60,289 nt of DNA from an uncultured Methanosarcinales archaeon (lineage in GTDB: Archaea > Nanobdellota > Nanobdellia > Woesearchaeales > JACPBV01), in contig CAZBLF010000004.1 in NCBI GenBank assembly GCA_964492935.1, positions 1-60,289 on the forward strand, given 5' to 3'. Position 1 is the stretch's first letter. Every line of letters begins with the position of its first letter. The notes under the pieces are model-generated. The model had not been told where the DNA came from and searched no databases. It worked only from the letters and a program-made list of their open reading frames with translations. This document shows, in pieces, positions 1 through 60,289 of this stretch. The position numbers were made by a program, and so were the translations under genes.

Positions 1-2
1 TA

Positions 3-95
3 ATCACCGCATGGATGAAAACAGAGAACTCACTCTTAACACATCTCAACGCTCCGTTCGGAGTAAATGTAATGATCGTAGCAAGAAAACGTTAA
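3..95 (+). CDS. 3' end of a gene truncated by the window edge, probably a class I SAM-dependent methyltransferase
   Basis: Frame 3 reads ITAWMKTENSLLTHLNAPFGVNVMIVARKR*. The PFG...ARK ending is typical of glycan-cluster methyltransferases. Confidence 0.5.
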   Translation: MTAWMKTENSLLTHLNAPFGVNVMIVARKR

Positions 96-104
96 CAAGA
101 GAGA

Positions 105-560
105 ATGAATCCAGATATACTTCTTGAAAATGAATTGTTACTTCTTGATACAATTGAACCTTCTTCAGAACAAGAGGAAAGAATACTGGATAATGTAAGG
201 CGTCTTTTGATGTATGGACACCGAAACAGAAATTATTCGAACTGCTGTGGCACCTACCTCTACGTAGTGGGTCAAGAAGATTCACTCTTGGGAATAGGTC
301 CACCTCAATTTACTTATTGGTATAATATAGAAAAAGCAAAAGCACCCTCACTCGGCTCTGCAGTCCTCCTATTCGATAAAGCTGAAGATGAGGAAGGTTC
401 ACTCAACCATGTAACATGCTTTCTCAAGCAAGAAGATGAGGAAGTACACGTATTTAATCAAAGAGGATCGGGAGGATCATTCGGAATTGATCGCGTTTCC
501 AAACTCAAGCCAGGATTTGGTACACACCACGACTATTTCAATGTCTCATTACCAGATTAA
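105..560 (+). CDS. Hypothetical protein, possible papain-like Cys/His fold
   Basis: 151-aa ORF with NCC...H...NQ spacing. Codon usage lacks the local C/A third-position bias. Confidence 0.6.
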   Translation: MNPDILLENELLLLDTIEPSSEQEERILDNVRRLLMYGHRNRNYSNCCGTYLYVVGQEDSLLGIGPPQFTYWYNIEKAKAPSLGSAVLLFDKAEDEEGSLNHVTCFLKQEDEEVHVFNQRGSGGSFGIDRVSKLKPGFGTHHDYFNVSLPD

Positions 561-2473
561 CAATTCGCAAAAATTCCTTTCAAATACTCATCAGGTAAAT
601 ACTCAGTAGAAACTTCAGCTAAATCACATAAACCACCCTCATGATCAGCACCCTGTTCCAGCAACACCCAATTGCCCTCTACAGCAACAACCCCATACCG
701 TTCAGAAGAAACCAAGAAAGAATACTGTTCTCGAGAGATCAGATTCGCACTTCTTTTCGCATCCTCCACCGCCTCGCCCAAGTCTAAGACAATATACTCA
801 GGAAATCCCGTAAATTCAGGTCTATTAACTACATCCTTCAGCCGATACGCATGCTCTCGCCCACTCAAATGAGGAATAACCCAATTAGCTGCCGCAACCG
901 AAGCATCTTCCGGCACCAGCGAAATAATACTCATCCCATTCTCAACATACGGCGAGGAAGGATTAAAATCCGAGACATCATATAACAACGCAAACGGACC
1001 ATAAAAGGAAAACGACAGCACGCTAGTAGCCAAAGCAAAGAACGCAAGCGCAGGAACAATATTCTTCCTCACAACATACTTGAGTTTCAGTTTCGGCAAC
1101 CATTTGTTCAACACAACAATCCCAAATAATGCAGAAAGAATAACAAACACAATCGAGCTGACCTGGTGATGATACACAATATCAGCTAATGAACTTCCCT
1201 GCCGAGCAACCAAGATGCCAAATTCAGTAGTTCCCAACAAAAGGATGGGCAACCCAAACAACGACAACACTCCAAATCCATATTCCATGAACAACAACCC
1301 TAACAATCCAATCGTGTCCACAGAAAACAGGTGCTTAATCGTATCTAAGGGAGTATCGTTGTAATAATTAAAGACATCAAAGCTAATTCCTCTAGGGAAT
1401 CGCTCAATAAAGTAAGGAATCACAACCTCCAAGTTAACGTACAACCATACTGCACCTATTACAGCCAACACCGCACCAAACACCCTCTTTTTATCTTTCA
1501 AAAACAAGTAAATACCAAACGGAACCAACAGCAAAGCAAGATTTTCCTTACATAAGCCTGCCAACACCAAGAACAACACCATCAATCCATAGCGCTTCTC
1601 CACCAAGAAATACACAGCATACATCAAGAACGGAACCGCTAACGTTAAGGGATGAAAATCAAATAAAGCAGGGTACCATAAAGCAGGAACAAAAAAGTAA
1701 CCAACAAACAAAGCAAAAGCCGCAATCTCATGTTTCAAATACTTGCGCCCAAGTAAAAACAAAGGAATCGAACCAATAGCAATGGCCAAAGACTGAATCA
1801 CAATCAGCGTCAGAGGACTAGAAAACAGCCAATACACTGGAGTCAACAAAAACAAGATAGGCTGTACATGATCTGCAAGTATAGAGAAACTTAAAATCGA
1901 GCTAAAGACAGAACCCTGCGCATATCCGTGCATCACCTGGTTGTATAATCCCAAATCAAAGGCCGTAGAGTAAAAGGAGTGATGTTTCAAGCTAGCAAGC
2001 AACGTAACCACAACAAAGAACAATGCAGCAGCACAATAAACAAACTTCATCGGAATCTTCTTGCTTTTAATCTCAACATCCAACAGCAATAAAGCAAGCA
2101 ACACATACAAACTCAGAGCAACCATCAATAGCAATAAAGACGGTAACGACGAGAAAGAAGCAAAATTGCTAGGAATAGCAACAAAAGAAGTCACAGGAAA
2201 TAAACCAAGTACAAAAAACGAGAGAAACGCAATACTTTGCTTCTTCCGAACAACATCAAGTGCAATCTTCGATCTTTTTACAACAAAAGAGCAAATCCCA
2301 TGCCAAACTCCGAGGAATAAAGCAACAAACAAACAAACAACCAACAAACTCAAACCAACATTGTTCATGGCATTTCCAATACCCACAACCAAGTTCAAAC
2401 TAAATAATCCAGTAAGAATTCCAGCTACAATAACCACAAGTCCAGAGAGCATAGATGATTGTTTCATACCCAT
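557..2473 (-). CDS. DUF2079-like multi-TM putative GT-C glycosyltransferase
   Basis: Motifs FDLGLYNQ, LADHVQPIL, FDFHP and CKEN; many TM helices. Confidence 0.8.
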   Translation of the reverse strand: MGMKQSSMLSGLVVIVAGILTGLFSLNLVVGIGNAMNNVGLSLLVVCLFVALFLGVWHGICSFVVKRSKIALDVVRKKQSIAFLSFFVLGLFPVTSFVAIPSNFASFSSLPSLLLLMVALSLYVLLALLLLDVEIKSKKIPMKFVYCAAALFFVVVTLLASLKHHSFYSTAFDLGLYNQVMHGYAQGSVFSSILSFSILADHVQPILFLLTPVYWLFSSPLTLIVIQSLAIAIGSIPLFLLGRKYLKHEIAAFALFVGYFFVPALWYPALFDFHPLTLAVPFLMYAVYFLVEKRYGLMVLFLVLAGLCKENLALLLVPFGIYLFLKDKKRVFGAVLAVIGAVWLYVNLEVVIPYFIERFPRGISFDVFNYYNDTPLDTIKHLFSVDTIGLLGLLFMEYGFGVLSLFGLPILLLGTTEFGILVARQGSSLADIVYHHQVSSIVFVILSALFGIVVLNKWLPKLKLKYVVRKNIVPALAFFALATSVLSFSFYGPFALLYDVSDFNPSSPYVENGMSIISLVPEDASVAAANWVIPHLSGREHAYRLKDVVNRPEFTGFPEYIVLDLGEAVEDAKRSANLISREQYSFLVSSERYGVVAVEGNWVLLEQGADHEGGLCDLAEVSTEYLPDEYLKGIFANC

Positions 2474-2491
2474 AAGAAAGCAATTCTATTT

Positions 2492-3505
2492 TTAAGACTT
2501 TTTGTTGAGAAGTTCAATAACCGCATCCGCAAATCCAGAAACATCGTTAACATCAACAAGCTTACCTTTCTTCAAGACCTCAGGATGACTGCCTACAGAA
2601 AAAGCAACCGTAGGCTTACCACACTGAAAAGCCTCAACAATAGGGATGTCAAATCCCTCCCACAAACTACAAGTAGTATAAACGGAGCAAGCAGCATAAT
2701 ACTCGGGCAATTCCGCATCCGGAACAAATCCAGCAAACGTAACGCCTGACACCTGCATCGACTTCAATTGTTTAGAATACCCAGAGAATGTATGTTTCCC
2801 CACAATCACCAACTGAGCATCAGGAAACGATTTCTTAACCCGCTCAAAAGCCTGTAACAACAAATGAACACCCTTGTGCGGACTAATTCTGCCGACATAC
2901 AACAGCGTAGGGCCCGTGAGCGAGTGCTTCTTCCTAATCCGAGCACCAGAAACCGAACCGTTAAATCGTTTTGCATCAACAGGAATGTATTCAACCGTAC
3001 TCGCAACTCCCGTTTCTTTCTTTAACACACCAGCTAAGAATTTCGAAATAGAAACCGCTGCGTCACACGATCTAACGAAATGATTATTGAACGCATTAAA
3101 CAACTTCAGATACTGCTTTTCAAAAAAGGAATACGAATCAACAATTCCAACACCCGCATTATGGTACACATACTCAATCTTCGCGTTTTTTTTCTTTGCA
3201 CCAGCACCAAATACTGTCATTGGATACAAATGCGCAATGACACGATCAAAACCAGCCAATTCCTTTGCAACTCGACCAACCTTGAATACATCCATAAACA
3301 GCAACAACCGATACATCCGTTGAAAAAAACCATTTTTAGGCATTCCCAGTCCATGAACAGTTATTCCGGCAGGCTTCAAACTACCTTCCAACGTGTACAC
3401 ATGCACTTCATGCCCCTTTTTCTTGAGCTCAAGTGCCTGCCCCTCAACCAGCCTATCAATACCCGAAAACTCATGAAAAGTAGGTGTTAGTATGGCAATC
3501 TTCAT
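2492..3505 (-). CDS. Glycosyltransferase family 4
   Basis: YVGRISPHKG and EGFDIPIVEA motifs. Start moved to MKIAIL (3505), about 23 nt from the TATA box. Confidence 0.9.
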   Translation of the reverse strand: MKIAILTPTFHEFSGIDRLVEGQALELKKKGHEVHVYTLEGSLKPAGITVHGLGMPKNGFFQRMYRLLLFMDVFKVGRVAKELAGFDRVIAHLYPMTVFGAGAKKKNAKIEYVYHNAGVGIVDSYSFFEKQYLKLFNAFNNHFVRSCDAAVSISKFLAGVLKKETGVASTVEYIPVDAKRFNGSVSGARIRKKHSLTGPTLLYVGRISPHKGVHLLLQAFERVKKSFPDAQLVIVGKHTFSGYSKQLKSMQVSGVTFAGFVPDAELPEYYAACSVYTTCSLWEGFDIPIVEAFQCGKPTVAFSVGSHPEVLKKGKLVDVNDVSGFADAVIELLNKKS

Positions 3506-3519
3506 GTCCTTCATCAATG

Positions 3520-3543
3520 GAGAAACGTTTAAAAAGCTTTCTC
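3520..3543. promoter_or_regulatory. Bidirectional BRE-TATA promoter
   Basis: GAGAAACGTTTAAAAAGCTTTCTC reads as BRE+TATA on both strands, 22-23 nt from both divergent ATGs. Confidence 0.75.
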
Positions 3544-3557
3544 AACCTTCATACGAG

Positions 3558-4457
3558 ATGAAAGCACTTATCACTGGAGCAGGCGGTTTTGTCGGCGGCT
3601 ACCTCAAAAAGCATCTCGAAGAAAACGACATTGAGGTCGCAGGTCTAGATAAGCATCCCAATGACAACACCACCCATACCGCAGACATCCTAGATAAAGA
3701 CAAGATGACCGAAATCATCAAAGAGGTCTCACCCGATTTAATATTCCATCTCGCAGCCCAATCCTCAGTAAAGCAATCTTGGCAAGAGCCAGAAGTAACC
3801 AAGGAAGTCAACGTACAAGGAACAAAAAATCTTCTCGATGCCGTACAAGAGAATAATCTCAATCCAAAAATACTCCTAATCAGTTCAGCCGACGTCTACG
3901 GCATACCCGAAAAATTACCCATGAACGAAGACCTCCCTTTACAACCCGTTTCTCCCTATGGCAAGTCCAGAATCGAGCAAGAAAAGCTAGCACTCTCCTA
4001 CGACCTCAACATCATCATCTCACGCAGCTTCACCCATACCGGTCCAGGACAAAAACCTATTTTCGTTTGCAGCGACTTCGTAAAACAGGTAGCAGAAATC
4101 GAGAAAGGTACCAAAAAGGAACTAGTAACCGGAGATCTCTCCATAACAAGAGACATTATTGATGTAAGAGACATGGTAAACGCCTATCTCATCGCCATCC
4201 AAAAAGCAGAACCTAAACAAATCTACAATCTCTGCGGAAATAAAGGCTACAAACTCCAAGACATCGTAGATATCCTAAAAACCCTAACCAAAACCGAAAT
4301 CAACGTCAAGCAAGATCCCGACAAAATCCGAAAAAAAGACATTCCAGAAATGGTCGGCGACAACACCAAGTTCACCACCGCAACCAACTGGAAACCCAAA
4401 ATAGAAATGCAACAAACATTGAAAGACATGTTAGACTTCTGGCGAAAAGAATTGTAA
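3558..4457 (+). CDS. NAD-dependent epimerase/dehydratase, Rmd-like (GDP-4-keto-6-deoxymannose reductase)
   Basis: TGAGGFVG, HLAAQSSV, YGKSR and FTHTGPGQ motifs; start at MKALITG. Confidence 0.85.
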   Translation: MKALITGAGGFVGGYLKKHLEENDIEVAGLDKHPNDNTTHTADILDKDKMTEIIKEVSPDLIFHLAAQSSVKQSWQEPEVTKEVNVQGTKNLLDAVQENNLNPKILLISSADVYGIPEKLPMNEDLPLQPVSPYGKSRIEQEKLALSYDLNIIISRSFTHTGPGQKPIFVCSDFVKQVAEIEKGTKKELVTGDLSITRDIIDVRDMVNAYLIAIQKAEPKQIYNLCGNKGYKLQDIVDILKTLTKTEINVKQDPDKIRKKDIPEMVGDNTKFTTATNWKPKIEMQQTLKDMLDFWRKEL

Positions 4458-4526
4458 ACAATCACCATCCATTCTAGGAGACTACAAAACGTAAGGTTTA
4501 TAGACAGATTTGCACTCTCGAGCAAC

Positions 4527-5000
4527 ATGAAGAAATTCACAAAAGAGGAAATCGAGGGTACCAGAGATTACTTCAAAAAAAAAGGATTTGAAGAAGTAGA
4601 GGTTACTTTGGGCGAAAGAAATTTCAGCTATTTCGTTCTTCCCCAGTCACTAGCACCCGATCTACCAGATTTTGCAAACAGATGTAGTGGCGAACCTTCA
4701 GATGGATATGTGCTAGGTGTTTCAGATAGTATAGATGAACGCTTCAGGCAGTATGTAGCAGCCCACGAATTTATCGAGTTCACAGAAATAGGAATGGATG
4801 TAGAACACAGATGTGCAGGAGCACTTGAAGAGGAGTTACAACTAGTACCTCCCGAAATTAAGGATGAGTATGTTGAAATGAGAACTAAATTTTTTAGGAA
4901 TTTGATTGAGTATTGTTCAAAGCAACCGGATAGTTACACTCCAGCAGACATATCTGAATTTAAGCAATCGCTGAATTCACTAGAACAAGCAGCTAACTAG
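4527..5000 (+). CDS. Hypothetical protein
   Basis: 157-aa ORF with its own TATA (TTTATAGA); AAHEFIE motif; atypical codon usage. Confidence 0.7.
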   Translation: MKKFTKEEIEGTRDYFKKKGFEEVEVTLGERNFSYFVLPQSLAPDLPDFANRCSGEPSDGYVLGVSDSIDERFRQYVAAHEFIEFTEIGMDVEHRCAGALEEELQLVPPEIKDEYVEMRTKFFRNLIEYCSKQPDSYTPADISEFKQSLNSLEQAAN

Positions 5001-5006
5001 CGTAAA

Positions 5007-5348
5007 CTATTTCTTTCTAAACAAGAACCAACAACCTATCAACACACCAAGTACGGGCACAACATACACCTGAACCGTAAATGGAACACCAACCAATCCT
5101 AAATTGTAGCCAATAGCACCATAAAACGCAGTTCCCAAGATAAAACTCATAATCGACCTTTCAATAAGAGACAACGAAGGCAAGGCATACAATAAAAAGT
5201 AACCAGGAATGAAAAACAACCAAAACAATCCAAGAGTAAGCTTCAATACCGTAAAGACCGAAGTTGAATGAAACACAATCTTCAAAACAATAAACACTAC
5301 CAAGAACAAGGCCGACATTACTTTACCCTCATCAACCAATTTAGACAT
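5007..5348 (-). CDS. Small 4-TM membrane protein (DUF1616-like)
   Basis: LFFIPGY...SLIER pattern; overlaps the stop of the upstream gene. Confidence 0.7.
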   Translation of the reverse strand: MSKLVDEGKVMSALFLVVFIVLKIVFHSTSVFTVLKLTLGLFWLFFIPGYFLLYALPSLSLIERSIMSFILGTAFYGAIGYNLGLVGVPFTVQVYVVPVLGVLIGCWFLFRKK

Positions 5349-7020
5349 TGAGACACTCCACCCCAGGCTGCGTATTATGAACGAGAGAAACTAAAGGATT
5401 GGAATAAATCTCATTGGTCCAATTATTCGAAAGCAAAACCTCTCGAACCAAGCTATTATACTGACCAAAAGCCGGCTGCGAAGTCTGTTTTGTAATATAG
5501 ACATACTCCATATCACAAAGATCCTTCCGTGCATCTGCCAACGGAACACGCGCAGAGCGAATATAAGAATCAACGCACTCAAAAGACTCGTTCCTAGGCT
5601 TTAAATTCTGATCAAAGTAACAAAAGTCAAACACACCTCGATCATGAATCCTATCAATATATCCATCCGTAAATCCAAATGAAAAGTTACGCTGTAATGT
5701 ACCGGTCTGAATCAATTTAATGTAACTATTCGTTCCCACCTTAAACGCAAGATGTTCCGAATTGTACAAAGGCGCATTATGTATCAATGTATCAGAATAC
5801 AAATAATGCACCCACGCATCCGAAGGCAAATTAGCAGCTATCCACTGCAACCCATCCCAGTCATACTCATTCATAATTCCCTGATTCTTTCCGATATCGG
5901 CACCAAGCGAGCGAGAAAACAACAAAATAAACACAATACTAACAACAAACGGAATCAACGTCCTATACTTCTTACTCACAAACTGCAACACAAAATAGAG
6001 TGCCAAACCAATAAAGAAGGCAGCATAAATAATCCAGAACAACCGCTGAGCATACGCTCTCTTTCCTAAACCAAGATAAATCAAAAAACCAAGCAAGAAT
6101 GAATACAAGAACGAATAGCCCGTCAACTGCAACTTTTTCTTATGCATCAAAAAGAATACGCCGACACCCACTAAAGCAACAACTCCCATCCACCCCATCT
6201 GCGGAACATCAAAGGCAGGATATCCACCACGCGCAACATCAAAGTCAAATGCCCCCCGATATCCTTCAGTCTGCAAAAAGGTAGCAGAAAAAATAAGAAG
6301 AGAATAAAAGGTCAACGCACCAATAACCAAAACAAATACTCCCGTCTTCTTCAAAATCGCAGGAGAAATCTTCCTCTCACGATAAAATCGATACAAGAGA
6401 AACAAACCAAAAAATCCACCAGCATACACAAACTCAGGCTGATGAGATAGAGCAATTGCAGAAAACAAGAAAGCCATAATCCAAGGACCGTGCTTAGAAT
6501 CAAAAATCGTCAAAGACCATAAAGAGGCTATCATGTACGTTATCCCGGGAACCAACAACCAGTATCCCCAATAAATCAACGGCAGCAACCTTTTCTGCAA
6601 CATAAACAGGGCAAAAGGCAATGCAAGTAATGCAACCGCAACCGATCCCTTCCGCCACAACAAATACGCAGCCAACACCGCAAACAGGTAAATGAACACC
6701 GTAAGCATAAACAACGTATCGTGCGTCTCCATCCCAGTCAAAACACTAAAACTAGCCGCAAGCTCATACGGCAGCGGCGGGTGACTATCCAATACTCCTT
6801 CGTAACCACCAATCGAATACGGAGCAGCATACTTCAATCGTCCATCTTCCTTAGCATATTCAGTCATCGCATGATGAAAGAACGCATCCGAAGCAGAATA
6901 AGCGGTAGGAAACTCATGCTCAACAACGCCACCCCACGGCTTTCCAACAGCCAACATCAAGAAAACCAAGCTAAACACAACTACAGCAATCGCCTCATAT
7001 GGTATCTTAAATTTTGTAAT
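5341..7020 (-). CDS. Multi-TM putative GT-C-type membrane protein; probable ATT start at 7020
   Basis: ORF is open back to 7029. GAGGGG RBS lies 5 nt before ATT, giving MTKFKIPYEAIAVVVFSLV. SDAFFH luminal motif, many TMs. Confidence 0.75.
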   Translation of the reverse strand: MTKFKIPYEAIAVVVFSLVFLMLAVGKPWGGVVEHEFPTAYSASDAFFHHAMTEYAKEDGRLKYAAPYSIGGYEGVLDSHPPLPYELAASFSVLTGMETHDTLFMLTVFIYLFAVLAAYLLWRKGSVAVALLALPFALFMLQKRLLPLIYWGYWLLVPGITYMIASLWSLTIFDSKHGPWIMAFLFSAIALSHQPEFVYAGGFFGLFLLYRFYRERKISPAILKKTGVFVLVIGALTFYSLLIFSATFLQTEGYRGAFDFDVARGGYPAFDVPQMGWMGVVALVGVGVFFLMHKKKLQLTGYSFLYSFLLGFLIYLGLGKRAYAQRLFWIIYAAFFIGLALYFVLQFVSKKYRTLIPFVVSIVFILLFSRSLGADIGKNQGIMNEYDWDGLQWIAANLPSDAWVHYLYSDTLIHNAPLYNSEHLAFKVGTNSYIKLIQTGTLQRNFSFGFTDGYIDRIHDRGVFDFCYFDQNLKPRNESFECVDSYIRSARVPLADARKDLCDMEYVYITKQTSQPAFGQYNSLVREVLLSNNWTNEIYSNPLVSLVHNTQPGVECLNV

Positions 7021-7070
7021 TACAACCCCTCAACACGATATAACACAAATCTACTTTTAAATCTTTTGAA

Positions 7071-7135
7071 GATACTGCTGACGCCCAATGAGGCGTGTGA
7101 GCTTGCTCACAAGTACGCCGTGCCTCAGCAGTATC
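7071..7135. repeat. Hairpin element, short type, copy 1
   Basis: GATACTGCTGA...TCAGCAGTATC terminal IR with inner GGCGT/ACGCC and GTGAGC/GCTCAC stems. Core is 43/45 nt identical to the copy at 12682. Confidence 0.85.
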
Positions 7136-7196
7136 CTGATACTACTGAAGCCACTTATCCAACACATTTATAAAAGAAATTTTACTTTCAAGGACC

Positions 7197-8141
7197 ATGG
7201 AAACCATCCTAGTTACAGGCGCTGCAGGCTTTATTGGAAGCAATCTAACAGAGGAATTGCTTAAGAACAATAAAGTAATTGGCATCGATGACTTTAACGA
7301 TTATTACGATCCAAAGAGAAAGGAAAAGAACCTAGAGCAAGCAAAAACCCATGATAACTTCACCATTATCCAGGTAGATATTCGAGATAAAACAAGTCTA
7401 CAAGACATCTTCTCACAACACAAGATTGACAAAATCGTACATCTAGCTGCAAGAGCAGGAGTAAGACCCTCAATAGCAAATCCAGATCTCTACCAGGAAG
7501 TAAATGTCCAAGGAACAAGAAATCTGCTAGAATGCGCAACAGAATTCAAAGTAAAAACCTTCATCTTCGGTTCAAGTTCATCCGTATACGGCACCAATGA
7601 AAAAACACCCTTCAACGAAGAAGACGAATTAAACAACATCATCAGCCCGTATGCACAAACCAAGAAAGACGGAGAAGAATTGTGCAAAGAATTTCATAAT
7701 CAACACAACCTAAACATCACCTGTTTAAGATTTTTCACCGTGTATGGTCCAAGAGGCCGTCCAGATATGGCGCCCTACATCTTCACAACCAAAATCCTCA
7801 CCAACCAACCGATTGATAAGTATGGTGACGGTTCTTCACAAAGAGATTACACTTACGTAGCAGACATCGTACAAGGTATCGTAGCAGCACTAGAAAAGAA
7901 TCTAGAATTTGAGATCATTAACCTAGCGAGAGGAAAAACCATAACATTAAACCAGTTCATAGAAACCATAGAAAACGTAACAGAAAAGAAAGCAATCATC
8001 AACCAGATGGATAAACAAGAAGGAGACGTACCCATCACCTTCGGCGACATCACAAAAGCGAAATCATTATTAAACTATCAACCTTCCACCGACCTACAAG
8101 AAGGAATAAAAAACTTCATGGAGTGGTACCAAAATGAGTAA
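7197..8141 (+). CDS. NAD-dependent epimerase (UDP-glucuronate 4-epimerase-like)
   Basis: TGAAGFIG, HLAARAGVRPS, RFFTVYGPRGRPDMA motifs. Confidence 0.9.
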   Translation: METILVTGAAGFIGSNLTEELLKNNKVIGIDDFNDYYDPKRKEKNLEQAKTHDNFTIIQVDIRDKTSLQDIFSQHKIDKIVHLAARAGVRPSIANPDLYQEVNVQGTRNLLECATEFKVKTFIFGSSSSVYGTNEKTPFNEEDELNNIISPYAQTKKDGEELCKEFHNQHNLNITCLRFFTVYGPRGRPDMAPYIFTTKILTNQPIDKYGDGSSQRDYTYVADIVQGIVAALEKNLEFEIINLARGKTITLNQFIETIENVTEKKAIINQMDKQEGDVPITFGDITKAKSLLNYQPSTDLQEGIKNFMEWYQNE

Positions 8142-9003
8142 TGAAGGAATATCGATAGTAATCCCTGTCTACAACGAACAGCTCGCCCTAAAGGAAACCA
8201 TAGAGGCAGTGCATGAATCTATCAAAAACATCAGCGATCAAACCGAAATCATCGTAGTAAACGATGGAAGCAGCGATAACACCAGAGATACGCTTAAGGA
8301 TATTCAAAATATCAAAGTCATCAACAACGCCTACAACCTCGGTTATGGAGCTTCATTAAAGAAAGGAATCAAACTAGCAAAGTACAACTGGATTCTCATC
8401 ACCGATGCCGATGGAACCTATCCCATTAAAGATATTCCTCGATTAATCAAAGAACGAGACAACTACGACATGGTTGTAGGAGCTCGCATCTCAAAGAACG
8501 TCCACGTTCCCGCAATGAGAAAGCCCGCAAAGTGGATTCTAACGAAATTAGCAGAATTCCTAACCTCAAAAAAGATCCCAGACCTTAATTCAGGACTAAG
8601 AATCTTCAAAAAAGACATCGCAAAGGAATTCTGGCACCTCTTTCCGTCAAGATTCTCCTTTACCACGACAATAACACTAGCCTGTCTAACAAACGACTAT
8701 CTAGTAAAGTTCATCCCCATCGACTACTACAAACGAAAGGGAAAATCAACCGTCAGACCGATCAACGACTTCATGCACTTCAACAAAGTCATCTTCAAGA
8801 TTGTATTATATTTCAATCCGCTCAGATTTTTCCTCTGGCCAGGCTCAATTCTAGCAATCGCAGGATTCATCTACGGCCTCTACCAGGTACTCATTACAAC
8901 TCCCGGCAATCTAGGCCAATTTCCATTCATTCTCTTCCTAGCAGGCATCCAAATCATCATGCTTGGATTGCTAGCAGAAATCATGGTAAAGAGCCGTAAG
9001 TAA
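8134..9003 (+). CDS. Glycosyltransferase family 2 with C-terminal TMs
   Basis: VIPVYNE, NDGSSD, DADGTY, DLNSGLR motifs. Confidence 0.9.
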   Translation: MSNEGISIVIPVYNEQLALKETIEAVHESIKNISDQTEIIVVNDGSSDNTRDTLKDIQNIKVINNAYNLGYGASLKKGIKLAKYNWILITDADGTYPIKDIPRLIKERDNYDMVVGARISKNVHVPAMRKPAKWILTKLAEFLTSKKIPDLNSGLRIFKKDIAKEFWHLFPSRFSFTTTITLACLTNDYLVKFIPIDYYKRKGKSTVRPINDFMHFNKVIFKIVLYFNPLRFFLWPGSILAIAGFIYGLYQVLITTPGNLGQFPFILFLAGIQIIMLGLLAEIMVKSRK

Positions 9004-9717
9004 ATGAAATCATTCTCCATAAAAGATGTAGAGAAACATTACGATGATACGTTAGACTACGATGAGATCAACGATAAAACACCGTCTCATAACCTAAGAT
9101 TCATCGACGGCTTAAAGATGTCCAATCTAAAATCGGGAGCAAAAATTCTAAACCTCTTCTGCAGATCAGGAAAAGCAGAAGAATACTACAACAAAAAGCG
9201 AAAAAACCTCAAGTTCGATTCCATGGACGTCTCTGATAGATTAATCAAGGAAGCAAAAAAGAGATTCAAGAAAAATAAAGTAAAATCAACCATCAAAAAG
9301 TTCACAACACATACCCTACCCTACAAATCCAACAATTTCAACAACATCATCAGCTATGAAACCCTTGAGCACGTACCAAAACCAGGAAAATTAATCAGTG
9401 AATTCGCAAGAGTACTCAAAAAAGGAGGAGAATTAATCCTATCAACACCCAACACCTCGTGGGACTGGATTCATGAGCTGGTTGCCAAACTAAAGATTCA
9501 CCATCCTGAAGGACCTCACAGAATGGTACCAAGAAAAGAGATCATCAGACACCTTAACCGAGCAGGCTTCCAAATCAGAAAGGAAAAAACAGTCATCCTT
9601 GTCCCCGTAGGACCAAAAATACTAAGAAAGCTAGGCAGTATAATTGAAACCATGGGCGGAGAACCATTAAGAACACACATCTGCCTCAGAAGATACTTCG
9701 TAGCAACAAAAAAATGA
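9004..9717 (+). CDS. Class I SAM-dependent methyltransferase
   Basis: ETLEHV, RVLKKGG and STPN motifs; degenerate motif I (LNLFCRSG). Confidence 0.8.
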   Translation: MKSFSIKDVEKHYDDTLDYDEINDKTPSHNLRFIDGLKMSNLKSGAKILNLFCRSGKAEEYYNKKRKNLKFDSMDVSDRLIKEAKKRFKKNKVKSTIKKFTTHTLPYKSNNFNNIISYETLEHVPKPGKLISEFARVLKKGGELILSTPNTSWDWIHELVAKLKIHHPEGPHRMVPRKEIIRHLNRAGFQIRKEKTVILVPVGPKILRKLGSIIETMGGEPLRTHICLRRYFVATKK

Positions 9718-10421
9718 AAGTAGTAATACTATGTGGCGGAAAGGGAACCAGACTGAGGGAGTTTACAGAATCCATTCCTAAACCCTTAGTAGAATTAGGA
9801 GACAAACCCATTCTCTGGCACATCATGAAGATCTATGCAAACTACAGCCATAAAGACTTCATCCTCTGTCTCGGCTATAAAGCGAAAGAAATCGAGGACT
9901 ATTTCGCAAAAGAGGAAAACAAGGAACCCGATTGGAACATCACCTTCATCGATACCGGAGAAGACACCTCAAAAGGAGAAAGAATCAAGAAAGTGCAACC
10001 GCACATCGATGAAGAAAACTTCTTTGTAGCGTATGGAGACGACGTTGCCGATGTAGATCTCAACAAACTAGAAGAACTCCACCAAAAAGAGAATAAAATT
10101 GTAACACTAACCGCAATCAACCCAGAATCCCAGTTCGGAATCCTACAACTAGAGAACAACCAAGTCCAAGAGTTCATCGAAAAGCCACTTCTAGACCACT
10201 GGATCAATGGAGGATTCTTCATCTTCAACAAAAAGATCTTCGACCATATCAAACCCGGATATGATTTAGAGAAAGAAACCTTCCACGAACTAGCAAAGCA
10301 ACACGAAATCACCGCCTACAAGCACAAAGGCTTCTGGAAGTGCATGAACACCTTCAAAGACACGCAAGAACTCAACGAACTCTGGAACAACAAAAAAGCA
10401 CCCTGGAAAGTCTGGGAGTAA
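9714..10421 (+). CDS. rfbF: Glucose-1-phosphate cytidylyltransferase-like
   Basis: LCGGKGTRL, PKPLV, WHIMKIY, YGDDV, INGGFF, HKGFWKCM motifs. Confidence 0.85.
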   Translation: MKVVILCGGKGTRLREFTESIPKPLVELGDKPILWHIMKIYANYSHKDFILCLGYKAKEIEDYFAKEENKEPDWNITFIDTGEDTSKGERIKKVQPHIDEENFFVAYGDDVADVDLNKLEELHQKENKIVTLTAINPESQFGILQLENNQVQEFIEKPLLDHWINGGFFIFNKKIFDHIKPGYDLEKETFHELAKQHEITAYKHKGFWKCMNTFKDTQELNELWNNKKAPWKVWE

Positions 10422-10424
10422 ATA

Positions 10425-10460
10425 GAAAAGTTTATATATAGATTGGTATCTATTGGTATC
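10425..10460 (+). promoter_or_regulatory. TA promoter with tandem operator
   Basis: GAAAAG-TTTATATA followed by ATTGGTATC twice (10442-10450, 10452-10460) directly before the ATG. Confidence 0.65.
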
Positions 10461-10706
10461 ATGAACACCCAAATTAATCTAAGGATGCCTCAAAAGCTGC
10501 TAACTTCTGTTAAATCGTATTCAGATGAGCACGGATATGGTTCAGTACAGGACTTCATCAAGGAAACAGTAAGAGAAAAATTATTTGATGAGCCAGAAAT
10601 AAGCAAAGATGAGCTGAAACTGGTAAAAAAACTTGTGGCAGTAAGCGAAAAGAAAAAGCTCTATGGTACTGAGGAAGAATTATTCAAAAAGTTAGGGAGA
10701 ACCTAA
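10461..10706 (+). CDS. Ribbon-helix-helix (CopG-like) antitoxin
   Basis: TQINLRMP...YGSVQDFIKETVRE RHH pattern; lies upstream of a RelE-like gene. Confidence 0.75.
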   Translation: MNTQINLRMPQKLLTSVKSYSDEHGYGSVQDFIKETVREKLFDEPEISKDELKLVKKLVAVSEKKKLYGTEEELFKKLGRT

Positions 10707-10708
10707 CT

Positions 10709-11005
10709 GTGGAATACGAAATAATACCCTCAACATTCTTTCTTGAACAGATCAACGATCTCAGCGATGACGCAAAGAAATTAATCGGTGAAAAGCTTGA
10801 ACTAGCAAAAATAAATCCGTATAGATTTAAGCGCATCGAAGGCTACAAATTATTTCTGTTCAGAATAAGGTTCGAAGACGAGAGAAAAGAAAAAAGAGTA
10901 GTGTATCTAGTAGATAAGCCGAGAGTAAAAGTACTCTGCATTTTAGATAGAAGTGGAGAATACAAGCAACTAAGAAAATTTCTGAAAAGGCAAGAAATCC
11001 TCTAA
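10709..11005 (+). CDS. RelE/ParE-family toxin
   Basis: 98 aa; NPYRFKRI...LFRIR...KRVVY...VLCILDR. Confidence 0.7.
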   Translation: MEYEIIPSTFFLEQINDLSDDAKKLIGEKLELAKINPYRFKRIEGYKLFLFRIRFEDERKEKRVVYLVDKPRVKVLCILDRSGEYKQLRKFLKRQEIL

Positions 11006-11067
11006 GTTGACACTATTATCGTCTACAGTCATATTTATAAAGAAAGCTTTATTCTATAGACGTTAAG

Positions 11068-12039
11068 ATGACAGACTTTTGGAAGGGAAAAAACGTTCTC
11101 GTAACCGGAGCAGACGGATTTATTGGTAGCTGGGTAGCTCAAGGATTAATAGAACAGGGCGCAAACGTATTCACAATAGTAAGAGACCTAAAAAAAGTCT
11201 GCAGTCTAGATCTTCTAAATATCAAAGAAAAACTCACCATCATCCAGGGAGACATCATCGACTATGCTCTAGTAGAACGCACAATCAACGAAAAAGAAAT
11301 CGATACCGTTTATCATCTTGCAGCCCAGGCTTTAGTACAGGTAGCAAATGCAAGCCCCATCTCAACCTTCAAATCCAATATCGAAGGCACCTGGAATATC
11401 CTAGAGGCATGCCGTCTACACAAGGTAGAGCGAGTCATCGTAGCATCCAGCGACAAAGCCTATGGCGTACAGAAAGAATTGCCCTATAACGAAGACTCAC
11501 CTTTACATGGACTCTACCCGTATGACGCATCAAAAGCATGTGCAGATATTCTAACAAGATCCTACGCAACCTCCTTCAAATTAAACACCGTTGTAACCAG
11601 AAACGCCAACACCTACGGACCAGCCGATCTAAATTTCTCCAGAATCATCCCCGATGCAATCGTAACGCTACTAGAAGACAAAGAATTCATCATCAGAAGC
11701 GATGGAACCCCAGAACGAGACTACATCTACATCAAAGATGTCGTTGAAGCATATCTCAAAATCGGAGAAAACATGGAAAACAAGCACGGACAAGCCTTCA
11801 ACTTCGGTTCCGGCATCCCCACATCGGTAAAAGAACTTTTCGCAACCATCGCGAAAGTGATGGGTAAAGATACAGAACCAAAAATCGAAGGAAAAGCAAA
11901 TAACGAAATCGACAGACAATTCCTTGATATTAAAAGAGTTACAGAAACATTCGATTGGAAACCAAAATATTCTCTAGAAGAAGGCCTAAAAGAAACCGTA
12001 GAATGGTATCAAAACAACAAGGACAAACTACAAAGATGA
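11068..12039 (+). CDS. rfbG: CDP-glucose 4,6-dehydratase-like
   Basis: FWKGKNVLVTG, HLAAQALV, SSDKAY, YDASKAC motifs. Confidence 0.75.
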   Translation: MTDFWKGKNVLVTGADGFIGSWVAQGLIEQGANVFTIVRDLKKVCSLDLLNIKEKLTIIQGDIIDYALVERTINEKEIDTVYHLAAQALVQVANASPISTFKSNIEGTWNILEACRLHKVERVIVASSDKAYGVQKELPYNEDSPLHGLYPYDASKACADILTRSYATSFKLNTVVTRNANTYGPADLNFSRIIPDAIVTLLEDKEFIIRSDGTPERDYIYIKDVVEAYLKIGENMENKHGQAFNFGSGIPTSVKELFATIAKVMGKDTEPKIEGKANNEIDRQFLDIKRVTETFDWKPKYSLEEGLKETVEWYQNNKDKLQR

Positions 12040-12680
12040 AAGACGTTCTGATCTGTCTACCCACTCGAAACGAAGCAGCCAATATTCAATACATGATTGA
12101 CAAGCTCTCGCTGCTAAAGTACCCCATTATCGTTGCCGACGCAAATTCTCGTGACGACACCGTAGAAATCGCATTAAAAAATAAAGTAGAAGTCTATCAA
12201 CGCGATGGACCCGGCAAAGCATATGGTGTAAGAAAAGCATTACAAGTAGCCAGAATAAAGAAAGCAAAAATTCTAGTCTTCATCGACTGCGATCGAACCT
12301 ATCCAACCGAAGCAATCCCTAAAATGGTAGAGCTCATGCAACACAATGACACCGTCATCTGCTACCGAAGCCAGAAACACATCAAACCTCTCCACAGAAT
12401 CGGTAACAATATCCATACCATAGCAATCAATCTCTTATTCGGAAGCAATGTAAAAGACATCAATTCCGGACTACGAGCAATTCGTGTAGATAAATACCGA
12501 AAACTAAGATCAAAAGGCTTCGATATAGAGGCAGAACTCACCATCAAAGCCATCAAACAACATCTCCGCATCAAACAGTTCCCCATCCGCTATGAAGAAC
12601 GCACGGGAGACTCCAAAATCCGCCTCAGCGACGGCATCACCATCATGCTAAGAATTCTGAAAGAACGTTTAAGATTCTAA
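12036..12680 (+). CDS. Glycosyltransferase family 2 (Dol-P-sugar synthase-like)
   Basis: LPTRNE, DCDRTY, GFDIEAE, RTGDSK motifs; ATGA overlap with the previous stop. Confidence 0.85.
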   Translation: MKDVLICLPTRNEAANIQYMIDKLSLLKYPIIVADANSRDDTVEIALKNKVEVYQRDGPGKAYGVRKALQVARIKKAKILVFIDCDRTYPTEAIPKMVELMQHNDTVICYRSQKHIKPLHRIGNNIHTIAINLLFGSNVKDINSGLRAIRVDKYRKLRSKGFDIEAELTIKAIKQHLRIKQFPIRYEERTGDSKIRLSDGITIMLRILKERLRF

Positions 12681-12681
12681 A

Positions 12682-12776
12682 GACAATGCTGACGCCCGAT
12701 GAGGCGTGTGAGCTTGCTCACGAGTACGCCGAGTTGTGCTGCGGAGCAGCATTCGCTGCTCAACCTCAGCATTGTC
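12682..12776. repeat. Hairpin element, short type, copy 2 (with extra inner hairpin)
   Basis: GACAATGCTGA...TCAGCATTGTC IR. Core shared with the 7071 copy; the insert carries a GAGCAGC/GCTGCTC stem. Confidence 0.85.
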
Positions 12777-12817
12777 ATTCAGCAAAACTTAAGAACTCGT
12801 AAGCAATTGTAGGACCT

Positions 12818-14263
12818 ATGCTCTTCAACTCACTCCATTTCTTAATATTCTTTCCAATAGTCCTCTTAATCTACTTCACCATCGCCCACAAGTATCGATG
12901 GATTCTCCTGTTGTTAAGCAGCTACTACTTCTACATGTCCTGGAAGCCAGAATACATCATTCTGATCATGATTTCCACGTTAATAGATTACATAGCCGGA
13001 ATACAAATACATAAATCCGTAACAAAAGCAAGAAAAAAGCGATTCCTTATTCTAAGTCTGTTTACGAATCTCGGATTACTCTTCGCCTTCAAATATTTCA
13101 ACTTCTTCAGCGAATCAACCCGAGCATTATTACAACACTTCGCCATCCCTCTAGACCCGATGACGTTAAAAGTCTTATTACCGGTAGGCATCAGCTTCTA
13201 CACCTTCCAAACATTAAGCTACACCATCGATATATACAGAGGAAAACTCAAACCCCAAAGACATCTAGGCATTTTTGCAGTCTACGTTGCATTTTTCCCG
13301 CAACTAGTTGCAGGACCTATTGAACGTGCAAAGAATCTCCTACCCCAATTCCTAGAAAAACATAATTTCGACTATAAACGAGCAACCGACGGATTAAAGC
13401 TCATGCTCTGGGGCTTCTTCAAGAAAATCGTCATTGCAGATCGTCTAGCAGTACTAGTAAACACCGTCTACAACGACCCCACCGGCTTCACCGGCATCCC
13501 ATTAATCCTAGCAACCGTCTTCTTCGCCTTCCAAATCTACTGCGACTTCTCCGGATATTCCGATATCGCCATCGGTTCTGCACAAATGATGGGATTCAAG
13601 CTCATGGACAACTTCAAACGCCCGTATTTCTCCCGATCCGTCTCCGAATTCTGGAAACGCTGGCACATCTCACTCTCCACCTGGTTTAGAGACTACATTT
13701 ACATCCCCTTAGGCGGAAATAAAGTCTCCAAACCCAGATGGCACCTCAATATCGCAATAGTTTTCTTATTGTCAGGATTATGGCACGGCGCTAGCTGGAC
13801 CTTTGTAGTCTGGGGAGCAATCCATGGAGCATTGTTGATCTTCGAACGCCTAGCAAAACCCATCAAAGACAAACTATTCACCAGTACACGCATCATAAAA
13901 CTCCCAAAACTAACCCATCTCCTAGAAATCGCCTTCACCTTCTCCGTCGTTACCATAGCCTGGATCTTTTTCAGAGCAAATTCCATTACAGATGCATGGT
14001 ACATCCTAACACACCTCTTCACCAACCTCTCCCTAGCACAACTCAACGTCCAAATGGGAGCAAAATGGATTTCATTAATTGTAGCCGTAGGAGTAATAGC
14101 CTTCATGGAGCTTGTACATGTAATACAAGAGCACAAAAGCATCCGACAATTCATGTCCAACAAACCTCTCCTCTTAAGATGGGCCGTCTATCTAGCAATC
14201 ATCCTAGCAATCATCATCTTCGGTGTCTTCAACCAAACCCCATTCATCTATTTCCAATTTTAA
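12818..14263 (+). CDS. MBOAT O-acyltransferase (AlgI/PatA-like)
   Basis: LPVGISFYTFQ, FFPQLVAGPIER, DFSGYSDIA, FWKRWHISLS, SGLWHGA motifs. Confidence 0.95.
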   Translation: MLFNSLHFLIFFPIVLLIYFTIAHKYRWILLLLSSYYFYMSWKPEYIILIMISTLIDYIAGIQIHKSVTKARKKRFLILSLFTNLGLLFAFKYFNFFSESTRALLQHFAIPLDPMTLKVLLPVGISFYTFQTLSYTIDIYRGKLKPQRHLGIFAVYVAFFPQLVAGPIERAKNLLPQFLEKHNFDYKRATDGLKLMLWGFFKKIVIADRLAVLVNTVYNDPTGFTGIPLILATVFFAFQIYCDFSGYSDIAIGSAQMMGFKLMDNFKRPYFSRSVSEFWKRWHISLSTWFRDYIYIPLGGNKVSKPRWHLNIAIVFLLSGLWHGASWTFVVWGAIHGALLIFERLAKPIKDKLFTSTRIIKLPKLTHLLEIAFTFSVVTIAWIFFRANSITDAWYILTHLFTNLSLAQLNVQMGAKWISLIVAVGVIAFMELVHVIQEHKSIRQFMSNKPLLLRWAVYLAIILAIIIFGVFNQTPFIYFQF

Positions 14264-14264
14264 C

Positions 14265-15203
14265 ATGAAAGAACACAAACGAAAATTCGTAAAGCGAGGC
14301 ACCCTCTTCCTACTCATAACTATCATCACAACCCTACTCATCAACCAAGCCTACATTTCATCCATTCTACCCCAAAAGCAAGTCTTCAGAAAAGAAGCAG
14401 CCTGGCAAGTTGACAAAGAACAGCTAGACAACACATTACAATACGCCTTCTTCGGCGACTCCCACACCCTCTACGCAACCAATCCAAATTTCATCAACAA
14501 CTCCTACAATTTCGCCTCAACAGCAGAGGGCTACATCGAAACCTATTACAAAGTGAGAAAAATTGTAGAAATCGATAATATCCAACTACAAACCATCATC
14601 CTAGAAGTCGACCCTCACACCTTTTCCACTCTCCCCAGAGCAAATGAAGGATTATTCAGAAATCTACGCTACTACACCTCATTCATCCCCCTAAAAGACA
14701 TCGCCAAACACAAAGAACAAAGCGTAATCTCCCTAGCAATAGAAAACACCCTACCCATAATCGGAAAAGGTGATGAAATACTCTCGCAAGTAGTTTCAAG
14801 TGATATCGATAAAGGCTGGATCAAAAGCAAAAAAACATTCGAAGACAAAGACAAAGAAAAGATAGCACATACACAATACAAAAGACATTTCACCGAAAAA
14901 CCACAATTAATCCACCAAAAAACCTTCACCTATTTCCAAGAACTTCTCAAATTCGCACAAACAAACGACATCAACGTAATCCTCATCACCTATCCACTAA
15001 GCCAAGAATATCTCGACCAACTTCAAGAAAACAACATCGACCTCGACGCATTCTACGCAACCCTCCCCTCAACCTATCCCCTATTAGAATACCAAAACCT
15101 ATTTGTTAATAATCCAGAATACTTTGGAGATGCAGATCATCTCAACGAATTCGGTGCAGAGAAATTCTCTAAACAGCTACAAACAGACCTAACGCTTTCT
15201 TAG
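14265..15203 (+). CDS. Membrane-anchored SGNH/DltD-like acyltransferase partner
   Basis: N-terminal TM, FGDSH and DADHLN motifs; directly follows the MBOAT gene. Confidence 0.8.
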   Translation: MKEHKRKFVKRGTLFLLITIITTLLINQAYISSILPQKQVFRKEAAWQVDKEQLDNTLQYAFFGDSHTLYATNPNFINNSYNFASTAEGYIETYYKVRKIVEIDNIQLQTIILEVDPHTFSTLPRANEGLFRNLRYYTSFIPLKDIAKHKEQSVISLAIENTLPIIGKGDEILSQVVSSDIDKGWIKSKKTFEDKDKEKIAHTQYKRHFTEKPQLIHQKTFTYFQELLKFAQTNDINVILITYPLSQEYLDQLQENNIDLDAFYATLPSTYPLLEYQNLFVNNPEYFGDADHLNEFGAEKFSKQLQTDLTLS

Positions 15204-17462
15204 ATACCAAATTCCATAGCCCAGTACCAAAAGCAACATCAAAACAGAAATCCAAGCACCCGTTCTAAACGAGCTAGAGGAATAACGTAACGTAATAGCA
15301 TCACCAGAAGCAATCAAAACACTTCCCACCCCATTAGCTCGATACAAGTCTGCACCCCACTCATCATACTGCGAAAACTGTTCGGCCAACACCACAATTC
15401 CAGAATAATCAGAACTATCAACCGTATAACCGTTAGGAGAATAATCAATCAATCCAAAAGGCTCAGCCACATCTTCCTCTAACGCTCCAAGAACCTCGAT
15501 AACTCTTTCCCCTCCAAGGGAGGTCTCACCCCGTAAGACATTCGGTAGCAACACCCCGCCACGTTCAACAAAGGATCGTAATGAAACCACATCCAATTCC
15601 GAAAGAGGACTGCTAGTCAATAAAACAATCTCTGCATGCTCAATCAATAAATTTGCAGCCGGATGTTCACCACCCATCACAATAACCATAGACTGAGGAT
15701 CAAAACTCTCTTGCACCATCAACGAGTACATCAGCTGTCGAGCATCATTCTCAGCACCATACACCACCATCGGATGCGCTACAGAATATGCTCGCGGCAA
15801 CCATTCAGTTAATTCATACAAGTAAGGTCCATACTCAGGATCTCCAGGAAACACAAACTCACAAGCCTCGCACACCTCAAACGTATCAACTAACTGCAAC
15901 CGAGAATCGTTAACCACAATGCTAGAGTAAAAGAAACGAGTATTCAACATCTGGTAAAATTTCACAGGATCATATTGTCCAGCCCCTAGCAAGTATTCAT
16001 TTACGTAAGAGGGAACCCAAACATTAACCGCCCCCCATACCACCTGCTGCTTGAACGGAATACTCCACACCGGAGCCGGCGCCCCAATCCAATCAGTCTC
16101 GGCATTATGTACCCTAAATACACCTTCCTGTTCCGATAAATACGAATACAAAGCATTCTCCTCCAACATACTCTCGTAGGTATATGGTTCCTGGGTATCG
16201 TAATCTGCGCGAGCAGTAAAATAACCGACGTTCAACAACAATACAAACACCAACACCGCAAAACCAATCAAAGCAACCTTTTTCTGCCTAAACCAAGAGA
16301 ATTTCGAACCTAACTTCGCAAACAACGACTGAGCACCATACGCAGCAAGTATTCCAGCCGGAAACCCAACCAAATACAGGATCCGAGCAATATGGTGCTG
16401 CCGATCAAACCCAGGAAAGAATTTCCAGAGTAAATAAAATAATTTGCCACCGCTCGCAGCAACAAACAACAACACAAGTAACACCCATCCCAACAAAACA
16501 GGTTTCTTTTTCCAAGCAAGCAATGAACAAAAGACCAAGAACAAAGCAACCCAACCAATAGCAACCTGATCCGCACTTCCCAAGTACACCGGACCAATCG
16601 CTCCCAACACTAAGAACGGATGCACCAAATAATCGGATGCCTTTTCTAACACAAGGTAAGAATCACGTGCACCCTCCAACGTTCTACCCGAACTCAAACT
16701 AGAATGTTCGCTAAAATCCAGCACCGGCAAGATCTTTACAGCGCCTAATCCAACGCAAACCGCTACAGCAACCGCACCAATCGTAACCAACTTCTTTACC
16801 GTACCTACATTCAGATGCGACAGCAAATACACCAACAAATACAATCCAAATAAGAACGCGGTGTAAAAGAAGATAGGTGGATAACCCTGATTAAACTGCA
16901 GAACAAAAGCAACCCCAATCAACATACTCCAAAATACACGCTCTCGCAACACACGTGATGCAAGCGAATACGCCAAAAACAAGAACACTCCAGGAATGTA
17001 ATAGTACGCCAGCAACATCTCATCGCCTAACGTCAATGTATTCTGTAACGGAAACGCACTAAACAAGAACACCAAACTTCCAATAACCGCAAACTTATCC
17101 TGCACCCGTATCTTGCGTAGAAAGTAAAACATCGAAACGCCAGCCACCATCATCAACAGCATTTTCTCAAGATTAAAGGCAGCCGCTACCGAAACAAAAG
17201 AGGAAAACAACGTAAATGGACGAAACACCATATTCTGAGCCTGTCCAAAGAACGGCGTACCTCCAAAATAATACGGCATCCAGTGCGGAAAGAATCCCTC
17301 ACGAACAGATTCCTGAATAAAGCTGCCCATCGTTAAATAAAAGCCACGTTCACCGTGATGATTGATATGATTCAATCGAAAAAAGCCAGTATATCCAAGA
17401 TAAAATAACATCAACACAACAAGAACCATCAACCATCTATTTTTCTTAATGAAAGCAATCAT
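15189..17462 (-). CDS. YfhO-like multi-TM putative GT-C protein
   Basis: PHWMPYYFGGTPF motif, many TMs, C-terminal LRYSSSSFRTGAWIS + TM. Confidence 0.8.
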   Translation of the reverse strand: MIAFIKKNRWLMVLVVLMLFYLGYTGFFRLNHINHHGERGFYLTMGSFIQESVREGFFPHWMPYYFGGTPFFGQAQNMVFRPFTLFSSFVSVAAAFNLEKMLLMMVAGVSMFYFLRKIRVQDKFAVIGSLVFLFSAFPLQNTLTLGDEMLLAYYYIPGVFLFLAYSLASRVLRERVFWSMLIGVAFVLQFNQGYPPIFFYTAFLFGLYLLVYLLSHLNVGTVKKLVTIGAVAVAVCVGLGAVKILPVLDFSEHSSLSSGRTLEGARDSYLVLEKASDYLVHPFLVLGAIGPVYLGSADQVAIGWVALFLVFCSLLAWKKKPVLLGWVLLVLLFVAASGGKLFYLLWKFFPGFDRQHHIARILYLVGFPAGILAAYGAQSLFAKLGSKFSWFRQKKVALIGFAVLVFVLLLNVGYFTARADYDTQEPYTYESMLEENALYSYLSEQEGVFRVHNAETDWIGAPAPVWSIPFKQQVVWGAVNVWVPSYVNEYLLGAGQYDPVKFYQMLNTRFFYSSIVVNDSRLQLVDTFEVCEACEFVFPGDPEYGPYLYELTEWLPRAYSVAHPMVVYGAENDARQLMYSLMVQESFDPQSMVIVMGGEHPAANLLIEHAEIVLLTSSPLSELDVVSLRSFVERGGVLLPNVLRGETSLGGERVIEVLGALEEDVAEPFGLIDYSPNGYTVDSSDYSGIVVLAEQFSQYDEWGADLYRANGVGSVLIASGDAITLRYSSSSFRTGAWISVLMLLLVLGYGIWYLRKR

Positions 17463-17833
17463 TTACGTATCAACCCAATCAGCTGAAAGGTAATAAACTT
17501 GAGCAAGAAGAGCGTACCAATCACCACAGGACTAGCAATCCACCCCGCAATAGAAAACACATCAACCAGCAACGAAATAAATGCAATCGTCAACAACGGA
17601 AAGGCAATATTGGCAGCAGCATACTTCCAAAACTGAGCGTGAATCAGCTTAATAGCAAGATAATGAAAATACCGACCAAAGAACGCAAACACCATCACAA
17701 AACTTGAACTCAAAAAACCAGATAAACCAACAACATCAATCAGATACGAGGTAAAAAACACCGTGAAGACTGCCCATACAATCCCCACACCCAGAAATTT
17801 GCCAAAATCAAGCATTAGTTTTTTTCTTTCCAT
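17459..17833 (-). CDS. GtrA-family flippase-like protein
   Basis: FGKFLGVG motif, 4 TM; start at MERKKL. Confidence 0.7.
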   Translation of the reverse strand: MERKKLMLDFGKFLGVGIVWAVFTVFFTSYLIDVVGLSGFLSSSFVMVFAFFGRYFHYLAIKLIHAQFWKYAAANIAFPLLTIAFISLLVDVFSIAGWIASPVVIGTLFLLKFITFQLIGLIRK

Positions 17834-20129
17834 ACCGTCTCCATAATCGAGATCCAAAATAACCAAGAACAACAAAGATACTGATCAACGTAATCCAAAC
17901 ACCCACTACATACGAGCGAGGAGCATACGTAAAGCGCAAACTATCAACACTTCCATCTAGATACAAGGCAGTGTTCATCCTATTCGCAATCAACAAGTCA
18001 TGACTTTTACCAGCATCATCCTTAGCCATCCATCCCTCAAACTGAGAAAACTTCTCGCTGTACACCAAGAATCCTTTTTCACCATCCACCTCAACCGTCC
18101 GATGGTCAAAGTCCGACATCGTAACTTTCTCATCGTCAATAACTCTCGCAGGACCTTCAAAAGAATCAAACGTAGTAATTAACTGCGCATCCGTCAACTG
18201 CTGCTCACCCTTCGTGATATCCGGCAACAGTTTACCGCCAGTACGCACATATTCCTCTAAGGAAAGCTGTGAACCTCCATCCAACGAACCATCCGTCAAC
18301 ACCACAGCAGAAAATTTAGCCAATTCCCTAACAGAATAGTCACTAATCTTGCCCTTACCTTGTACCAACGTCATTCTGCTTGGATCATACGCCTGATGCA
18401 ACAACAACCCATACGTAATCTGCACAACCGCGTCCTCATTACCCACAACCAAGATCGCATCATCCACTACATAAGCACGGGGTAAGAATAAATCATTCTC
18501 ATACAGGTACGGTCCCCATCCCTTGTCTAAATGTTCGTCAGGCGACGGGAAACAAATAGTGCAGTTATCAAATTGCTTAACAAACCTAAATCCAGAAAGG
18601 TTCAACGGTTCACGAGCAGTCAAATACTTAACATTCAGTATCCCCCACATCTTGGCAGGATCTCTAAACGCAACACCCAAATATTCATTCATATATTTAG
18701 GATTCCAAATCGTATCATATTTGTAAATATGTTCCAATTTCAAAGGAACATTGTAAAAGTCAGTTCCCCAGTCAATACCTCGTGTCTCCCACGTCTGCAT
18801 CCTAAAGTGTCCAGGCTGAGCACTAATAAATTGCAACGCATCATTAGCAGCGATAGCATCATCCACATCATACCATTCGCCCTTTTCAACACCCGAATAC
18901 GGACTCACGTTAAACACAGCTAAGTTAAGGAATAACAAACCCAAAAGAGAAAAGAAAAACACATTCTTCTTACTAAATTTCTTTGACAACTGCTGCGCTC
19001 CAAATCCAGCTAAAATACTAAAGCAAAACGCAAACATGAAGATACTTCTGTCAATATATCTCAAACTCTTGAAAAACGGAACAACGTTCCACAACAACCG
19101 ATACAACCCAAACGTGTTCGTAGTAACTAAAATCGCAAAGACCGCAGCAAGCGTAAAGAACAGCACCTGCTTGTTCCTCCATCTCTTCCAAATAGCAAAT
19201 GCACCCAGTAAGAATGCAACAATCCCTACATGATCGCTAATCCCTTTCCGCTGAATATCGGGAAAGCCCTCATACACCGGCTCGATTAACCTTCGAGGAA
19301 TATCTGAATACTGAATCTGCCTTCCCGAAGACTGTTCCCACGATGTGCCACCTCGACTAGTATCTCCAATAAAACTCCCCTGTGGAACAATTCTCTGTGC
19401 ACTTAATCCAAAGAACAACACCAAAATAACAAATGCCGCAAAACCTGTTTTAATTAACCGAGCCTTTGAAAACTTTGAACACAAATGAAAGACAATAAAC
19501 AACCCAAAGTAAATACCAAACCACATCGTAACCTTATTGTCAGCGTTCATCCTAAACAATAAAGAAAACACAATACCCGACAACACACTATACTTCAACC
19601 AATCCTTTTCTCTAACCGCCTTCATCCCCAACATAAAGCCTAATGGCATCAATGCGTAGCCGGATAACGTAGAAGCCCAGCCCCAGCTCAACAATTTCAT
19701 CATATGTCCGTTCAAAATATACACTAAAGCCGCAACAAACGCATATCGTTTATCTAAACCCAAATACTGAGCAAAGAAATACATCGTAATGCCAGAAATC
19801 AAGAACAACACCAAATAATTCAATTTTAATGCCATAACCGTGCTCGGCACCAATAACAGTAATGGCAGATACAAACTATCCAACCCCTCAGAAGGCTTCA
19901 TCAATAAAGGATTGCCACTGAACCCATACGGATCCCATAACGGCCAGAAATCACCAAATTCAGTATAAGAAACCTTCAACCGCTCAATCTGAGGATAATA
20001 TCCCGTCAACATATCTCTTCCCGGCAACGTCCCATCCAAGAACTGCGACAAGAATATGGGGGTAAAAACAAGAAAGAACAACAAGTACGGTAAATGCGGC
20101 TTCACCTTCGCAAACACACCCTTTCCCAT
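17808..20129 (-). CDS. YfhO-like multi-TM putative GT-C protein (paralog of 15189..17462)
   Basis: WPLWDPYGFSGNP, GPYLYE...LPRAY and C-terminal FTYAPRSY + TM, shared with the paralog. Confidence 0.8.
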   Translation of the reverse strand: MGKGVFAKVKPHLPYLLFFLVFTPIFLSQFLDGTLPGRDMLTGYYPQIERLKVSYTEFGDFWPLWDPYGFSGNPLLMKPSEGLDSLYLPLLLLVPSTVMALKLNYLVLFLISGITMYFFAQYLGLDKRYAFVAALVYILNGHMMKLLSWGWASTLSGYALMPLGFMLGMKAVREKDWLKYSVLSGIVFSLLFRMNADNKVTMWFGIYFGLFIVFHLCSKFSKARLIKTGFAAFVILVLFFGLSAQRIVPQGSFIGDTSRGGTSWEQSSGRQIQYSDIPRRLIEPVYEGFPDIQRKGISDHVGIVAFLLGAFAIWKRWRNKQVLFFTLAAVFAILVTTNTFGLYRLLWNVVPFFKSLRYIDRSIFMFAFCFSILAGFGAQQLSKKFSKKNVFFFSLLGLLFLNLAVFNVSPYSGVEKGEWYDVDDAIAANDALQFISAQPGHFRMQTWETRGIDWGTDFYNVPLKLEHIYKYDTIWNPKYMNEYLGVAFRDPAKMWGILNVKYLTAREPLNLSGFRFVKQFDNCTICFPSPDEHLDKGWGPYLYENDLFLPRAYVVDDAILVVGNEDAVVQITYGLLLHQAYDPSRMTLVQGKGKISDYSVRELAKFSAVVLTDGSLDGGSQLSLEEYVRTGGKLLPDITKGEQQLTDAQLITTFDSFEGPARVIDDEKVTMSDFDHRTVEVDGEKGFLVYSEKFSQFEGWMAKDDAGKSHDLLIANRMNTALYLDGSVDSLRFTYAPRSYVVGVWITLISIFVVLGYFGSRLWRRYGKKKTNA

Positions 20130-20333
20130 ACCCTAAATAACAGTATAACCAATAAAAACCTTTGGATTTAAGATAAATCAAGAAGATGATTGTTTGGCCG
20201 GTTTCCACTGAGTCTTCCTAATGTTTCTTGGAGTTCTGACAGTCGTATTTGTTAACATAAGGCGATAAAACAACTCCACCACCTTTCTTGCGGATTCCCT
20301 TCTCGTCAATTACTAACTAATTGCTATAGCAGA

Positions 20334-20467
20334 GTATGTGCATAGCATCACCAGGTCGAAATTCATTGATACCTCAGAATTAAGTGCGTTGCGCGGGGTT
20401 GCCCCATCCGGGGACGCAGCACCTTCAGAAGTCAAGAGCAAGAATTTCGAAGGTGCTATGCACATAC
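20334..20467. mobile_element. Hairpin/MITE-like element, long type, copy C
   Basis: 16-bp terminal stem GTATGTGCATAGCATC/GGTGCTATGCACATAC; inner TCGAAATTC/GAATTTCGA; flanked by the exact direct repeat ATAGCAGA (20326-20333, 20468-20475). Confidence 0.75.
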
Positions 20468-20511
20468 ATAGCAGAGAAAGTTTTATATATCTCCTAACAT
20501 CGGCAGGGTAC

Positions 20512-20745
20512 ATGGGCGTGAAAACTTTAACCGAACGAGAGCAAGGATTGATTCTCAAGATGATTGAAACAACTATTATTTAGAATGGAAACCAATCAGA
20601 GGCAATTTTAAGATTAAAAAATGGTGATGCTGAAGGTTGCGCAGACCAATTATCCGCTTGTACAAAATTTCATAATCGACTTATTGAAATTATGAAGGAA
20701 CTAAGGAAAACTTTTGCCAAATTGGATAGCGAGGAATTCCAATAA
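20512..20745 (+). pseudogene. Small hypothetical gene interrupted by an in-frame TAG (20581-20583)
   Basis: BRE-TATA (GAGAAAG-TTTTATATA) about 22 nt upstream. The frame stays open 53 codons past the TAG to TAA. Confidence 0.55.
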
Positions 20746-20931
20746 CTATTTCTGCTTTCTTAAATAAAGATTGTAATATTGACATCCAACATATAACTGT
20801 TACAAGCACTAAAAAATCACACCATTATTTACCATCAAATTCTCAAGCACCCCAACAACGAGAAACGAGGGGGTCCTTTATTTACCCAAGTTTCAGATAT
20901 CTTTTTATAGCCACCATCACAATAAAAACCT

Positions 20932-21861
20932 ATGAAAAAACAGGTAAAAATAGTAGTTGCAGTGGCAATCACCATCGGCCTACTCTTCATTCTAGCACAA
21001 TCAATTACCTTACAAGCATTGAAAGAAGCCTTCCAATCCTTCTCACCAACCATCCTAGCAATAGCATTCATCGCATACCTCATCGCTAACTATTTTCGCG
21101 CAGCAAGATTCCAGGGAATGCTTGAAAAGCACATATCAACAAAAAACCTCTTCGGAATCGTCTGCCTACACAACCTATTCGCACAACTCCTACCTGCAAG
21201 AACTGGTGAAGTCAGTTTCCTAGTAATGATAAAGAAAAAAGGAATTGCAATAGAAAACAACATCGCAACACTAGGAATGGCAAGAATTCTAGACGCATTT
21301 GTTGTAGCTGCAATCCTAGTAGTAGGAATCCTAGCCCTACCCACCAAAGAAAACACTCTCCTAACGACATCAGTAGCTTTGTTAATACTGTTAGCACTAG
21401 GATTACTAACACTCTACGCTCGCCCCACCTGGATAACAAAGATCATAGAACTCATCCTACCCAACAAACCAGCATGGCTACAAACGATTAAAACTAAAAT
21501 CATAGGAACCATACACGCACTTTCCAAAATCCTCCACAACAAAGGAAAAATAAAACTCACCATCAACACCCTAGGCATCTGGCTTTTCATGTATATTTCA
21601 ACCATAGCACTGCTAAAAGCAGTCATCCCAGAAATCACCTTACTCGGCACCTTACTAGTAGCATCCCTACCCGTAATCGTATCAGCTCTACCCATCCACG
21701 GAGTTGCAGGCTACGGATCAACCGAAGTAGCCTACTTATTACCTTTAGTCTTACTAGGAATCTCATCAGAAACAGCCATTGCAGCAGGATTCGCTATTCA
21801 TACCATAGAATTAATCTTTATGCTAGTAGCTGCACCGTTAGGTCCGCTCTTCAACCGTTAA
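20932..21861 (+). CDS. UPF0104/LPG-synthase TM family (flippase-like)
   Basis: RAARF...LLPARTGE...ARILD...LPIHGVAGYGSTE. Confidence 0.85.
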   Translation: MKKQVKIVVAVAITIGLLFILAQSITLQALKEAFQSFSPTILAIAFIAYLIANYFRAARFQGMLEKHISTKNLFGIVCLHNLFAQLLPARTGEVSFLVMIKKKGIAIENNIATLGMARILDAFVVAAILVVGILALPTKENTLLTTSVALLILLALGLLTLYARPTWITKIIELILPNKPAWLQTIKTKIIGTIHALSKILHNKGKIKLTINTLGIWLFMYISTIALLKAVIPEITLLGTLLVASLPVIVSALPIHGVAGYGSTEVAYLLPLVLLGISSETAIAAGFAIHTIELIFMLVAAPLGPLFNR

Positions 21862-22986
21862 CGCCTTCTTCCACTTACCAACATACTGTTCCCAACTAAA
21901 CACGCGAGCATAATACTCTTTAGCACCGCTCCCAAGCGCCTCACGTTTACGAGCATCCAAAGCTAACTTCTCAACACCAGCAACTAAAGCATCAACATCA
22001 TTCGAAACAATAAGAGCATTAGTAGAATTCAAATGACACTTATGGGATTCAGTAGAAACCGCTAAAATTGCCTTACCAGCACGCAAGAACACCGTAACTT
22101 TAGACGGAAAACCATTATCCAAATATCGTAAAGAAAGTGCAATATCTCCCAAAGCAACCACGGAAGGCATCTCACTAAATTCAGGGCTATACGTAATAAC
22201 ATTAGCATACAAAGAAGGATCAAACAGTTTACGAATATCTCCATCACTTCCCGCAATCAAAAACTTAATGCGAGAAAAGATCTCATGCTTACTTTCCGAA
22301 ACAGCTTCTATCAAAGAAACCAACATCTCACTTCCCTGATAATGAGCTAAATTACCCATCCACAGTACAATAATATCGTTATTTTCAATACCGAGCTTCT
22401 TTCGAAGCGCAGCAACAGCAGCCATATCCGGCTTCTCGTTCCTATTAGCAGGCACCACCGGCATATCGAAACTAGCCACCGGATATCGCTCTTTCAAATA
22501 GGAAACTTCACGTGTAGTAATCGGAACCAACACATCAGCTCCTCGAAAAACAATCTTCTCATAACCACGAAGCAGAAAGCTCAACACCCCGCCAGGAGCA
22601 CCACTCTCATGCGGCAGACAGTGCATCCGATACACATGCCTTTTCTTAAACAGTTTACGTAGTATCAAACCCGGAAACGCACCATCCTCCAAACTAACAA
22701 TCTGAGAATATTTTTCACGCCTCATCAAAGAATAAGCCTTAGCAAACAGCAAAGGCATCAATACCAATTTACGAAGACTGAATCCTGGAGGCAGAGAAGA
22801 AAACGGATGCTTTACTCGATGAACGCTACAATGCTCTATAGTAGTAGCAGTCCCAATCGAAGTAGTAACCAAATCAACAGAATAACCACAAGAAACTATA
22901 GCACGAACAATATTCATGATAGCCAGTGGCGTACCCCGATTAATAACATAAGGTTGCGGACATAACAGAATAACTTTTTCTCTCAT
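21838..22986 (-). CDS. Glycosyltransferase family 4
   Basis: GTPL, GNLAHYQG, GFPSKV, FSWE motifs; start at MREKVIL. Confidence 0.85.
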   Translation of the reverse strand: MREKVILLCPQPYVINRGTPLAIMNIVRAIVSCGYSVDLVTTSIGTATTIEHCSVHRVKHPFSSLPPGFSLRKLVLMPLLFAKAYSLMRREKYSQIVSLEDGAFPGLILRKLFKKRHVYRMHCLPHESGAPGGVLSFLLRGYEKIVFRGADVLVPITTREVSYLKERYPVASFDMPVVPANRNEKPDMAAVAALRKKLGIENNDIIVLWMGNLAHYQGSEMLVSLIEAVSESKHEIFSRIKFLIAGSDGDIRKLFDPSLYANVITYSPEFSEMPSVVALGDIALSLRYLDNGFPSKVTVFLRAGKAILAVSTESHKCHLNSTNALIVSNDVDALVAGVEKLALDARKREALGSGAKEYYARVFSWEQYVGKWKKALTVEERT

Positions 22987-22987
22987 C

Positions 22988-23917
22988 TTAAGCAAATTCC
23001 TTCCGGTACCAAGCAACCGTCTCAGAAATTCCATCTGGTAATGAAGTAGGAGGTTCCCACTCCAGAATCTTCTTCATCTTCTCAGCAATCAAAATCTTTT
23101 TCATAGCGCCATCCGGTTTATCCGTAGCATACGTAAACGAACCTGCCCATCCAGCCTTTTCTTTAATCATTTCAGCCAATTCACTAATCGAAACACCTTT
23201 AGTAACCCCAATGTTCATCACATCGTTAGCAGAAAACGAATCAAAACGTGAAATCGATTTAACAATAGAATCGGCACCATCCTCAACATACAACCACTCC
23301 CGAATCGGTTTACCCGAACCCCAAATCTCGATGGTATCATCACCGTTCTTCTGAGCCTCCATGATCTTCTTCAGTAAAGCACCTAAAGCATGACTCCGAA
23401 TAGGTTCAAAATGATCGTTAGGACCATACATGTTAGGAAAGATCAAATGAACCGGTCTAAAATCAGCATCCTGTTTACAATAAGACAAACAAGCACCCCA
23501 TAACAATCTACGAGGCATAGCATAACTCAAAATAGATTCATGTACTGCACCATCCCAAAGCAAAGACTCCTCGTATTCTCCCAATTTGCCAGGATACACA
23601 CAGTTAGGCACAACATTCAGCACCTTCTTAATACCAGCCGCATGACACGCCTTAATCAAATTCAATCCAATATGAACGTTATCCTCGAAAATCTCAACCG
23701 GATGCAATGCATTGTACCCAATACCTCCAACATGAGCAGCACAATGTACAACCAATTCCGGCTTCTCCGCATCCAAGAACGTCTTAAACGCATCAAAATC
23801 ACGAATATCAATACCCTCGCTCCGACTACAAGAAACAACCTCGTGTCCAGCCTCCTTCAATTTAGGAAGAAGTGCTTTCCCCAAAAATCCAGTGCCACCT
23901 GTTACAACGACCTTCAT
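22988..23917 (-). CDS. GDP-L-fucose synthase-like epimerase/reductase
   Basis: AAHVGGIGYN, CVYP, NMYGPND, IWGSGKPIREWLYVED, KPDG. The YxxxK motif is altered to YAMPR. Confidence 0.85.
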   Translation of the reverse strand: MKVVVTGGTGFLGKALLPKLKEAGHEVVSCSRSEGIDIRDFDAFKTFLDAEKPELVVHCAAHVGGIGYNALHPVEIFEDNVHIGLNLIKACHAAGIKKVLNVVPNCVYPGKLGEYEESLLWDGAVHESILSYAMPRRLLWGACLSYCKQDADFRPVHLIFPNMYGPNDHFEPIRSHALGALLKKIMEAQKNGDDTIEIWGSGKPIREWLYVEDGADSIVKSISRFDSFSANDVMNIGVTKGVSISELAEMIKEKAGWAGSFTYATDKPDGAMKKILIAEKMKKILEWEPPTSLPDGISETVAWYRKEFA

Positions 23918-24996
23918 GCATAAAACTCCTTGATAGCCTTACAAATGGCATCAATCTGTTCATCAGTAACCTTAATGGATGACGGCAACCACAATCCGCG
24001 CGAAGCAAAGTCTTCAGTAACCGGAAACGAACCCGAAACAGAATAAGCTTCCTGCGAATGAATAGGTGGATAAATGGGACGACTACCAAATCCCTTCTCC
24101 TTAAGAAAAGCAATCAACTCATCACGTCGAGAAACATAAACATCCATGAACCAAGGTGCAGTATTCTCTAAATCAGTAGCAATAAACGAAACCGAATCAA
24201 CACCTGCTAACCCAGACTGATATCGCTTAAACATCTCCTTCTTACGAGCAACTCTATCAGCCAGTTTCTTCATCTGCTCAACCCCAATCACAGCCTGCAT
24301 ATCAGTAAATTTGAAATTGTACCCAATCGAATCGTGGAAATCATTTCCGCCACCCGATCTGCCAAAGTCCTTCAACTTCCGCATCTTCTCATAAAGTCCA
24401 TCATCATCCGTAATCAAAGCACCGCCCTGACCCGTGGTAATAATCTTAGGAGCGCTAAACGAGAAACTACCAATCTGACCATACCGACCAATATGTTTGC
24501 CCTTAAAGAAACTTCCAAGCGACTGAGCCGCATCCTCAATAAAAAACAAACCATGCTTCGAACAAAATTCCTTTACTTCAAGTAAATCATTAGTCCGACC
24601 ATTAAAAGAAACATGAATCAGCGCCTTAGTTTTATCAGAAACCATTTTTTCAGCAGCATCTAAATCCATACAAAGAGTATCAGCTGAAACATCAACAAAC
24701 CGAGGCACACCTCCAATCATTATAGCCGAATTAGGAGTAGCAATCATCGTCATGTCAGGAACCAAAACTTCATCCCCAGACGTAACACCAGCAGCAAGTA
24801 AAGCAAGTGACAAACTAATCGTACCATTATTCGTAACCACACAATGCTTAGCCCCTGTAAAATCACAAATCATCTTCTCAAATTCCTCGGTCTTCTTAAA
24901 TTCAGTCAACCAAGCACCAGAAGACAGATATGAATTCATAGCAGAAACTTCAGCAGCATCAATAACCGGCTCCATCTGCGGAATGAAATCACTCAT
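23914..24996 (-). CDS. DegT/DnrJ/EryC1/StrS sugar aminotransferase (perosamine synthase-like)
   Basis: IEDAAQSLG, SFSAPKIITTGQGG, GYNFKFTDMQA motifs. Confidence 0.92.
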   Translation of the reverse strand: MSDFIPQMEPVIDAAEVSAMNSYLSSGAWLTEFKKTEEFEKMICDFTGAKHCVVTNNGTISLSLALLAAGVTSGDEVLVPDMTMIATPNSAIMIGGVPRFVDVSADTLCMDLDAAEKMVSDKTKALIHVSFNGRTNDLLEVKEFCSKHGLFFIEDAAQSLGSFFKGKHIGRYGQIGSFSFSAPKIITTGQGGALITDDDGLYEKMRKLKDFGRSGGGNDFHDSIGYNFKFTDMQAVIGVEQMKKLADRVARKKEMFKRYQSGLAGVDSVSFIATDLENTAPWFMDVYVSRRDELIAFLKEKGFGSRPIYPPIHSQEAYSVSGSFPVTEDFASRGLWLPSSIKVTDEQIDAICKAIKEFYA

Positions 24997-25408
24997 CAGA
25001 AATCACCTCCTTATCCTTTTCAATTCCGGGGTAGGGACCATTCTTAACCTCAAAAACCTCGGTACCATCCTCTAAAATATGATATGAATGACCGCCAAGC
25101 ATCACTAAAATTGCCTGACCCTCTTTAACCACATACGTACCAATAACCGATTCATCCTCAGCATACAAAGTAACCTCTAATGAACCCTTCTTCACATACA
25201 CAAATTCCTGTGTAATGGTAGAGACACGCTCACAAACCTTGTGCGAATGAGGCGCGGTAACATGACCGGCATCATACTTCCAAGATCCCACCTGAACAAA
25301 CTTCTCGTCCTCAGTATAAAACGACAAACCAGAACCTAAATTATTACCATCTATAATACGCGCATACTCCTTGCCCGAATGTTCAATCTTCTGCATATTC
25401 TCGACCAT
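24989..25408 (-). CDS. Cupin-fold protein (sugar-nucleotide isomerase-like)
   Basis: PHSH...TQEF...GGH...EVKNGPY; GGAG RBS before MVENMQ. Confidence 0.75.
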   Translation of the reverse strand: MVENMQKIEHSGKEYARIIDGNNLGSGLSFYTEDEKFVQVGSWKYDAGHVTAPHSHKVCERVSTITQEFVYVKKGSLEVTLYAEDESVIGTYVVKEGQAILVMLGGHSYHILEDGTEVFEVKNGPYPGIEKDKEVISDE

Positions 25409-25412
25409 CGTT

Positions 25413-26336
25413 TTAGTATCTCCTGTAAGTATATAATGTTTTATCCTTGTAATAATTCTTAACACAAATATCCGCAATAATACCCGATACAATCAAGTTC
25501 AATCCAATCAACACTAAAAAGATCGCAATCGTAGGTAAAAAAGTATTAGATAAATCAACATCCTGCATAATCTTCAAGTAAATGGAAATCATACCAGCTA
25601 CAAATCCCATAAAACCTACAGAAAGACCAAGAAAACCAAACACGTGAATGGGCCTATTAGAGTATTTCTGCCAGAACCACACCAAAATCAGATCCATAAA
25701 GCCCTTAAACAAACGAGACATCGAATATTTAGTCTTACCATGCTTCCGAGCACGATGATTGACCTTAATCTCTCCAACTCTATAGCCCTTCCAAGTAAGA
25801 AGAGCAGTAATGTAACGATGCATCTCTCCAAATAAACGAATATCCTTAACACTTTCAGCACGATACACTTTCAACGAACATCCAGAGTCATGAATTCTCT
25901 CACCCGTCAACCATCTCCTAAGAGGATTAGCAATCGAAGAAAAGAATCTTTTGGAAAAGGAATCATGCCTATCTTTTCTCCATCCACTAATAGCATCATA
26001 CTTATCAGTTAAAGCATCTAACATTCTAGGAATATCTTTAGGATCATTCTGCAAGTCACTATCCATAACAACAATAACATCACCTGAAGCTTCTTTAAAG
26101 CCAGCCTCCCATGCCGAGCTCTGACCAAAGTTTCGTCTAAACCGCAACGCTACAACAGAGCTATCTTTCTTCTTCACCTGCATAATCTGCTTGAACGTAT
26201 CATCCGAAGAACCATCATCAATAAAGATAATCTCATACGTATGCTTCATCGAATCTAATACTGATTTCAACTCAGAATACAGAGGAATCACATTACCTGA
26301 TTCATTGTACGTTGGCAAAATAATGCTTAATTTCAT
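25413..26336 (-). CDS. Glycosyltransferase family 2 (ArnC/DPM-like) with C-terminal TMs
   Basis: DDGSSD, RRNFGQS, MDSDLQNDP, GEMHRY motifs. Confidence 0.92.
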   Translation of the reverse strand: MKLSIILPTYNESGNVIPLYSELKSVLDSMKHTYEIIFIDDGSSDDTFKQIMQVKKKDSSVVALRFRRNFGQSSAWEAGFKEASGDVIVVMDSDLQNDPKDIPRMLDALTDKYDAISGWRKDRHDSFSKRFFSSIANPLRRWLTGERIHDSGCSLKVYRAESVKDIRLFGEMHRYITALLTWKGYRVGEIKVNHRARKHGKTKYSMSRLFKGFMDLILVWFWQKYSNRPIHVFGFLGLSVGFMGFVAGMISIYLKIMQDVDLSNTFLPTIAIFLVLIGLNLIVSGIIADICVKNYYKDKTLYTYRRY

Positions 26337-26374
26337 GGTTGTAGAGGGTTAAAATTCGCTATATAAAGCTTCGC

Positions 26375-26848
26375 CTAACCCCGGGACCTCCTAATTATTG
26401 AAGTAGTAGAATAACCATCAAGTAAAGTAACCACATGAATTTTACCACCATTTTTGATAACCGTAGCAGCCTCAACACAATCCTCACCATAATCACTTCC
26501 ATTAACATGAACGTCCGGTTTCAACACCGAAAGTAACGCATCAGGAGTATCCTCTGAAAATAAAGTAACATGATCTACACAACCTAAACCTGCCAATACT
26601 CTAGCACGATCAACATCCGCATTCACCGGCCTACTTGAACCCTTATTCCTCTTAACAGAGGCATCAACATTAACACCTACAATCAACACATCACCCTGCC
26701 GTTTAGCTTCCTCCAAGAAAGCAACATGACCTGCATGTAATAGATCAAACGTACCATTCGTAGTAACAATCGTTTTACCAGATGATTTAAGACCTGCAAC
26801 TAATGCAACTAATGCATCTCTCGATGTAACCTTACTCTCAGTATGCAT
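26375..26848 (-). CDS. rfaE2: D-glycero-beta-D-manno-heptose 1-phosphate adenylyltransferase (HldC)
   Basis: TNGTFDLLHAGH, KGSSRPVN, STTSII motifs. Confidence 0.88.
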   Translation of the reverse strand: MHTESKVTSRDALVALVAGLKSSGKTIVTTNGTFDLLHAGHVAFLEEAKRQGDVLIVGVNVDASVKRNKGSSRPVNADVDRARVLAGLGCVDHVTLFSEDTPDALLSVLKPDVHVNGSDYGEDCVEAATVIKNGGKIHVVTLLDGYSTTSIIRRSRG

Positions 26849-27800
26849 GCTCAATCTCCTCCTTCAAATGATCGTGACTACAAGATGAAGTTCCAATCTT
26901 ACCAACAACAATCCCAGCAGCGTGATTAGCAAGCAACGCAGCATCCTCCATCGTCGCTCCAGCACTAATCGCAAGAGCCATCGTAGCAACAACCGTATCT
27001 CCCGCTCCAGAAACATCATACACCTCTTTAGCCTTCGTCGGAATCTCAGATTTCACGCCATCGGCCTGGAACAATCCCATTCCCCGCTCTCCCATCGTAA
27101 TAAGCACATCAGAGCCCAACGTACTAACCAAATGCTCACCAATAGCATCCATCTCACTCTTTCCAGCGGCCATCTCCTCGGCCTCCTTCATATTTGGAGT
27201 AATCAACCGAGCACCCGCATACCATGCAGCGTGTTTAGGTTTAGGATCAACAATAATAGGAGCATCCGTCAACTCCTTAATAGACTTCAAAACATTTTCA
27301 GTAATAACCCCTTTAGCATAATCAGAAACAATAATAGCATCAATATCCTTCAACAAAGGACTAATCTTATCCAATAACAATTTCTCAACATCAGCCGTAA
27401 GATAGGTATCCATCTCATGATCAAAACGAATCAGCTGCTGATTCTGAGCCATAATCCGCGTTTTCTTAGTAGTAGGTTTAGAAGCATCCTGAACAATACA
27501 ATGGGTATCGATCCGACGCTTCAACATCCCATTAGTTAACGAAACACCTGCACCATCATTACCAACAACACCGGCAACAAAAACCTGACCACCTAAACTA
27601 GCAACATTACTAGCAACGTTAGCCGCACCTCCAGGAATGAAAGCCTCCTTCTCAACGCGAACAACCTGCACCGGTGCCTCAGGACTAACCCGCGTAACTC
27701 CACCGAAAATATAGGCATCGAGCATAACATCCCCTATCACAAGGATCTTTTTCTGCTTGAATCCCTCCAACAACTTCAATAACTTAGGCTTCATGAGCAT
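26838..27800 (-). CDS. rfaE1: D-glycero-beta-D-manno-heptose-7-phosphate kinase (HldA)
   Basis: GDVMLD, RVSPEAPVQV, GGAANVA, SDYAKG, DVSGAGDTV motifs. Confidence 0.92.
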   Translation of the reverse strand: MLMKPKLLKLLEGFKQKKILVIGDVMLDAYIFGGVTRVSPEAPVQVVRVEKEAFIPGGAANVASNVASLGGQVFVAGVVGNDGAGVSLTNGMLKRRIDTHCIVQDASKPTTKKTRIMAQNQQLIRFDHEMDTYLTADVEKLLLDKISPLLKDIDAIIVSDYAKGVITENVLKSIKELTDAPIIVDPKPKHAAWYAGARLITPNMKEAEEMAAGKSEMDAIGEHLVSTLGSDVLITMGERGMGLFQADGVKSEIPTKAKEVYDVSGAGDTVVATMALAISAGATMEDAALLANHAAGIVVGKIGTSSCSHDHLKEEIEHAY

Positions 27801-28683
27801 CTAACCATGCGAAATAATCCGCAATCGCCTCCTTGAGTTTCCATTGAGCAGTATATCCGAGCTCTGAACTAGCCAAATCAACCGAGGCATGCGTATGAAC
27901 CTGATATACCGAAGTATACGGATTAGCAATCCATCTCTCCGGCTTAGAACTACCCAAAACCGACTGCACCATGCGTAACACATCAACAAACGGAGTCGCA
28001 ATTCCAGTCCCAACATTATAAATTCCAGATGCACTAGCATCTAATGCCTTAACGGTAGCTGAAACAACATCCTTAACATAAATATGATCTCGCTTCTGTT
28101 CTCCTTCCTTAAAAATACCAGGATCCTCTCCAGCAAGAATTTGTTTTCTCCACTGATAAATCATGCTGCTACTAGCACCCTTCCCAGCTTCACGCATCCC
28201 AAACACGTTAAAGTACCGCAAACCAACAACAATCAACGCATCACCCTGTTCTTTAGCAAGAGCATCCATTTCAGCTTTCGACCGAGAGTAAGCATTCAAA
28301 GGTTCAACAGATTGACTTTCTTTCATAGGAACATCCCCGTTCCCATACACTCCAGCCGAGCTAATATACACAAGTTTAGCTTTCTTATCAAGCGCAAGCT
28401 TCAAAACATTCCTAAATCCAGAAACATTCTGACGCACCATCTCCTTATCATCAGTAAAAGTAGTATCCGTAATCGAAGCCTCATGAATAATGGCATCGAA
28501 ATCTTCTTCCAAAGTAAACGGCTGCGAAACATCAATATCCAAAATACCGCCATCAAAACCAACTAGATTTTCCTCATGACCAGAACTCAAATTATCTAGT
28601 ACCGTAACATCATGCTCATCCTTCAATGCATGCACAATATTAGAGCCAACAAAACCAGCTCCACCCGTAATAAGAACCTTCAT
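27784..28683 (-). CDS. hldD: ADP-L-glycero-D-manno-heptose 6-epimerase
   Basis: GGAGFVGSN, ITDTT, PLNAYSRSK, GLRYFNVFG.RE.GKG motifs; clustered with hldA/hldC. Confidence 0.85.
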   Translation of the reverse strand: MKVLITGGAGFVGSNIVHALKDEHDVTVLDNLSSGHEENLVGFDGGILDIDVSQPFTLEEDFDAIIHEASITDTTFTDDKEMVRQNVSGFRNVLKLALDKKAKLVYISSAGVYGNGDVPMKESQSVEPLNAYSRSKAEMDALAKEQGDALIVVGLRYFNVFGMREAGKGASSSMIYQWRKQILAGEDPGIFKEGEQKRDHIYVKDVVSATVKALDASASGIYNVGTGIATPFVDVLRMVQSVLGSSKPERWIANPYTSVYQVHTHASVDLASSELGYTAQWKLKEAIADYFAWLDAHEA

Positions 28684-28747
28684 TTTGAACTACCTCCCAA
28701 ATAATGGATATTCAAATTGAAGGCTACGAACGATAGTGAGTATGTTT

Positions 28748-29125
28748 TCATTCAGCATCCTCCGGAATGTCTAAGGTAGAAAGATCAACAGCACCACTAT
28801 CCACACTCCGATACGAGTCAGAATCTTCGTGATGCGTACTAAATTCAAAAATTTCACTGTCTTCTAAACCCGTAAAGCGATGCTTTGTATTGGGAGTAAT
28901 CAATAACGACTGCCCTGGAACCATAATCTGCGTTTCATCGCCCAGTTCCATCAATACTTTACCTTTAGTAACATAAAAAGTCTCATCTTTATTCTTGTGC
29001 TGATGCACACTACATCTAAATCCTTTCTTCAATTCCAGAATCTTGCCACAATACTCTTTGTTGACAACCCAAATCTCCTTACCCCATACTTTTTCAACTT
29101 CTTTGTGTTTCGTAACGACATCCAT
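28748..29125 (-). CDS. Cupin-domain protein (phosphosugar isomerase-like)
   Basis: KVWGKEIW...CSVHQHKNKDETF...HRF...EFSTHH. Confidence 0.8.
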   Translation of the reverse strand: MDVVTKHKEVEKVWGKEIWVVNKEYCGKILELKKGFRCSVHQHKNKDETFYVTKGKVLMELGDETQIMVPGQSLLITPNTKHRFTGLEDSEIFEFSTHHEDSDSYRSVDSGAVDLSTLDIPEDAE

Positions 29126-29137
29126 GCTATCACCTTC

Positions 29138-29158
29138 TGGTATGAACTATTCATACCA
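29138..29158. promoter_or_regulatory. Palindromic operator candidate of the heptose operon
   Basis: TGGTATGAA-CTA-TTCATACCA, a perfect 9-bp IR between the minus-strand TATA (~29174-29181) and the cupin RBS. Confidence 0.6.
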
Positions 29159-29258
29159 TACACTCAATGCACTATATAAAGCTTACGCTTTAAACCAGCT
29201 TTCCTCACTAGAAAGAGGATACAAAAGTACTTATACTAGTATACCATTGCATACTTTA

Positions 29259-30008
29259 GTGAAAAAGACCAAGATAGCAATCTCCATAAACCCAAACCTA
29301 CTCACTCAGATAGATGCCAAAGTAGATGGCTCAATTATCCGATCACGTTCCCAAGCAATGGAATATTACCTCCAAAAAGGTCTCAAAGAATCTTCTATCA
29401 CCACAGCCGTCTTACTAATCCGCGGCTCTCACCACAACATCTCACTAAAAACCCTCAATAACACCACATTACTCCAACAACAAATCCAATTCTTCGCAAG
29501 TAACGGAATAAAAAAAGTCCTCATCGTAACCCAACACTCAAATCTAACGAATAAACTGCTTTTAGAAACAGAAAAAGCAAAAATCGAAACCATCATTATA
29601 GAAAAAGAAGCAAAAGGCAACGCCCAAGCCCTAGCTGCAATCAAAGAACAGCTTCCAGACGCATTTCTAGTAATGTCCGGCGACACCTACAACAAGTTCG
29701 ACCTCACCAAAATGATAAAGAAGCATCTAGAAGCCGACAAACTAGCATCTATGGGATTAATGACCAGATCAAAAACCGCAACCTACGGAAACGCCATCCT
29801 TGACGGCGACTTAATCATCGATTTCCAAGAAAAACCAAAAACAAGCGCATCAAATATCGTCAATGCCGGAATCTACATCTTCAAAAAAGAAGTCTTCGAA
29901 CTCTTCGAGTCATCAAGTTCATTAGAAAAAGACATCTTTCCAAAAATAGCAAGAATAAAACAATTATTAGGCTTCTTTACCCATGGAGAGTATGAACATC
30001 TAGAATGA
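29259..30008 (+). CDS. RHH DNA-binding domain fused to a degenerate sugar-phosphate nucleotidyltransferase domain
   Basis: GTG start; KIAISINPNLLTQID...RSRSQAME RHH; then FLVMSGD, QEKP, VNAGIY, SLEKDIFP, but no GxGTR motif. Confidence 0.8.
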   Translation: MKKTKIAISINPNLLTQIDAKVDGSIIRSRSQAMEYYLQKGLKESSITTAVLLIRGSHHNISLKTLNNTTLLQQQIQFFASNGIKKVLIVTQHSNLTNKLLLETEKAKIETIIIEKEAKGNAQALAAIKEQLPDAFLVMSGDTYNKFDLTKMIKKHLEADKLASMGLMTRSKTATYGNAILDGDLIIDFQEKPKTSASNIVNAGIYIFKKEVFELFESSSSLEKDIFPKIARIKQLLGFFTHGEYEHLE

Positions 30009-30871
30009 ATGTAATCACTCAAACCTTATTACCGACCTTTCTCATCATAGCAGTAGGGTATTTCATAGGAAAGAAAAAGAAAGTAAACCTAGAACCGTTC
30101 ACCGATCTCATCATCTACATCACAGGACCAGCCCTCATCCTATTCTCCATAGCAAAATCAACTCTAGACCTAAACAACGCAGCGAAAATATCACTTTCAT
30201 CGTTATTAGTAATCCTAGGAATGGGAACCATCACATTCATCCTACTCAAACTAACAAAATCAAAGAAACGCGGCCTCTATCTACCGATAACCGTAGGCAA
30301 CACAGGATTTCTAGGATTTCCTATAGCACTCTTCGCCTTCGGTAACGAAGGACTAGCCAGAGCAATAGTATACGACATCACCAACGCAATATTAATATTT
30401 ACCGTCGGTATTTACCTCATCAGCAAGCATTCAGACATCAAGGAAGCGTTCAAACTACCCCTCATCTATGCAGCAGTTCTTGGAATAATACTCAACATTA
30501 ACAAAATCCCCATCCCAAAAACCCTAGCAACCCCTCTTGAGATGATCGGACTCACCACAATACCTTTAGCACTCATGATTCTCGGCTACAACCTAACAAA
30601 AATAAAGATAACCTCCTTCAAAACCACCGTAGGCGCCTCACTCCTAAGAATCCTAGGCGGATTCACCTTTGCATTCATCATCACCTCACTTCTAGGGCTA
30701 GAAGGCATCGATCGAGGAATAGTACTCATCCTAGCCGCACAACCCTCAGCCATGATGTCGATGATTCTCTGCCAGAAATACCACCAAGACGCAGAACTAG
30801 CAGCATCCATAGTCTTCGTCAGCACCCTCATCAGCATCATCTCCATTCCCATCATTCTTTCAATAGCCTAA
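30005..30871 (+). CDS. AEC (auxin efflux carrier) family transporter
   Basis: GNTGFLGFPI motif, about 10 TM. Confidence 0.88.
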   Translation: MNVITQTLLPTFLIIAVGYFIGKKKKVNLEPFTDLIIYITGPALILFSIAKSTLDLNNAAKISLSSLLVILGMGTITFILLKLTKSKKRGLYLPITVGNTGFLGFPIALFAFGNEGLARAIVYDITNAILIFTVGIYLISKHSDIKEAFKLPLIYAAVLGIILNINKIPIPKTLATPLEMIGLTTIPLALMILGYNLTKIKITSFKTTVGASLLRILGGFTFAFIITSLLGLEGIDRGIVLILAAQPSAMMSMILCQKYHQDAELAASIVFVSTLISIISIPIILSIA

Positions 30872-30908
30872 CACAAACTTATTTAAACGAAATTCGAATT
30901 CTAAACAC

Positions 30909-31796
30909 ATGCAAACAACAGATAAGATCTGGATGGACGGAAAGCTAGTACCTTGGCAAGACGCCAAAATCCACGCAGTTTCTCACGCCCTTCATTATGG
31001 CAGCAGCGTCTTCGAAGGAATCAGATGCTACAAAACAGAACAGGGCACAGCAATTTTCAAACTTAAAGAACACGTCGAAAGATTATTTCTGTCAGCAGAA
31101 ACTCTGCAAATGAAGGTACCGTTCTCCAAAGAGGAAATAGAACAAGCAATTAGAGAAACGGTAAAAGTAAATAAGCTAGAGGCAGGCTACATCCGCCCTT
31201 TAATTTTCTACGGCTACGGCAAGATGGGTCTAGATCCTGTAGGAGCACCCGTAAATGTACTGATTGCAGTCTGGCCCTGGGGAGCCTACCTAGGAAATGA
31301 AGCAGTTAAACTAAAGACCGCAGAAACAATAAGACTCCATCCAAAATCATTCAAACCCGAAGCAAAAGTAGGCGGATTCTATGTCAACTCCATCTACGCC
31401 CACCAGGAAGCAAAAAAAGCAGGCTTTGACGAAGCACTCATGCTGGACTACGAGGGCCACGTAGCGGAAGGACCAGGCGAGAACATCTTCATGATGAAAG
31501 ACAACAAGCTAATAACTGCAAAAACCGGATCCATCCTCCCAGGAATCACGAGAAGCACCATCCTACAAATAGCTAAAGACAACAATATCGAAACCGAGGA
31601 GCGCATCATAACTCCAGAAGAGCTCAAAGCTGCTGATGAAGTCTTTGTAGTAGGAACCGCAGCCGAAGTAACCCCCGTCAAGCAAATAGATGATACTATT
31701 CTCAACACCCACGAAAAAGCAGAGTTCTTCCGCACCACCTATCTCAACATCGTACAAGGAAAAGACGATACATACAAAGACTGGCTCACCTTCTGA
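30909..31796 (+). CDS. ilvE: Branched-chain amino acid aminotransferase
   Basis: HALHYGSSVFEGIR, AKVGGFYVNS, EGPGENIF, ILPGITR, GTAAEVTP motifs. Confidence 0.95.
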   Translation: MQTTDKIWMDGKLVPWQDAKIHAVSHALHYGSSVFEGIRCYKTEQGTAIFKLKEHVERLFLSAETLQMKVPFSKEEIEQAIRETVKVNKLEAGYIRPLIFYGYGKMGLDPVGAPVNVLIAVWPWGAYLGNEAVKLKTAETIRLHPKSFKPEAKVGGFYVNSIYAHQEAKKAGFDEALMLDYEGHVAEGPGENIFMMKDNKLITAKTGSILPGITRSTILQIAKDNNIETEERIITPEELKAADEVFVVGTAAEVTPVKQIDDTILNTHEKAEFFRTTYLNIVQGKDDTYKDWLTF

Positions 31797-31877
31797 AATC
31801 TAACAAGAATTCTGAAGATACTATCTACCTGCATTCTAATCAATATCTTTAAGTACCCCGTTCCCTAATAACACCCT

Positions 31878-32291
31878 ATGAACAAAGCACTTCTAGTTAT
31901 GAACATAGTAGCAGCGTTTGTAACCATTAACATTCTCATCGCCGAACCAAGTGTAACCGGCCACGCCGTAGCCGAAGATGACCTCTTCACCGTAAGCAAA
32001 CCAGTCAAATTAGCAGTGGTAGTCATCATCTTAACATTAATCGCAGACGTAGTAGTCTATGCAGCCGAACTTAAGAAAGCAGAACTTAAGAAATTAGGAT
32101 CCTCAATAAAAAGTAAAGTAGAAAAAAGCGTAAAGCTAGATATCAAGAGCCAAAAATCAAAAAAACAAGGAAAAATGCTCCGTCTACACACAACCAAGCC
32201 CCAGCCACGCAAGAAGACTGCCCCAAAGAAACCATCAAAAGCTAAAAAGAAAAAACCAAAAAAGAAAGTGGGAAGGCGCACCAAAAAATGA
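31878..32291 (+). CDS. Hypothetical 2-TM protein with VTGHAV motif and Lys-rich tail
   Basis: 137-aa ORF with an upstream TATA; its 3' end overlaps the SRP RNA 3' end in antisense. Confidence 0.65.
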   Translation: MNKALLVMNIVAAFVTINILIAEPSVTGHAVAEDDLFTVSKPVKLAVVVIILTLIADVVVYAAELKKAELKKLGSSIKSKVEKSVKLDIKSQKSKKQGKMLRLHTTKPQPRKKTAPKKPSKAKKKKPKKKVGRRTKK

Positions 32292-32542
32292 GCACAAACC
32301 TATACAGCTGGCTAACCTCAAAAGTTTCTCCACTCCGCTACCCGCAGAGCATCAACACAATAATTTAAGGCTGCTTCATTCCTGATCTCACCTGGTTCAC
32401 TAAAGCATTAATCCCTATGGACAGAGTTTCAACGTCACAGTTGAGACCAACCGCATAAGCAATGCCGCTTCTCCGGCTTCGACTCCTCTAAAGCGCGTTC
32501 AAGGTAACAGAAGAGCGCTACACTCCCAGCCTAGCCTTCCCA
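32269..32542 (-). ncRNA. ffs: Signal recognition particle RNA (Alu domain + helix 5 + helix 8, no helix 6)
   Basis: Minus strand: TGGGAAGGC/GCCTTCCCA closing helix; Alu hairpins with complementary loops AGCGC/GCGCT and TGTTA linker; long G-U-rich helix 5; GAACCAGGTGAGATCAGGAATGAAGCAGCC SRP54 site with GGAA tetraloop; TATA 22 nt upstream. Confidence 0.92.
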
Positions 32543-32563
32543 ACAACCAAAAACCAAACTTCT

Positions 32564-32578
32564 TTTTTAAAGCTTTAG
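32564..32578 (-). promoter_or_regulatory. BRE-TATA of the SRP RNA gene
   Basis: Minus strand CTAAAGC-TTTAAAAA about 22 nt before the predicted 5' end. Confidence 0.65.
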
Positions 32579-32585
32579 AATTGCA

Positions 32586-32745
32586 GTAACTGCTAACGGC
32601 ATAAAGTCAAAACTCCCTCATATCGAGAGAAAGCTCGTCACAGGGGTTGTTGCTGTTGCGAGAAGCTCACTTCTTGCTCGCTTCAAGGACGGGACGTAGA
32701 GCCATCAGTCCGAAGAGTAAGAGTTTTGAAGCCGTAAGCAGTTAC
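32586..32745. mobile_element. Hairpin/MITE-like element, long type, copy A
   Basis: GTAACTGCTAACGGC...GCCGTAAGCAGTTAC IR; inner TCAAAACTC/GAGTTTTGA; flanked by GAATTGCA / GAATTACA (7/8 direct repeat). Confidence 0.8.
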
Positions 32746-32756
32746 GAATTACAGCA

Positions 32757-35700
32757 CTACTTCTTTCTCTTCCCCAAATGCCGATGAACACGCATTCGAG
32801 TATAGTGATGCTTCGCATGCACATGCACATGCAACACATGACGCAAAGTCAAGCGCAGATAATGCCAAGGCCTCTTCCACAGTGCCTTAGGAGCACCCTC
32901 CATGAAGTGTCCAACATACAAGCGATGCATCCGATCATGAGCTTTCCGAGCAGCTTTAACATTACCTTTCTTCAGATGACCTCTAACCGTCTTCCGCAGC
33001 ATCTTCATCTTGAACAACGGATGATCAAATCGCATTACCCGTTTACGATGCCTCTTAACCCGCTTCCACAAGTACCGCTTGATAAAGAAGTTATGCTTCC
33101 CCGATTCAATCGTGGCATAATGTCTATTCAATTCCCGATACAACGCATGAGCCTCTTCAACACGCCTTTTCCGCGTGTAGTGCTTCAAAGACTTGTGCAC
33201 CTTCAAGAATCGAGCAAACTTCTTGTTGGTATGCACGAAACCAAAGAATGCCAATTTGTTCAGCAAGAATGCACCGATAATCATCAACAAGATCCTGAGT
33301 ACTTGTTTGGGAGTAATCGATTTAAACGAGAATCCATCGAAACAATCGATTGGACAATTCAATTCATCCTCTCCCTGTCCACACACACCGTTTCCACACT
33401 TACATCCCGTAGCGTCAAAGGTAGCATCATCCGAAATCCGCTGTCCCACCAAAATAAATCTATCCTTGCTCGAACAATCACCAATGTGAAGATCATAATA
33501 CAACGTATTTCCTACAGCAGTCTCCACACCAGAAGCGATAATTTCACGAGCAATAATCTTCTCAATTAATTTTCGTGAGACCTCCTCATCAATCAAACCG
33601 GTGTGAGTCACATTAATATCCCAATAATTGGTACATCTATTATTGATATACTCGTCTCCAATCCGCTGCGCACTCTTAATAGTGACCAACCCATCATGAG
33701 ATTGGTTTGTCGCCTCAATATCGAGCAAATTACCAAATTGCTGAGTATTCGTTCCCGCAATAACGAAATAATCAACTCCAGGCAATCGCGGACTAACAAG
33801 CCCCTCTTTCAGCACATCAATCAGCTGGTTATTGACGTTAAACAGGTTGTTATACTTACTGACTCTATTCACCAAGAACTTATACACTTTCAGATAATCT
33901 TCGAGGAAGGCAGCCCCCTCATTCGGAACACCCGCCAAAATAACTTTCTTCACCTTCGGGATAAAGGTATACTTCTGCGTAACATTATTCGCGACAAACG
34001 CATCATGCAACGTTTTCTGCGCCACAATCCCCCCTAGACTGTGTGCAGCAATGTACAAGTTATCAAATTCATCAACATTCAACTCAATACTATCCATCAG
34101 GTCCTGGGTAATATCTGCTATCGGGCGCGTACTACTATATCCATACGTCCACGCCTGGAATGGCTGCTCCGTCAACTCAATATCTGCAATGATATCCTCA
34201 AACGTATCCGGACTGCTCGTAAATCCGTGAACCAGCAACACAGCATCTCTAGTCGTCCCGTTATACACCTTCTCGAACGAACTATTCAGACAGAACTCAC
34301 AGATCGACCCCATAATAGCAAACAATCCTACGCTTTCATTGTCCAGATACTGTTCAATATCCTCAATTTCAGCCGTGACCGTTAGTGCATCCTGATCTAT
34401 TACCCCGCCCAACGGATTCCATTCATCGTTAGCACGAGCAAAGATCTGCAATCCCTCAACATCAATATTCTTAGTTTGCTCCTCCAAATACGACAAAGTC
34501 AACGTACTCGTGCTCGTATCCTCGATCCGTAGATGCGAAGGACTACCAATAATTTTCAGGAACTCATTCTTTGCCTCCTCAACAGTTTCATTTCGAGCAA
34601 CAAATTCAACCCCGTCAACCGTAACATTGCCCTCGCTCAGATTCACATCTACGGTTTCCTCTTCCAATTCCGAACGCTTAAACTTACCCGTCTCCGAGTC
34701 AAAGCACTCTAACCGAGAGGTCAAATTAATCAGCGAAGGAACACACACATCGCCCGTACATCTGAGCATCGTCAAGTTCACAAACTGTTCCGGAATACTG
34801 ACCGTGAAATCAATCTCATGCCCAGCACACTGAATGCGGAACGGATCCAATACCACCTGATAACCAAGAGGAACATCAGTCTCTTCAACAATAGATTGGA
34901 GGATACTAATATCGCTCCCTTTGCCTCCCGAAACACGCCTACACGGCAAGGTTGCAGCACTCAATTCAAGGCCGTATCGAGATCCCGGCGACGCCAACGA
35001 AATCGATGCAGCCGCAGCAGCCGCAGCAGCCGCAGGTGCTGCAGCCGCAGCAGGAGCGGGAGCAGCACTATATGCTATAGGACAACTTCCACAATCCGTT
35101 CCACAACCACTACACGTCTCAGCACCATTACAGGAACCATCTCCACACCAATCACAATCAGCCTTACAACTCGTCGCCTCACTCGCACCACAGTATCCAT
35201 CTCCACAGTACAAGGAAGCACCCACGTCAACATAAATCTCCTCCGATAAGTTATATTCAGAATCATTGAACGTTACCGTCATAAAGACAGCATCAGTATA
35301 ATCTAAAGCAGGAGTAAAGGTAGCAATCGAGGTAGTCTGATTAATCACCACACTCACCGTGCTCGAACTATTGCCTGTAATATTGAACGACAGCACATCA
35401 CCATCCGGATCCGCGTAATACTGTGTCAAGGTAATAGATTTAGCAGTATTCTCCCCTACACTAAGCGTTAGCAAACTGTTATTTACAAAAGGAGGACTAT
35501 TCAAGATCGTCAACGTCTCACTAAATGCTGGCGTCCCATTATCAAACGTATCGTCAGCCGTCGCCGAAACATTAACCAGATCTCCCTTCGAGAAATTCTC
35601 CGCATTAAACGTACCACTAATAGCAAAGCTACTCTGTGTCAACGAATCAAACGTCTCATTAAACACCGGAATACTATTCACATACCAGGTAAAGGTAATA

Positions 35701-38700
35701 CTTCCGCCATCTCCATCATCATCCGAGTAATTCGCCTGTACCCAAAGATCATCTACCGACCTCACATTCGAGTCATTCAACGTCACATTATCCGCAAACG
35801 GAGGACTATTCACCACTGTAATATTGACACTTGAAATCTCTGGAGAAACTCCTTCCTGACTATCTGTGGCAAAAGCACCAACACGCAGCACATCACCTCG
35901 GGAGTAGAGTGAACCGGTAAAGTTAGCTATAGCAGTACCGCCAGTCAAAATACGAGTTGCCGTTTCAAAGTAGGCTGCCTCATTAACATAGAGAATAAAG
36001 TTAACATTCGATATATCTCCATCCGGATCCGTAGTAGTTACGTTAGCACCAACAACATCCTTCGCCTTCACCTGCGTGTTATTCAATAAGGGAGTGCCTA
36101 CAGAGGGATATCCATTCGTAATGGTAGTATCATCACTCCAGTACGTATCCGAGAGTGCACCATCCGTATCATTCGCAACAATAGTCACATTAATCTCAGC
36201 ATTCCGAGTGTAATTGCCAATAGTAAGGTTAGACATCACCCGCGTCCCATTTGTAAGGTTGTAAAAGCTCTGATTAAAGATTGCAGTAGCATTCAGATAC
36301 CAGGTAAACGTCAAACTTCCATTATCCCCATCATTATCAAAGAACGTCGCATTGAGGGAGACATTCTCAGAGGAGTTAAATGTATTCATAGGATAATCCG
36401 CAAACGAGAATGAAATATTATTTACCAGAGGAGGACCATTCGCAACCGTCAACGTCAGACTAGTAATCGTAGTATTGTCCTCAGTATCATTAGCCACCAC
36501 CGTCACATTAATCTTATCATTCTTCTTGAACCCTCCAGTAGTAAGAGTAGAGAATATATTCGCACCATTTCCATCTAAGGAAAGGAATTGCTCCGACCTC
36601 ACGACAACATTATTGATCTTCCAATAGAGGGTAGCCGTACCCGTATCACCGGCATCATAATCGGAAAAGTTCGCCTCCACATACAAATGATCATTCGAAT
36701 TAGGAGCACTATTGTTAATTCCAGGTACACTCACATTAGAAGGCGTATTCACCACAGTAGCATTACTACCCTCGATAGCCGTAGAAATACCACTAGCCAC
36801 ATCAGTAGCATACGCAAACGAAACTATGGTACTAGCCTTCATATAGGTACCGTACGTAAAGTTAACCACCACCACACTCCCCGACACCACGTTAAAGACC
36901 GTCCTATTCTCTACAAGAGCACCAGCACTGAGAAGATACATAGTAACGTTCCCCACGTCCCCATCAATATCTGTATACGTCGTGTTCGCAGTCACATTCG
37001 AACGAGAGATAGTCGATGAAGTATTGAGGAATGGCGCAGTCACAACCGGAGGACCATTCGCAACCGTCAAACTCTGACTATTCGAAACATCTGTATTTGT
37101 AGAACTATCATTAGCATACACCGAGAAGTTAATGACCTGTCCTTTCGTCAAATTGGTACGCGACAAGTTCGATCGAGCAATAGTATCGCTCAAGACACGA
37201 TGGATAGTCTCATTATAGATAGGAACATTGTTCAGATACCAGGTGAAATGCACACTTCCATTATCTCCATTAGCATCCGTAAATGTTGCATTCCCATACA
37301 AGTCATCATGCGTTGTAATAGTAATGGTATTATTCAAAGTAACATTAGCAAGCGTAGGAGCAATATTGCTTCCGGAAACAACACAAGAACCGCTGGAGCA
37401 GGTACCATACGTAGGATCAAAGTCCCCATTATTCAAGGTAGCGTCACACGGATCGCCCTCACTACAACCACCAGAACACCCATCCGCAGTGATAGCCCCT
37501 GTCGAATTACACAAATGCCCCGAAGTCTTACAACTAGATCCATCACACTGTCCATCCTGGATGAAACCACTTCCATTCACACTACTATCACACGAAATCC
37601 CTCCAAGACCGCTACAATCACTCACCAAGTTAGCAATGGTAATATCACTCACCGCACACGCCTCCAACTTACAACTCATATATAATGAGCTAGCCACCGT
37701 ACAAACCGAATTCTCACAGATACCCGTACCGTTAGGCTGGTAACCATGCGCAGTAGAGTCTGCACAAACCATCCCTTCATTTCCATCGCCACACGTACCA
37801 TTTTCATTGCCTGAGTGGAAATTAACCGCGGTACCTCCAGTCAAATTAGTATTATATTCTCCTGATACAGCATTCTCGCTACATTGCGCCGCAGTAGCCG
37901 AATCCCGAGCACAAACACCTTTTACCGTATTAGGACCTCCAATATCATAAAAATCACAACTCGCCCCGATATGATCAATACATTCAGTGTTATTGTGACA
38001 TCTATCCGCAGTACTAATCTGGTTATCTGCACTCAGATCAATACAGGTATTAGTCGAATTCGGATCGCCACTCATCGAGGTATTTTCATAACATCCCTCT
38101 CCCCAATTTCCTCCGATACTCAACCTACAAGCAATCCCACTAGCACTATTCTGCGCCATCGACGTAATATTGCCAAACATAATATTCTGGTAATGCCGGC
38201 CAGCAGTAATCACATCAACCGTATGCCGCGCAGTAGCGTTACACGAATAATCTAGGAACGAGTACCCTGCAACCGCATACACCCTATCTACCGAATCAGC
38301 CAACGTCACTAAACTACCATTCTCCAACAACAAGTAACTATTTGCAGACGAGAAATTATTGATCCGATCGAACAACACATCCTCCCCACATCTCAACGTC
38401 TTCAATTTCAAATCATCAGAAGTATAAGGATTGTCATCCGTCATCTCCCGATACCGCGTACCATTAACCGTAAAGATCGTCAAGTTCGCATTACCACTAG
38501 TTTCAAACTTAACCGTCCACTCCCCACCTAATGCAGGATAGCTCTGTACATTGAGTATCGTCAAACTAATCTCATACGTCTGATTCGACAGGTGTGGCAC
38601 AACCCATTCAATCTCATCCACCAATCCATTCGCATTTCTATCAACCGCAACAAAGCTAACCTCCTCTCTCCCACCATCAGTAATCCACTCCAATTTGATA

Positions 38701-40739
38701 TTCCCTTCCTCTATTTCCTCTGGCAAGCTAGAGTAAGCCAAAATGTTCTCATAATGCACATCCGAACTAATCACGACCTCCTTCGTAGTGTTCGTCAACA
38801 TCCTCTCTTTTGCAGTCGGAGCCTCAGTGTAATATTCAATAGCAACCACCTGAGCAACCTCACCAATAATAATTTCAGCCACATCAGATTCATCCGAGTT
38901 GTCAGCTACCACAAATCCAGTAATTGCAACCTCTTTCAACCACGCGAAGAACCTAGGCAACAACCCATCACCCACCGTACTTGCAACAACAAACCCAGTC
39001 AACTCATTCCGCTCATTCCTCAACGCAAGCAACTCACGATTAATGTCTCCAACCGACCCAATCGCAGTCGGATCATCCCTAATAATCTCCAATTTCTCAC
39101 CAGCCAATCGATCCTCTATCTTTTCAATATGATCAATCCGCTTCTCAGCCCGGAACACGCTCAAATTCTTGACACGACCCTCATCCCTAACAACTGCATC
39201 CAAGCTCGCATTATCCTCAAGATCAACCACCGAAATATTCAAAATGTTCGAACTAATGTTGACGCTCAAGTTAAGCGCCAAGTCCGATGCATTCACGACA
39301 GTCACCCAACGCACTGGCTCATTCAATCTAACTCGAGGGACATCCGTAACAACCTCTACCAAAACCTCATCCATACTTGCAGGTTTTTCAACCACATCAA
39401 TCCACACAACAGGGGAAGTAGCAGAATAATGACCATCAGTCGCCGTAAAGAACAATGCACCTTTGCCAATCTCATCAGCAACCACCGTAACCAATCCATC
39501 ATCAACACGAGCATCCACAACCCCATCTACATCTACAGAATAATTCAAAGCATCTCCATCCGCATCCGTAAAGTAATCTGACAACACAATGTACTGAGTA
39601 TCGCCAACAAACCACGTCTTGTTCGAGAAGTTCTGTACCAGTACCGGAGCGTTCCGACTAATGGTGAATTCCTGCAGCACCGAATACTGTACCGAGTCCA
39701 AATCTAAAGTACCAGCATCCACCTCAACCCTAAAGTTAATCTCGCTAGCATTAACCGAGAGCAAGCAACTCTCAATACATCTATCCGTAAAGGAAATTCT
39801 ACGTTCAATAAATTCAGCCGTGCTTTCCACAACAGCAGAATACCGAATATCGCTTGTAACTTCCTCAAGATCCAGAGCATAATGCACCAATCGCGCACCA
39901 ATCGTATTAACATCATCCAACACATATCTATCCGCAGTCAGATAGAACGGAGCATCCCATGTTCCCCTTCCCTCAAGACCAATAAAGCCACAACAATCAA
40001 CCGCTCCCTGACAGGCAACCGCCTTACTATTAACACTCCACACACTACATAATCTTTCCTCATCCACCACACTTGTAGTAGCAACAGAGTACTCCAAGAA
40101 TTCATCCGTATGCGCCACTAGACTATCGGGCACAAGCAAACTAACATCCAGCGAAGCATTCTCCACCACCACAGAATCATTCCCCTCTACCGAGACATTA
40201 TCCTCGGCAACAACCAAGCCAGTAATTAACGCTAAACCAGCTTGCGCACTATCATAGACCAGATACGAGCTATTGCCTAGGTCTGCATACACTCGTGCAA
40301 TACCCTCCTGACTCAAGCTTCCACTCAAACTCAAACTACTCAAGCTTCCCGAATGCAGCAACTCAAACGCATAACTAGCATTACCACTAAACCGCTCTCC
40401 AATTGCCTCCTCAAATCCAACCTGCTCACTTATGGTTACAAAACCAACAAACGGAGTCACAAAAGCAAACAGACTCAAAGCAATCATCACTAATAAGATG
40501 GGAACAATCCGAGCAACCTCCTGTTTTTGCTCTCTCTTCAATCTACTCGCAAACAACTGCTTCCACTCCAATCGAGAACGATCATACACCTGCTCCCGCA
40601 TCAACGTGCGATAGGTATGCGGAGTTATCTCCCGGTTCCGATACTCGCGCTCAATACTAGTAATATCCTTACCGATCGCCTTCCGCATATCAGCCAAGCT
40701 ACACGAATCTACATTCTTCATCCGATAGCTATCTGACAT
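32757..40739 (-). CDS. Giant surface protein (2660 aa): N-terminal TM, Ig/cadherin-like repeats, Cys-rich regions, alpha/beta-hydrolase domain, C-terminal TM and basic tail
   Basis: Repeated D.DGD...F.WY.N modules, CGDG.C/CGNGVC repeats, HGFTSS + AHSLGG + HDGLV + THTGL, and very many N-x-S/T sequons. Confidence 0.85.
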   Translation of the reverse strand: MSDSYRMKNVDSCSLADMRKAIGKDITSIEREYRNREITPHTYRTLMREQVYDRSRLEWKQLFASRLKREQKQEVARIVPILLVMIALSLFAFVTPFVGFVTISEQVGFEEAIGERFSGNASYAFELLHSGSLSSLSLSGSLSQEGIARVYADLGNSSYLVYDSAQAGLALITGLVVAEDNVSVEGNDSVVVENASLDVSLLVPDSLVAHTDEFLEYSVATTSVVDEERLCSVWSVNSKAVACQGAVDCCGFIGLEGRGTWDAPFYLTADRYVLDDVNTIGARLVHYALDLEEVTSDIRYSAVVESTAEFIERRISFTDRCIESCLLSVNASEINFRVEVDAGTLDLDSVQYSVLQEFTISRNAPVLVQNFSNKTWFVGDTQYIVLSDYFTDADGDALNYSVDVDGVVDARVDDGLVTVVADEIGKGALFFTATDGHYSATSPVVWIDVVEKPASMDEVLVEVVTDVPRVRLNEPVRWVTVVNASDLALNLSVNISSNILNISVVDLEDNASLDAVVRDEGRVKNLSVFRAEKRIDHIEKIEDRLAGEKLEIIRDDPTAIGSVGDINRELLALRNERNELTGFVVASTVGDGLLPRFFAWLKEVAITGFVVADNSDESDVAEIIIGEVAQVVAIEYYTEAPTAKERMLTNTTKEVVISSDVHYENILAYSSLPEEIEEGNIKLEWITDGGREEVSFVAVDRNANGLVDEIEWVVPHLSNQTYEISLTILNVQSYPALGGEWTVKFETSGNANLTIFTVNGTRYREMTDDNPYTSDDLKLKTLRCGEDVLFDRINNFSSANSYLLLENGSLVTLADSVDRVYAVAGYSFLDYSCNATARHTVDVITAGRHYQNIMFGNITSMAQNSASGIACRLSIGGNWGEGCYENTSMSGDPNSTNTCIDLSADNQISTADRCHNNTECIDHIGASCDFYDIGGPNTVKGVCARDSATAAQCSENAVSGEYNTNLTGGTAVNFHSGNENGTCGDGNEGMVCADSTAHGYQPNGTGICENSVCTVASSLYMSCKLEACAVSDITIANLVSDCSGLGGISCDSSVNGSGFIQDGQCDGSSCKTSGHLCNSTGAITADGCSGGCSEGDPCDATLNNGDFDPTYGTCSSGSCVVSGSNIAPTLANVTLNNTITITTHDDLYGNATFTDANGDNGSVHFTWYLNNVPIYNETIHRVLSDTIARSNLSRTNLTKGQVINFSVYANDSSTNTDVSNSQSLTVANGPPVVTAPFLNTSSTISRSNVTANTTYTDIDGDVGNVTMYLLSAGALVENRTVFNVVSGSVVVVNFTYGTYMKASTIVSFAYATDVASGISTAIEGSNATVVNTPSNVSVPGINNSAPNSNDHLYVEANFSDYDAGDTGTATLYWKINNVVVRSEQFLSLDGNGANIFSTLTTGGFKKNDKINVTVVANDTEDNTTITSLTLTVANGPPLVNNISFSFADYPMNTFNSSENVSLNATFFDNDGDNGSLTFTWYLNATAIFNQSFYNLTNGTRVMSNLTIGNYTRNAEINVTIVANDTDGALSDTYWSDDTTITNGYPSVGTPLLNNTQVKAKDVVGANVTTTDPDGDISNVNFILYVNEAAYFETATRILTGGTAIANFTGSLYSRGDVLRVGAFATDSQEGVSPEISSVNITVVNSPPFADNVTLNDSNVRSVDDLWVQANYSDDDGDGGSITFTWYVNSIPVFNETFDSLTQSSFAISGTFNAENFSKGDLVNVSATADDTFDNGTPAFSETLTILNSPPFVNNSLLTLSVGENTAKSITLTQYYADPDGDVLSFNITGNSSSTVSVVINQTTSIATFTPALDYTDAVFMTVTFNDSEYNLSEEIYVDVGASLYCGDGYCGASEATSCKADCDWCGDGSCNGAETCSGCGTDCGSCPIAYSAAPAPAAAAAPAAAAAAAAASISLASPGSRYGLELSAATLPCRRVSGGKGSDISILQSIVEETDVPLGYQVVLDPFRIQCAGHEIDFTVSIPEQFVNLTMLRCTGDVCVPSLINLTSRLECFDSETGKFKRSELEEETVDVNLSEGNVTVDGVEFVARNETVEEAKNEFLKIIGSPSHLRIEDTSTSTLTLSYLEEQTKNIDVEGLQIFARANDEWNPLGGVIDQDALTVTAEIEDIEQYLDNESVGLFAIMGSICEFCLNSSFEKVYNGTTRDAVLLVHGFTSSPDTFEDIIADIELTEQPFQAWTYGYSSTRPIADITQDLMDSIELNVDEFDNLYIAAHSLGGIVAQKTLHDAFVANNVTQKYTFIPKVKKVILAGVPNEGAAFLEDYLKVYKFLVNRVSKYNNLFNVNNQLIDVLKEGLVSPRLPGVDYFVIAGTNTQQFGNLLDIEATNQSHDGLVTIKSAQRIGDEYINNRCTNYWDINVTHTGLIDEEVSRKLIEKIIAREIIASGVETAVGNTLYYDLHIGDCSSKDRFILVGQRISDDATFDATGCKCGNGVCGQGEDELNCPIDCFDGFSFKSITPKQVLRILLMIIGAFLLNKLAFFGFVHTNKKFARFLKVHKSLKHYTRKRRVEEAHALYRELNRHYATIESGKHNFFIKRYLWKRVKRHRKRVMRFDHPLFKMKMLRKTVRGHLKKGNVKAARKAHDRMHRLYVGHFMEGAPKALWKRPWHYLRLTLRHVLHVHVHAKHHYTRMRVHRHLGKRKK

Positions 40740-41025
40740 GCCTCACCTTTTTCTTCGCCTTACTATATGCCGTCCACACCGTCTTGTAATCTCGGTGCAG
40801 CACCTTTGCCATCTCCGCAAACGTCAGTCCCTGTTCATCACGTAAGTACAGACACACCGCCTCCTGCATCCCCAATTCCTTCCTAAACACAGAAACAGGA
40901 ACGCTCTTCTCATTGCTACCAACTAATTCAGAAAGTAATTCGGGATGCTCAATCAACTGCTCCTTAAGCTTCCCCAGTAAGACATCAATCGCCGCTATCT
41001 GACGATCACGCACCTTATCTGCCAT
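40729..41025 (-). CDS. Small HTH protein (paralog 2)
   Basis: LTFAEMAKVLHRDYKTVWTAY HTH; overlaps the start of the giant gene. Confidence 0.75.
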   Translation of the reverse strand: MADKVRDRQIAAIDVLLGKLKEQLIEHPELLSELVGSNEKSVPVSVFRKELGMQEAVCLYLRDEQGLTFAEMAKVLHRDYKTVWTAYSKAKKKVRHVR

Positions 41026-41238
41026 CCTTCACCTTGGCATACTTCACACTGCCATCCTTCACCTTGGCATACTTCACACTGCCATCCTTCACCCTGGCAT
41101 TCTTATTCGCCGTCCACACCGTCTTGTAATCACGCTTAACAATCGTAGAAATTTCACCAAACGATTTACCTTTCTTAACTAAAGAGCGACACACCGCCTC
41201 CTGCATCCCCAATTCCTTCCTAAACACAGAAACAGGAA
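40851..41238. repeat. 51-bp exact direct repeat (40851-40901 = 41188-41238); a second 23-bp exact repeat lies at 40769-40791 = 41109-41131
   Basis: Direct comparison of the two HTH genes. Confidence 0.9.
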
Positions 41239-41335
41239 TATCCGACTCTAACGACGCAGTCTCGTCAATAAGCATCTTTCGTAACCTAGAACAAAGTACC
41301 TCAATAGCCTCTTTTTTCGGTTTACCCGAATCCAC
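41015..41335 (-). CDS. Small HTH protein (paralog 1)
   Basis: KSFGEISTIVKRDYKTVWTA HTH; TTTATAAA TATA about 23 nt upstream. Confidence 0.72.
   Translation of the reverse strand: MDSGKPKKEAIEVLCSRLRKMLIDETASLESDIPVSVFRKELGMQEAVCRSLVKKGKSFGEISTIVKRDYKTVWTANKNARVKDGSVKYAKVKDGSVKYAKVKDGR
41019..41100. repeat. 30-bp tandem repeat (about 2.7 copies)
   Basis: Unit CTGCCATCCTTCACCTTGGCATACTTCACA at 41019, 41049 and partially at 41079. Confidence 0.95.
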
Positions 41336-41473
41336 ACTTCCTAATTAATAAGATTTGTTTATAAATATTCCTAATAATTAAGCATAAATAGGCAGAAATA
41401 AGCAAAATACACATAAGGACTTCTTATCTAATAAGAACAGCTAAATCAAAGAAAAGAGAAAAAGCACTAAAAA

Positions 41474-42466
41474 TTAAGCAAAACGACTAATCTTCAAGAG
41501 CACAAATAACCCATACAGAGCAATCAATAAAACTCCCTTCCACATCTCCCCTTTTCCGATCTTACCCTTGTGCCAGATCAACCCTAAGGCAAGTAACGTA
41601 ACAAAGAACAGGTAAGGAATATCAAAATTCAGCAAATCCGGATGCACCAATAAACCAGTGCCAGAAGCCATCGCACCTATTCCAAGAGCAAGCATCGGAT
41701 TCGTAATATTACTGCCAACAATCGTCCCCAACGAAATTCCATGCGCCTTTTGTAAAGCAGCACGCACCGAGGTACTCAATTCAGGCAATCCAGTCCCAAC
41801 ACCCACAATCAACACACCAATAAAACTCTGGGCAACGCCCCAATACCAAGCGAGCTGAATCGCACTCTCTACAACAAGCTCCGTAGACACAAACAAAACA
41901 CCAAATCCAAGCAAACAAAGCCCACCATGAGTGAGATAAGGACGTATACTTCCATTATGTCCATTTGCAGCCTCAATCTCTTTTTTAGTCTCTCTAACCA
42001 AGCTACTATCCCGTGTAAGCAATCCCAAATACACAAGATACAATAAAACCATCACCAAGCCCTCCCAAAACTCAAAGAGGTTACCCGTACGACTAAACAC
42101 ATACAATAATGCAAGAGCAAAAATCACCATCGGACCATCTCGCGTAAATAAAGATTTATTCGCATACAAAACACCCAATAATGCAGTCAACCCAAGAATA
42201 AACGTAATCTGCGTAATATCACTCCCCACATTCGTGCCAATCGCAATACCACTCGCCTCAATCCCAGCACGCACCTTCAATCCAGATGATAAATTAGTCA
42301 TAATCTCCGGAATCGACGTCCCAATCGAAATAATAGTCAATCCCACAAGCGTATCCGACATATGCAACAAACGCGCAATATGTTTAGCTCCGTCCACCAA
42401 ATAACCGGATCCCAAATACAATCCAACAATCCCGGCCAACATAAAAAAGAGTAATCCTACCACCAT
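41474..42466 (-). CDS. Ca2+/Na+ antiporter (YrbG/CaCA family)
   Basis: Two alpha repeats: GTSIPE...GSDI and GTGLPE...GSNI. Confidence 0.92.
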   Translation of the reverse strand: MVVGLLFFMLAGIVGLYLGSGYLVDGAKHIARLLHMSDTLVGLTIISIGTSIPEIMTNLSSGLKVRAGIEASGIAIGTNVGSDITQITFILGLTALLGVLYANKSLFTRDGPMVIFALALLYVFSRTGNLFEFWEGLVMVLLYLVYLGLLTRDSSLVRETKKEIEAANGHNGSIRPYLTHGGLCLLGFGVLFVSTELVVESAIQLAWYWGVAQSFIGVLIVGVGTGLPELSTSVRAALQKAHGISLGTIVGSNITNPMLALGIGAMASGTGLLVHPDLLNFDIPYLFFVTLLALGLIWHKGKIGKGEMWKGVLLIALYGLFVLLKISRFA

Positions 42467-43084
42467 CTAGATATCATCAATCCTCGGGTCAAAGCCTTTT
42501 TTCCATTCACGTGCACCATACGTATCCGGATCATCAATAAATCCAATACTCTGCAGATGTTCTAATAAGGGAGCATCTCCCTTCACCGAGCGCAACGCAT
42601 ACTCCGCCAATAACACAATACCGGGATGATTCTCCTCATCCGGTTCAAATTCAATCGTAACCTGTCCACGCTTACTGGATTTCTGCAACAACACCGTGCT
42701 ACTCCCATTCTGTCCACGCTTGTACGAGATATACGCCGCATCCTTGATCTGCTCAACCAATGCCGAAAAACCTTCATTCTGTTCAACCGAAGCACTATCA
42801 AATCGAGCAACGCCTAATCCCGTCACCCCATCCACCTTCATAGCTTCCTCAAACACCTCTTTCACATTCTTCGCCTTAATCGCAATACTCAAAAGACCAG
42901 CATCACTCAACGTAAACAAAACATCTCGATACTTACTGTTAGCTTTCGAAAGAATTTTCTTGAAAACCGCGATGTATGCCTGCAAACCCGCAACCCGCTT
43001 TTTCCGCGCTTTCGCTATACCAGAAGTCACCCGATAAAGCGCCATCATCTCTCTTTTAAAAACGCGTACCTGACGCTTATCCAT
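42467..43084 (-). CDS. Hypothetical protein
   Basis: 205-aa ORF with upstream TATA and strand-typical codon use; abuts the next gene. Confidence 0.7.
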   Translation of the reverse strand: MDKRQVRVFKREMMALYRVTSGIAKARKKRVAGLQAYIAVFKKILSKANSKYRDVLFTLSDAGLLSIAIKAKNVKEVFEEAMKVDGVTGLGVARFDSASVEQNEGFSALVEQIKDAAYISYKRGQNGSSTVLLQKSSKRGQVTIEFEPDEENHPGIVLLAEYALRSVKGDAPLLEHLQSIGFIDDPDTYGAREWKKGFDPRIDDI

Positions 43085-43121
43085 AAGACCATAATAAAAA
43101 GAGATTATTTAAAACTTAGTA

Positions 43122-43619
43122 TTATTCCTCAACAATAATCTCGCCGCGCATGGATTCTCTATCAGTAAAAATGAGATCAGTATACACGAACGTGCCAGCC
43201 TTCTCAAATGTATGTTCAAACTGCTCCCCTCTAAAAAACCGTTCACTTCTAAATTCCTTTTTATAAGAAATCAACCGGTGAAATACTCCACCAACCTTAA
43301 ACTGATCATTATTCTTCCAAATAACCGTATCTCCAACAGAAATCGTCAACGTATCCGGTTTCAAGCGCAAAGCCTCTATTCTCACGATGTGTGTTTCCCC
43401 AGCAGTAGCATTCTCGACAACATCCTCGCTGACATTCTCGACCGCTTCGATTTCATCAGGTGAATCTTCAACGACTTCTACAACATCATCAACAACCGTA
43501 TCCACGATAACATTCCCAACAGCACCTGTCCGAACCACAACATCCGTACTATTCTCACACCCTACCAGAAAAAAAACTAGAACAAAAAGAGTAACGCACA
43601 CCCCCCAGCGTAGCTTCAT
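43122..43619 (-). CDS. Cupredoxin/plastocyanin-fold lipoprotein lacking the type-1 Cys ligand
   Basis: LVGC lipobox; PDTLTISVGDTVIWKN.D...H; TFEKAGTFVYTD...MRGEIIVE. Confidence 0.75.
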   Translation of the reverse strand: MKLRWGVCVTLFVLVFFLVGCENSTDVVVRTGAVGNVIVDTVVDDVVEVVEDSPDEIEAVENVSEDVVENATAGETHIVRIEALRLKPDTLTISVGDTVIWKNNDQFKVGGVFHRLISYKKEFRSERFFRGEQFEHTFEKAGTFVYTDLIFTDRESMRGEIIVEE

Positions 43620-43693
43620 ACTACGGGGTAAGCTAACCACACTTTTAAATCTTACTTAATAAACTATAAATAACACCCCCCATTCCCAAAACC

Positions 43694-45562
43694 ATGGAAC
43701 ATTCTTTATTCCCTTTCGACGAAATTAGACCGATACAGTCCGACATGATGGATGACGTTAAGTCGGCAATAGAAGCAAAGCAACATCTCATCGCCCACGC
43801 CCCAACCGGACTCGGCAAAACGGCAGCTTCTTTAGCACCCGCCTTAGAATACGCAAAAAAGAACGGATTGAGAATCTTTTTCCTAACCTCAAGACACACC
43901 CAACACCATATCGCCATCGAAACGCTCAAAGCAATCAAAAACAAGCATGGAACAACAATAACCTGCGCCGACCTCATAGGAAAGCAGTGGATGTGCTCCC
44001 AACCGAATGCCGGCGCCTTATACAGCAACGATTTCCAGGACTATTGTAAAAAGCTAAGAGAGGAAAACCAGTGCGACTTCTACAACAACACCAAAAAGCC
44101 AGCCGGCATTCCCACCCTGCAGGCAGAATCAGCACTTCACCAATTAGGCATCCAAAGCCCGATGCACGTAGAGGAAGTCATCGAACACTGCAAAAAGAAT
44201 AAGTTATGCTCGTATTACACTGCAGAATTACTCTCAAAAAAGGCAGACGTCATCATTGCAGACTATTTTTACATGTTCCACCCTCAAATTCGAGACACCT
44301 TCATGAATAAGATAGAAGCAGACCTAGAAAAATCCATAATCATCGTTGATGAAGGCCACAACCTCCCCAAGCGCTGCCGAGAATTACTCTCACACAACCT
44401 CACCAACGCCATGATCGACCGAGCCATCAAAGAAGCCCAGAAATATTTCCTAGAAGAACCCGAACAACTCATCAATCGCGTCAAGGATGCCTTAAACCAA
44501 ACAGCAAAAGTCCTAGAAGACAAGGAAGAATCACTAGTAGACAAAGAAGACTTCCAAAAACCCATCACCGAACACGAAGACTATCAATCCCTTATCGCTA
44601 CCCTCCACGATGTTGCCGACGAAATCAGAAAGAAGCAGAAAAACAGCTACATCGGTTCCATCGCATCCTTTCTAGAGGCGTGGGACGGCCAAGACCATGG
44701 ATTTACTCGAATCATCCAACAAAAGCAAGGCTACGATCAAAACACCCTCCAACTCAGCTACAAGTGCATCGATCCCTCCATCGTAACGAAGGAAGTCATC
44801 GAACGCGCCCACTCCATCATCTGCATGTCCGGCACCATCACCCCCACCGAGATGTATTCCGATATTCTAGGATTCCCTCAAGCCAGAGAAAAGCAATATC
44901 CTTCCCCATTCTCACAAGAAAACCGCCTAGCAATCACCATACCTCATACCACGACAAAATACGCGAGAAGATCTCCAGCAGAATTCGAAAAGATGGGAAA
45001 AATCACAGCAGATATCGCAAATACCGTCCCCGGCAACACCTTAATCTTCTTCCCCAGCTACGCAGTTCGCAATAGCGTCTACCCTTTCTTCCAGGAATGG
45101 TGTCAAAAAGAGACCATGATCGAACGCCAAGGCCTATCAAAAGAAGACAAACAACATATCCTGACCAGATTCAAGGAACACAAAGCATTAGGGGCTGCAC
45201 TTCTAGCAGTAGCGGCAGGATCGTTCGGCGAAGGAATAGATCTACCCGGAGATCTCCTAAAATGTGTAATAGTAGTAGGCATCCCACTAGAAAAACCCAG
45301 TTTAGAAGTCAAAGAGGTCATGTCCTACTACCAAGACAAGTATGGTCGCGGCCTACAATATGGATATATTTTCCCAGCAATGATCAAAACCCTCCAAAAT
45401 GCCGGCAGATGCATAAGATCCCAACAAGACCGCGGAGCAATCATCTTCCTAGACGAGCGCTACCAATTACCGATGTATAAAGAGTGCTTTCCCGAAGAAT
45501 ACAACGTCCAAGTCCTAGGCGACTACAAAAAAGGCATCCAAGACTTCTTCGATAAGCAATAA
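43694..45562 (+). CDS. xpd: XPD/Rad3/DinG-family Fe-S DNA helicase
   Basis: APTGLGKT, four Fe-S Cys, DEGHNL, SGT, EGIDLPG, QNAGRCIRS motifs. Confidence 0.92.
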   Translation: MEHSLFPFDEIRPIQSDMMDDVKSAIEAKQHLIAHAPTGLGKTAASLAPALEYAKKNGLRIFFLTSRHTQHHIAIETLKAIKNKHGTTITCADLIGKQWMCSQPNAGALYSNDFQDYCKKLREENQCDFYNNTKKPAGIPTLQAESALHQLGIQSPMHVEEVIEHCKKNKLCSYYTAELLSKKADVIIADYFYMFHPQIRDTFMNKIEADLEKSIIIVDEGHNLPKRCRELLSHNLTNAMIDRAIKEAQKYFLEEPEQLINRVKDALNQTAKVLEDKEESLVDKEDFQKPITEHEDYQSLIATLHDVADEIRKKQKNSYIGSIASFLEAWDGQDHGFTRIIQQKQGYDQNTLQLSYKCIDPSIVTKEVIERAHSIICMSGTITPTEMYSDILGFPQAREKQYPSPFSQENRLAITIPHTTTKYARRSPAEFEKMGKITADIANTVPGNTLIFFPSYAVRNSVYPFFQEWCQKETMIERQGLSKEDKQHILTRFKEHKALGAALLAVAAGSFGEGIDLPGDLLKCVIVVGIPLEKPSLEVKEVMSYYQDKYGRGLQYGYIFPAMIKTLQNAGRCIRSQQDRGAIIFLDERYQLPMYKECFPEEYNVQVLGDYKKGIQDFFDKQ

Positions 45563-45608
45563 ACACACAACCGAATAGTTTATATAGCAATTTCCCTCTA
45601 AAGACCCT

Positions 45609-46253
45609 ATGTCTCAGCCAAAAGAGCTGCTAGTAGATTTCTGGAGTAAAAACTATAAGTTCAATGAACGCGAATTAAAAGCATTCGAACAAGTAGATAG
45701 AAACCTCTTTATCCCAGAAAAGATTAAAACCCACGCCTATGAAGACCGGCCGTTACCTATCTTAAGAGGCAAAACCATCTCCCAACCCACCACGGTAATG
45801 ATAATGACCAGTGCATTAGAACTAGAACCCGGAGAAAAAGTCTTTGAAGTAGGAACCGGATCCGGCTACCAGGCAGCAATCATCGCAAAGATCGTAGGAC
45901 CGAAAGGCAAAGTCATCTCAACCGAAGTCATCCCCGAACTAGTCCATTTCTCAAAAGCAAACTTCGAGAAAGCAAACATAAAAAACATCGAAGTCCACGA
46001 AGAAGACGGCTCTCGCGGCTTAGAAGAAAAAGCACCCTACGATAAAATAATAATAACCGCAGCCTGCAAAGAATTCCCAAAAGAACTCCTAGACCAACTA
46101 AAACCCAATGGAGTAATAGTGGGCCCCGTTGGATCCATAACAGAACAAGAGATGGTAAGAGGCATCAAACGAGACGACGGCTCCTTAGCATTAGAATTCC
46201 TAGGCCAGTTCGTCTTCACCCCCATGTACGGTAAGTATGGATTTGAGATTTAA
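45609..46253 (+). CDS. pcm: Protein-L-isoaspartate O-methyltransferase
   Basis: AYEDRPLPI, TISQP, EVGTGSGYQAA, APYDKIIITAA motifs. Confidence 0.95.
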   Translation: MSQPKELLVDFWSKNYKFNERELKAFEQVDRNLFIPEKIKTHAYEDRPLPILRGKTISQPTTVMIMTSALELEPGEKVFEVGTGSGYQAAIIAKIVGPKGKVISTEVIPELVHFSKANFEKANIKNIEVHEEDGSRGLEEKAPYDKIIITAACKEFPKELLDQLKPNGVIVGPVGSITEQEMVRGIKRDDGSLALEFLGQFVFTPMYGKYGFEI

Positions 46254-46264
46254 TTCTTGCAAAC

Positions 46265-46726
46265 TCAAAGCCTTTTCGTCATCAATATACAAGAAATATC
46301 TGCACAACCCATCCGATGAGAACTTTTTCTAATTCGAGTATACCCTTTATTCTTATAGAACGAATAAGCAGTAGTGGTAGAATGCAACCGCAAACGATTA
46401 ACGCCATGCCGCTTAGCATACCCTTCAACATACCTCAACAACCTACTCCCATACCCCTTACCATGAGCAGTATGTTTAATGTACAACGAACCCAGTTCAG
46501 ATTCCTCTAACATCAAAGAACTAACTCCCACAACATCCTTGTCAATAAGCAAGAAATAAAGCTTCCCCTCTTTCAACAATTTCCGAATTCTCGCAGTCCT
46601 ATTGATCGGAATCCATTCCCTAATCTGTTTTGGAGTGTAATCCCTACTATTAACATACCGTATCGTGTCAGAATGAATCCTACTGATAGTTCTCGCATCC
46701 TCAACAGTAGCTTTTCGTATTCTCAT
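46265..46726 (-). CDS. GNAT-family acetyltransferase
   Basis: IRKATVED, HGKGYGSRLL, AYSFYKNKGY motifs. Confidence 0.88.
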   Translation of the reverse strand: MRIRKATVEDARTISRIHSDTIRYVNSRDYTPKQIREWIPINRTARIRKLLKEGKLYFLLIDKDVVGVSSLMLEESELGSLYIKHTAHGKGYGSRLLRYVEGYAKRHGVNRLRLHSTTTAYSFYKNKGYTRIRKSSHRMGCADISCILMTKRL

Positions 46727-46773
46727 ACTCAATTTCAAGAAACTAAGTTATTTAAGGTTTATGGCGAGAGATA

Positions 46774-47802
46774 TCACAACAATACATTAAGAAAATACCC
46801 AACAACAATCACCTGCGGCACCGTCACCAAAGGCAACCAGAGAGCTGTTTTCCGACCAATATTCTTCCAAATCAAGCCAATCTCCGTCATATCGGTAGCA
46901 ACGCCCGCCATCAAAAAGATAAAACTATTCCCTAGTGCTCCAGTCTGACGAAAGATCTCAAACGCCATAGGCGAAGTACCTTCTGAACAAACCTCCATAA
47001 CGGTAGCAATCAATAACGTAACCAACATCCCCAATAAAGTAGCACCCATATACTGCCTAAAGAAATCAACCGGAATAAATGCACCGGCAGCCGAAGCCAA
47101 GAATACCCCAATCAAGATCCACCATAACACCATTTGTGATAAACTTACAGCGCCACGTCCAATACCTTTTATAGACTGCAAAACCGAATCCACAGAAAAC
47201 CTAAACTTTTTCCATCGCCTCTTAACATCGCCTCGAATAGAAAAGGTAGCAGTAGAAACAGAAATAGGATTTCTTTCAATCATCTCCTTACTATCCAAGA
47301 ACTGAAAAACGAACCCAGTAATAATTGCAATCAAGATCGCAGAGAGAATAATAAACAGCGCCTTCACCCCAAAAAAACCAAACAACATGATGGTTATCGT
47401 TATATTAGCCCAAGGCGCAGCTAATAAAAAAGCAACAACAGCCGGCGCCGAAGCACCTTTCTTATACAACTGAATCGCAATCGCAAGTATCCCATGACTG
47501 CATACCGACATCAAAAAACCTAAACCCACCGCATTGAAGATCGTTCTCTTCTTCTTCTGCGCCAGCATCTTAGAAACATACTCCTGCGGCACAAAATAAT
47601 CCATAATCCCCCCGAGAAACAAACCAAGCAGCACCGCCCACCAAATAATGCCCACATACTCCAAGAACACATCAAACATAGGACGTAACAATGGCACAAA
47701 CGCAGCAAAACCCATAATCACAGAACCAACCAATGCAATCAAGAAGAGCTTATCCGTGTACCAAACCTTCCTCGCCTCACCCACATCACAGCAAGATTTC
47801 AT
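46774..47802 (-). CDS. DUF318/ArsP-like permease
   Basis: SVCSHG and EVCSEG repeats; N-terminal SCC. Confidence 0.8.
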   Translation of the reverse strand: MKSCCDVGEARKVWYTDKLFLIALVGSVIMGFAAFVPLLRPMFDVFLEYVGIIWWAVLLGLFLGGIMDYFVPQEYVSKMLAQKKKRTIFNAVGLGFLMSVCSHGILAIAIQLYKKGASAPAVVAFLLAAPWANITITIMLFGFFGVKALFIILSAILIAIITGFVFQFLDSKEMIERNPISVSTATFSIRGDVKRRWKKFRFSVDSVLQSIKGIGRGAVSLSQMVLWWILIGVFLASAAGAFIPVDFFRQYMGATLLGMLVTLLIATVMEVCSEGTSPMAFEIFRQTGALGNSFIFLMAGVATDMTEIGLIWKNIGRKTALWLPLVTVPQVIVVGYFLNVLL

Positions 47803-48797
47803 GAGACGCTATTCTTCCTACCCTTATCCTTAATATTCTCCAGAGTAGTCTCCAATATTCGAAGTAAAGCCTCAGAAGAATTAAACGCATTATGGGGAGT
47901 AATAATCACATTCTCCATCTTCATCAATAAATGATTCTCCAAGATAGTAGCCATGTTACACGTCTTCTTAAACGCATCATTCAACAGCGCAACCTCTTCT
48001 TTTACCGCACACTCCTCCTCCAACACATCCAATCCCGCACCAGCAACCTGACCAGAACGCAACCCCTTCACCAGAGCATGCGTATCAATAACCGCACCTC
48101 GAGCAGTATTCACAATATAAACCCCTTTCTTCATCGAAGCAATAGCAGTACCATCAATCAAATGATGAGTTTTCTTATTATACGGAACATGCAACGAAAG
48201 AATATCAGAGTTCTTCAACAGCTGAGAAAAAGAACCATACCGAAAACCAATTTTCTTAGCAAGCTTTTCATCGCGATTCAAATCAAAAACCAAAACCTTC
48301 ATCTCAAAACCAATTGCAATACGAGCAACATGCTTTCCAATGTTCCCACACCCTATCAACCCCAACGTTTGACCCTTCAAATCAAATCCACGTAGAGAAG
48401 CATCAGTCACAAACGAATGCTGCTCATGAGTTCGTTTAATCGAAGGATACACTCGTCGTGATAAAGCAAGAATCAAAGCAAACGCATGCTCTGCCACCGT
48501 ATTCTCTCCATACGTAGGTACATTACACACAAGAACCTTTTTCTTCTTACAGGCTGCAACATCCACATGATCGTACCCCGTAGACATCGTCGCAACAAAC
48601 TTCAATTTCACCAGGGAATCTACAATCTTTGCAGTAACCTGAGAATAAATAAACACCACCAACACCTCAACCCCCTTCAACCGAGCAACATGTTTATCCG
48701 TTAACGCCTCATCAAAGAACAATAAAGAATGGCCCTTCAACGATTTAGTAACTATCTTTTTCTGCCATCCCTCAAGTTCAAAGAAAGCAATCCTCAT
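47799..48797 (-). CDS. D-2-hydroxyacid (D-lactate-type) dehydrogenase
   Basis: STGYDHVD, VAEHA, GCGNIG, NTARG, LDVLEEE, TPHNAF motifs. Confidence 0.92.
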   Translation of the reverse strand: MRIAFFELEGWQKKIVTKSLKGHSLLFFDEALTDKHVARLKGVEVLVVFIYSQVTAKIVDSLVKLKFVATMSTGYDHVDVAACKKKKVLVCNVPTYGENTVAEHAFALILALSRRVYPSIKRTHEQHSFVTDASLRGFDLKGQTLGLIGCGNIGKHVARIAIGFEMKVLVFDLNRDEKLAKKIGFRYGSFSQLLKNSDILSLHVPYNKKTHHLIDGTAIASMKKGVYIVNTARGAVIDTHALVKGLRSGQVAGAGLDVLEEECAVKEEVALLNDAFKKTCNMATILENHLLMKMENVIITPHNAFNSSEALLRILETTLENIKDKGRKNSVS

Positions 48798-48897
48798 AAT
48801 CAATCTGAAGCAAAAATGCTATTTAAACCTTCCCTAAATAGAAAACACCGATATCTTTAAAAGAACAAAGAATAAAATGAGAAGGAGAGGTGATTTC

Positions 48898-49524
48898 ATG
48901 AAACAAAGTAACAAAAATACCATCATTCTTGCATTGATTTTCGGATTCATAGGGGGCACGTTAGGAAACATCCTTACAGACAGCCCACAAGAATCAGAAA
49001 GTTCACAAGAGCAATTAATTAAGGAATTCTACGATGTAGAAGTAGCAACCTCCGTATCCCCACACCACATCCGGAAGGGAATGGCAAAAGGAGATGAGAG
49101 CTTTATCCTCATCGACCTAAGAAGCGAGGAAGAATACCTAGAGGAACACGTTATCGGTGCAGTAAATGTCCCCGCCTACAAAGATCGTGATCATTCCGAC
49201 TACGGCGCAATTGACCGAATTACCGAGTCAGTAAAAGCACTCCACGAAGCAAACCCAGAAAAAGACCTCATCGTCTACTGCTACAGCATACCCTGTATGA
49301 CCGGAAGAAAAGTAGGAAAGATCCTTGCCGACAAGGGCATCTATGTAAAAAGCCTAGGCGTAGGATGGAATGAATGGAGATATTTCTGGACCCTCTGGAA
49401 TCATCCGCACGAGTGGAACACCACAAATGTAGAGGATTACGTAACCTCCGGACCCGAACCAGGCGTCTTTGAAGCAGACTTCACAGGAGCTGCATGCCCC
49501 ATTGAAGGAGGACTCGGCTGCTAA
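48898..49524 (+). CDS. Membrane-anchored rhodanese-domain protein
   Basis: N-terminal TM; IDLRSEEEY..EHVIGAVNVP; YCYSIPC; C-terminal CPIEGGLGC; GAGGTGA RBS. Confidence 0.85.
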   Translation: MKQSNKNTIILALIFGFIGGTLGNILTDSPQESESSQEQLIKEFYDVEVATSVSPHHIRKGMAKGDESFILIDLRSEEEYLEEHVIGAVNVPAYKDRDHSDYGAIDRITESVKALHEANPEKDLIVYCYSIPCMTGRKVGKILADKGIYVKSLGVGWNEWRYFWTLWNHPHEWNTTNVEDYVTSGPEPGVFEADFTGAACPIEGGLGC

Positions 49525-49898
49525 TGAAAACCCCTTTTTTTCTTTTTCTTTTTATTGTAGCGATGCTCATAGTAAGCTGCGCCCCAGAAGAAATAATTGA
49601 ACCTACTCCCTTAGACCCCTTTGCGCAATGCCTAACCGCTAACGGAGTAAAAATATACGGCTCCATCACCTGTTCTATCTGCGCAAAGCAAAAAAAGCTC
49701 ATAGGCCCAGCCTATAGATTTATCAACGAAATAGAATGCAATCCCAATGCTCCAGATTCACAAGCAGAACTTTGTGTAGAAGAAGAAATTCTAGCAACGC
49801 CCACCTGGACTAGAGTAAGTGATGGAGAAGAACAAAGAAAAGAGGGCTACATGAAACTCGAGGATCTAGCAGCATTTTCTGGTTGTACACTACCGTAA
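49524..49898 (+). CDS. Thioredoxin/glutaredoxin-like lipoprotein
   Basis: VSC lipobox, CSIC, cis-Pro TPTW. Confidence 0.8.
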   Translation: MKTPFFLFLFIVAMLIVSCAPEEIIEPTPLDPFAQCLTANGVKIYGSITCSICAKQKKLIGPAYRFINEIECNPNAPDSQAELCVEEEILATPTWTRVSDGEEQRKEGYMKLEDLAAFSGCTLP

Positions 49899-49899
49899 A

Positions 49900-50592
49900 A
49901 TGGAAGTAACCCTGCCTATTGTCATAACAACCGCACTCGTCGATTCTATTAATCCCTGTGCTATTGGAGTTATCCTCTTATTACTGGGCGTACTCCTCAA
50001 ACACGCGAAAGAAAAAGCGGTTATGGTGAAGATAGCAGCAACCTATATCGGAGTAGTCTTTCTCGTATACATCCTTTCCGGCTTTGGATTAATCTGGTTC
50101 CAACATATCCTCATCGGTCTCGGTTTCGCCACCATTGTAGGTACGTTTGTTGGCATTCTAGTCATTCTTGCAGGGTTCATTGAAATAAAAGACTTCTTCT
50201 GGTATGGTCGCGGTTTCTCATTGGCAATTCCCAAGAAGTACATCAAGCCCATCCAAGAAAGAATAGCCCATGTCACCACATCAGGCGCAGTAGTGCTCGG
50301 AGCGCTCGTAGCAATGGTCGAACTACCCTGTACCGGCGGCCCCTATCTAGCCATAACCACCATGCTTGCAAAGCAATTCTCCATGCTAGATGCAGTCTAT
50401 CTTGTAATCTATAACCTCATCTTCATCCTACCTCTAGTAATCATCTCCATGCTAGCATATTATGGAGTGAACGTAGGAGCCATGAAAGAATGGAAGCAGA
50501 AAAAGAAAAAATGGATGCGACTCATAGCAGGAATCGTCATGATTCTCCTAGGAATATTCTTAATCTATTATTACCAGGTCGGATTACACTAA
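49900..50592 (+). CDS. CcdA/DsbD-like transmembrane electron transporter
   Basis: DSINPCA and ELPCTGGPY Cys motifs; 6 TM. Confidence 0.8.
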
Positions 50593-50639
50593 ACTCTACC
50601 CCAATAATCTTTATAAAACCACGATTACCTCTCTTTATC

Positions 50640-51515
50640 ATGGAAACATCTACCTTTACCGTTAAAGCAGGCCTAGCAGAAATGCTCAAGGGCGGAGTCA
50701 TCATGGATGTCGTTACGCCAGCGCAAGCCAAAATAGCAGAACAAGCAGGCGCAGTAGCAGTCATGGCCCTAGAGCGTGTCCCAAGCGACATCAGAAAAGA
50801 TGGCGGAGTTGCAAGAATGTCCGATCCTCAAATGATTAAAGGCATCCAAAAAGCAGTCTCCATCCCCGTCATGGCTAAGTGCCGTATTGGCCATCTAGCA
50901 GAAGCCCAAATTCTAGAAGCGTTAGAAATAGACTACATCGACGAATCTGAGGTATTAACACCAGCCGACAACAAGTTCCACGTTCCTAAAGCAGACTTCA
51001 AAGTCCCTTTCGTATGCGGCGCAACCGGTCTAGGAGAGGCATTAAGAAGAATCCACGAAGGAGCCGCAATGATTCGCACCAAAGGAGAAGCAGGAACCGG
51101 CAACGTTGTAGAAGCCGTAAAGCACATGCGCAAGATAACAGCCGAAATACAGCATCTCAAGCACCTTTCAACAACCCAACTACAAAAAGCAGCAAAACAC
51201 TATCGAGTACCCCTAAATCTGCTCATCAGAGTAAAAAAACTACAGAAACTACCGGTAGTAAATTTCGCAGCCGGCGGAATCGCAACTCCGGCCGATGCAT
51301 CCTTAATGATGCAGCTCGGTTGTGATGGAGTCTTCGTAGGTTCCGGCATCTTCAAAGCCAAGAATCCAAAAAAAGTAGCCGAAGCTATTGTTTTAGCCAC
51401 CACCCATTACGATAATCCAAAAAAAATAGCAAAATATTCTGAAAATCTAGGAACTCCTATGAAAGGCATTGAGATAGAAAAACTAGAAGTAAAACTCCAA
51501 GACCGTGGGTGGTAA
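50640..51515 (+). CDS. pdxS: PLP synthase subunit PdxS
   Basis: [41 protein letters not shown] motifs. Confidence 0.97.
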
Positions 51516-51516
51516 C

Positions 51517-52077
51517 GTGAACATAGGAATTCTAGCCCTCCAAGGCAACGTTCGCGAGCACGCAAACATTCTGAAACAGCTCAAAGCAACACCCGTTGAA
51601 ATTAAAACAGAGGAAGACTTAGACAACATAGATGCATTAATCATCCCCGGTGGAGAATCCACAACCATAACAAAACTCCTTTTCGAACAACAATTAGACA
51701 AGAAAATTCTCGCATTACATCACGATGGTATGCCCATTTTCGGAACCTGCGCAGGAGCAATAGTACTAGCAAAGCAAGTAATCCCCAACACAATCCAAAC
51801 ACTAAACCTCCTGGACATCACCATCAAGAGAAATGACTACGGACGCCAACTGCAAAGCTTCGAAACCACAATACATGCAGAGAACACCATCGGCAAGCAA
51901 CCACTAAACGCAATCTTCATCCGTGCCCCAGTTATTAAAAAAGCCAATTGCACAATCCTAGCTCAACACAATAACCATCCAGTCTTAGTCCAACAAGGCA
52001 ACCTCCTAGCCTGCACCTTCCACCCCGAGCTAGCAGGAGACAAAAGAATCCATGAATATTTCCTCAGCTTAATCTAA
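51517..52077 (+). CDS. pdxT: PLP synthase glutaminase PdxT
   Basis: ALQGNVREH, PGGEST, GTCAG, FIRAP, FHPEL motifs. Confidence 0.96.
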   Translation: MNIGILALQGNVREHANILKQLKATPVEIKTEEDLDNIDALIIPGGESTTITKLLFEQQLDKKILALHHDGMPIFGTCAGAIVLAKQVIPNTIQTLNLLDITIKRNDYGRQLQSFETTIHAENTIGKQPLNAIFIRAPVIKKANCTILAQHNNHPVLVQQGNLLACTFHPELAGDKRIHEYFLSLI

Positions 52078-52135
52078 CTGCAACACAGAAAACCTTATAT
52101 AGCAATTCTTCTAAAGTCAATAACGGTGATGTTAA

Positions 52136-52742
52136 ATGTCCGAATTTAGTAAGGTACTAGGTGTGCACAAAGCACAAATTGACGAGATCGAGCACGAGGT
52201 ATTAAGAAATCTGAACGCAGGAGATCTTAAAGATGCAGCATTCTGGATCAATGATCTGGAAACTCAGAGGGCCGTACAAGATAAGGCAAGTAAAACAACA
52301 ACCATCCTTAGAGGAGAGGTCATCCCATATGGAGGCATTCTGGGAAGACCTACGGGGGGATGTACCATGGGCTATAGATCCACAACTTGAGAGCATTAGG
52401 CAAGTAGTACCTCATGCACTTAGGAATTGGGGGGAAGTCCGCGAAGCAATAGAATATTTCTTCAACTATGGACCCGAACAGTGCGGCTATACTGGAACAA
52501 CCCTCTTTGAAGCTGCCAAGTCAGACATTGTAACCCATCCGGACTCGTGCATAAACTTCATAACTGCGTTTGTGAATTCATTCAACGATATCGGTAGCTA
52601 TGATAGGGAGACCCGAACAGACCATCTCCAACTATTCTGGAGCTATGCCGACAAAATGCAGGAGATCCTATCCGAGATGCGACCAGGATTCAGAGATGAC
52701 CAGAAATTTGGAGACTATTTCAGAAAGGTGCCGAAAAGATAA
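52136..52742 (+). pseudogene. Frameshifted hypothetical gene (ORFs 52136..52390 and 52233..52742)
   Basis: TATA and GGTGA RBS precede 52136. Removing one base near the A4 run at 52292-52295 joins the frames into one ORF of about 201 aa. Confidence 0.55.
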
Positions 52743-52809
52743 AAATCCAGCTGTAACCCTATCGGATTCTTCGTACCACAACCAAAACATCTATAGGTAT
52801 CTACCAACC

Positions 52810-53682
52810 TCACAACAAATCAATATTAAAGAAAATTCTAATAAAGAAACCAATTCCGAACGTAATCAAAGCAACCCCTAAGCTCAATCCAGCCATCTCA
52901 AAGAACTTATGTGCAAACGAAACCTCCTGCACAATAGAGATATAGAATGTAAATACTAAAATCACAATCAACGCATTAGTAATCGTCCACAATAAAGCAA
53001 AGAATGGATTTGATAAAACAAAGTAAGGAAACACCAAGAAGAATACCGTAATAAGATAAGCAATTCCAGTATACCAGGCAGCTGTAAAGGGAGGTTTCTT
53101 CGAACCTTCCGCCTTTATTGACAAATACTCGGAAGCAGCCATCGAAAAAGCAGCCGCAATTCCCGTTATCAACCCAGCTATAGCCACTAACGTAGTTTTC
53201 TGAAACGCCAAGGTCAATCCTGCTAAGGCACCCGTCAATTCAACAAGAGCATCATTCAACCCTAGCACAATAGAGCCCGCATACAGTTTAGCCTTATCAG
53301 AAAGCAACCGAATCAACCGAGCCTCATGACCAGCCTCATTCTCCTCAATCTTTTTAGCAGCAGGAATCGCATCATAAATGGTATTACATTCTTTTTCAGT
53401 TAAATCCTCTTTTTTCTCCATCAATTTAATCCCAAAGAGTAACCCAAAACAACGAATCAAGAAGGAATACCAAAATACTTTCAGATGACTAGGCTCAACC
53501 TCCTGTTTAGAAAACTTTTTCCAAAAGTCATGGTGCAGCATCTCATCTTTTGCCAAATGTTCAAGCAATTTCTTATTTTTAGCATTACGAGTACGCTTAG
53601 CCAGGTTAGTATACACCTGATACTCACTCAACTCATTCCGTTGAGCTTTGAGAATTAACTTCATGACTGCTGCACTAACCAT
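52810..53682 (-). CDS. Rubrerythrin-like + VIT1/CCC1 iron exporter (MbfA-like)
   Basis: E..E, DEMLH, EAGHE; VLGLNDALVE, SMAASEYLS motifs. Confidence 0.88.
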   Translation of the reverse strand: MVSAAVMKLILKAQRNELSEYQVYTNLAKRTRNAKNKKLLEHLAKDEMLHHDFWKKFSKQEVEPSHLKVFWYSFLIRCFGLLFGIKLMEKKEDLTEKECNTIYDAIPAAKKIEENEAGHEARLIRLLSDKAKLYAGSIVLGLNDALVELTGALAGLTLAFQKTTLVAIAGLITGIAAAFSMAASEYLSIKAEGSKKPPFTAAWYTGIAYLITVFFLVFPYFVLSNPFFALLWTITNALIVILVFTFYISIVQEVSFAHKFFEMAGLSLGVALITFGIGFFIRIFFNIDLL

Positions 53683-53735
53683 ACCCTTATCAGATCTCAA
53701 ACATATATAAGATTTACTATACGATTACCGTAGGT

Positions 53736-53761
53736 GAGTTCCGCCATGCCTCAGCGTTATC
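53736..53761. repeat. Degenerate right arm of the short hairpin element
   Basis: GAGTTCCGCCATGCCTCAGCGTTATC resembles AAGTACGCCGTGCCTCAGCAGTATC (7111-7135). Confidence 0.45.
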
Positions 53762-53818
53762 ACCACACATCAAGAAAAGCTAACCTTTTTATAGAAATCA
53801 CAGTTAACAATCGTTAAG

Positions 53819-54403
53819 ATGGAAACCAAACTAGAACCAAAAATCAGCAAAGACATGCTTATTGGAGAGATTGTCCTAAAATATCCCAAAGCTGCTGAAC
53901 AACTAACGAAAGAAGGAGTTCACTGCGTAGGATGTGGGGCAGCTACTCATGAAACCATCGAGCAAGGCCTCGCAGGCCACGGAATATCTCCCGAAGAGAT
54001 AGAAAAAGTAGTGGGGAGATTAAACGAATCAGTAAAAGACATAGAACCAAAACCCGATTTCAAAGCAACTTCAACCGAAGATTCCGTTAATATCACTCAA
54101 GACGCGGCCGATAAAGTAAAAGAACTCATCGAAAAGCAAAAAGAAGATTATATCGGTCTAAGAATCAGCGTCATGGCCGGTGGATGTTCCGGATTCCAAT
54201 ACGGATTCGAATTTGCAACAGAGAAAAACAAAGACGACAGAGAATTCGAAATTAAAGGTACTAAATTCTTCATGGATCCCGAATCATTTGAAATGATTAA
54301 AGGATCAAAAATCGAGTATGTAGATGCATTAGAGGGAGCAGGTTTCAAAATAACCAATCCAAACGCATCACAAAACTGCGGCTGCGGAAAATCTTTTAAT
54401 TAG
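53819..54403 (+). CDS. DUF1858 + IscA/HesB A-type Fe-S carrier fusion
   Basis: GVHCVGCGAA.HETIEQG; GGCSGFQY; CGCGKSF. Confidence 0.9.
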   Translation: METKLEPKISKDMLIGEIVLKYPKAAEQLTKEGVHCVGCGAATHETIEQGLAGHGISPEEIEKVVGRLNESVKDIEPKPDFKATSTEDSVNITQDAADKVKELIEKQKEDYIGLRISVMAGGCSGFQYGFEFATEKNKDDREFEIKGTKFFMDPESFEMIKGSKIEYVDALEGAGFKITNPNASQNCGCGKSFN

Positions 54404-54407
54404 ACTT

Positions 54408-54570
54408 CTGACTGCTAACAGCATAAGGTCAAAACTCTATCAATTTCAAAGTCGAGCTCGTCGCGAGGGGTCGCTGCTGCTGCGAGAAGGAGCTTCTCGC
54501 TCGCTTCAAATCACGGGAACGCCGAGCATACAGAATACGAAGCAAGAGTTTTGAAGCTATAAGCAGTCAA
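54408..54570. mobile_element. Hairpin/MITE-like element, long type, copy B
   Basis: TGACTGCTAACAGC...GCTATAAGCAGTCA IR; clearly homologous to 32586-32745 along its length; flanks TTAGACTT/CTAGAATC (5/8). Confidence 0.8.
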
Positions 54571-55251
54571 CTAGAATCCTATTGTGTTCCACAAAATCAA
54601 TACTAAGTCTACGAATAAGAACATTCCAATCAAGAAATACATAGGGTGACCCTCTCGTTCTCGTGGCAAGCTCTCTCGAACCACCATATACAAGAGTGCG
54701 CCTCCAACAATACCCAGCAAAGAGATATTCATAAATTCAGTAGTCTCAACAATCGTTCCCAGCAAAGCACCGATAAAAGGAGCACTAGAAAAAAAAGCCT
54801 TCTGAAGGTAGTGTTTAGTCATCTTCTTCGGCAGACTATCAATAGCGATGTGAAACGTTAACGGAACAAATAACAAAATACCCTGCAACACATCCCGCTC
54901 CACCAAATTAATCAAAACAAAACCCACAACCAACGAATAGAAGAAGGAAGTAACTAAATGCACCTGCCCATGCAATCGCGTATACGACCGCGTACCATTC
55001 CGCTGCCGAATATACTTCTCAACCAAATGAAACACAGCAAATCCAAACAATAAAGGAAAGAACAACAACGGATTCAAACTACTAGCCCCGATATAAATCT
55101 CCGGCAACAAAATCAAGAACAAATACGAAACCGAAACACCCGCTGCAAACGAAATAAAGCGCATCTTCTTGCCATCGGGGATCCTAAACATCTCCTCAGT
55201 AACAAAATCTACAATTCCCAATACAAAAGCAAGCAAATATCCAAGCGCCAT
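54571..55251 (-). CDS. ZIP-like metal transporter-related membrane protein
   Basis: SFAAGVSVSYLFL.LLPE, FHLVEK, GGALLYMVVRESLP motifs. Confidence 0.75.
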   Translation of the reverse strand: MALGYLLAFVLGIVDFVTEEMFRIPDGKKMRFISFAAGVSVSYLFLILLPEIYIGASSLNPLLFFPLLFGFAVFHLVEKYIRQRNGTRSYTRLHGQVHLVTSFFYSLVVGFVLINLVERDVLQGILLFVPLTFHIAIDSLPKKMTKHYLQKAFFSSAPFIGALLGTIVETTEFMNISLLGIVGGALLYMVVRESLPREREGHPMYFLIGMFLFVDLVLILWNTIGF

Positions 55252-55307
55252 ACACCTACCTTTAGAAAGGAACTTTAAAAAGCTTTTCAATCAAAGCCCT
55301 TGCTAAA

Positions 55308-56261
55308 TCAGTTCTTCAGTTTCCATTCCTTCCGAACAAAGTAACCTACAACAACCAGCAAAACCAAAAAAACAACAATACCAAGAATATTGCTAAACTG
55401 CCAATCAAGCAACGAACCCTGGAAAGCATAATAGAAATCTCTTGTATTGAAAATATCCCACGTGTTAAAGACAGTGGTACCTTGGAAAATAATGATAATC
55501 GCTCCCAAAACAACAAACAACAAACCAGAGATCAGATTAGTCGAATGAACCTGAAAAGAACCAAAATGAAACGTCCTTCCACGAACAAATCTACTCCTCC
55601 CAAGATTAAATTTATCCCAGACCAAAGACAATACAAACAAAGGAACTAAATTACCTAAGGAATAAGCAAACAGCAAATACCCAGAATGAACCGGATTACC
55701 CATCAAAGCACCAATACCCAATATCGAAGCCAAGATAGGACCTAAACACGCACTCCAACCTAAAGCAAAGAACACACCTAACAGAAAGATTCCCCAGAGA
55801 TCATTTGAGAAATGCCGAGCTTTATGGAAAAACGAACCAAAACCTTTTCCTAATAACGACAACACCCCCATAAAGATGAGAAAAGCACCAGCAAGAGTAA
55901 CAATCCATCCCGGCTGAGCAACCGTCATAGCTCTCTCCCCAGCAAACCCAGCTATAATCCCCATAGCAACAAAAACCAAACTAAACCCAGAACCAAAAAC
56001 CAAAGTCATCAACGTAATGTTCTTTTTCTCTTTGAACGTATACGAAAAGTAAGCAGGAATGAAAGGCAAAATGCAAGGCGATAACATCCCAAGCATCCCA
56101 GCAACAAAAGCGATGAAGAACGAAGCCCGAGCAGCAAAATCAATGGTGATATTATTATTATAATCAATAATCCTCTGCAATCCTATCGGAATCTCAGCAG
56201 AAACAAAAGTAGCCAAACTAAACAAAACTAATAACAAAAGCCGTCCTTTGTGTATCTTCAT
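55308..56261 (-). CDS. ccdA: CcdA cytochrome c biogenesis / DsbD-like protein
   Basis: LSPCILPFIPAY and GWSACLGPILASIL motifs. Confidence 0.88.
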   Translation of the reverse strand: MKIHKGRLLLLVLFSLATFVSAEIPIGLQRIIDYNNNITIDFAARASFFIAFVAGMLGMLSPCILPFIPAYFSYTFKEKKNITLMTLVFGSGFSLVFVAMGIIAGFAGERAMTVAQPGWIVTLAGAFLIFMGVLSLLGKGFGSFFHKARHFSNDLWGIFLLGVFFALGWSACLGPILASILGIGALMGNPVHSGYLLFAYSLGNLVPLFVLSLVWDKFNLGRSRFVRGRTFHFGSFQVHSTNLISGLLFVVLGAIIIIFQGTTVFNTWDIFNTRDFYYAFQGSLLDWQFSNILGIVVFLVLLVVVGYFVRKEWKLKN

Positions 56262-56626
56262 TATGGTAATGCACAGCCTGTCTTATCAGCTAACGTCTGC
56301 AATGACTGCACCCCAGTAACCCTACTTCCATCTGAAAATTCCCAAGTAGGATACGATTGAATATTCGCCTGCTTACAAACTTCTGTCTCCCCAGCCCTTT
56401 TCGGCAGCGAACATTCAACATAATTCACGAAATCCATAGAATCCTCAAACAACCCCTTCTGGGCATTACAATGAGAACACCAATACGCTCCGAAGAACGT
56501 AGCTCCACTTTCAGTAACACAAGAAGCAAACACATCCATCGGACTATCCGCAACCGCATTTCCGGTAATGTTTGAACCACATCCAACCAAAAACAACAAT
56601 CCTACTAATAATAGTATTTTCCTCAT
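56261..56626 (-). CDS. Thioredoxin-like lipoprotein
   Basis: LVGC lipobox, GAYWCSHC, YVEC, YPTW. Confidence 0.85.
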   Translation of the reverse strand: MRKILLLVGLLFLVGCGSNITGNAVADSPMDVFASCVTESGATFFGAYWCSHCNAQKGLFEDSMDFVNYVECSLPKRAGETEVCKQANIQSYPTWEFSDGSRVTGVQSLQTLADKTGCALP

Positions 56627-57075
56627 CGTATCACAAACGTCCCCGTCATATCACTATGCCCGAACCCACAGAAAATCGTGCAGATAAATTCCCATACCCC
56701 TTTCTCATCTGCTACAAATTCAAGCTCTAAAGGCATTCCCAGTCTAATCTTAGTATTAATATCATATCCAGGTATGTCAAAACCTTCAATTTCAAAACCA
56801 TGAGGCACATCCTCTGCCGTAACAATCAATTTCACCTTCTCCCCTTTATTTACAATAATCAATTCAGGAGCAAAATCAAACTGAAAAGCACTAATTTCAA
56901 TAACCCTCACCCCATTAATAAGTTCACCAGTAGCCTCCATATCCGCAAATCTCTCAGTATTGTAACCAACAAGCTTCTCAGCTTTTACAACATCGCCACC
57001 ACCTGAACAACCAAACAAAAACATCGGTACCAATAACATCAACAACGTAACCCCTTTTATTTTCTCAAACATCAA
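56623..57075 (-). CDS. Stand-alone CuA-type cupredoxin (COX2-like) lipoprotein
   Basis: LFGC lipobox; DVPHGF and CTIFCGFGHSDM. Confidence 0.85.
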   Translation of the reverse strand: MMFEKIKGVTLLMLLVPMFLFGCSGGGDVVKAEKLVGYNTERFADMEATGELINGVRVIEISAFQFDFAPELIIVNKGEKVKLIVTAEDVPHGFEIEGFDIPGYDINTKIRLGMPLELEFVADEKGVWEFICTIFCGFGHSDMTGTFVIR

Positions 57076-57908
57076 TATTCACCCCCATAAATATCCTGTA
57101 TCAAAGAAGTTTCAACAACCTCAGCCGAATTATACGAATAATCTTCAGGCAATTCCCCTTTCAACCCACCGGTAAAGATAATGCGACCATCCGTAGCATC
57201 TAACCCCACAAATAAAGGATACAATTTCTTAATCTTCACCAACCACACCGGATAATTCTTGATAATAGTCAACATCGGTTCTTCATCAGTGCTTTCAGCG
57301 TTCATATACATATTAGCTGCTTCCTGTGCAACCTCTTTTGAGAAAGCAGGGTTCACCGTAATAGCCTCAGCCGGATAAAAGAAGTTATGTGCCATCCAAT
57401 ATACTATTTCACCTTTAACCGGATCAACCTCAACCTCAAAACGTTCCTGTAAGAATGCTATTTCTCCTATATATCGATACCAGAAAAACTGAGAAGTTCC
57501 CTGATACAGTTTTGTAACACCACCATATCTCAATTGAGATCGGTACGAAGAAGGCAACTTCTCTAGCTGACCTTCAGCAATCTTCTTCATCTCGGCCTCA
57601 CTTTTAACAGCCTTCTTACCTCTCTGAACCAGACTATCATCTCTAAATCCAACAACAGAAAAGTCCAACGGATGAATCGCTACAGATAACTCCAATTGCC
57701 TATCAAATTTAACAATCAACATCTCATTAAAGTAATCAAAGCCCTTAGGTTCCTCATACAACCCTAGAAACTCCTGCGCAGCTTGAGTAATACCTTCCTC
57801 TAGCGGCTTATCATAATCCACATCCACATCATACAACACAAACCCGTGACCATAGCTCAACGAAGCCATAATCAACGTAAAAAAAACAAGTAAGACACCC
57901 CTTTTCAC
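57072..57908 (-). CDS. Exported PepSY/YcdB-like protein
   Basis: Signal peptide; VEVDPVKGEIV and PVW...LDATDGRII PepSY-like units; GGGGTGA RBS. Confidence 0.65.
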   Translation of the reverse strand: MKRGVLLVFFTLIMASLSYGHGFVLYDVDVDYDKPLEEGITQAAQEFLGLYEEPKGFDYFNEMLIVKFDRQLELSVAIHPLDFSVVGFRDDSLVQRGKKAVKSEAEMKKIAEGQLEKLPSSYRSQLRYGGVTKLYQGTSQFFWYRYIGEIAFLQERFEVEVDPVKGEIVYWMAHNFFYPAEAITVNPAFSKEVAQEAANMYMNAESTDEEPMLTIIKNYPVWLVKIKKLYPLFVGLDATDGRIIFTGGLKGELPEDYSYNSAEVVETSLIQDIYGGEY

Positions 57909-57944
57909 ATCGAATCACCCCTTAAAGAAAGAGTGAAGGACTGC

Positions 57945-58175
57945 TTAGCAGCCCCCCACCATTGTTGGGAGATTCTGGATACTTGAGGGCAAAGACCCCG
58001 TGCTTCCAGAGGAAGCAGGAGCTGACGTAGCAGTCGAAGTGCGGGCACTCGTACTACCTATGGTCATTTCACCCTCAGCCAGATCGTGTTTTAAGGCACT
58101 CAGCTGAAATGCCTGTACTACTGATATCAGTAGTAAAAATCCTAATACCAATGCAAATACCGTTGTTTGTTTCAT
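57945..58175 (-). CDS. Small membrane-anchored protein with Ser/Thr linker and C-terminal LPTMVGGC
   Basis: 76 aa, N-terminal hydrophobic helix; RBS lies inside the previous gene. Confidence 0.75.
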   Translation of the reverse strand: MKQTTVFALVLGFLLLISVVQAFQLSALKHDLAEGEMTIGSTSARTSTATSAPASSGSTGSLPSSIQNLPTMVGGC

Positions 58176-58176
58176 C

Positions 58177-58917
58177 TTAACATCCTCCTACCATTCCTGG
58201 TAATTCATGCAACACGGCACTATCGCCGCCCGCTATTTGACTTCCTAACTCAATCATGTTCTTTGGGAACCACAATGTTTTCCACTTCATAACCTCTCTC
58301 AATATTTCTGCATCATTATAGTCAGAATACGCACTCAAATACAATGCAACACTCAATACGCCAGGATTGTGTGCACAGCCACAGCGCGAATTGCCATTTG
58401 CATCAGCACCAATCGGCCCTACTCCGCAACAATACTCACATGAAATTCCTTTAGGGGTGCTCGCCAAATGAGCAAAGCGTGCAAACGCCTCAGGATCAGC
58501 CTGCTGCACCTCAGCCGATAAGGGCCTATGCATTTTAGCCAATGTGTCTAATGAATTAACCGGATCATCAAAACTAACCCCTAATTGCTCTCCATATTCA
58601 GGAGTTCCGGTAGGGAACATCATAGCCATAACCTCATCCCCATTCTTACCTTCTAAATCAAACACCGCCGCAATAGTTTGTGCAGTACTTTGCAAGCTTT
58701 CAACATCCACATTACTCAAATCTCCTCCACCAGCAAACAAGTTAACGCTTGAAGAACTGCCCCTTAAGACCATACCTGCCTTTCCAGTTAATCCCATAAT
58801 CTGGAACTGGTTAACAAATAAAACCGCTAATAATAAACTTCCAATGATAACAACGGGCGTCGTAAACACCTTTTCCGATTTTTTAATCGGCTTCAACATC
58901 GTAATTTTTCTTTCCAT
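58177..58917 (-). CDS. Membrane-anchored Cys-rich protein (CEYCC...CGCAH) with C-terminal LPGMVGGC
   Basis: GGAGGA RBS, N-terminal TM, Cys/His cluster. Confidence 0.8.
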   Translation of the reverse strand: MERKITMLKPIKKSEKVFTTPVVIIGSLLLAVLFVNQFQIMGLTGKAGMVLRGSSSSVNLFAGGGDLSNVDVESLQSTAQTIAAVFDLEGKNGDEVMAMMFPTGTPEYGEQLGVSFDDPVNSLDTLAKMHRPLSAEVQQADPEAFARFAHLASTPKGISCEYCCGVGPIGADANGNSRCGCAHNPGVLSVALYLSAYSDYNDAEILREVMKWKTLWFPKNMIELGSQIAGGDSAVLHELPGMVGGC

Positions 58918-58967
58918 GTTTCCTCCTGGGATCTCTCCCCCAACAAAGTTTCATAGGTCTTACCCCA

Positions 58968-59060
58968 TATATAAATAAGATGCAATAATAGGGAAAGAAT
59001 AGGGAAAATATATAAGAAAAAGCCCGTTTTCGACATTTCATGAGTGCAAAGATAGGGAAA
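58968..59060. promoter_or_regulatory. Divergent TATA boxes with ATAGGGAAA direct repeats
   Basis: Repeats at 58988-58996, 58999-59007 and 59052-59060; TATA on minus (58968-58975) and plus (~59009-59015). Confidence 0.6.
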
Positions 59061-60289
59061 GAAAATAGGCTGTTTGCCGTAGTATTAGGGGGATTATTCA
59101 TCGTAGCAGCTATTATCCTAGCCAATTTCCTTTCCTTTGCAAATGTACAAGAAACAATCATCAACCAAATTCAAGAGACCCAAAAAGTGGAAACAACCAG
59201 AGCAGCACAAGAAATAGAATCACATATCTTCCAGGCAACCGATGAACTCGATACCTTAAGCAAAGTTGCAGAAACTTCAGGACTATCTCCAGAACGCTGT
59301 TCTTCAACAACAATTCACGAAAGAATCTCACCAGCCATCTCCACATTAGCTAAAGCGAATAGCAATGGCGAAGTAATTGCATGCTCCTCTCCCCAAATCA
59401 GCTATCTTGCAGGTTTAAACATTCAGAACAAGGATTATTTCGCAATACCGAAGCAAACAAGAAATCCCTATATTACAGGAATAGAAAGCATAGGAAGCTC
59501 GCAACAATTGACCATAACTGCTCCCATCTATGCAACCTATGGCTCTCAAGAATCTTTTCAGGGAGTGTTAATAACAACAATAAACATCAATGAACTCTTT
59601 GAAGACCATATCTATCCTGTATTAAATACAAATGGAAGAAAGTTTTTCTTAACCAACCTCGAAAGTAATGAAATCATCCTAACCGATGAAGAACAGTTCA
59701 ATGTCTCCATCCTAGCTCGCGCCCTACCCAAAGAAGACAGAATCATCTCCATGAAAGCAAAAACAGACAAACTAGGAGAGATCATCCTAACAAGTTCAGA
59801 TTTTGTTGTAGGCAAGGAAAAATGGCGCCTAGCATTCTATACCCCCATCCAAGCAGTAGCCCAAGACCTCAACACATTTCAAAAGAGAAACCTCTATAGT
59901 TTGGTGTTTGTCCTAGCAATCGGCATAGCAGTAACCCTCTTCCTATTCTCTCTCTACCGCTCAAAAGAGAATGTTACCTCCCAACTACAAGAGGTCAACG
60001 TAACCCTAGATAAGATGGGCATAACATTAGATGAGCAAGGTAAACCCGAAGCAGAATCATCCGAGGAGATGAAAGCAAAAGAGAATCTCCTACCTCAAGA
60101 AATGGAAATCCTAGAATACATCAACGAACAAAACCAGCAAAACAAACTAATCTCCTTCAAAGACATAACCAAACGCTGCAACATCACCAAGCCCACTACT
60201 AGAGCAAGAATAGCAACCCTAACCTCCAAACATCTAGCAGAAGTAGAACAACGAGGCCGCTTCAAATCCCTCAAACTCACCGAGAAAGG
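59040..60289 (+). CDS. Membrane one-component regulator: TM-dCache-TM-coiled coil-winged HTH (3' truncated)
   Basis: Manual translation is open from ATG 59040 to the window end: Cache-like GLNIQNKDYF..PKQTRNPYIT, second TM, then ISFKDITKRCNITKPTTRARIATL...GRFKSLKLTEKG. Absent from the ORF track because there is no stop in the window. Confidence 0.85.
   Translation, partial: MSAKIGKENRLFAVVLGGLFIVAAIILANFLSFANVQETIINQIQETQKVETTRAAQEIESHIFQATDELDTLSKVAETSGLSPERCSSTTIHERISPAISTLAKANSNGEVIACSSPQISYLAGLNIQNKDYFAIPKQTRNPYITGIESIGSSQQLTITAPIYATYGSQESFQGVLITTININELFEDHIYPVLNTNGRKFFLTNLESNEIILTDEEQFNVSILARALPKEDRIISMKAKTDKLGEIILTSSDFVVGKEKWRLAFYTPIQAVAQDLNTFQKRNLYSLVFVLAIGIAVTLFLFSLYRSKENVTSQLQEVNVTLDKMGITLDEQGKPEAESSEEMKAKENLLPQEMEILEYINEQNQQNKLISFKDITKRCNITKPTTRARIATLTSKHLAEVEQRGRFKSLKLTEK

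Follow-up and report, generated by a model that had tools for sequence, protein, structure and literature searches.

The hairpins dispersed through the window, by which is meant the whole stretch of 60,289 nucleotides analysed here, form a structured MITE family, as yet undescribed but of a kind already known, whose choice of promoter edges as targets is unusual. Taken jointly, the reading that these elements are small non-coding mobile DNA, mobilised by an IS66-type transposase whose gene lies elsewhere, and inserted at the edges of promoters, is given a probability of about 0.8. The original prediction of a non-autonomous mobile family of IS66 type is upheld by the existence of nine identical copies with perfect 8-bp target-site duplications and by the finding of an IS with the same 13-nt termini.

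Three elements, E1, E2 and E3, are present in the window at the coordinates predicted for them. The architecture they were said to share was also recovered, namely a terminal stem, an internal loop of 6 nt facing one A, a TCRAAAYTC/GARTTTYGA helix and an inner arm containing GGGGT, and the flanking direct repeats match as claimed. The elements and their surroundings are as follows.

20326..20333, no strand: left target-site duplication of E1, 8 bp, matching 20468-20475 at 8/8.
20334..20467, + strand: E1, a 134-nt MITE with nine identical copies in the MAG including E1 itself; its 13-nt terminal inverted repeats are those of the IS66-family partner IS.
20468..20475, no strand: right target-site duplication of E1, the 8-bp duplicate of 20326..20333.
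20476..20489, + strand: E1-adjacent promoter, a 6-nt BRE-like spacer plus a TATA-like octamer that faces away from E1 and begins 14 nt past the end of the element.
32270..32541, - strand: archaeal SRP RNA gene (RF01857, 119.1 bits, E 1.7e-26), given as context only, its promoter edge being occupied by E2.
32564..32577, - strand: TATA-like box plus 6-nt spacer of the SRP RNA promoter, abutting the duplication of E2; the SRP RNA begins (5' end, 32541) 30 nt further downstream.
32578..32585, no strand: left target-site duplication of E2, matching 32746-32753 at 7/8.
32586..32745, + strand: E2, a 160-nt MITE of the GTAAC-terminus subfamily, carrying an additional apical hairpin module.
32652..32687, + strand: the apical hairpin module of E2, about 36 nt, optional, in place of the C-run; loose ends were seen at 32652 and 32687.
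32746..32753, no strand: right target-site duplication of E2, partner of 32578..32585.
54400..54407, no strand: putative left target-site duplication of E3, decayed, matching 54571-54578 at 5/8.
54408..54570, + strand: E3, an older MITE of 163 nt that shares the subfamily of E2 and lies between two convergent ORFs; apical module at about 54473-54509.
54571..54578, no strand: putative right target-site duplication of E3, decayed, partner of 54400..54407.

The elements are crossed by spurious ORFs only and have no coding capacity. Their terminal bases are complementary at 8/8 positions in E1 and E2 and at 7/8 in E3, and each element folds into one long hairpin (-51.0, -59.6 and -51.4 kcal/mol for E1, E2 and E3, with z values against dinucleotide shuffles of -4.89, -4.52 and -2.29). 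The suggestion that G-T pairs favour folding of the + strand does not hold, since the minus strand gives -56.9, -57.0 and -57.5 kcal/mol for the same three elements. The apical module seen in E2 was also observed in E3, on contigs C25, C12 and C6 of the MAG and in an unrelated hairpin on its contig C8.

A one-strand model search of the MAG to which the window belongs, a 1.15-Mb DPANN (Woesearchaeota-like) genome, gave 31 copies of the family. The nine E1-type copies lie at different loci and all nine have an 8/8 duplication, so that a duplication of fixed length recurs at separate sites; among relatives, 41 copies could be bounded and have 7-9 of 8-9 duplicated bases. Model matches were found in 20 of 60 related genomes and in 11 of 13 within the same family, both tallies including the unpublished genomes G005 and G013. 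When 150 other genomes were drawn from the phylum 20 matched, and all matching genomes belong to the same order. The distribution is patchy, with single genomes carrying anything from 1 copy to 60 or more. The termini vary among subfamilies and the hairpin core, with its covariation, is common to the family. Rfam gave no match to the elements at the gathering score in the window and none at E ≤ 10 in nine element-bearing loci, and the literature searched held nothing specific on the family or on promoter-edge targeting by archaeal IS elements.

As predicted, the window holds no transposase, and no IS66 transposase (PF03050) was found in the whole MAG either. A transposase gene with matching ends, which the original prediction had proposed looking for, is present in a metagenome locus (L071:500-2043) as part of a full 1544-bp IS whose 13-nt termini are identical to those of the MITE. 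The IS has two overlapping ORFs in different frames. ORF2 is an IS66-family transposase (NF033517, 3.5e-71, 240.3 bits against a cut-off of 180; PF03050, DDE_Tnp_IS66, 4.6e-40, 138.2 bits against a cut-off of 23.1), ORF1 encodes 126 amino acids, coiled-coil-like and without a family match, and no tnpA/tnpB-like genes were seen. Four contig ends of the MAG (C8, C12, C20 and C56) enter an element that shares the 13-nt terminus but differs in its interior; these are stubs of the partner IS, the autonomous element with matching ends that would supply the transposase. Eight full-length copies with these ends, 1525-1545 bp long, are present in MAGs labelled Nanoarchaeota or Woesearchaeota. The inverted repeats start with GTATGTGC in E1 and the IS and with GTAACTGC in E2, that of the IS being 13 nt only. 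The core model (R1) had no match in 16 IS-bearing loci totalling 44,130 bases; as far as these sequences indicate, the hairpin core is not part of the IS and the likeness between MITE and IS is limited to the 13-nt ends.

The 8-bp direct repeats expected of IS66 are found around the MITEs, whereas no matching duplications were seen around any full-length IS copy, where the contigs are short and the flanks may join different copies. A search of 40 relatives with the IS end pattern gave matches in the MAG alone. Of 61 genomes, seven carry a PF03050 transposase and only three of those seven also carry the MITE; this co-occurrence is uninformative because bins lose repeats, the MAG itself lacking the gene though four of its contig ends enter the IS.

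The available text of PMC11946415 describes IS66 as having 8-bp direct repeats and 20-30-bp inverted repeats starting GTAAGCG. The present elements resemble IS66-family IS and their MITE derivatives in the 8-bp duplication, in termini starting GTA and in a partner with a DDE_Tnp_IS66/NF033517 transposase. They differ in that the inverted repeat of the partner starts GTATG and is just 13 nt, in the two overlapping ORFs without visible tnpA/tnpB-like genes, in the confinement of MITE-partner identity to the ends and in the promoter-edge target choice, for which no precedent was found in the literature searched. Hairpin-forming MITEs are known from bacteria as the Correia elements of Neisseria, ERIC, bcr1 of Bacillus and RUP. 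Like the present family, these are small, non-coding, intergenic and of high copy number, and form a hairpin over their whole length with compensatory stem changes. Unlike them, the present family has an archaeal host, IS66-type ends, an 8-bp duplication, one asymmetric core across subfamilies with different termini and a fixed position relative to BRE/TATA. Integron attC sites, which keep structure and not sequence, were ruled out because the copies are dispersed and have target duplications, and palindromic elements derived from IS200/IS605 (PATE), which have no duplication and lie next to a short specific motif, were ruled out by perfect 8-bp duplications of unrelated sequence. A bulk census of prokaryotic MITEs lists a Woesearchaea genome among the highest archaeal densities, at 105 per Mb (PMC11602168); its available text gives no account of the present family, core, partner IS or target sites, though its supplementary sequences may include members.

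New here is insertion at a fixed position beside BRE/TATA, both for the MITEs and for most full-length IS copies, 7/8 of which have the same TATA offset. In 12 of the 21 reliably bounded copies a TATA-like octamer begins 12-17 nt past the end of the element, and in 11 exactly 14 nt past it, as against a chance level of 3.4% among 179,133 non-coding positions (P 6e-13 for 12/21 in a binomial test). The duplication lies 6 bp upstream of the TATA box, in contact with the BRE, and in 10 of the 31 copies an ORF start pointing away is found 47-50 nt from the model match. The SRP RNA promoter was hit twice at the identical position, by E2 in the MAG and, in the congener G001, by an element from a different subfamily that has an 8/8 duplication of its own. 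Promoter adjacency is not universal: on a reading of the flanks it is absent in 8 of the 31 copies, E3 included, and in the GTATT-terminus subfamily it was seen in 1/16 copies in one relative (G004) and 0/7 in another (G012). Selective loss of harmful insertions could also contribute. The transposase lineage with these ends probably takes the core promoter of the archaeon as its guide to a target; the position is shown, and the cue, we infer, is either the BRE/TATA sequence itself or DNA bent by TBP/TFB. Neither the promoter-edge target choice nor the copies outside the window had figured in the original prediction.

The differences between copies had been read as compensatory, with arms that conserve pairing rather than sequence, and this is borne out by 102 distinct sequences, in which 92.4% of cells are paired against 75.0 ± 0.4% in shuffles and 34-42% in slid controls, and 485 cells show changes on both sides against 129 ± 9 in shuffles. 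The core, present in every subfamily, is about 105 nt long and consists of helix P2, the asymmetric 6:1 loop and, further in, a helix whose tip is made of G-run, C-run and G-run. P2 is 99.6% paired, with double changes in 5/8 of its pairs, and occupies discrete states (GC or AU at 19:172; UA, CG or GC at 24:167). All 47 clusters, which are less than 75% identical, have the loop U/G, the G-run and P2, and a 3:1 bulge in P3 and unpaired segments of about 20 nt persist in all subfamilies. Double changes (15 + 4) show covariation between the C-run and the second G-run, and the first G-run mostly stays G, pairing by wobble only. This indicates one supported helix plus a conserved unpaired G-run at the tip; a three-stranded (triplex) tip, also considered, is conceivable. 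Both G-runs remain where the apical module replaces the C-run. Since compensatory change preserves the core through exchange or renewal of the ends, it is the core that is the persisting unit. On inspection, and by the K-turn rules, the 6:1 loop was ruled out as K-turn or H/ACA-like, the order of A-G and G-A being wrong and the sequence variable; hammerhead-like CUGA...GAAA letters in one subgroup were set aside because other subgroups lack them.

Such conservation invites the idea that the core is a structured non-coding RNA gene riding inside transposon ends, with selection keeping the RNA and not the DNA. The deep covariation in P2, P3 and P4, the unpaired letters conserved across the 47 clusters, the toleration of length-variable insertions at the hairpin tip only, as in many RNAs, and an excess of G.U over A.C cells in P1 (31 against 14) all agree with it. 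However, the minus strand folds as well or better, G.U accounts for only 1 of about 800 P2 cells and about 43 of about 2,670 cells overall, and orientation shows no bias with respect to adjacent genes, with divergent genes flanking 8 of the 31 copies and tandem contexts numbering 8 sense and 6 antisense. Adding to this the absence of an Rfam match at E ≤ 10, the lack of any TATA-like box in a reading of the E1 sequence, the patchy copy number and orthologous sites that are not conserved in the congener, the idea is quite improbable, and the earlier leaning towards a + strand structured RNA is unsupported. The congener has neither E1 nor E3 at the orthologous sites, which counts against a host gene, with extra or missing sequence at both; unfortunately no clean empty site was recovered there, and four metagenome DNA runs over 19500-33500 gave no joint across E1 or E2, their contigs breaking at E1.

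The almost purely Watson-Crick pairing and the equal folding of both strands are what symmetry at the DNA level predicts, and would suit arms whose pairing has no function and whose likeness is maintained by intramolecular correction (gene conversion or template switching in quasi-palindromes) combined with bursts from a few master copies. Recent bursts are indeed common, as in the nine identical copies here and the many 8/8 duplications in G004. Asymmetries ought to be erased by correction, but the 6:1 loop, the P3 bulge and the unpaired segments persist, few positions are better conserved than the unpaired first G-run, and the core survives repeated replacement of the termini. Arm-to-arm correction, also raised in the original prediction, is not enough alone, and as the full explanation it is improbable. 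Very improbable is a role of P2 and the G/C-run tip as inverted half-sites in duplex DNA for a dimeric protein, be it a chromatin or transcription factor of the host or an accessory protein like ORF1 of the IS, changing together with that protein. P2 is an exact inverted repeat without wobble pairs that changes in discrete states, the elements lie at promoters and the IS does encode a coiled-coil-like ORF1 without a family match, but the IS ends carry no P2-like or G-run sequence, P3 covaries through many sequences in a way that a sequence-specific protein would not allow, and the analysis turned up no candidate protein.

For the mobile-element reading the following course of events is proposed. 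The IS66-family DDE transposase would cut and paste the MITEs in trans via their short terminal inverted repeats, making an 8-bp staggered cut. The duplicated 8 bp fall directly upstream of the 6-nt BRE and TATA, the element entering at about -37 to -44 and leaving the promoter intact. The core does not look like a host RNA gene, and our best guess, a tentative one, is that it acts in cis as a DNA fold-back, a cruciform or single-strand hairpin drawing the two short ends close to each other, which would let an element without a transposase compete for the enzyme. This does not explain the sequence conservation of the first G-run and the loop letters, nor the keeping of both G-runs beside the apical module.

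A bolder and rather unlikely proposal is that the IS66 lineage and its MITEs read the initiation complex, at a fixed distance from TBP/TFB-bent DNA, and that the core is a cis-acting structured nucleic acid (cruciform, single-stranded DNA or RNA) needed or exploited by the transposition machinery. The eukaryotic retrotransposon Ty3 integrates at Pol III start sites through TFIIIB. By analogy only, both systems would integrate at a fixed distance from an initiation complex of TBP/TFIIB type and spare the gene; here, however, the element is an archaeal DNA transposon with a DDE transposase, and recognition of the BRE/TATA sequence fits the data equally well. If true, the proposal would explain how the core outlives repeated replacement of the ends and would provide an archaeal counterpart of Ty3/TFIIIB targeting.

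Annotation of the family is now possible from the covariance model, the 13-nt ends and the partner IS; this matters for the assembly of MAGs, because contigs break at these repeats, and helps to avoid false calls of structured-RNA genes. DPANN genomes are tiny and gene-dense, yet dozens of their intergenic regions are filled by this MITE family. Insertion right against the core promoter, on its upstream side, suggests a route by which mobile DNA may multiply without killing its host, and the family offers a testable case of promoter-guided integration in archaea.

The three elements of the window were found by inspection and folding where the original prediction had placed them, each folding as a long hairpin. 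The anatomy it had described as common to all three is borne out, the differences between copies are indeed compensatory, and flanking direct repeats of 8/8, 7/8 and 5/8 were verified. The window corresponds to contig C4 of the archaeal source MAG (G000), which comprises 1.15 Mb in 57 contigs with 42% G+C and is 84.8% complete. The features concerned are as follows.

20334-20467: element E1 (134 nt)
32270-32541, minus strand: archaeal SRP RNA gene (RF01857, 119.1 bits)
32586-32745: element E2 (160 nt)
32652-32687 and about 54473-54509, and G000:C8:27812-27850 in an unrelated hairpin: apical hairpin module of ~36 nt
54408-54570: element E3 (163 nt)

An ORF of 2660 aa (window 32757-40739, minus strand) has its reverse-strand reading beginning directly beside E2.

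Searches of the whole MAG with BLAST, nhmmer and R1, a covariance model whose source alignment held 23 distinct copies, gave 31 copies of the family. Ends of the E1 type are carried by 13 of them, including nine identical 134-nt copies on nine contigs; the 8-bp duplications are perfect in 9/9 of these identical copies, yet differ in sequence between loci. Ends of the E2/E3 type are found in 5/31. A longer class accounts for 4/31; its termini differ and, together with 9-bp duplications, enclose a residual inner part of the usual stem. The remaining 9/31 are more diverged or decayed. It is a core of ~105 nt, not the termini, that is common to all copies, and in the longer class a second pair of ends seems to have mobilised this core anew.

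L090-L093, L149-L151, L177 and L186; G000 C21:6219, C27:7761 and C23:15209: longer class with other termini and 9-bp duplications

At loci L098 (G001:C75) and L087 (G001:C84) of the congener G001, two MITE copies stand head to tail a few bases apart.

The core alignment was assembled from 104 model matches in the source MAG and eleven other genomes, and its statistics cover 102 distinct rows and 28 pairs. Standard pairs make up 92.4% of cells, compared with 75.0 ± 0.4% in 500 shuffles and 34-42% once the partners are slid, and both sides are changed in 485 cells against 129 ± 9 in the control, these figures being inflated by relatedness and the alignment being fitted to the model. The helices are convincing despite this, given how little slid partners pair and how many discrete pair states occur. 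In helix P2 of the core 99.6% of cells pair, 5/8 pairs show double changes, and G.U occurs once. The inner helix consists in most subfamilies of 4 bp and 3 bp with a 3:1 bulge, and is instead a continuous 7-8-bp helix in one subgroup. At the tip, the C-run and the second G-run form pairs that show genuine double changes. The first G-run remains G and can form wobble pairs only, yet it ranks with the best-conserved positions across 47 clusters of less than 75% identity. Five MAG copies from different subfamilies carry the extra ~36-nt hairpin in place of the C-run; given its presence in the unrelated C8 hairpin as well, this may be a sub-module able to move or be exchanged.

The constraint on this structure could lie in an RNA gene read from one strand, or in the DNA palindrome or both strands. 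The original prediction had the plus strand favoured for folding, a claim that fails since the minus strands fold equally well or better. G.U cells number about 43 of roughly 2,670, one tip pair left out, and an Rfam search returned no family matching the elements. By crude gene calls, the contexts of the 31 copies are mixed (8 sense-tandem, 6 antisense-tandem, 8 divergent, 5 convergent and 4 unplaced). These observations make a one-strand RNA gene the less likely reading and favour a constraint acting on the palindrome as DNA, or on both strands.

A candidate partner element was found through the contig ends. Those of C8, C12, C20 and C56 break off after 54 nt of an element whose first 13 nt are those of E1 and whose continuation differs. 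Scanning metagenome contigs for these stubs led to locus L071, where an element of 1544 bp (500-2043) is delimited by the two stub types and contains two overlapping ORFs in different frames.

L071:703-1083: ORF1, 126 aa, no convincing family match
L071:1080-2030: ORF2, 316 aa, matching IS66 transposase models well above cut-off

ORF2 is a candidate for the transposase gene with matching ends for which a search had been proposed. The overlap could mean either that a frameshift is programmed or that this copy is broken. IS66 elements are described with 8-bp duplications and GTAAGCG-type ends (PMC11946415). Full-length copies of this IS (1525-1545 bp), eight in all and sharing its ends, came from DPANN MAGs that carry Nanoarchaeota or Woesearchaeota labels. 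The hairpin core was found in 0/16 IS-bearing loci, so that only the 13-nt ends are common to MITE and IS. PF03050 gave no match anywhere in the source MAG; evidently the IS repeat dropped out of the bin. At G000:C20:20781-20987 an E1 copy lies 18 nt away from an IS end, the elements piling up. Two further groups of contig ends (C7, C37, C2, C15, C26 and C19, C44, C46, C41, C49) each share identical terminal sequence, which points to at least one additional repeat of the MAG having collapsed, whether an IS or an rRNA operon.

R1 matched 20/60 relatives, 11/13 within the same family, at copy numbers from 1 to 60 or more per genome; G005 and G013, both unpublished, are included in these tallies. 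It also matched 20/150 further genomes of the phylum, and all matching genomes belong to the same order. At the orthologous sites, G001 is without E3 and without E1, the latter missing along with about 700 nt of surroundings, and its E2 position is occupied by another subfamily. The ~700-nt segment around E1 (window about 20170-20890), missing from the orthologous intergenic region of G001, has no convincing ORF. The occupant of the E2 site in G001 lies at precisely the E2 position, is bounded by ends of the E1 type and has an 8/8 duplication of its own. The duplicated copies there agree within each genome and differ between the two, which indicates that the insertions postdate divergence of the target and are therefore independent events.

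In the source genome, TATA-like octamers are most frequent 28-31 nt upstream of start codons. In 9/9 E1 copies, found in both element orientations, the duplication is followed by a purine-rich spacer of 5-7 nt and then by such an octamer oriented away from the element. When the motif was fixed and boundaries were set algorithmically, the octamer lay 12-17 nt past the element end in 12/21 reliably bounded copies, at exactly 14 in 11, against a background of 3.4% of 179,133 non-coding positions (P 6e-13); non-blind manual reading of flanks gave 22/31. Independently, in 10/31 copies an ORF directed away from the element begins 47-50 nt from the model hit. E2 adjoins the SRP RNA promoter in this TATA-edge arrangement, and the promoter edge in G001 is held by the different subfamily. 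The octamer offset also occurs on at least one side of 7/8 full-length IS copies, on short and possibly chimeric contigs. In relatives, copies with E1-type ends show the pattern and a subfamily with different 13-nt ends does not (1/16 copies in G004, 0/7 in G012). That subfamily (L115-L131, L152-L157), with many perfect 8-bp duplications, inserts into G+C-richer DNA with no TATA-like box nearby. Target choice thus differs between subfamilies, and seems to be a property of the transposase lineage, not of the core.

A bulk census records a MITE-dense Woesearchaea genome (PMC11602168); the literature searched held nothing on the present family, nor on targeting that abuts BRE/TATA. The present analysis adds an IS66 partner, a rule placing insertions at promoter edges, and the SRP promoter as a target struck twice, independently. 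The element is read as a MITE mobilised by an IS66-family transposase, ordinary in kind though undescribed, with two unusual features: a structured core that outlives its termini, and integration abutting BRE/TATA.
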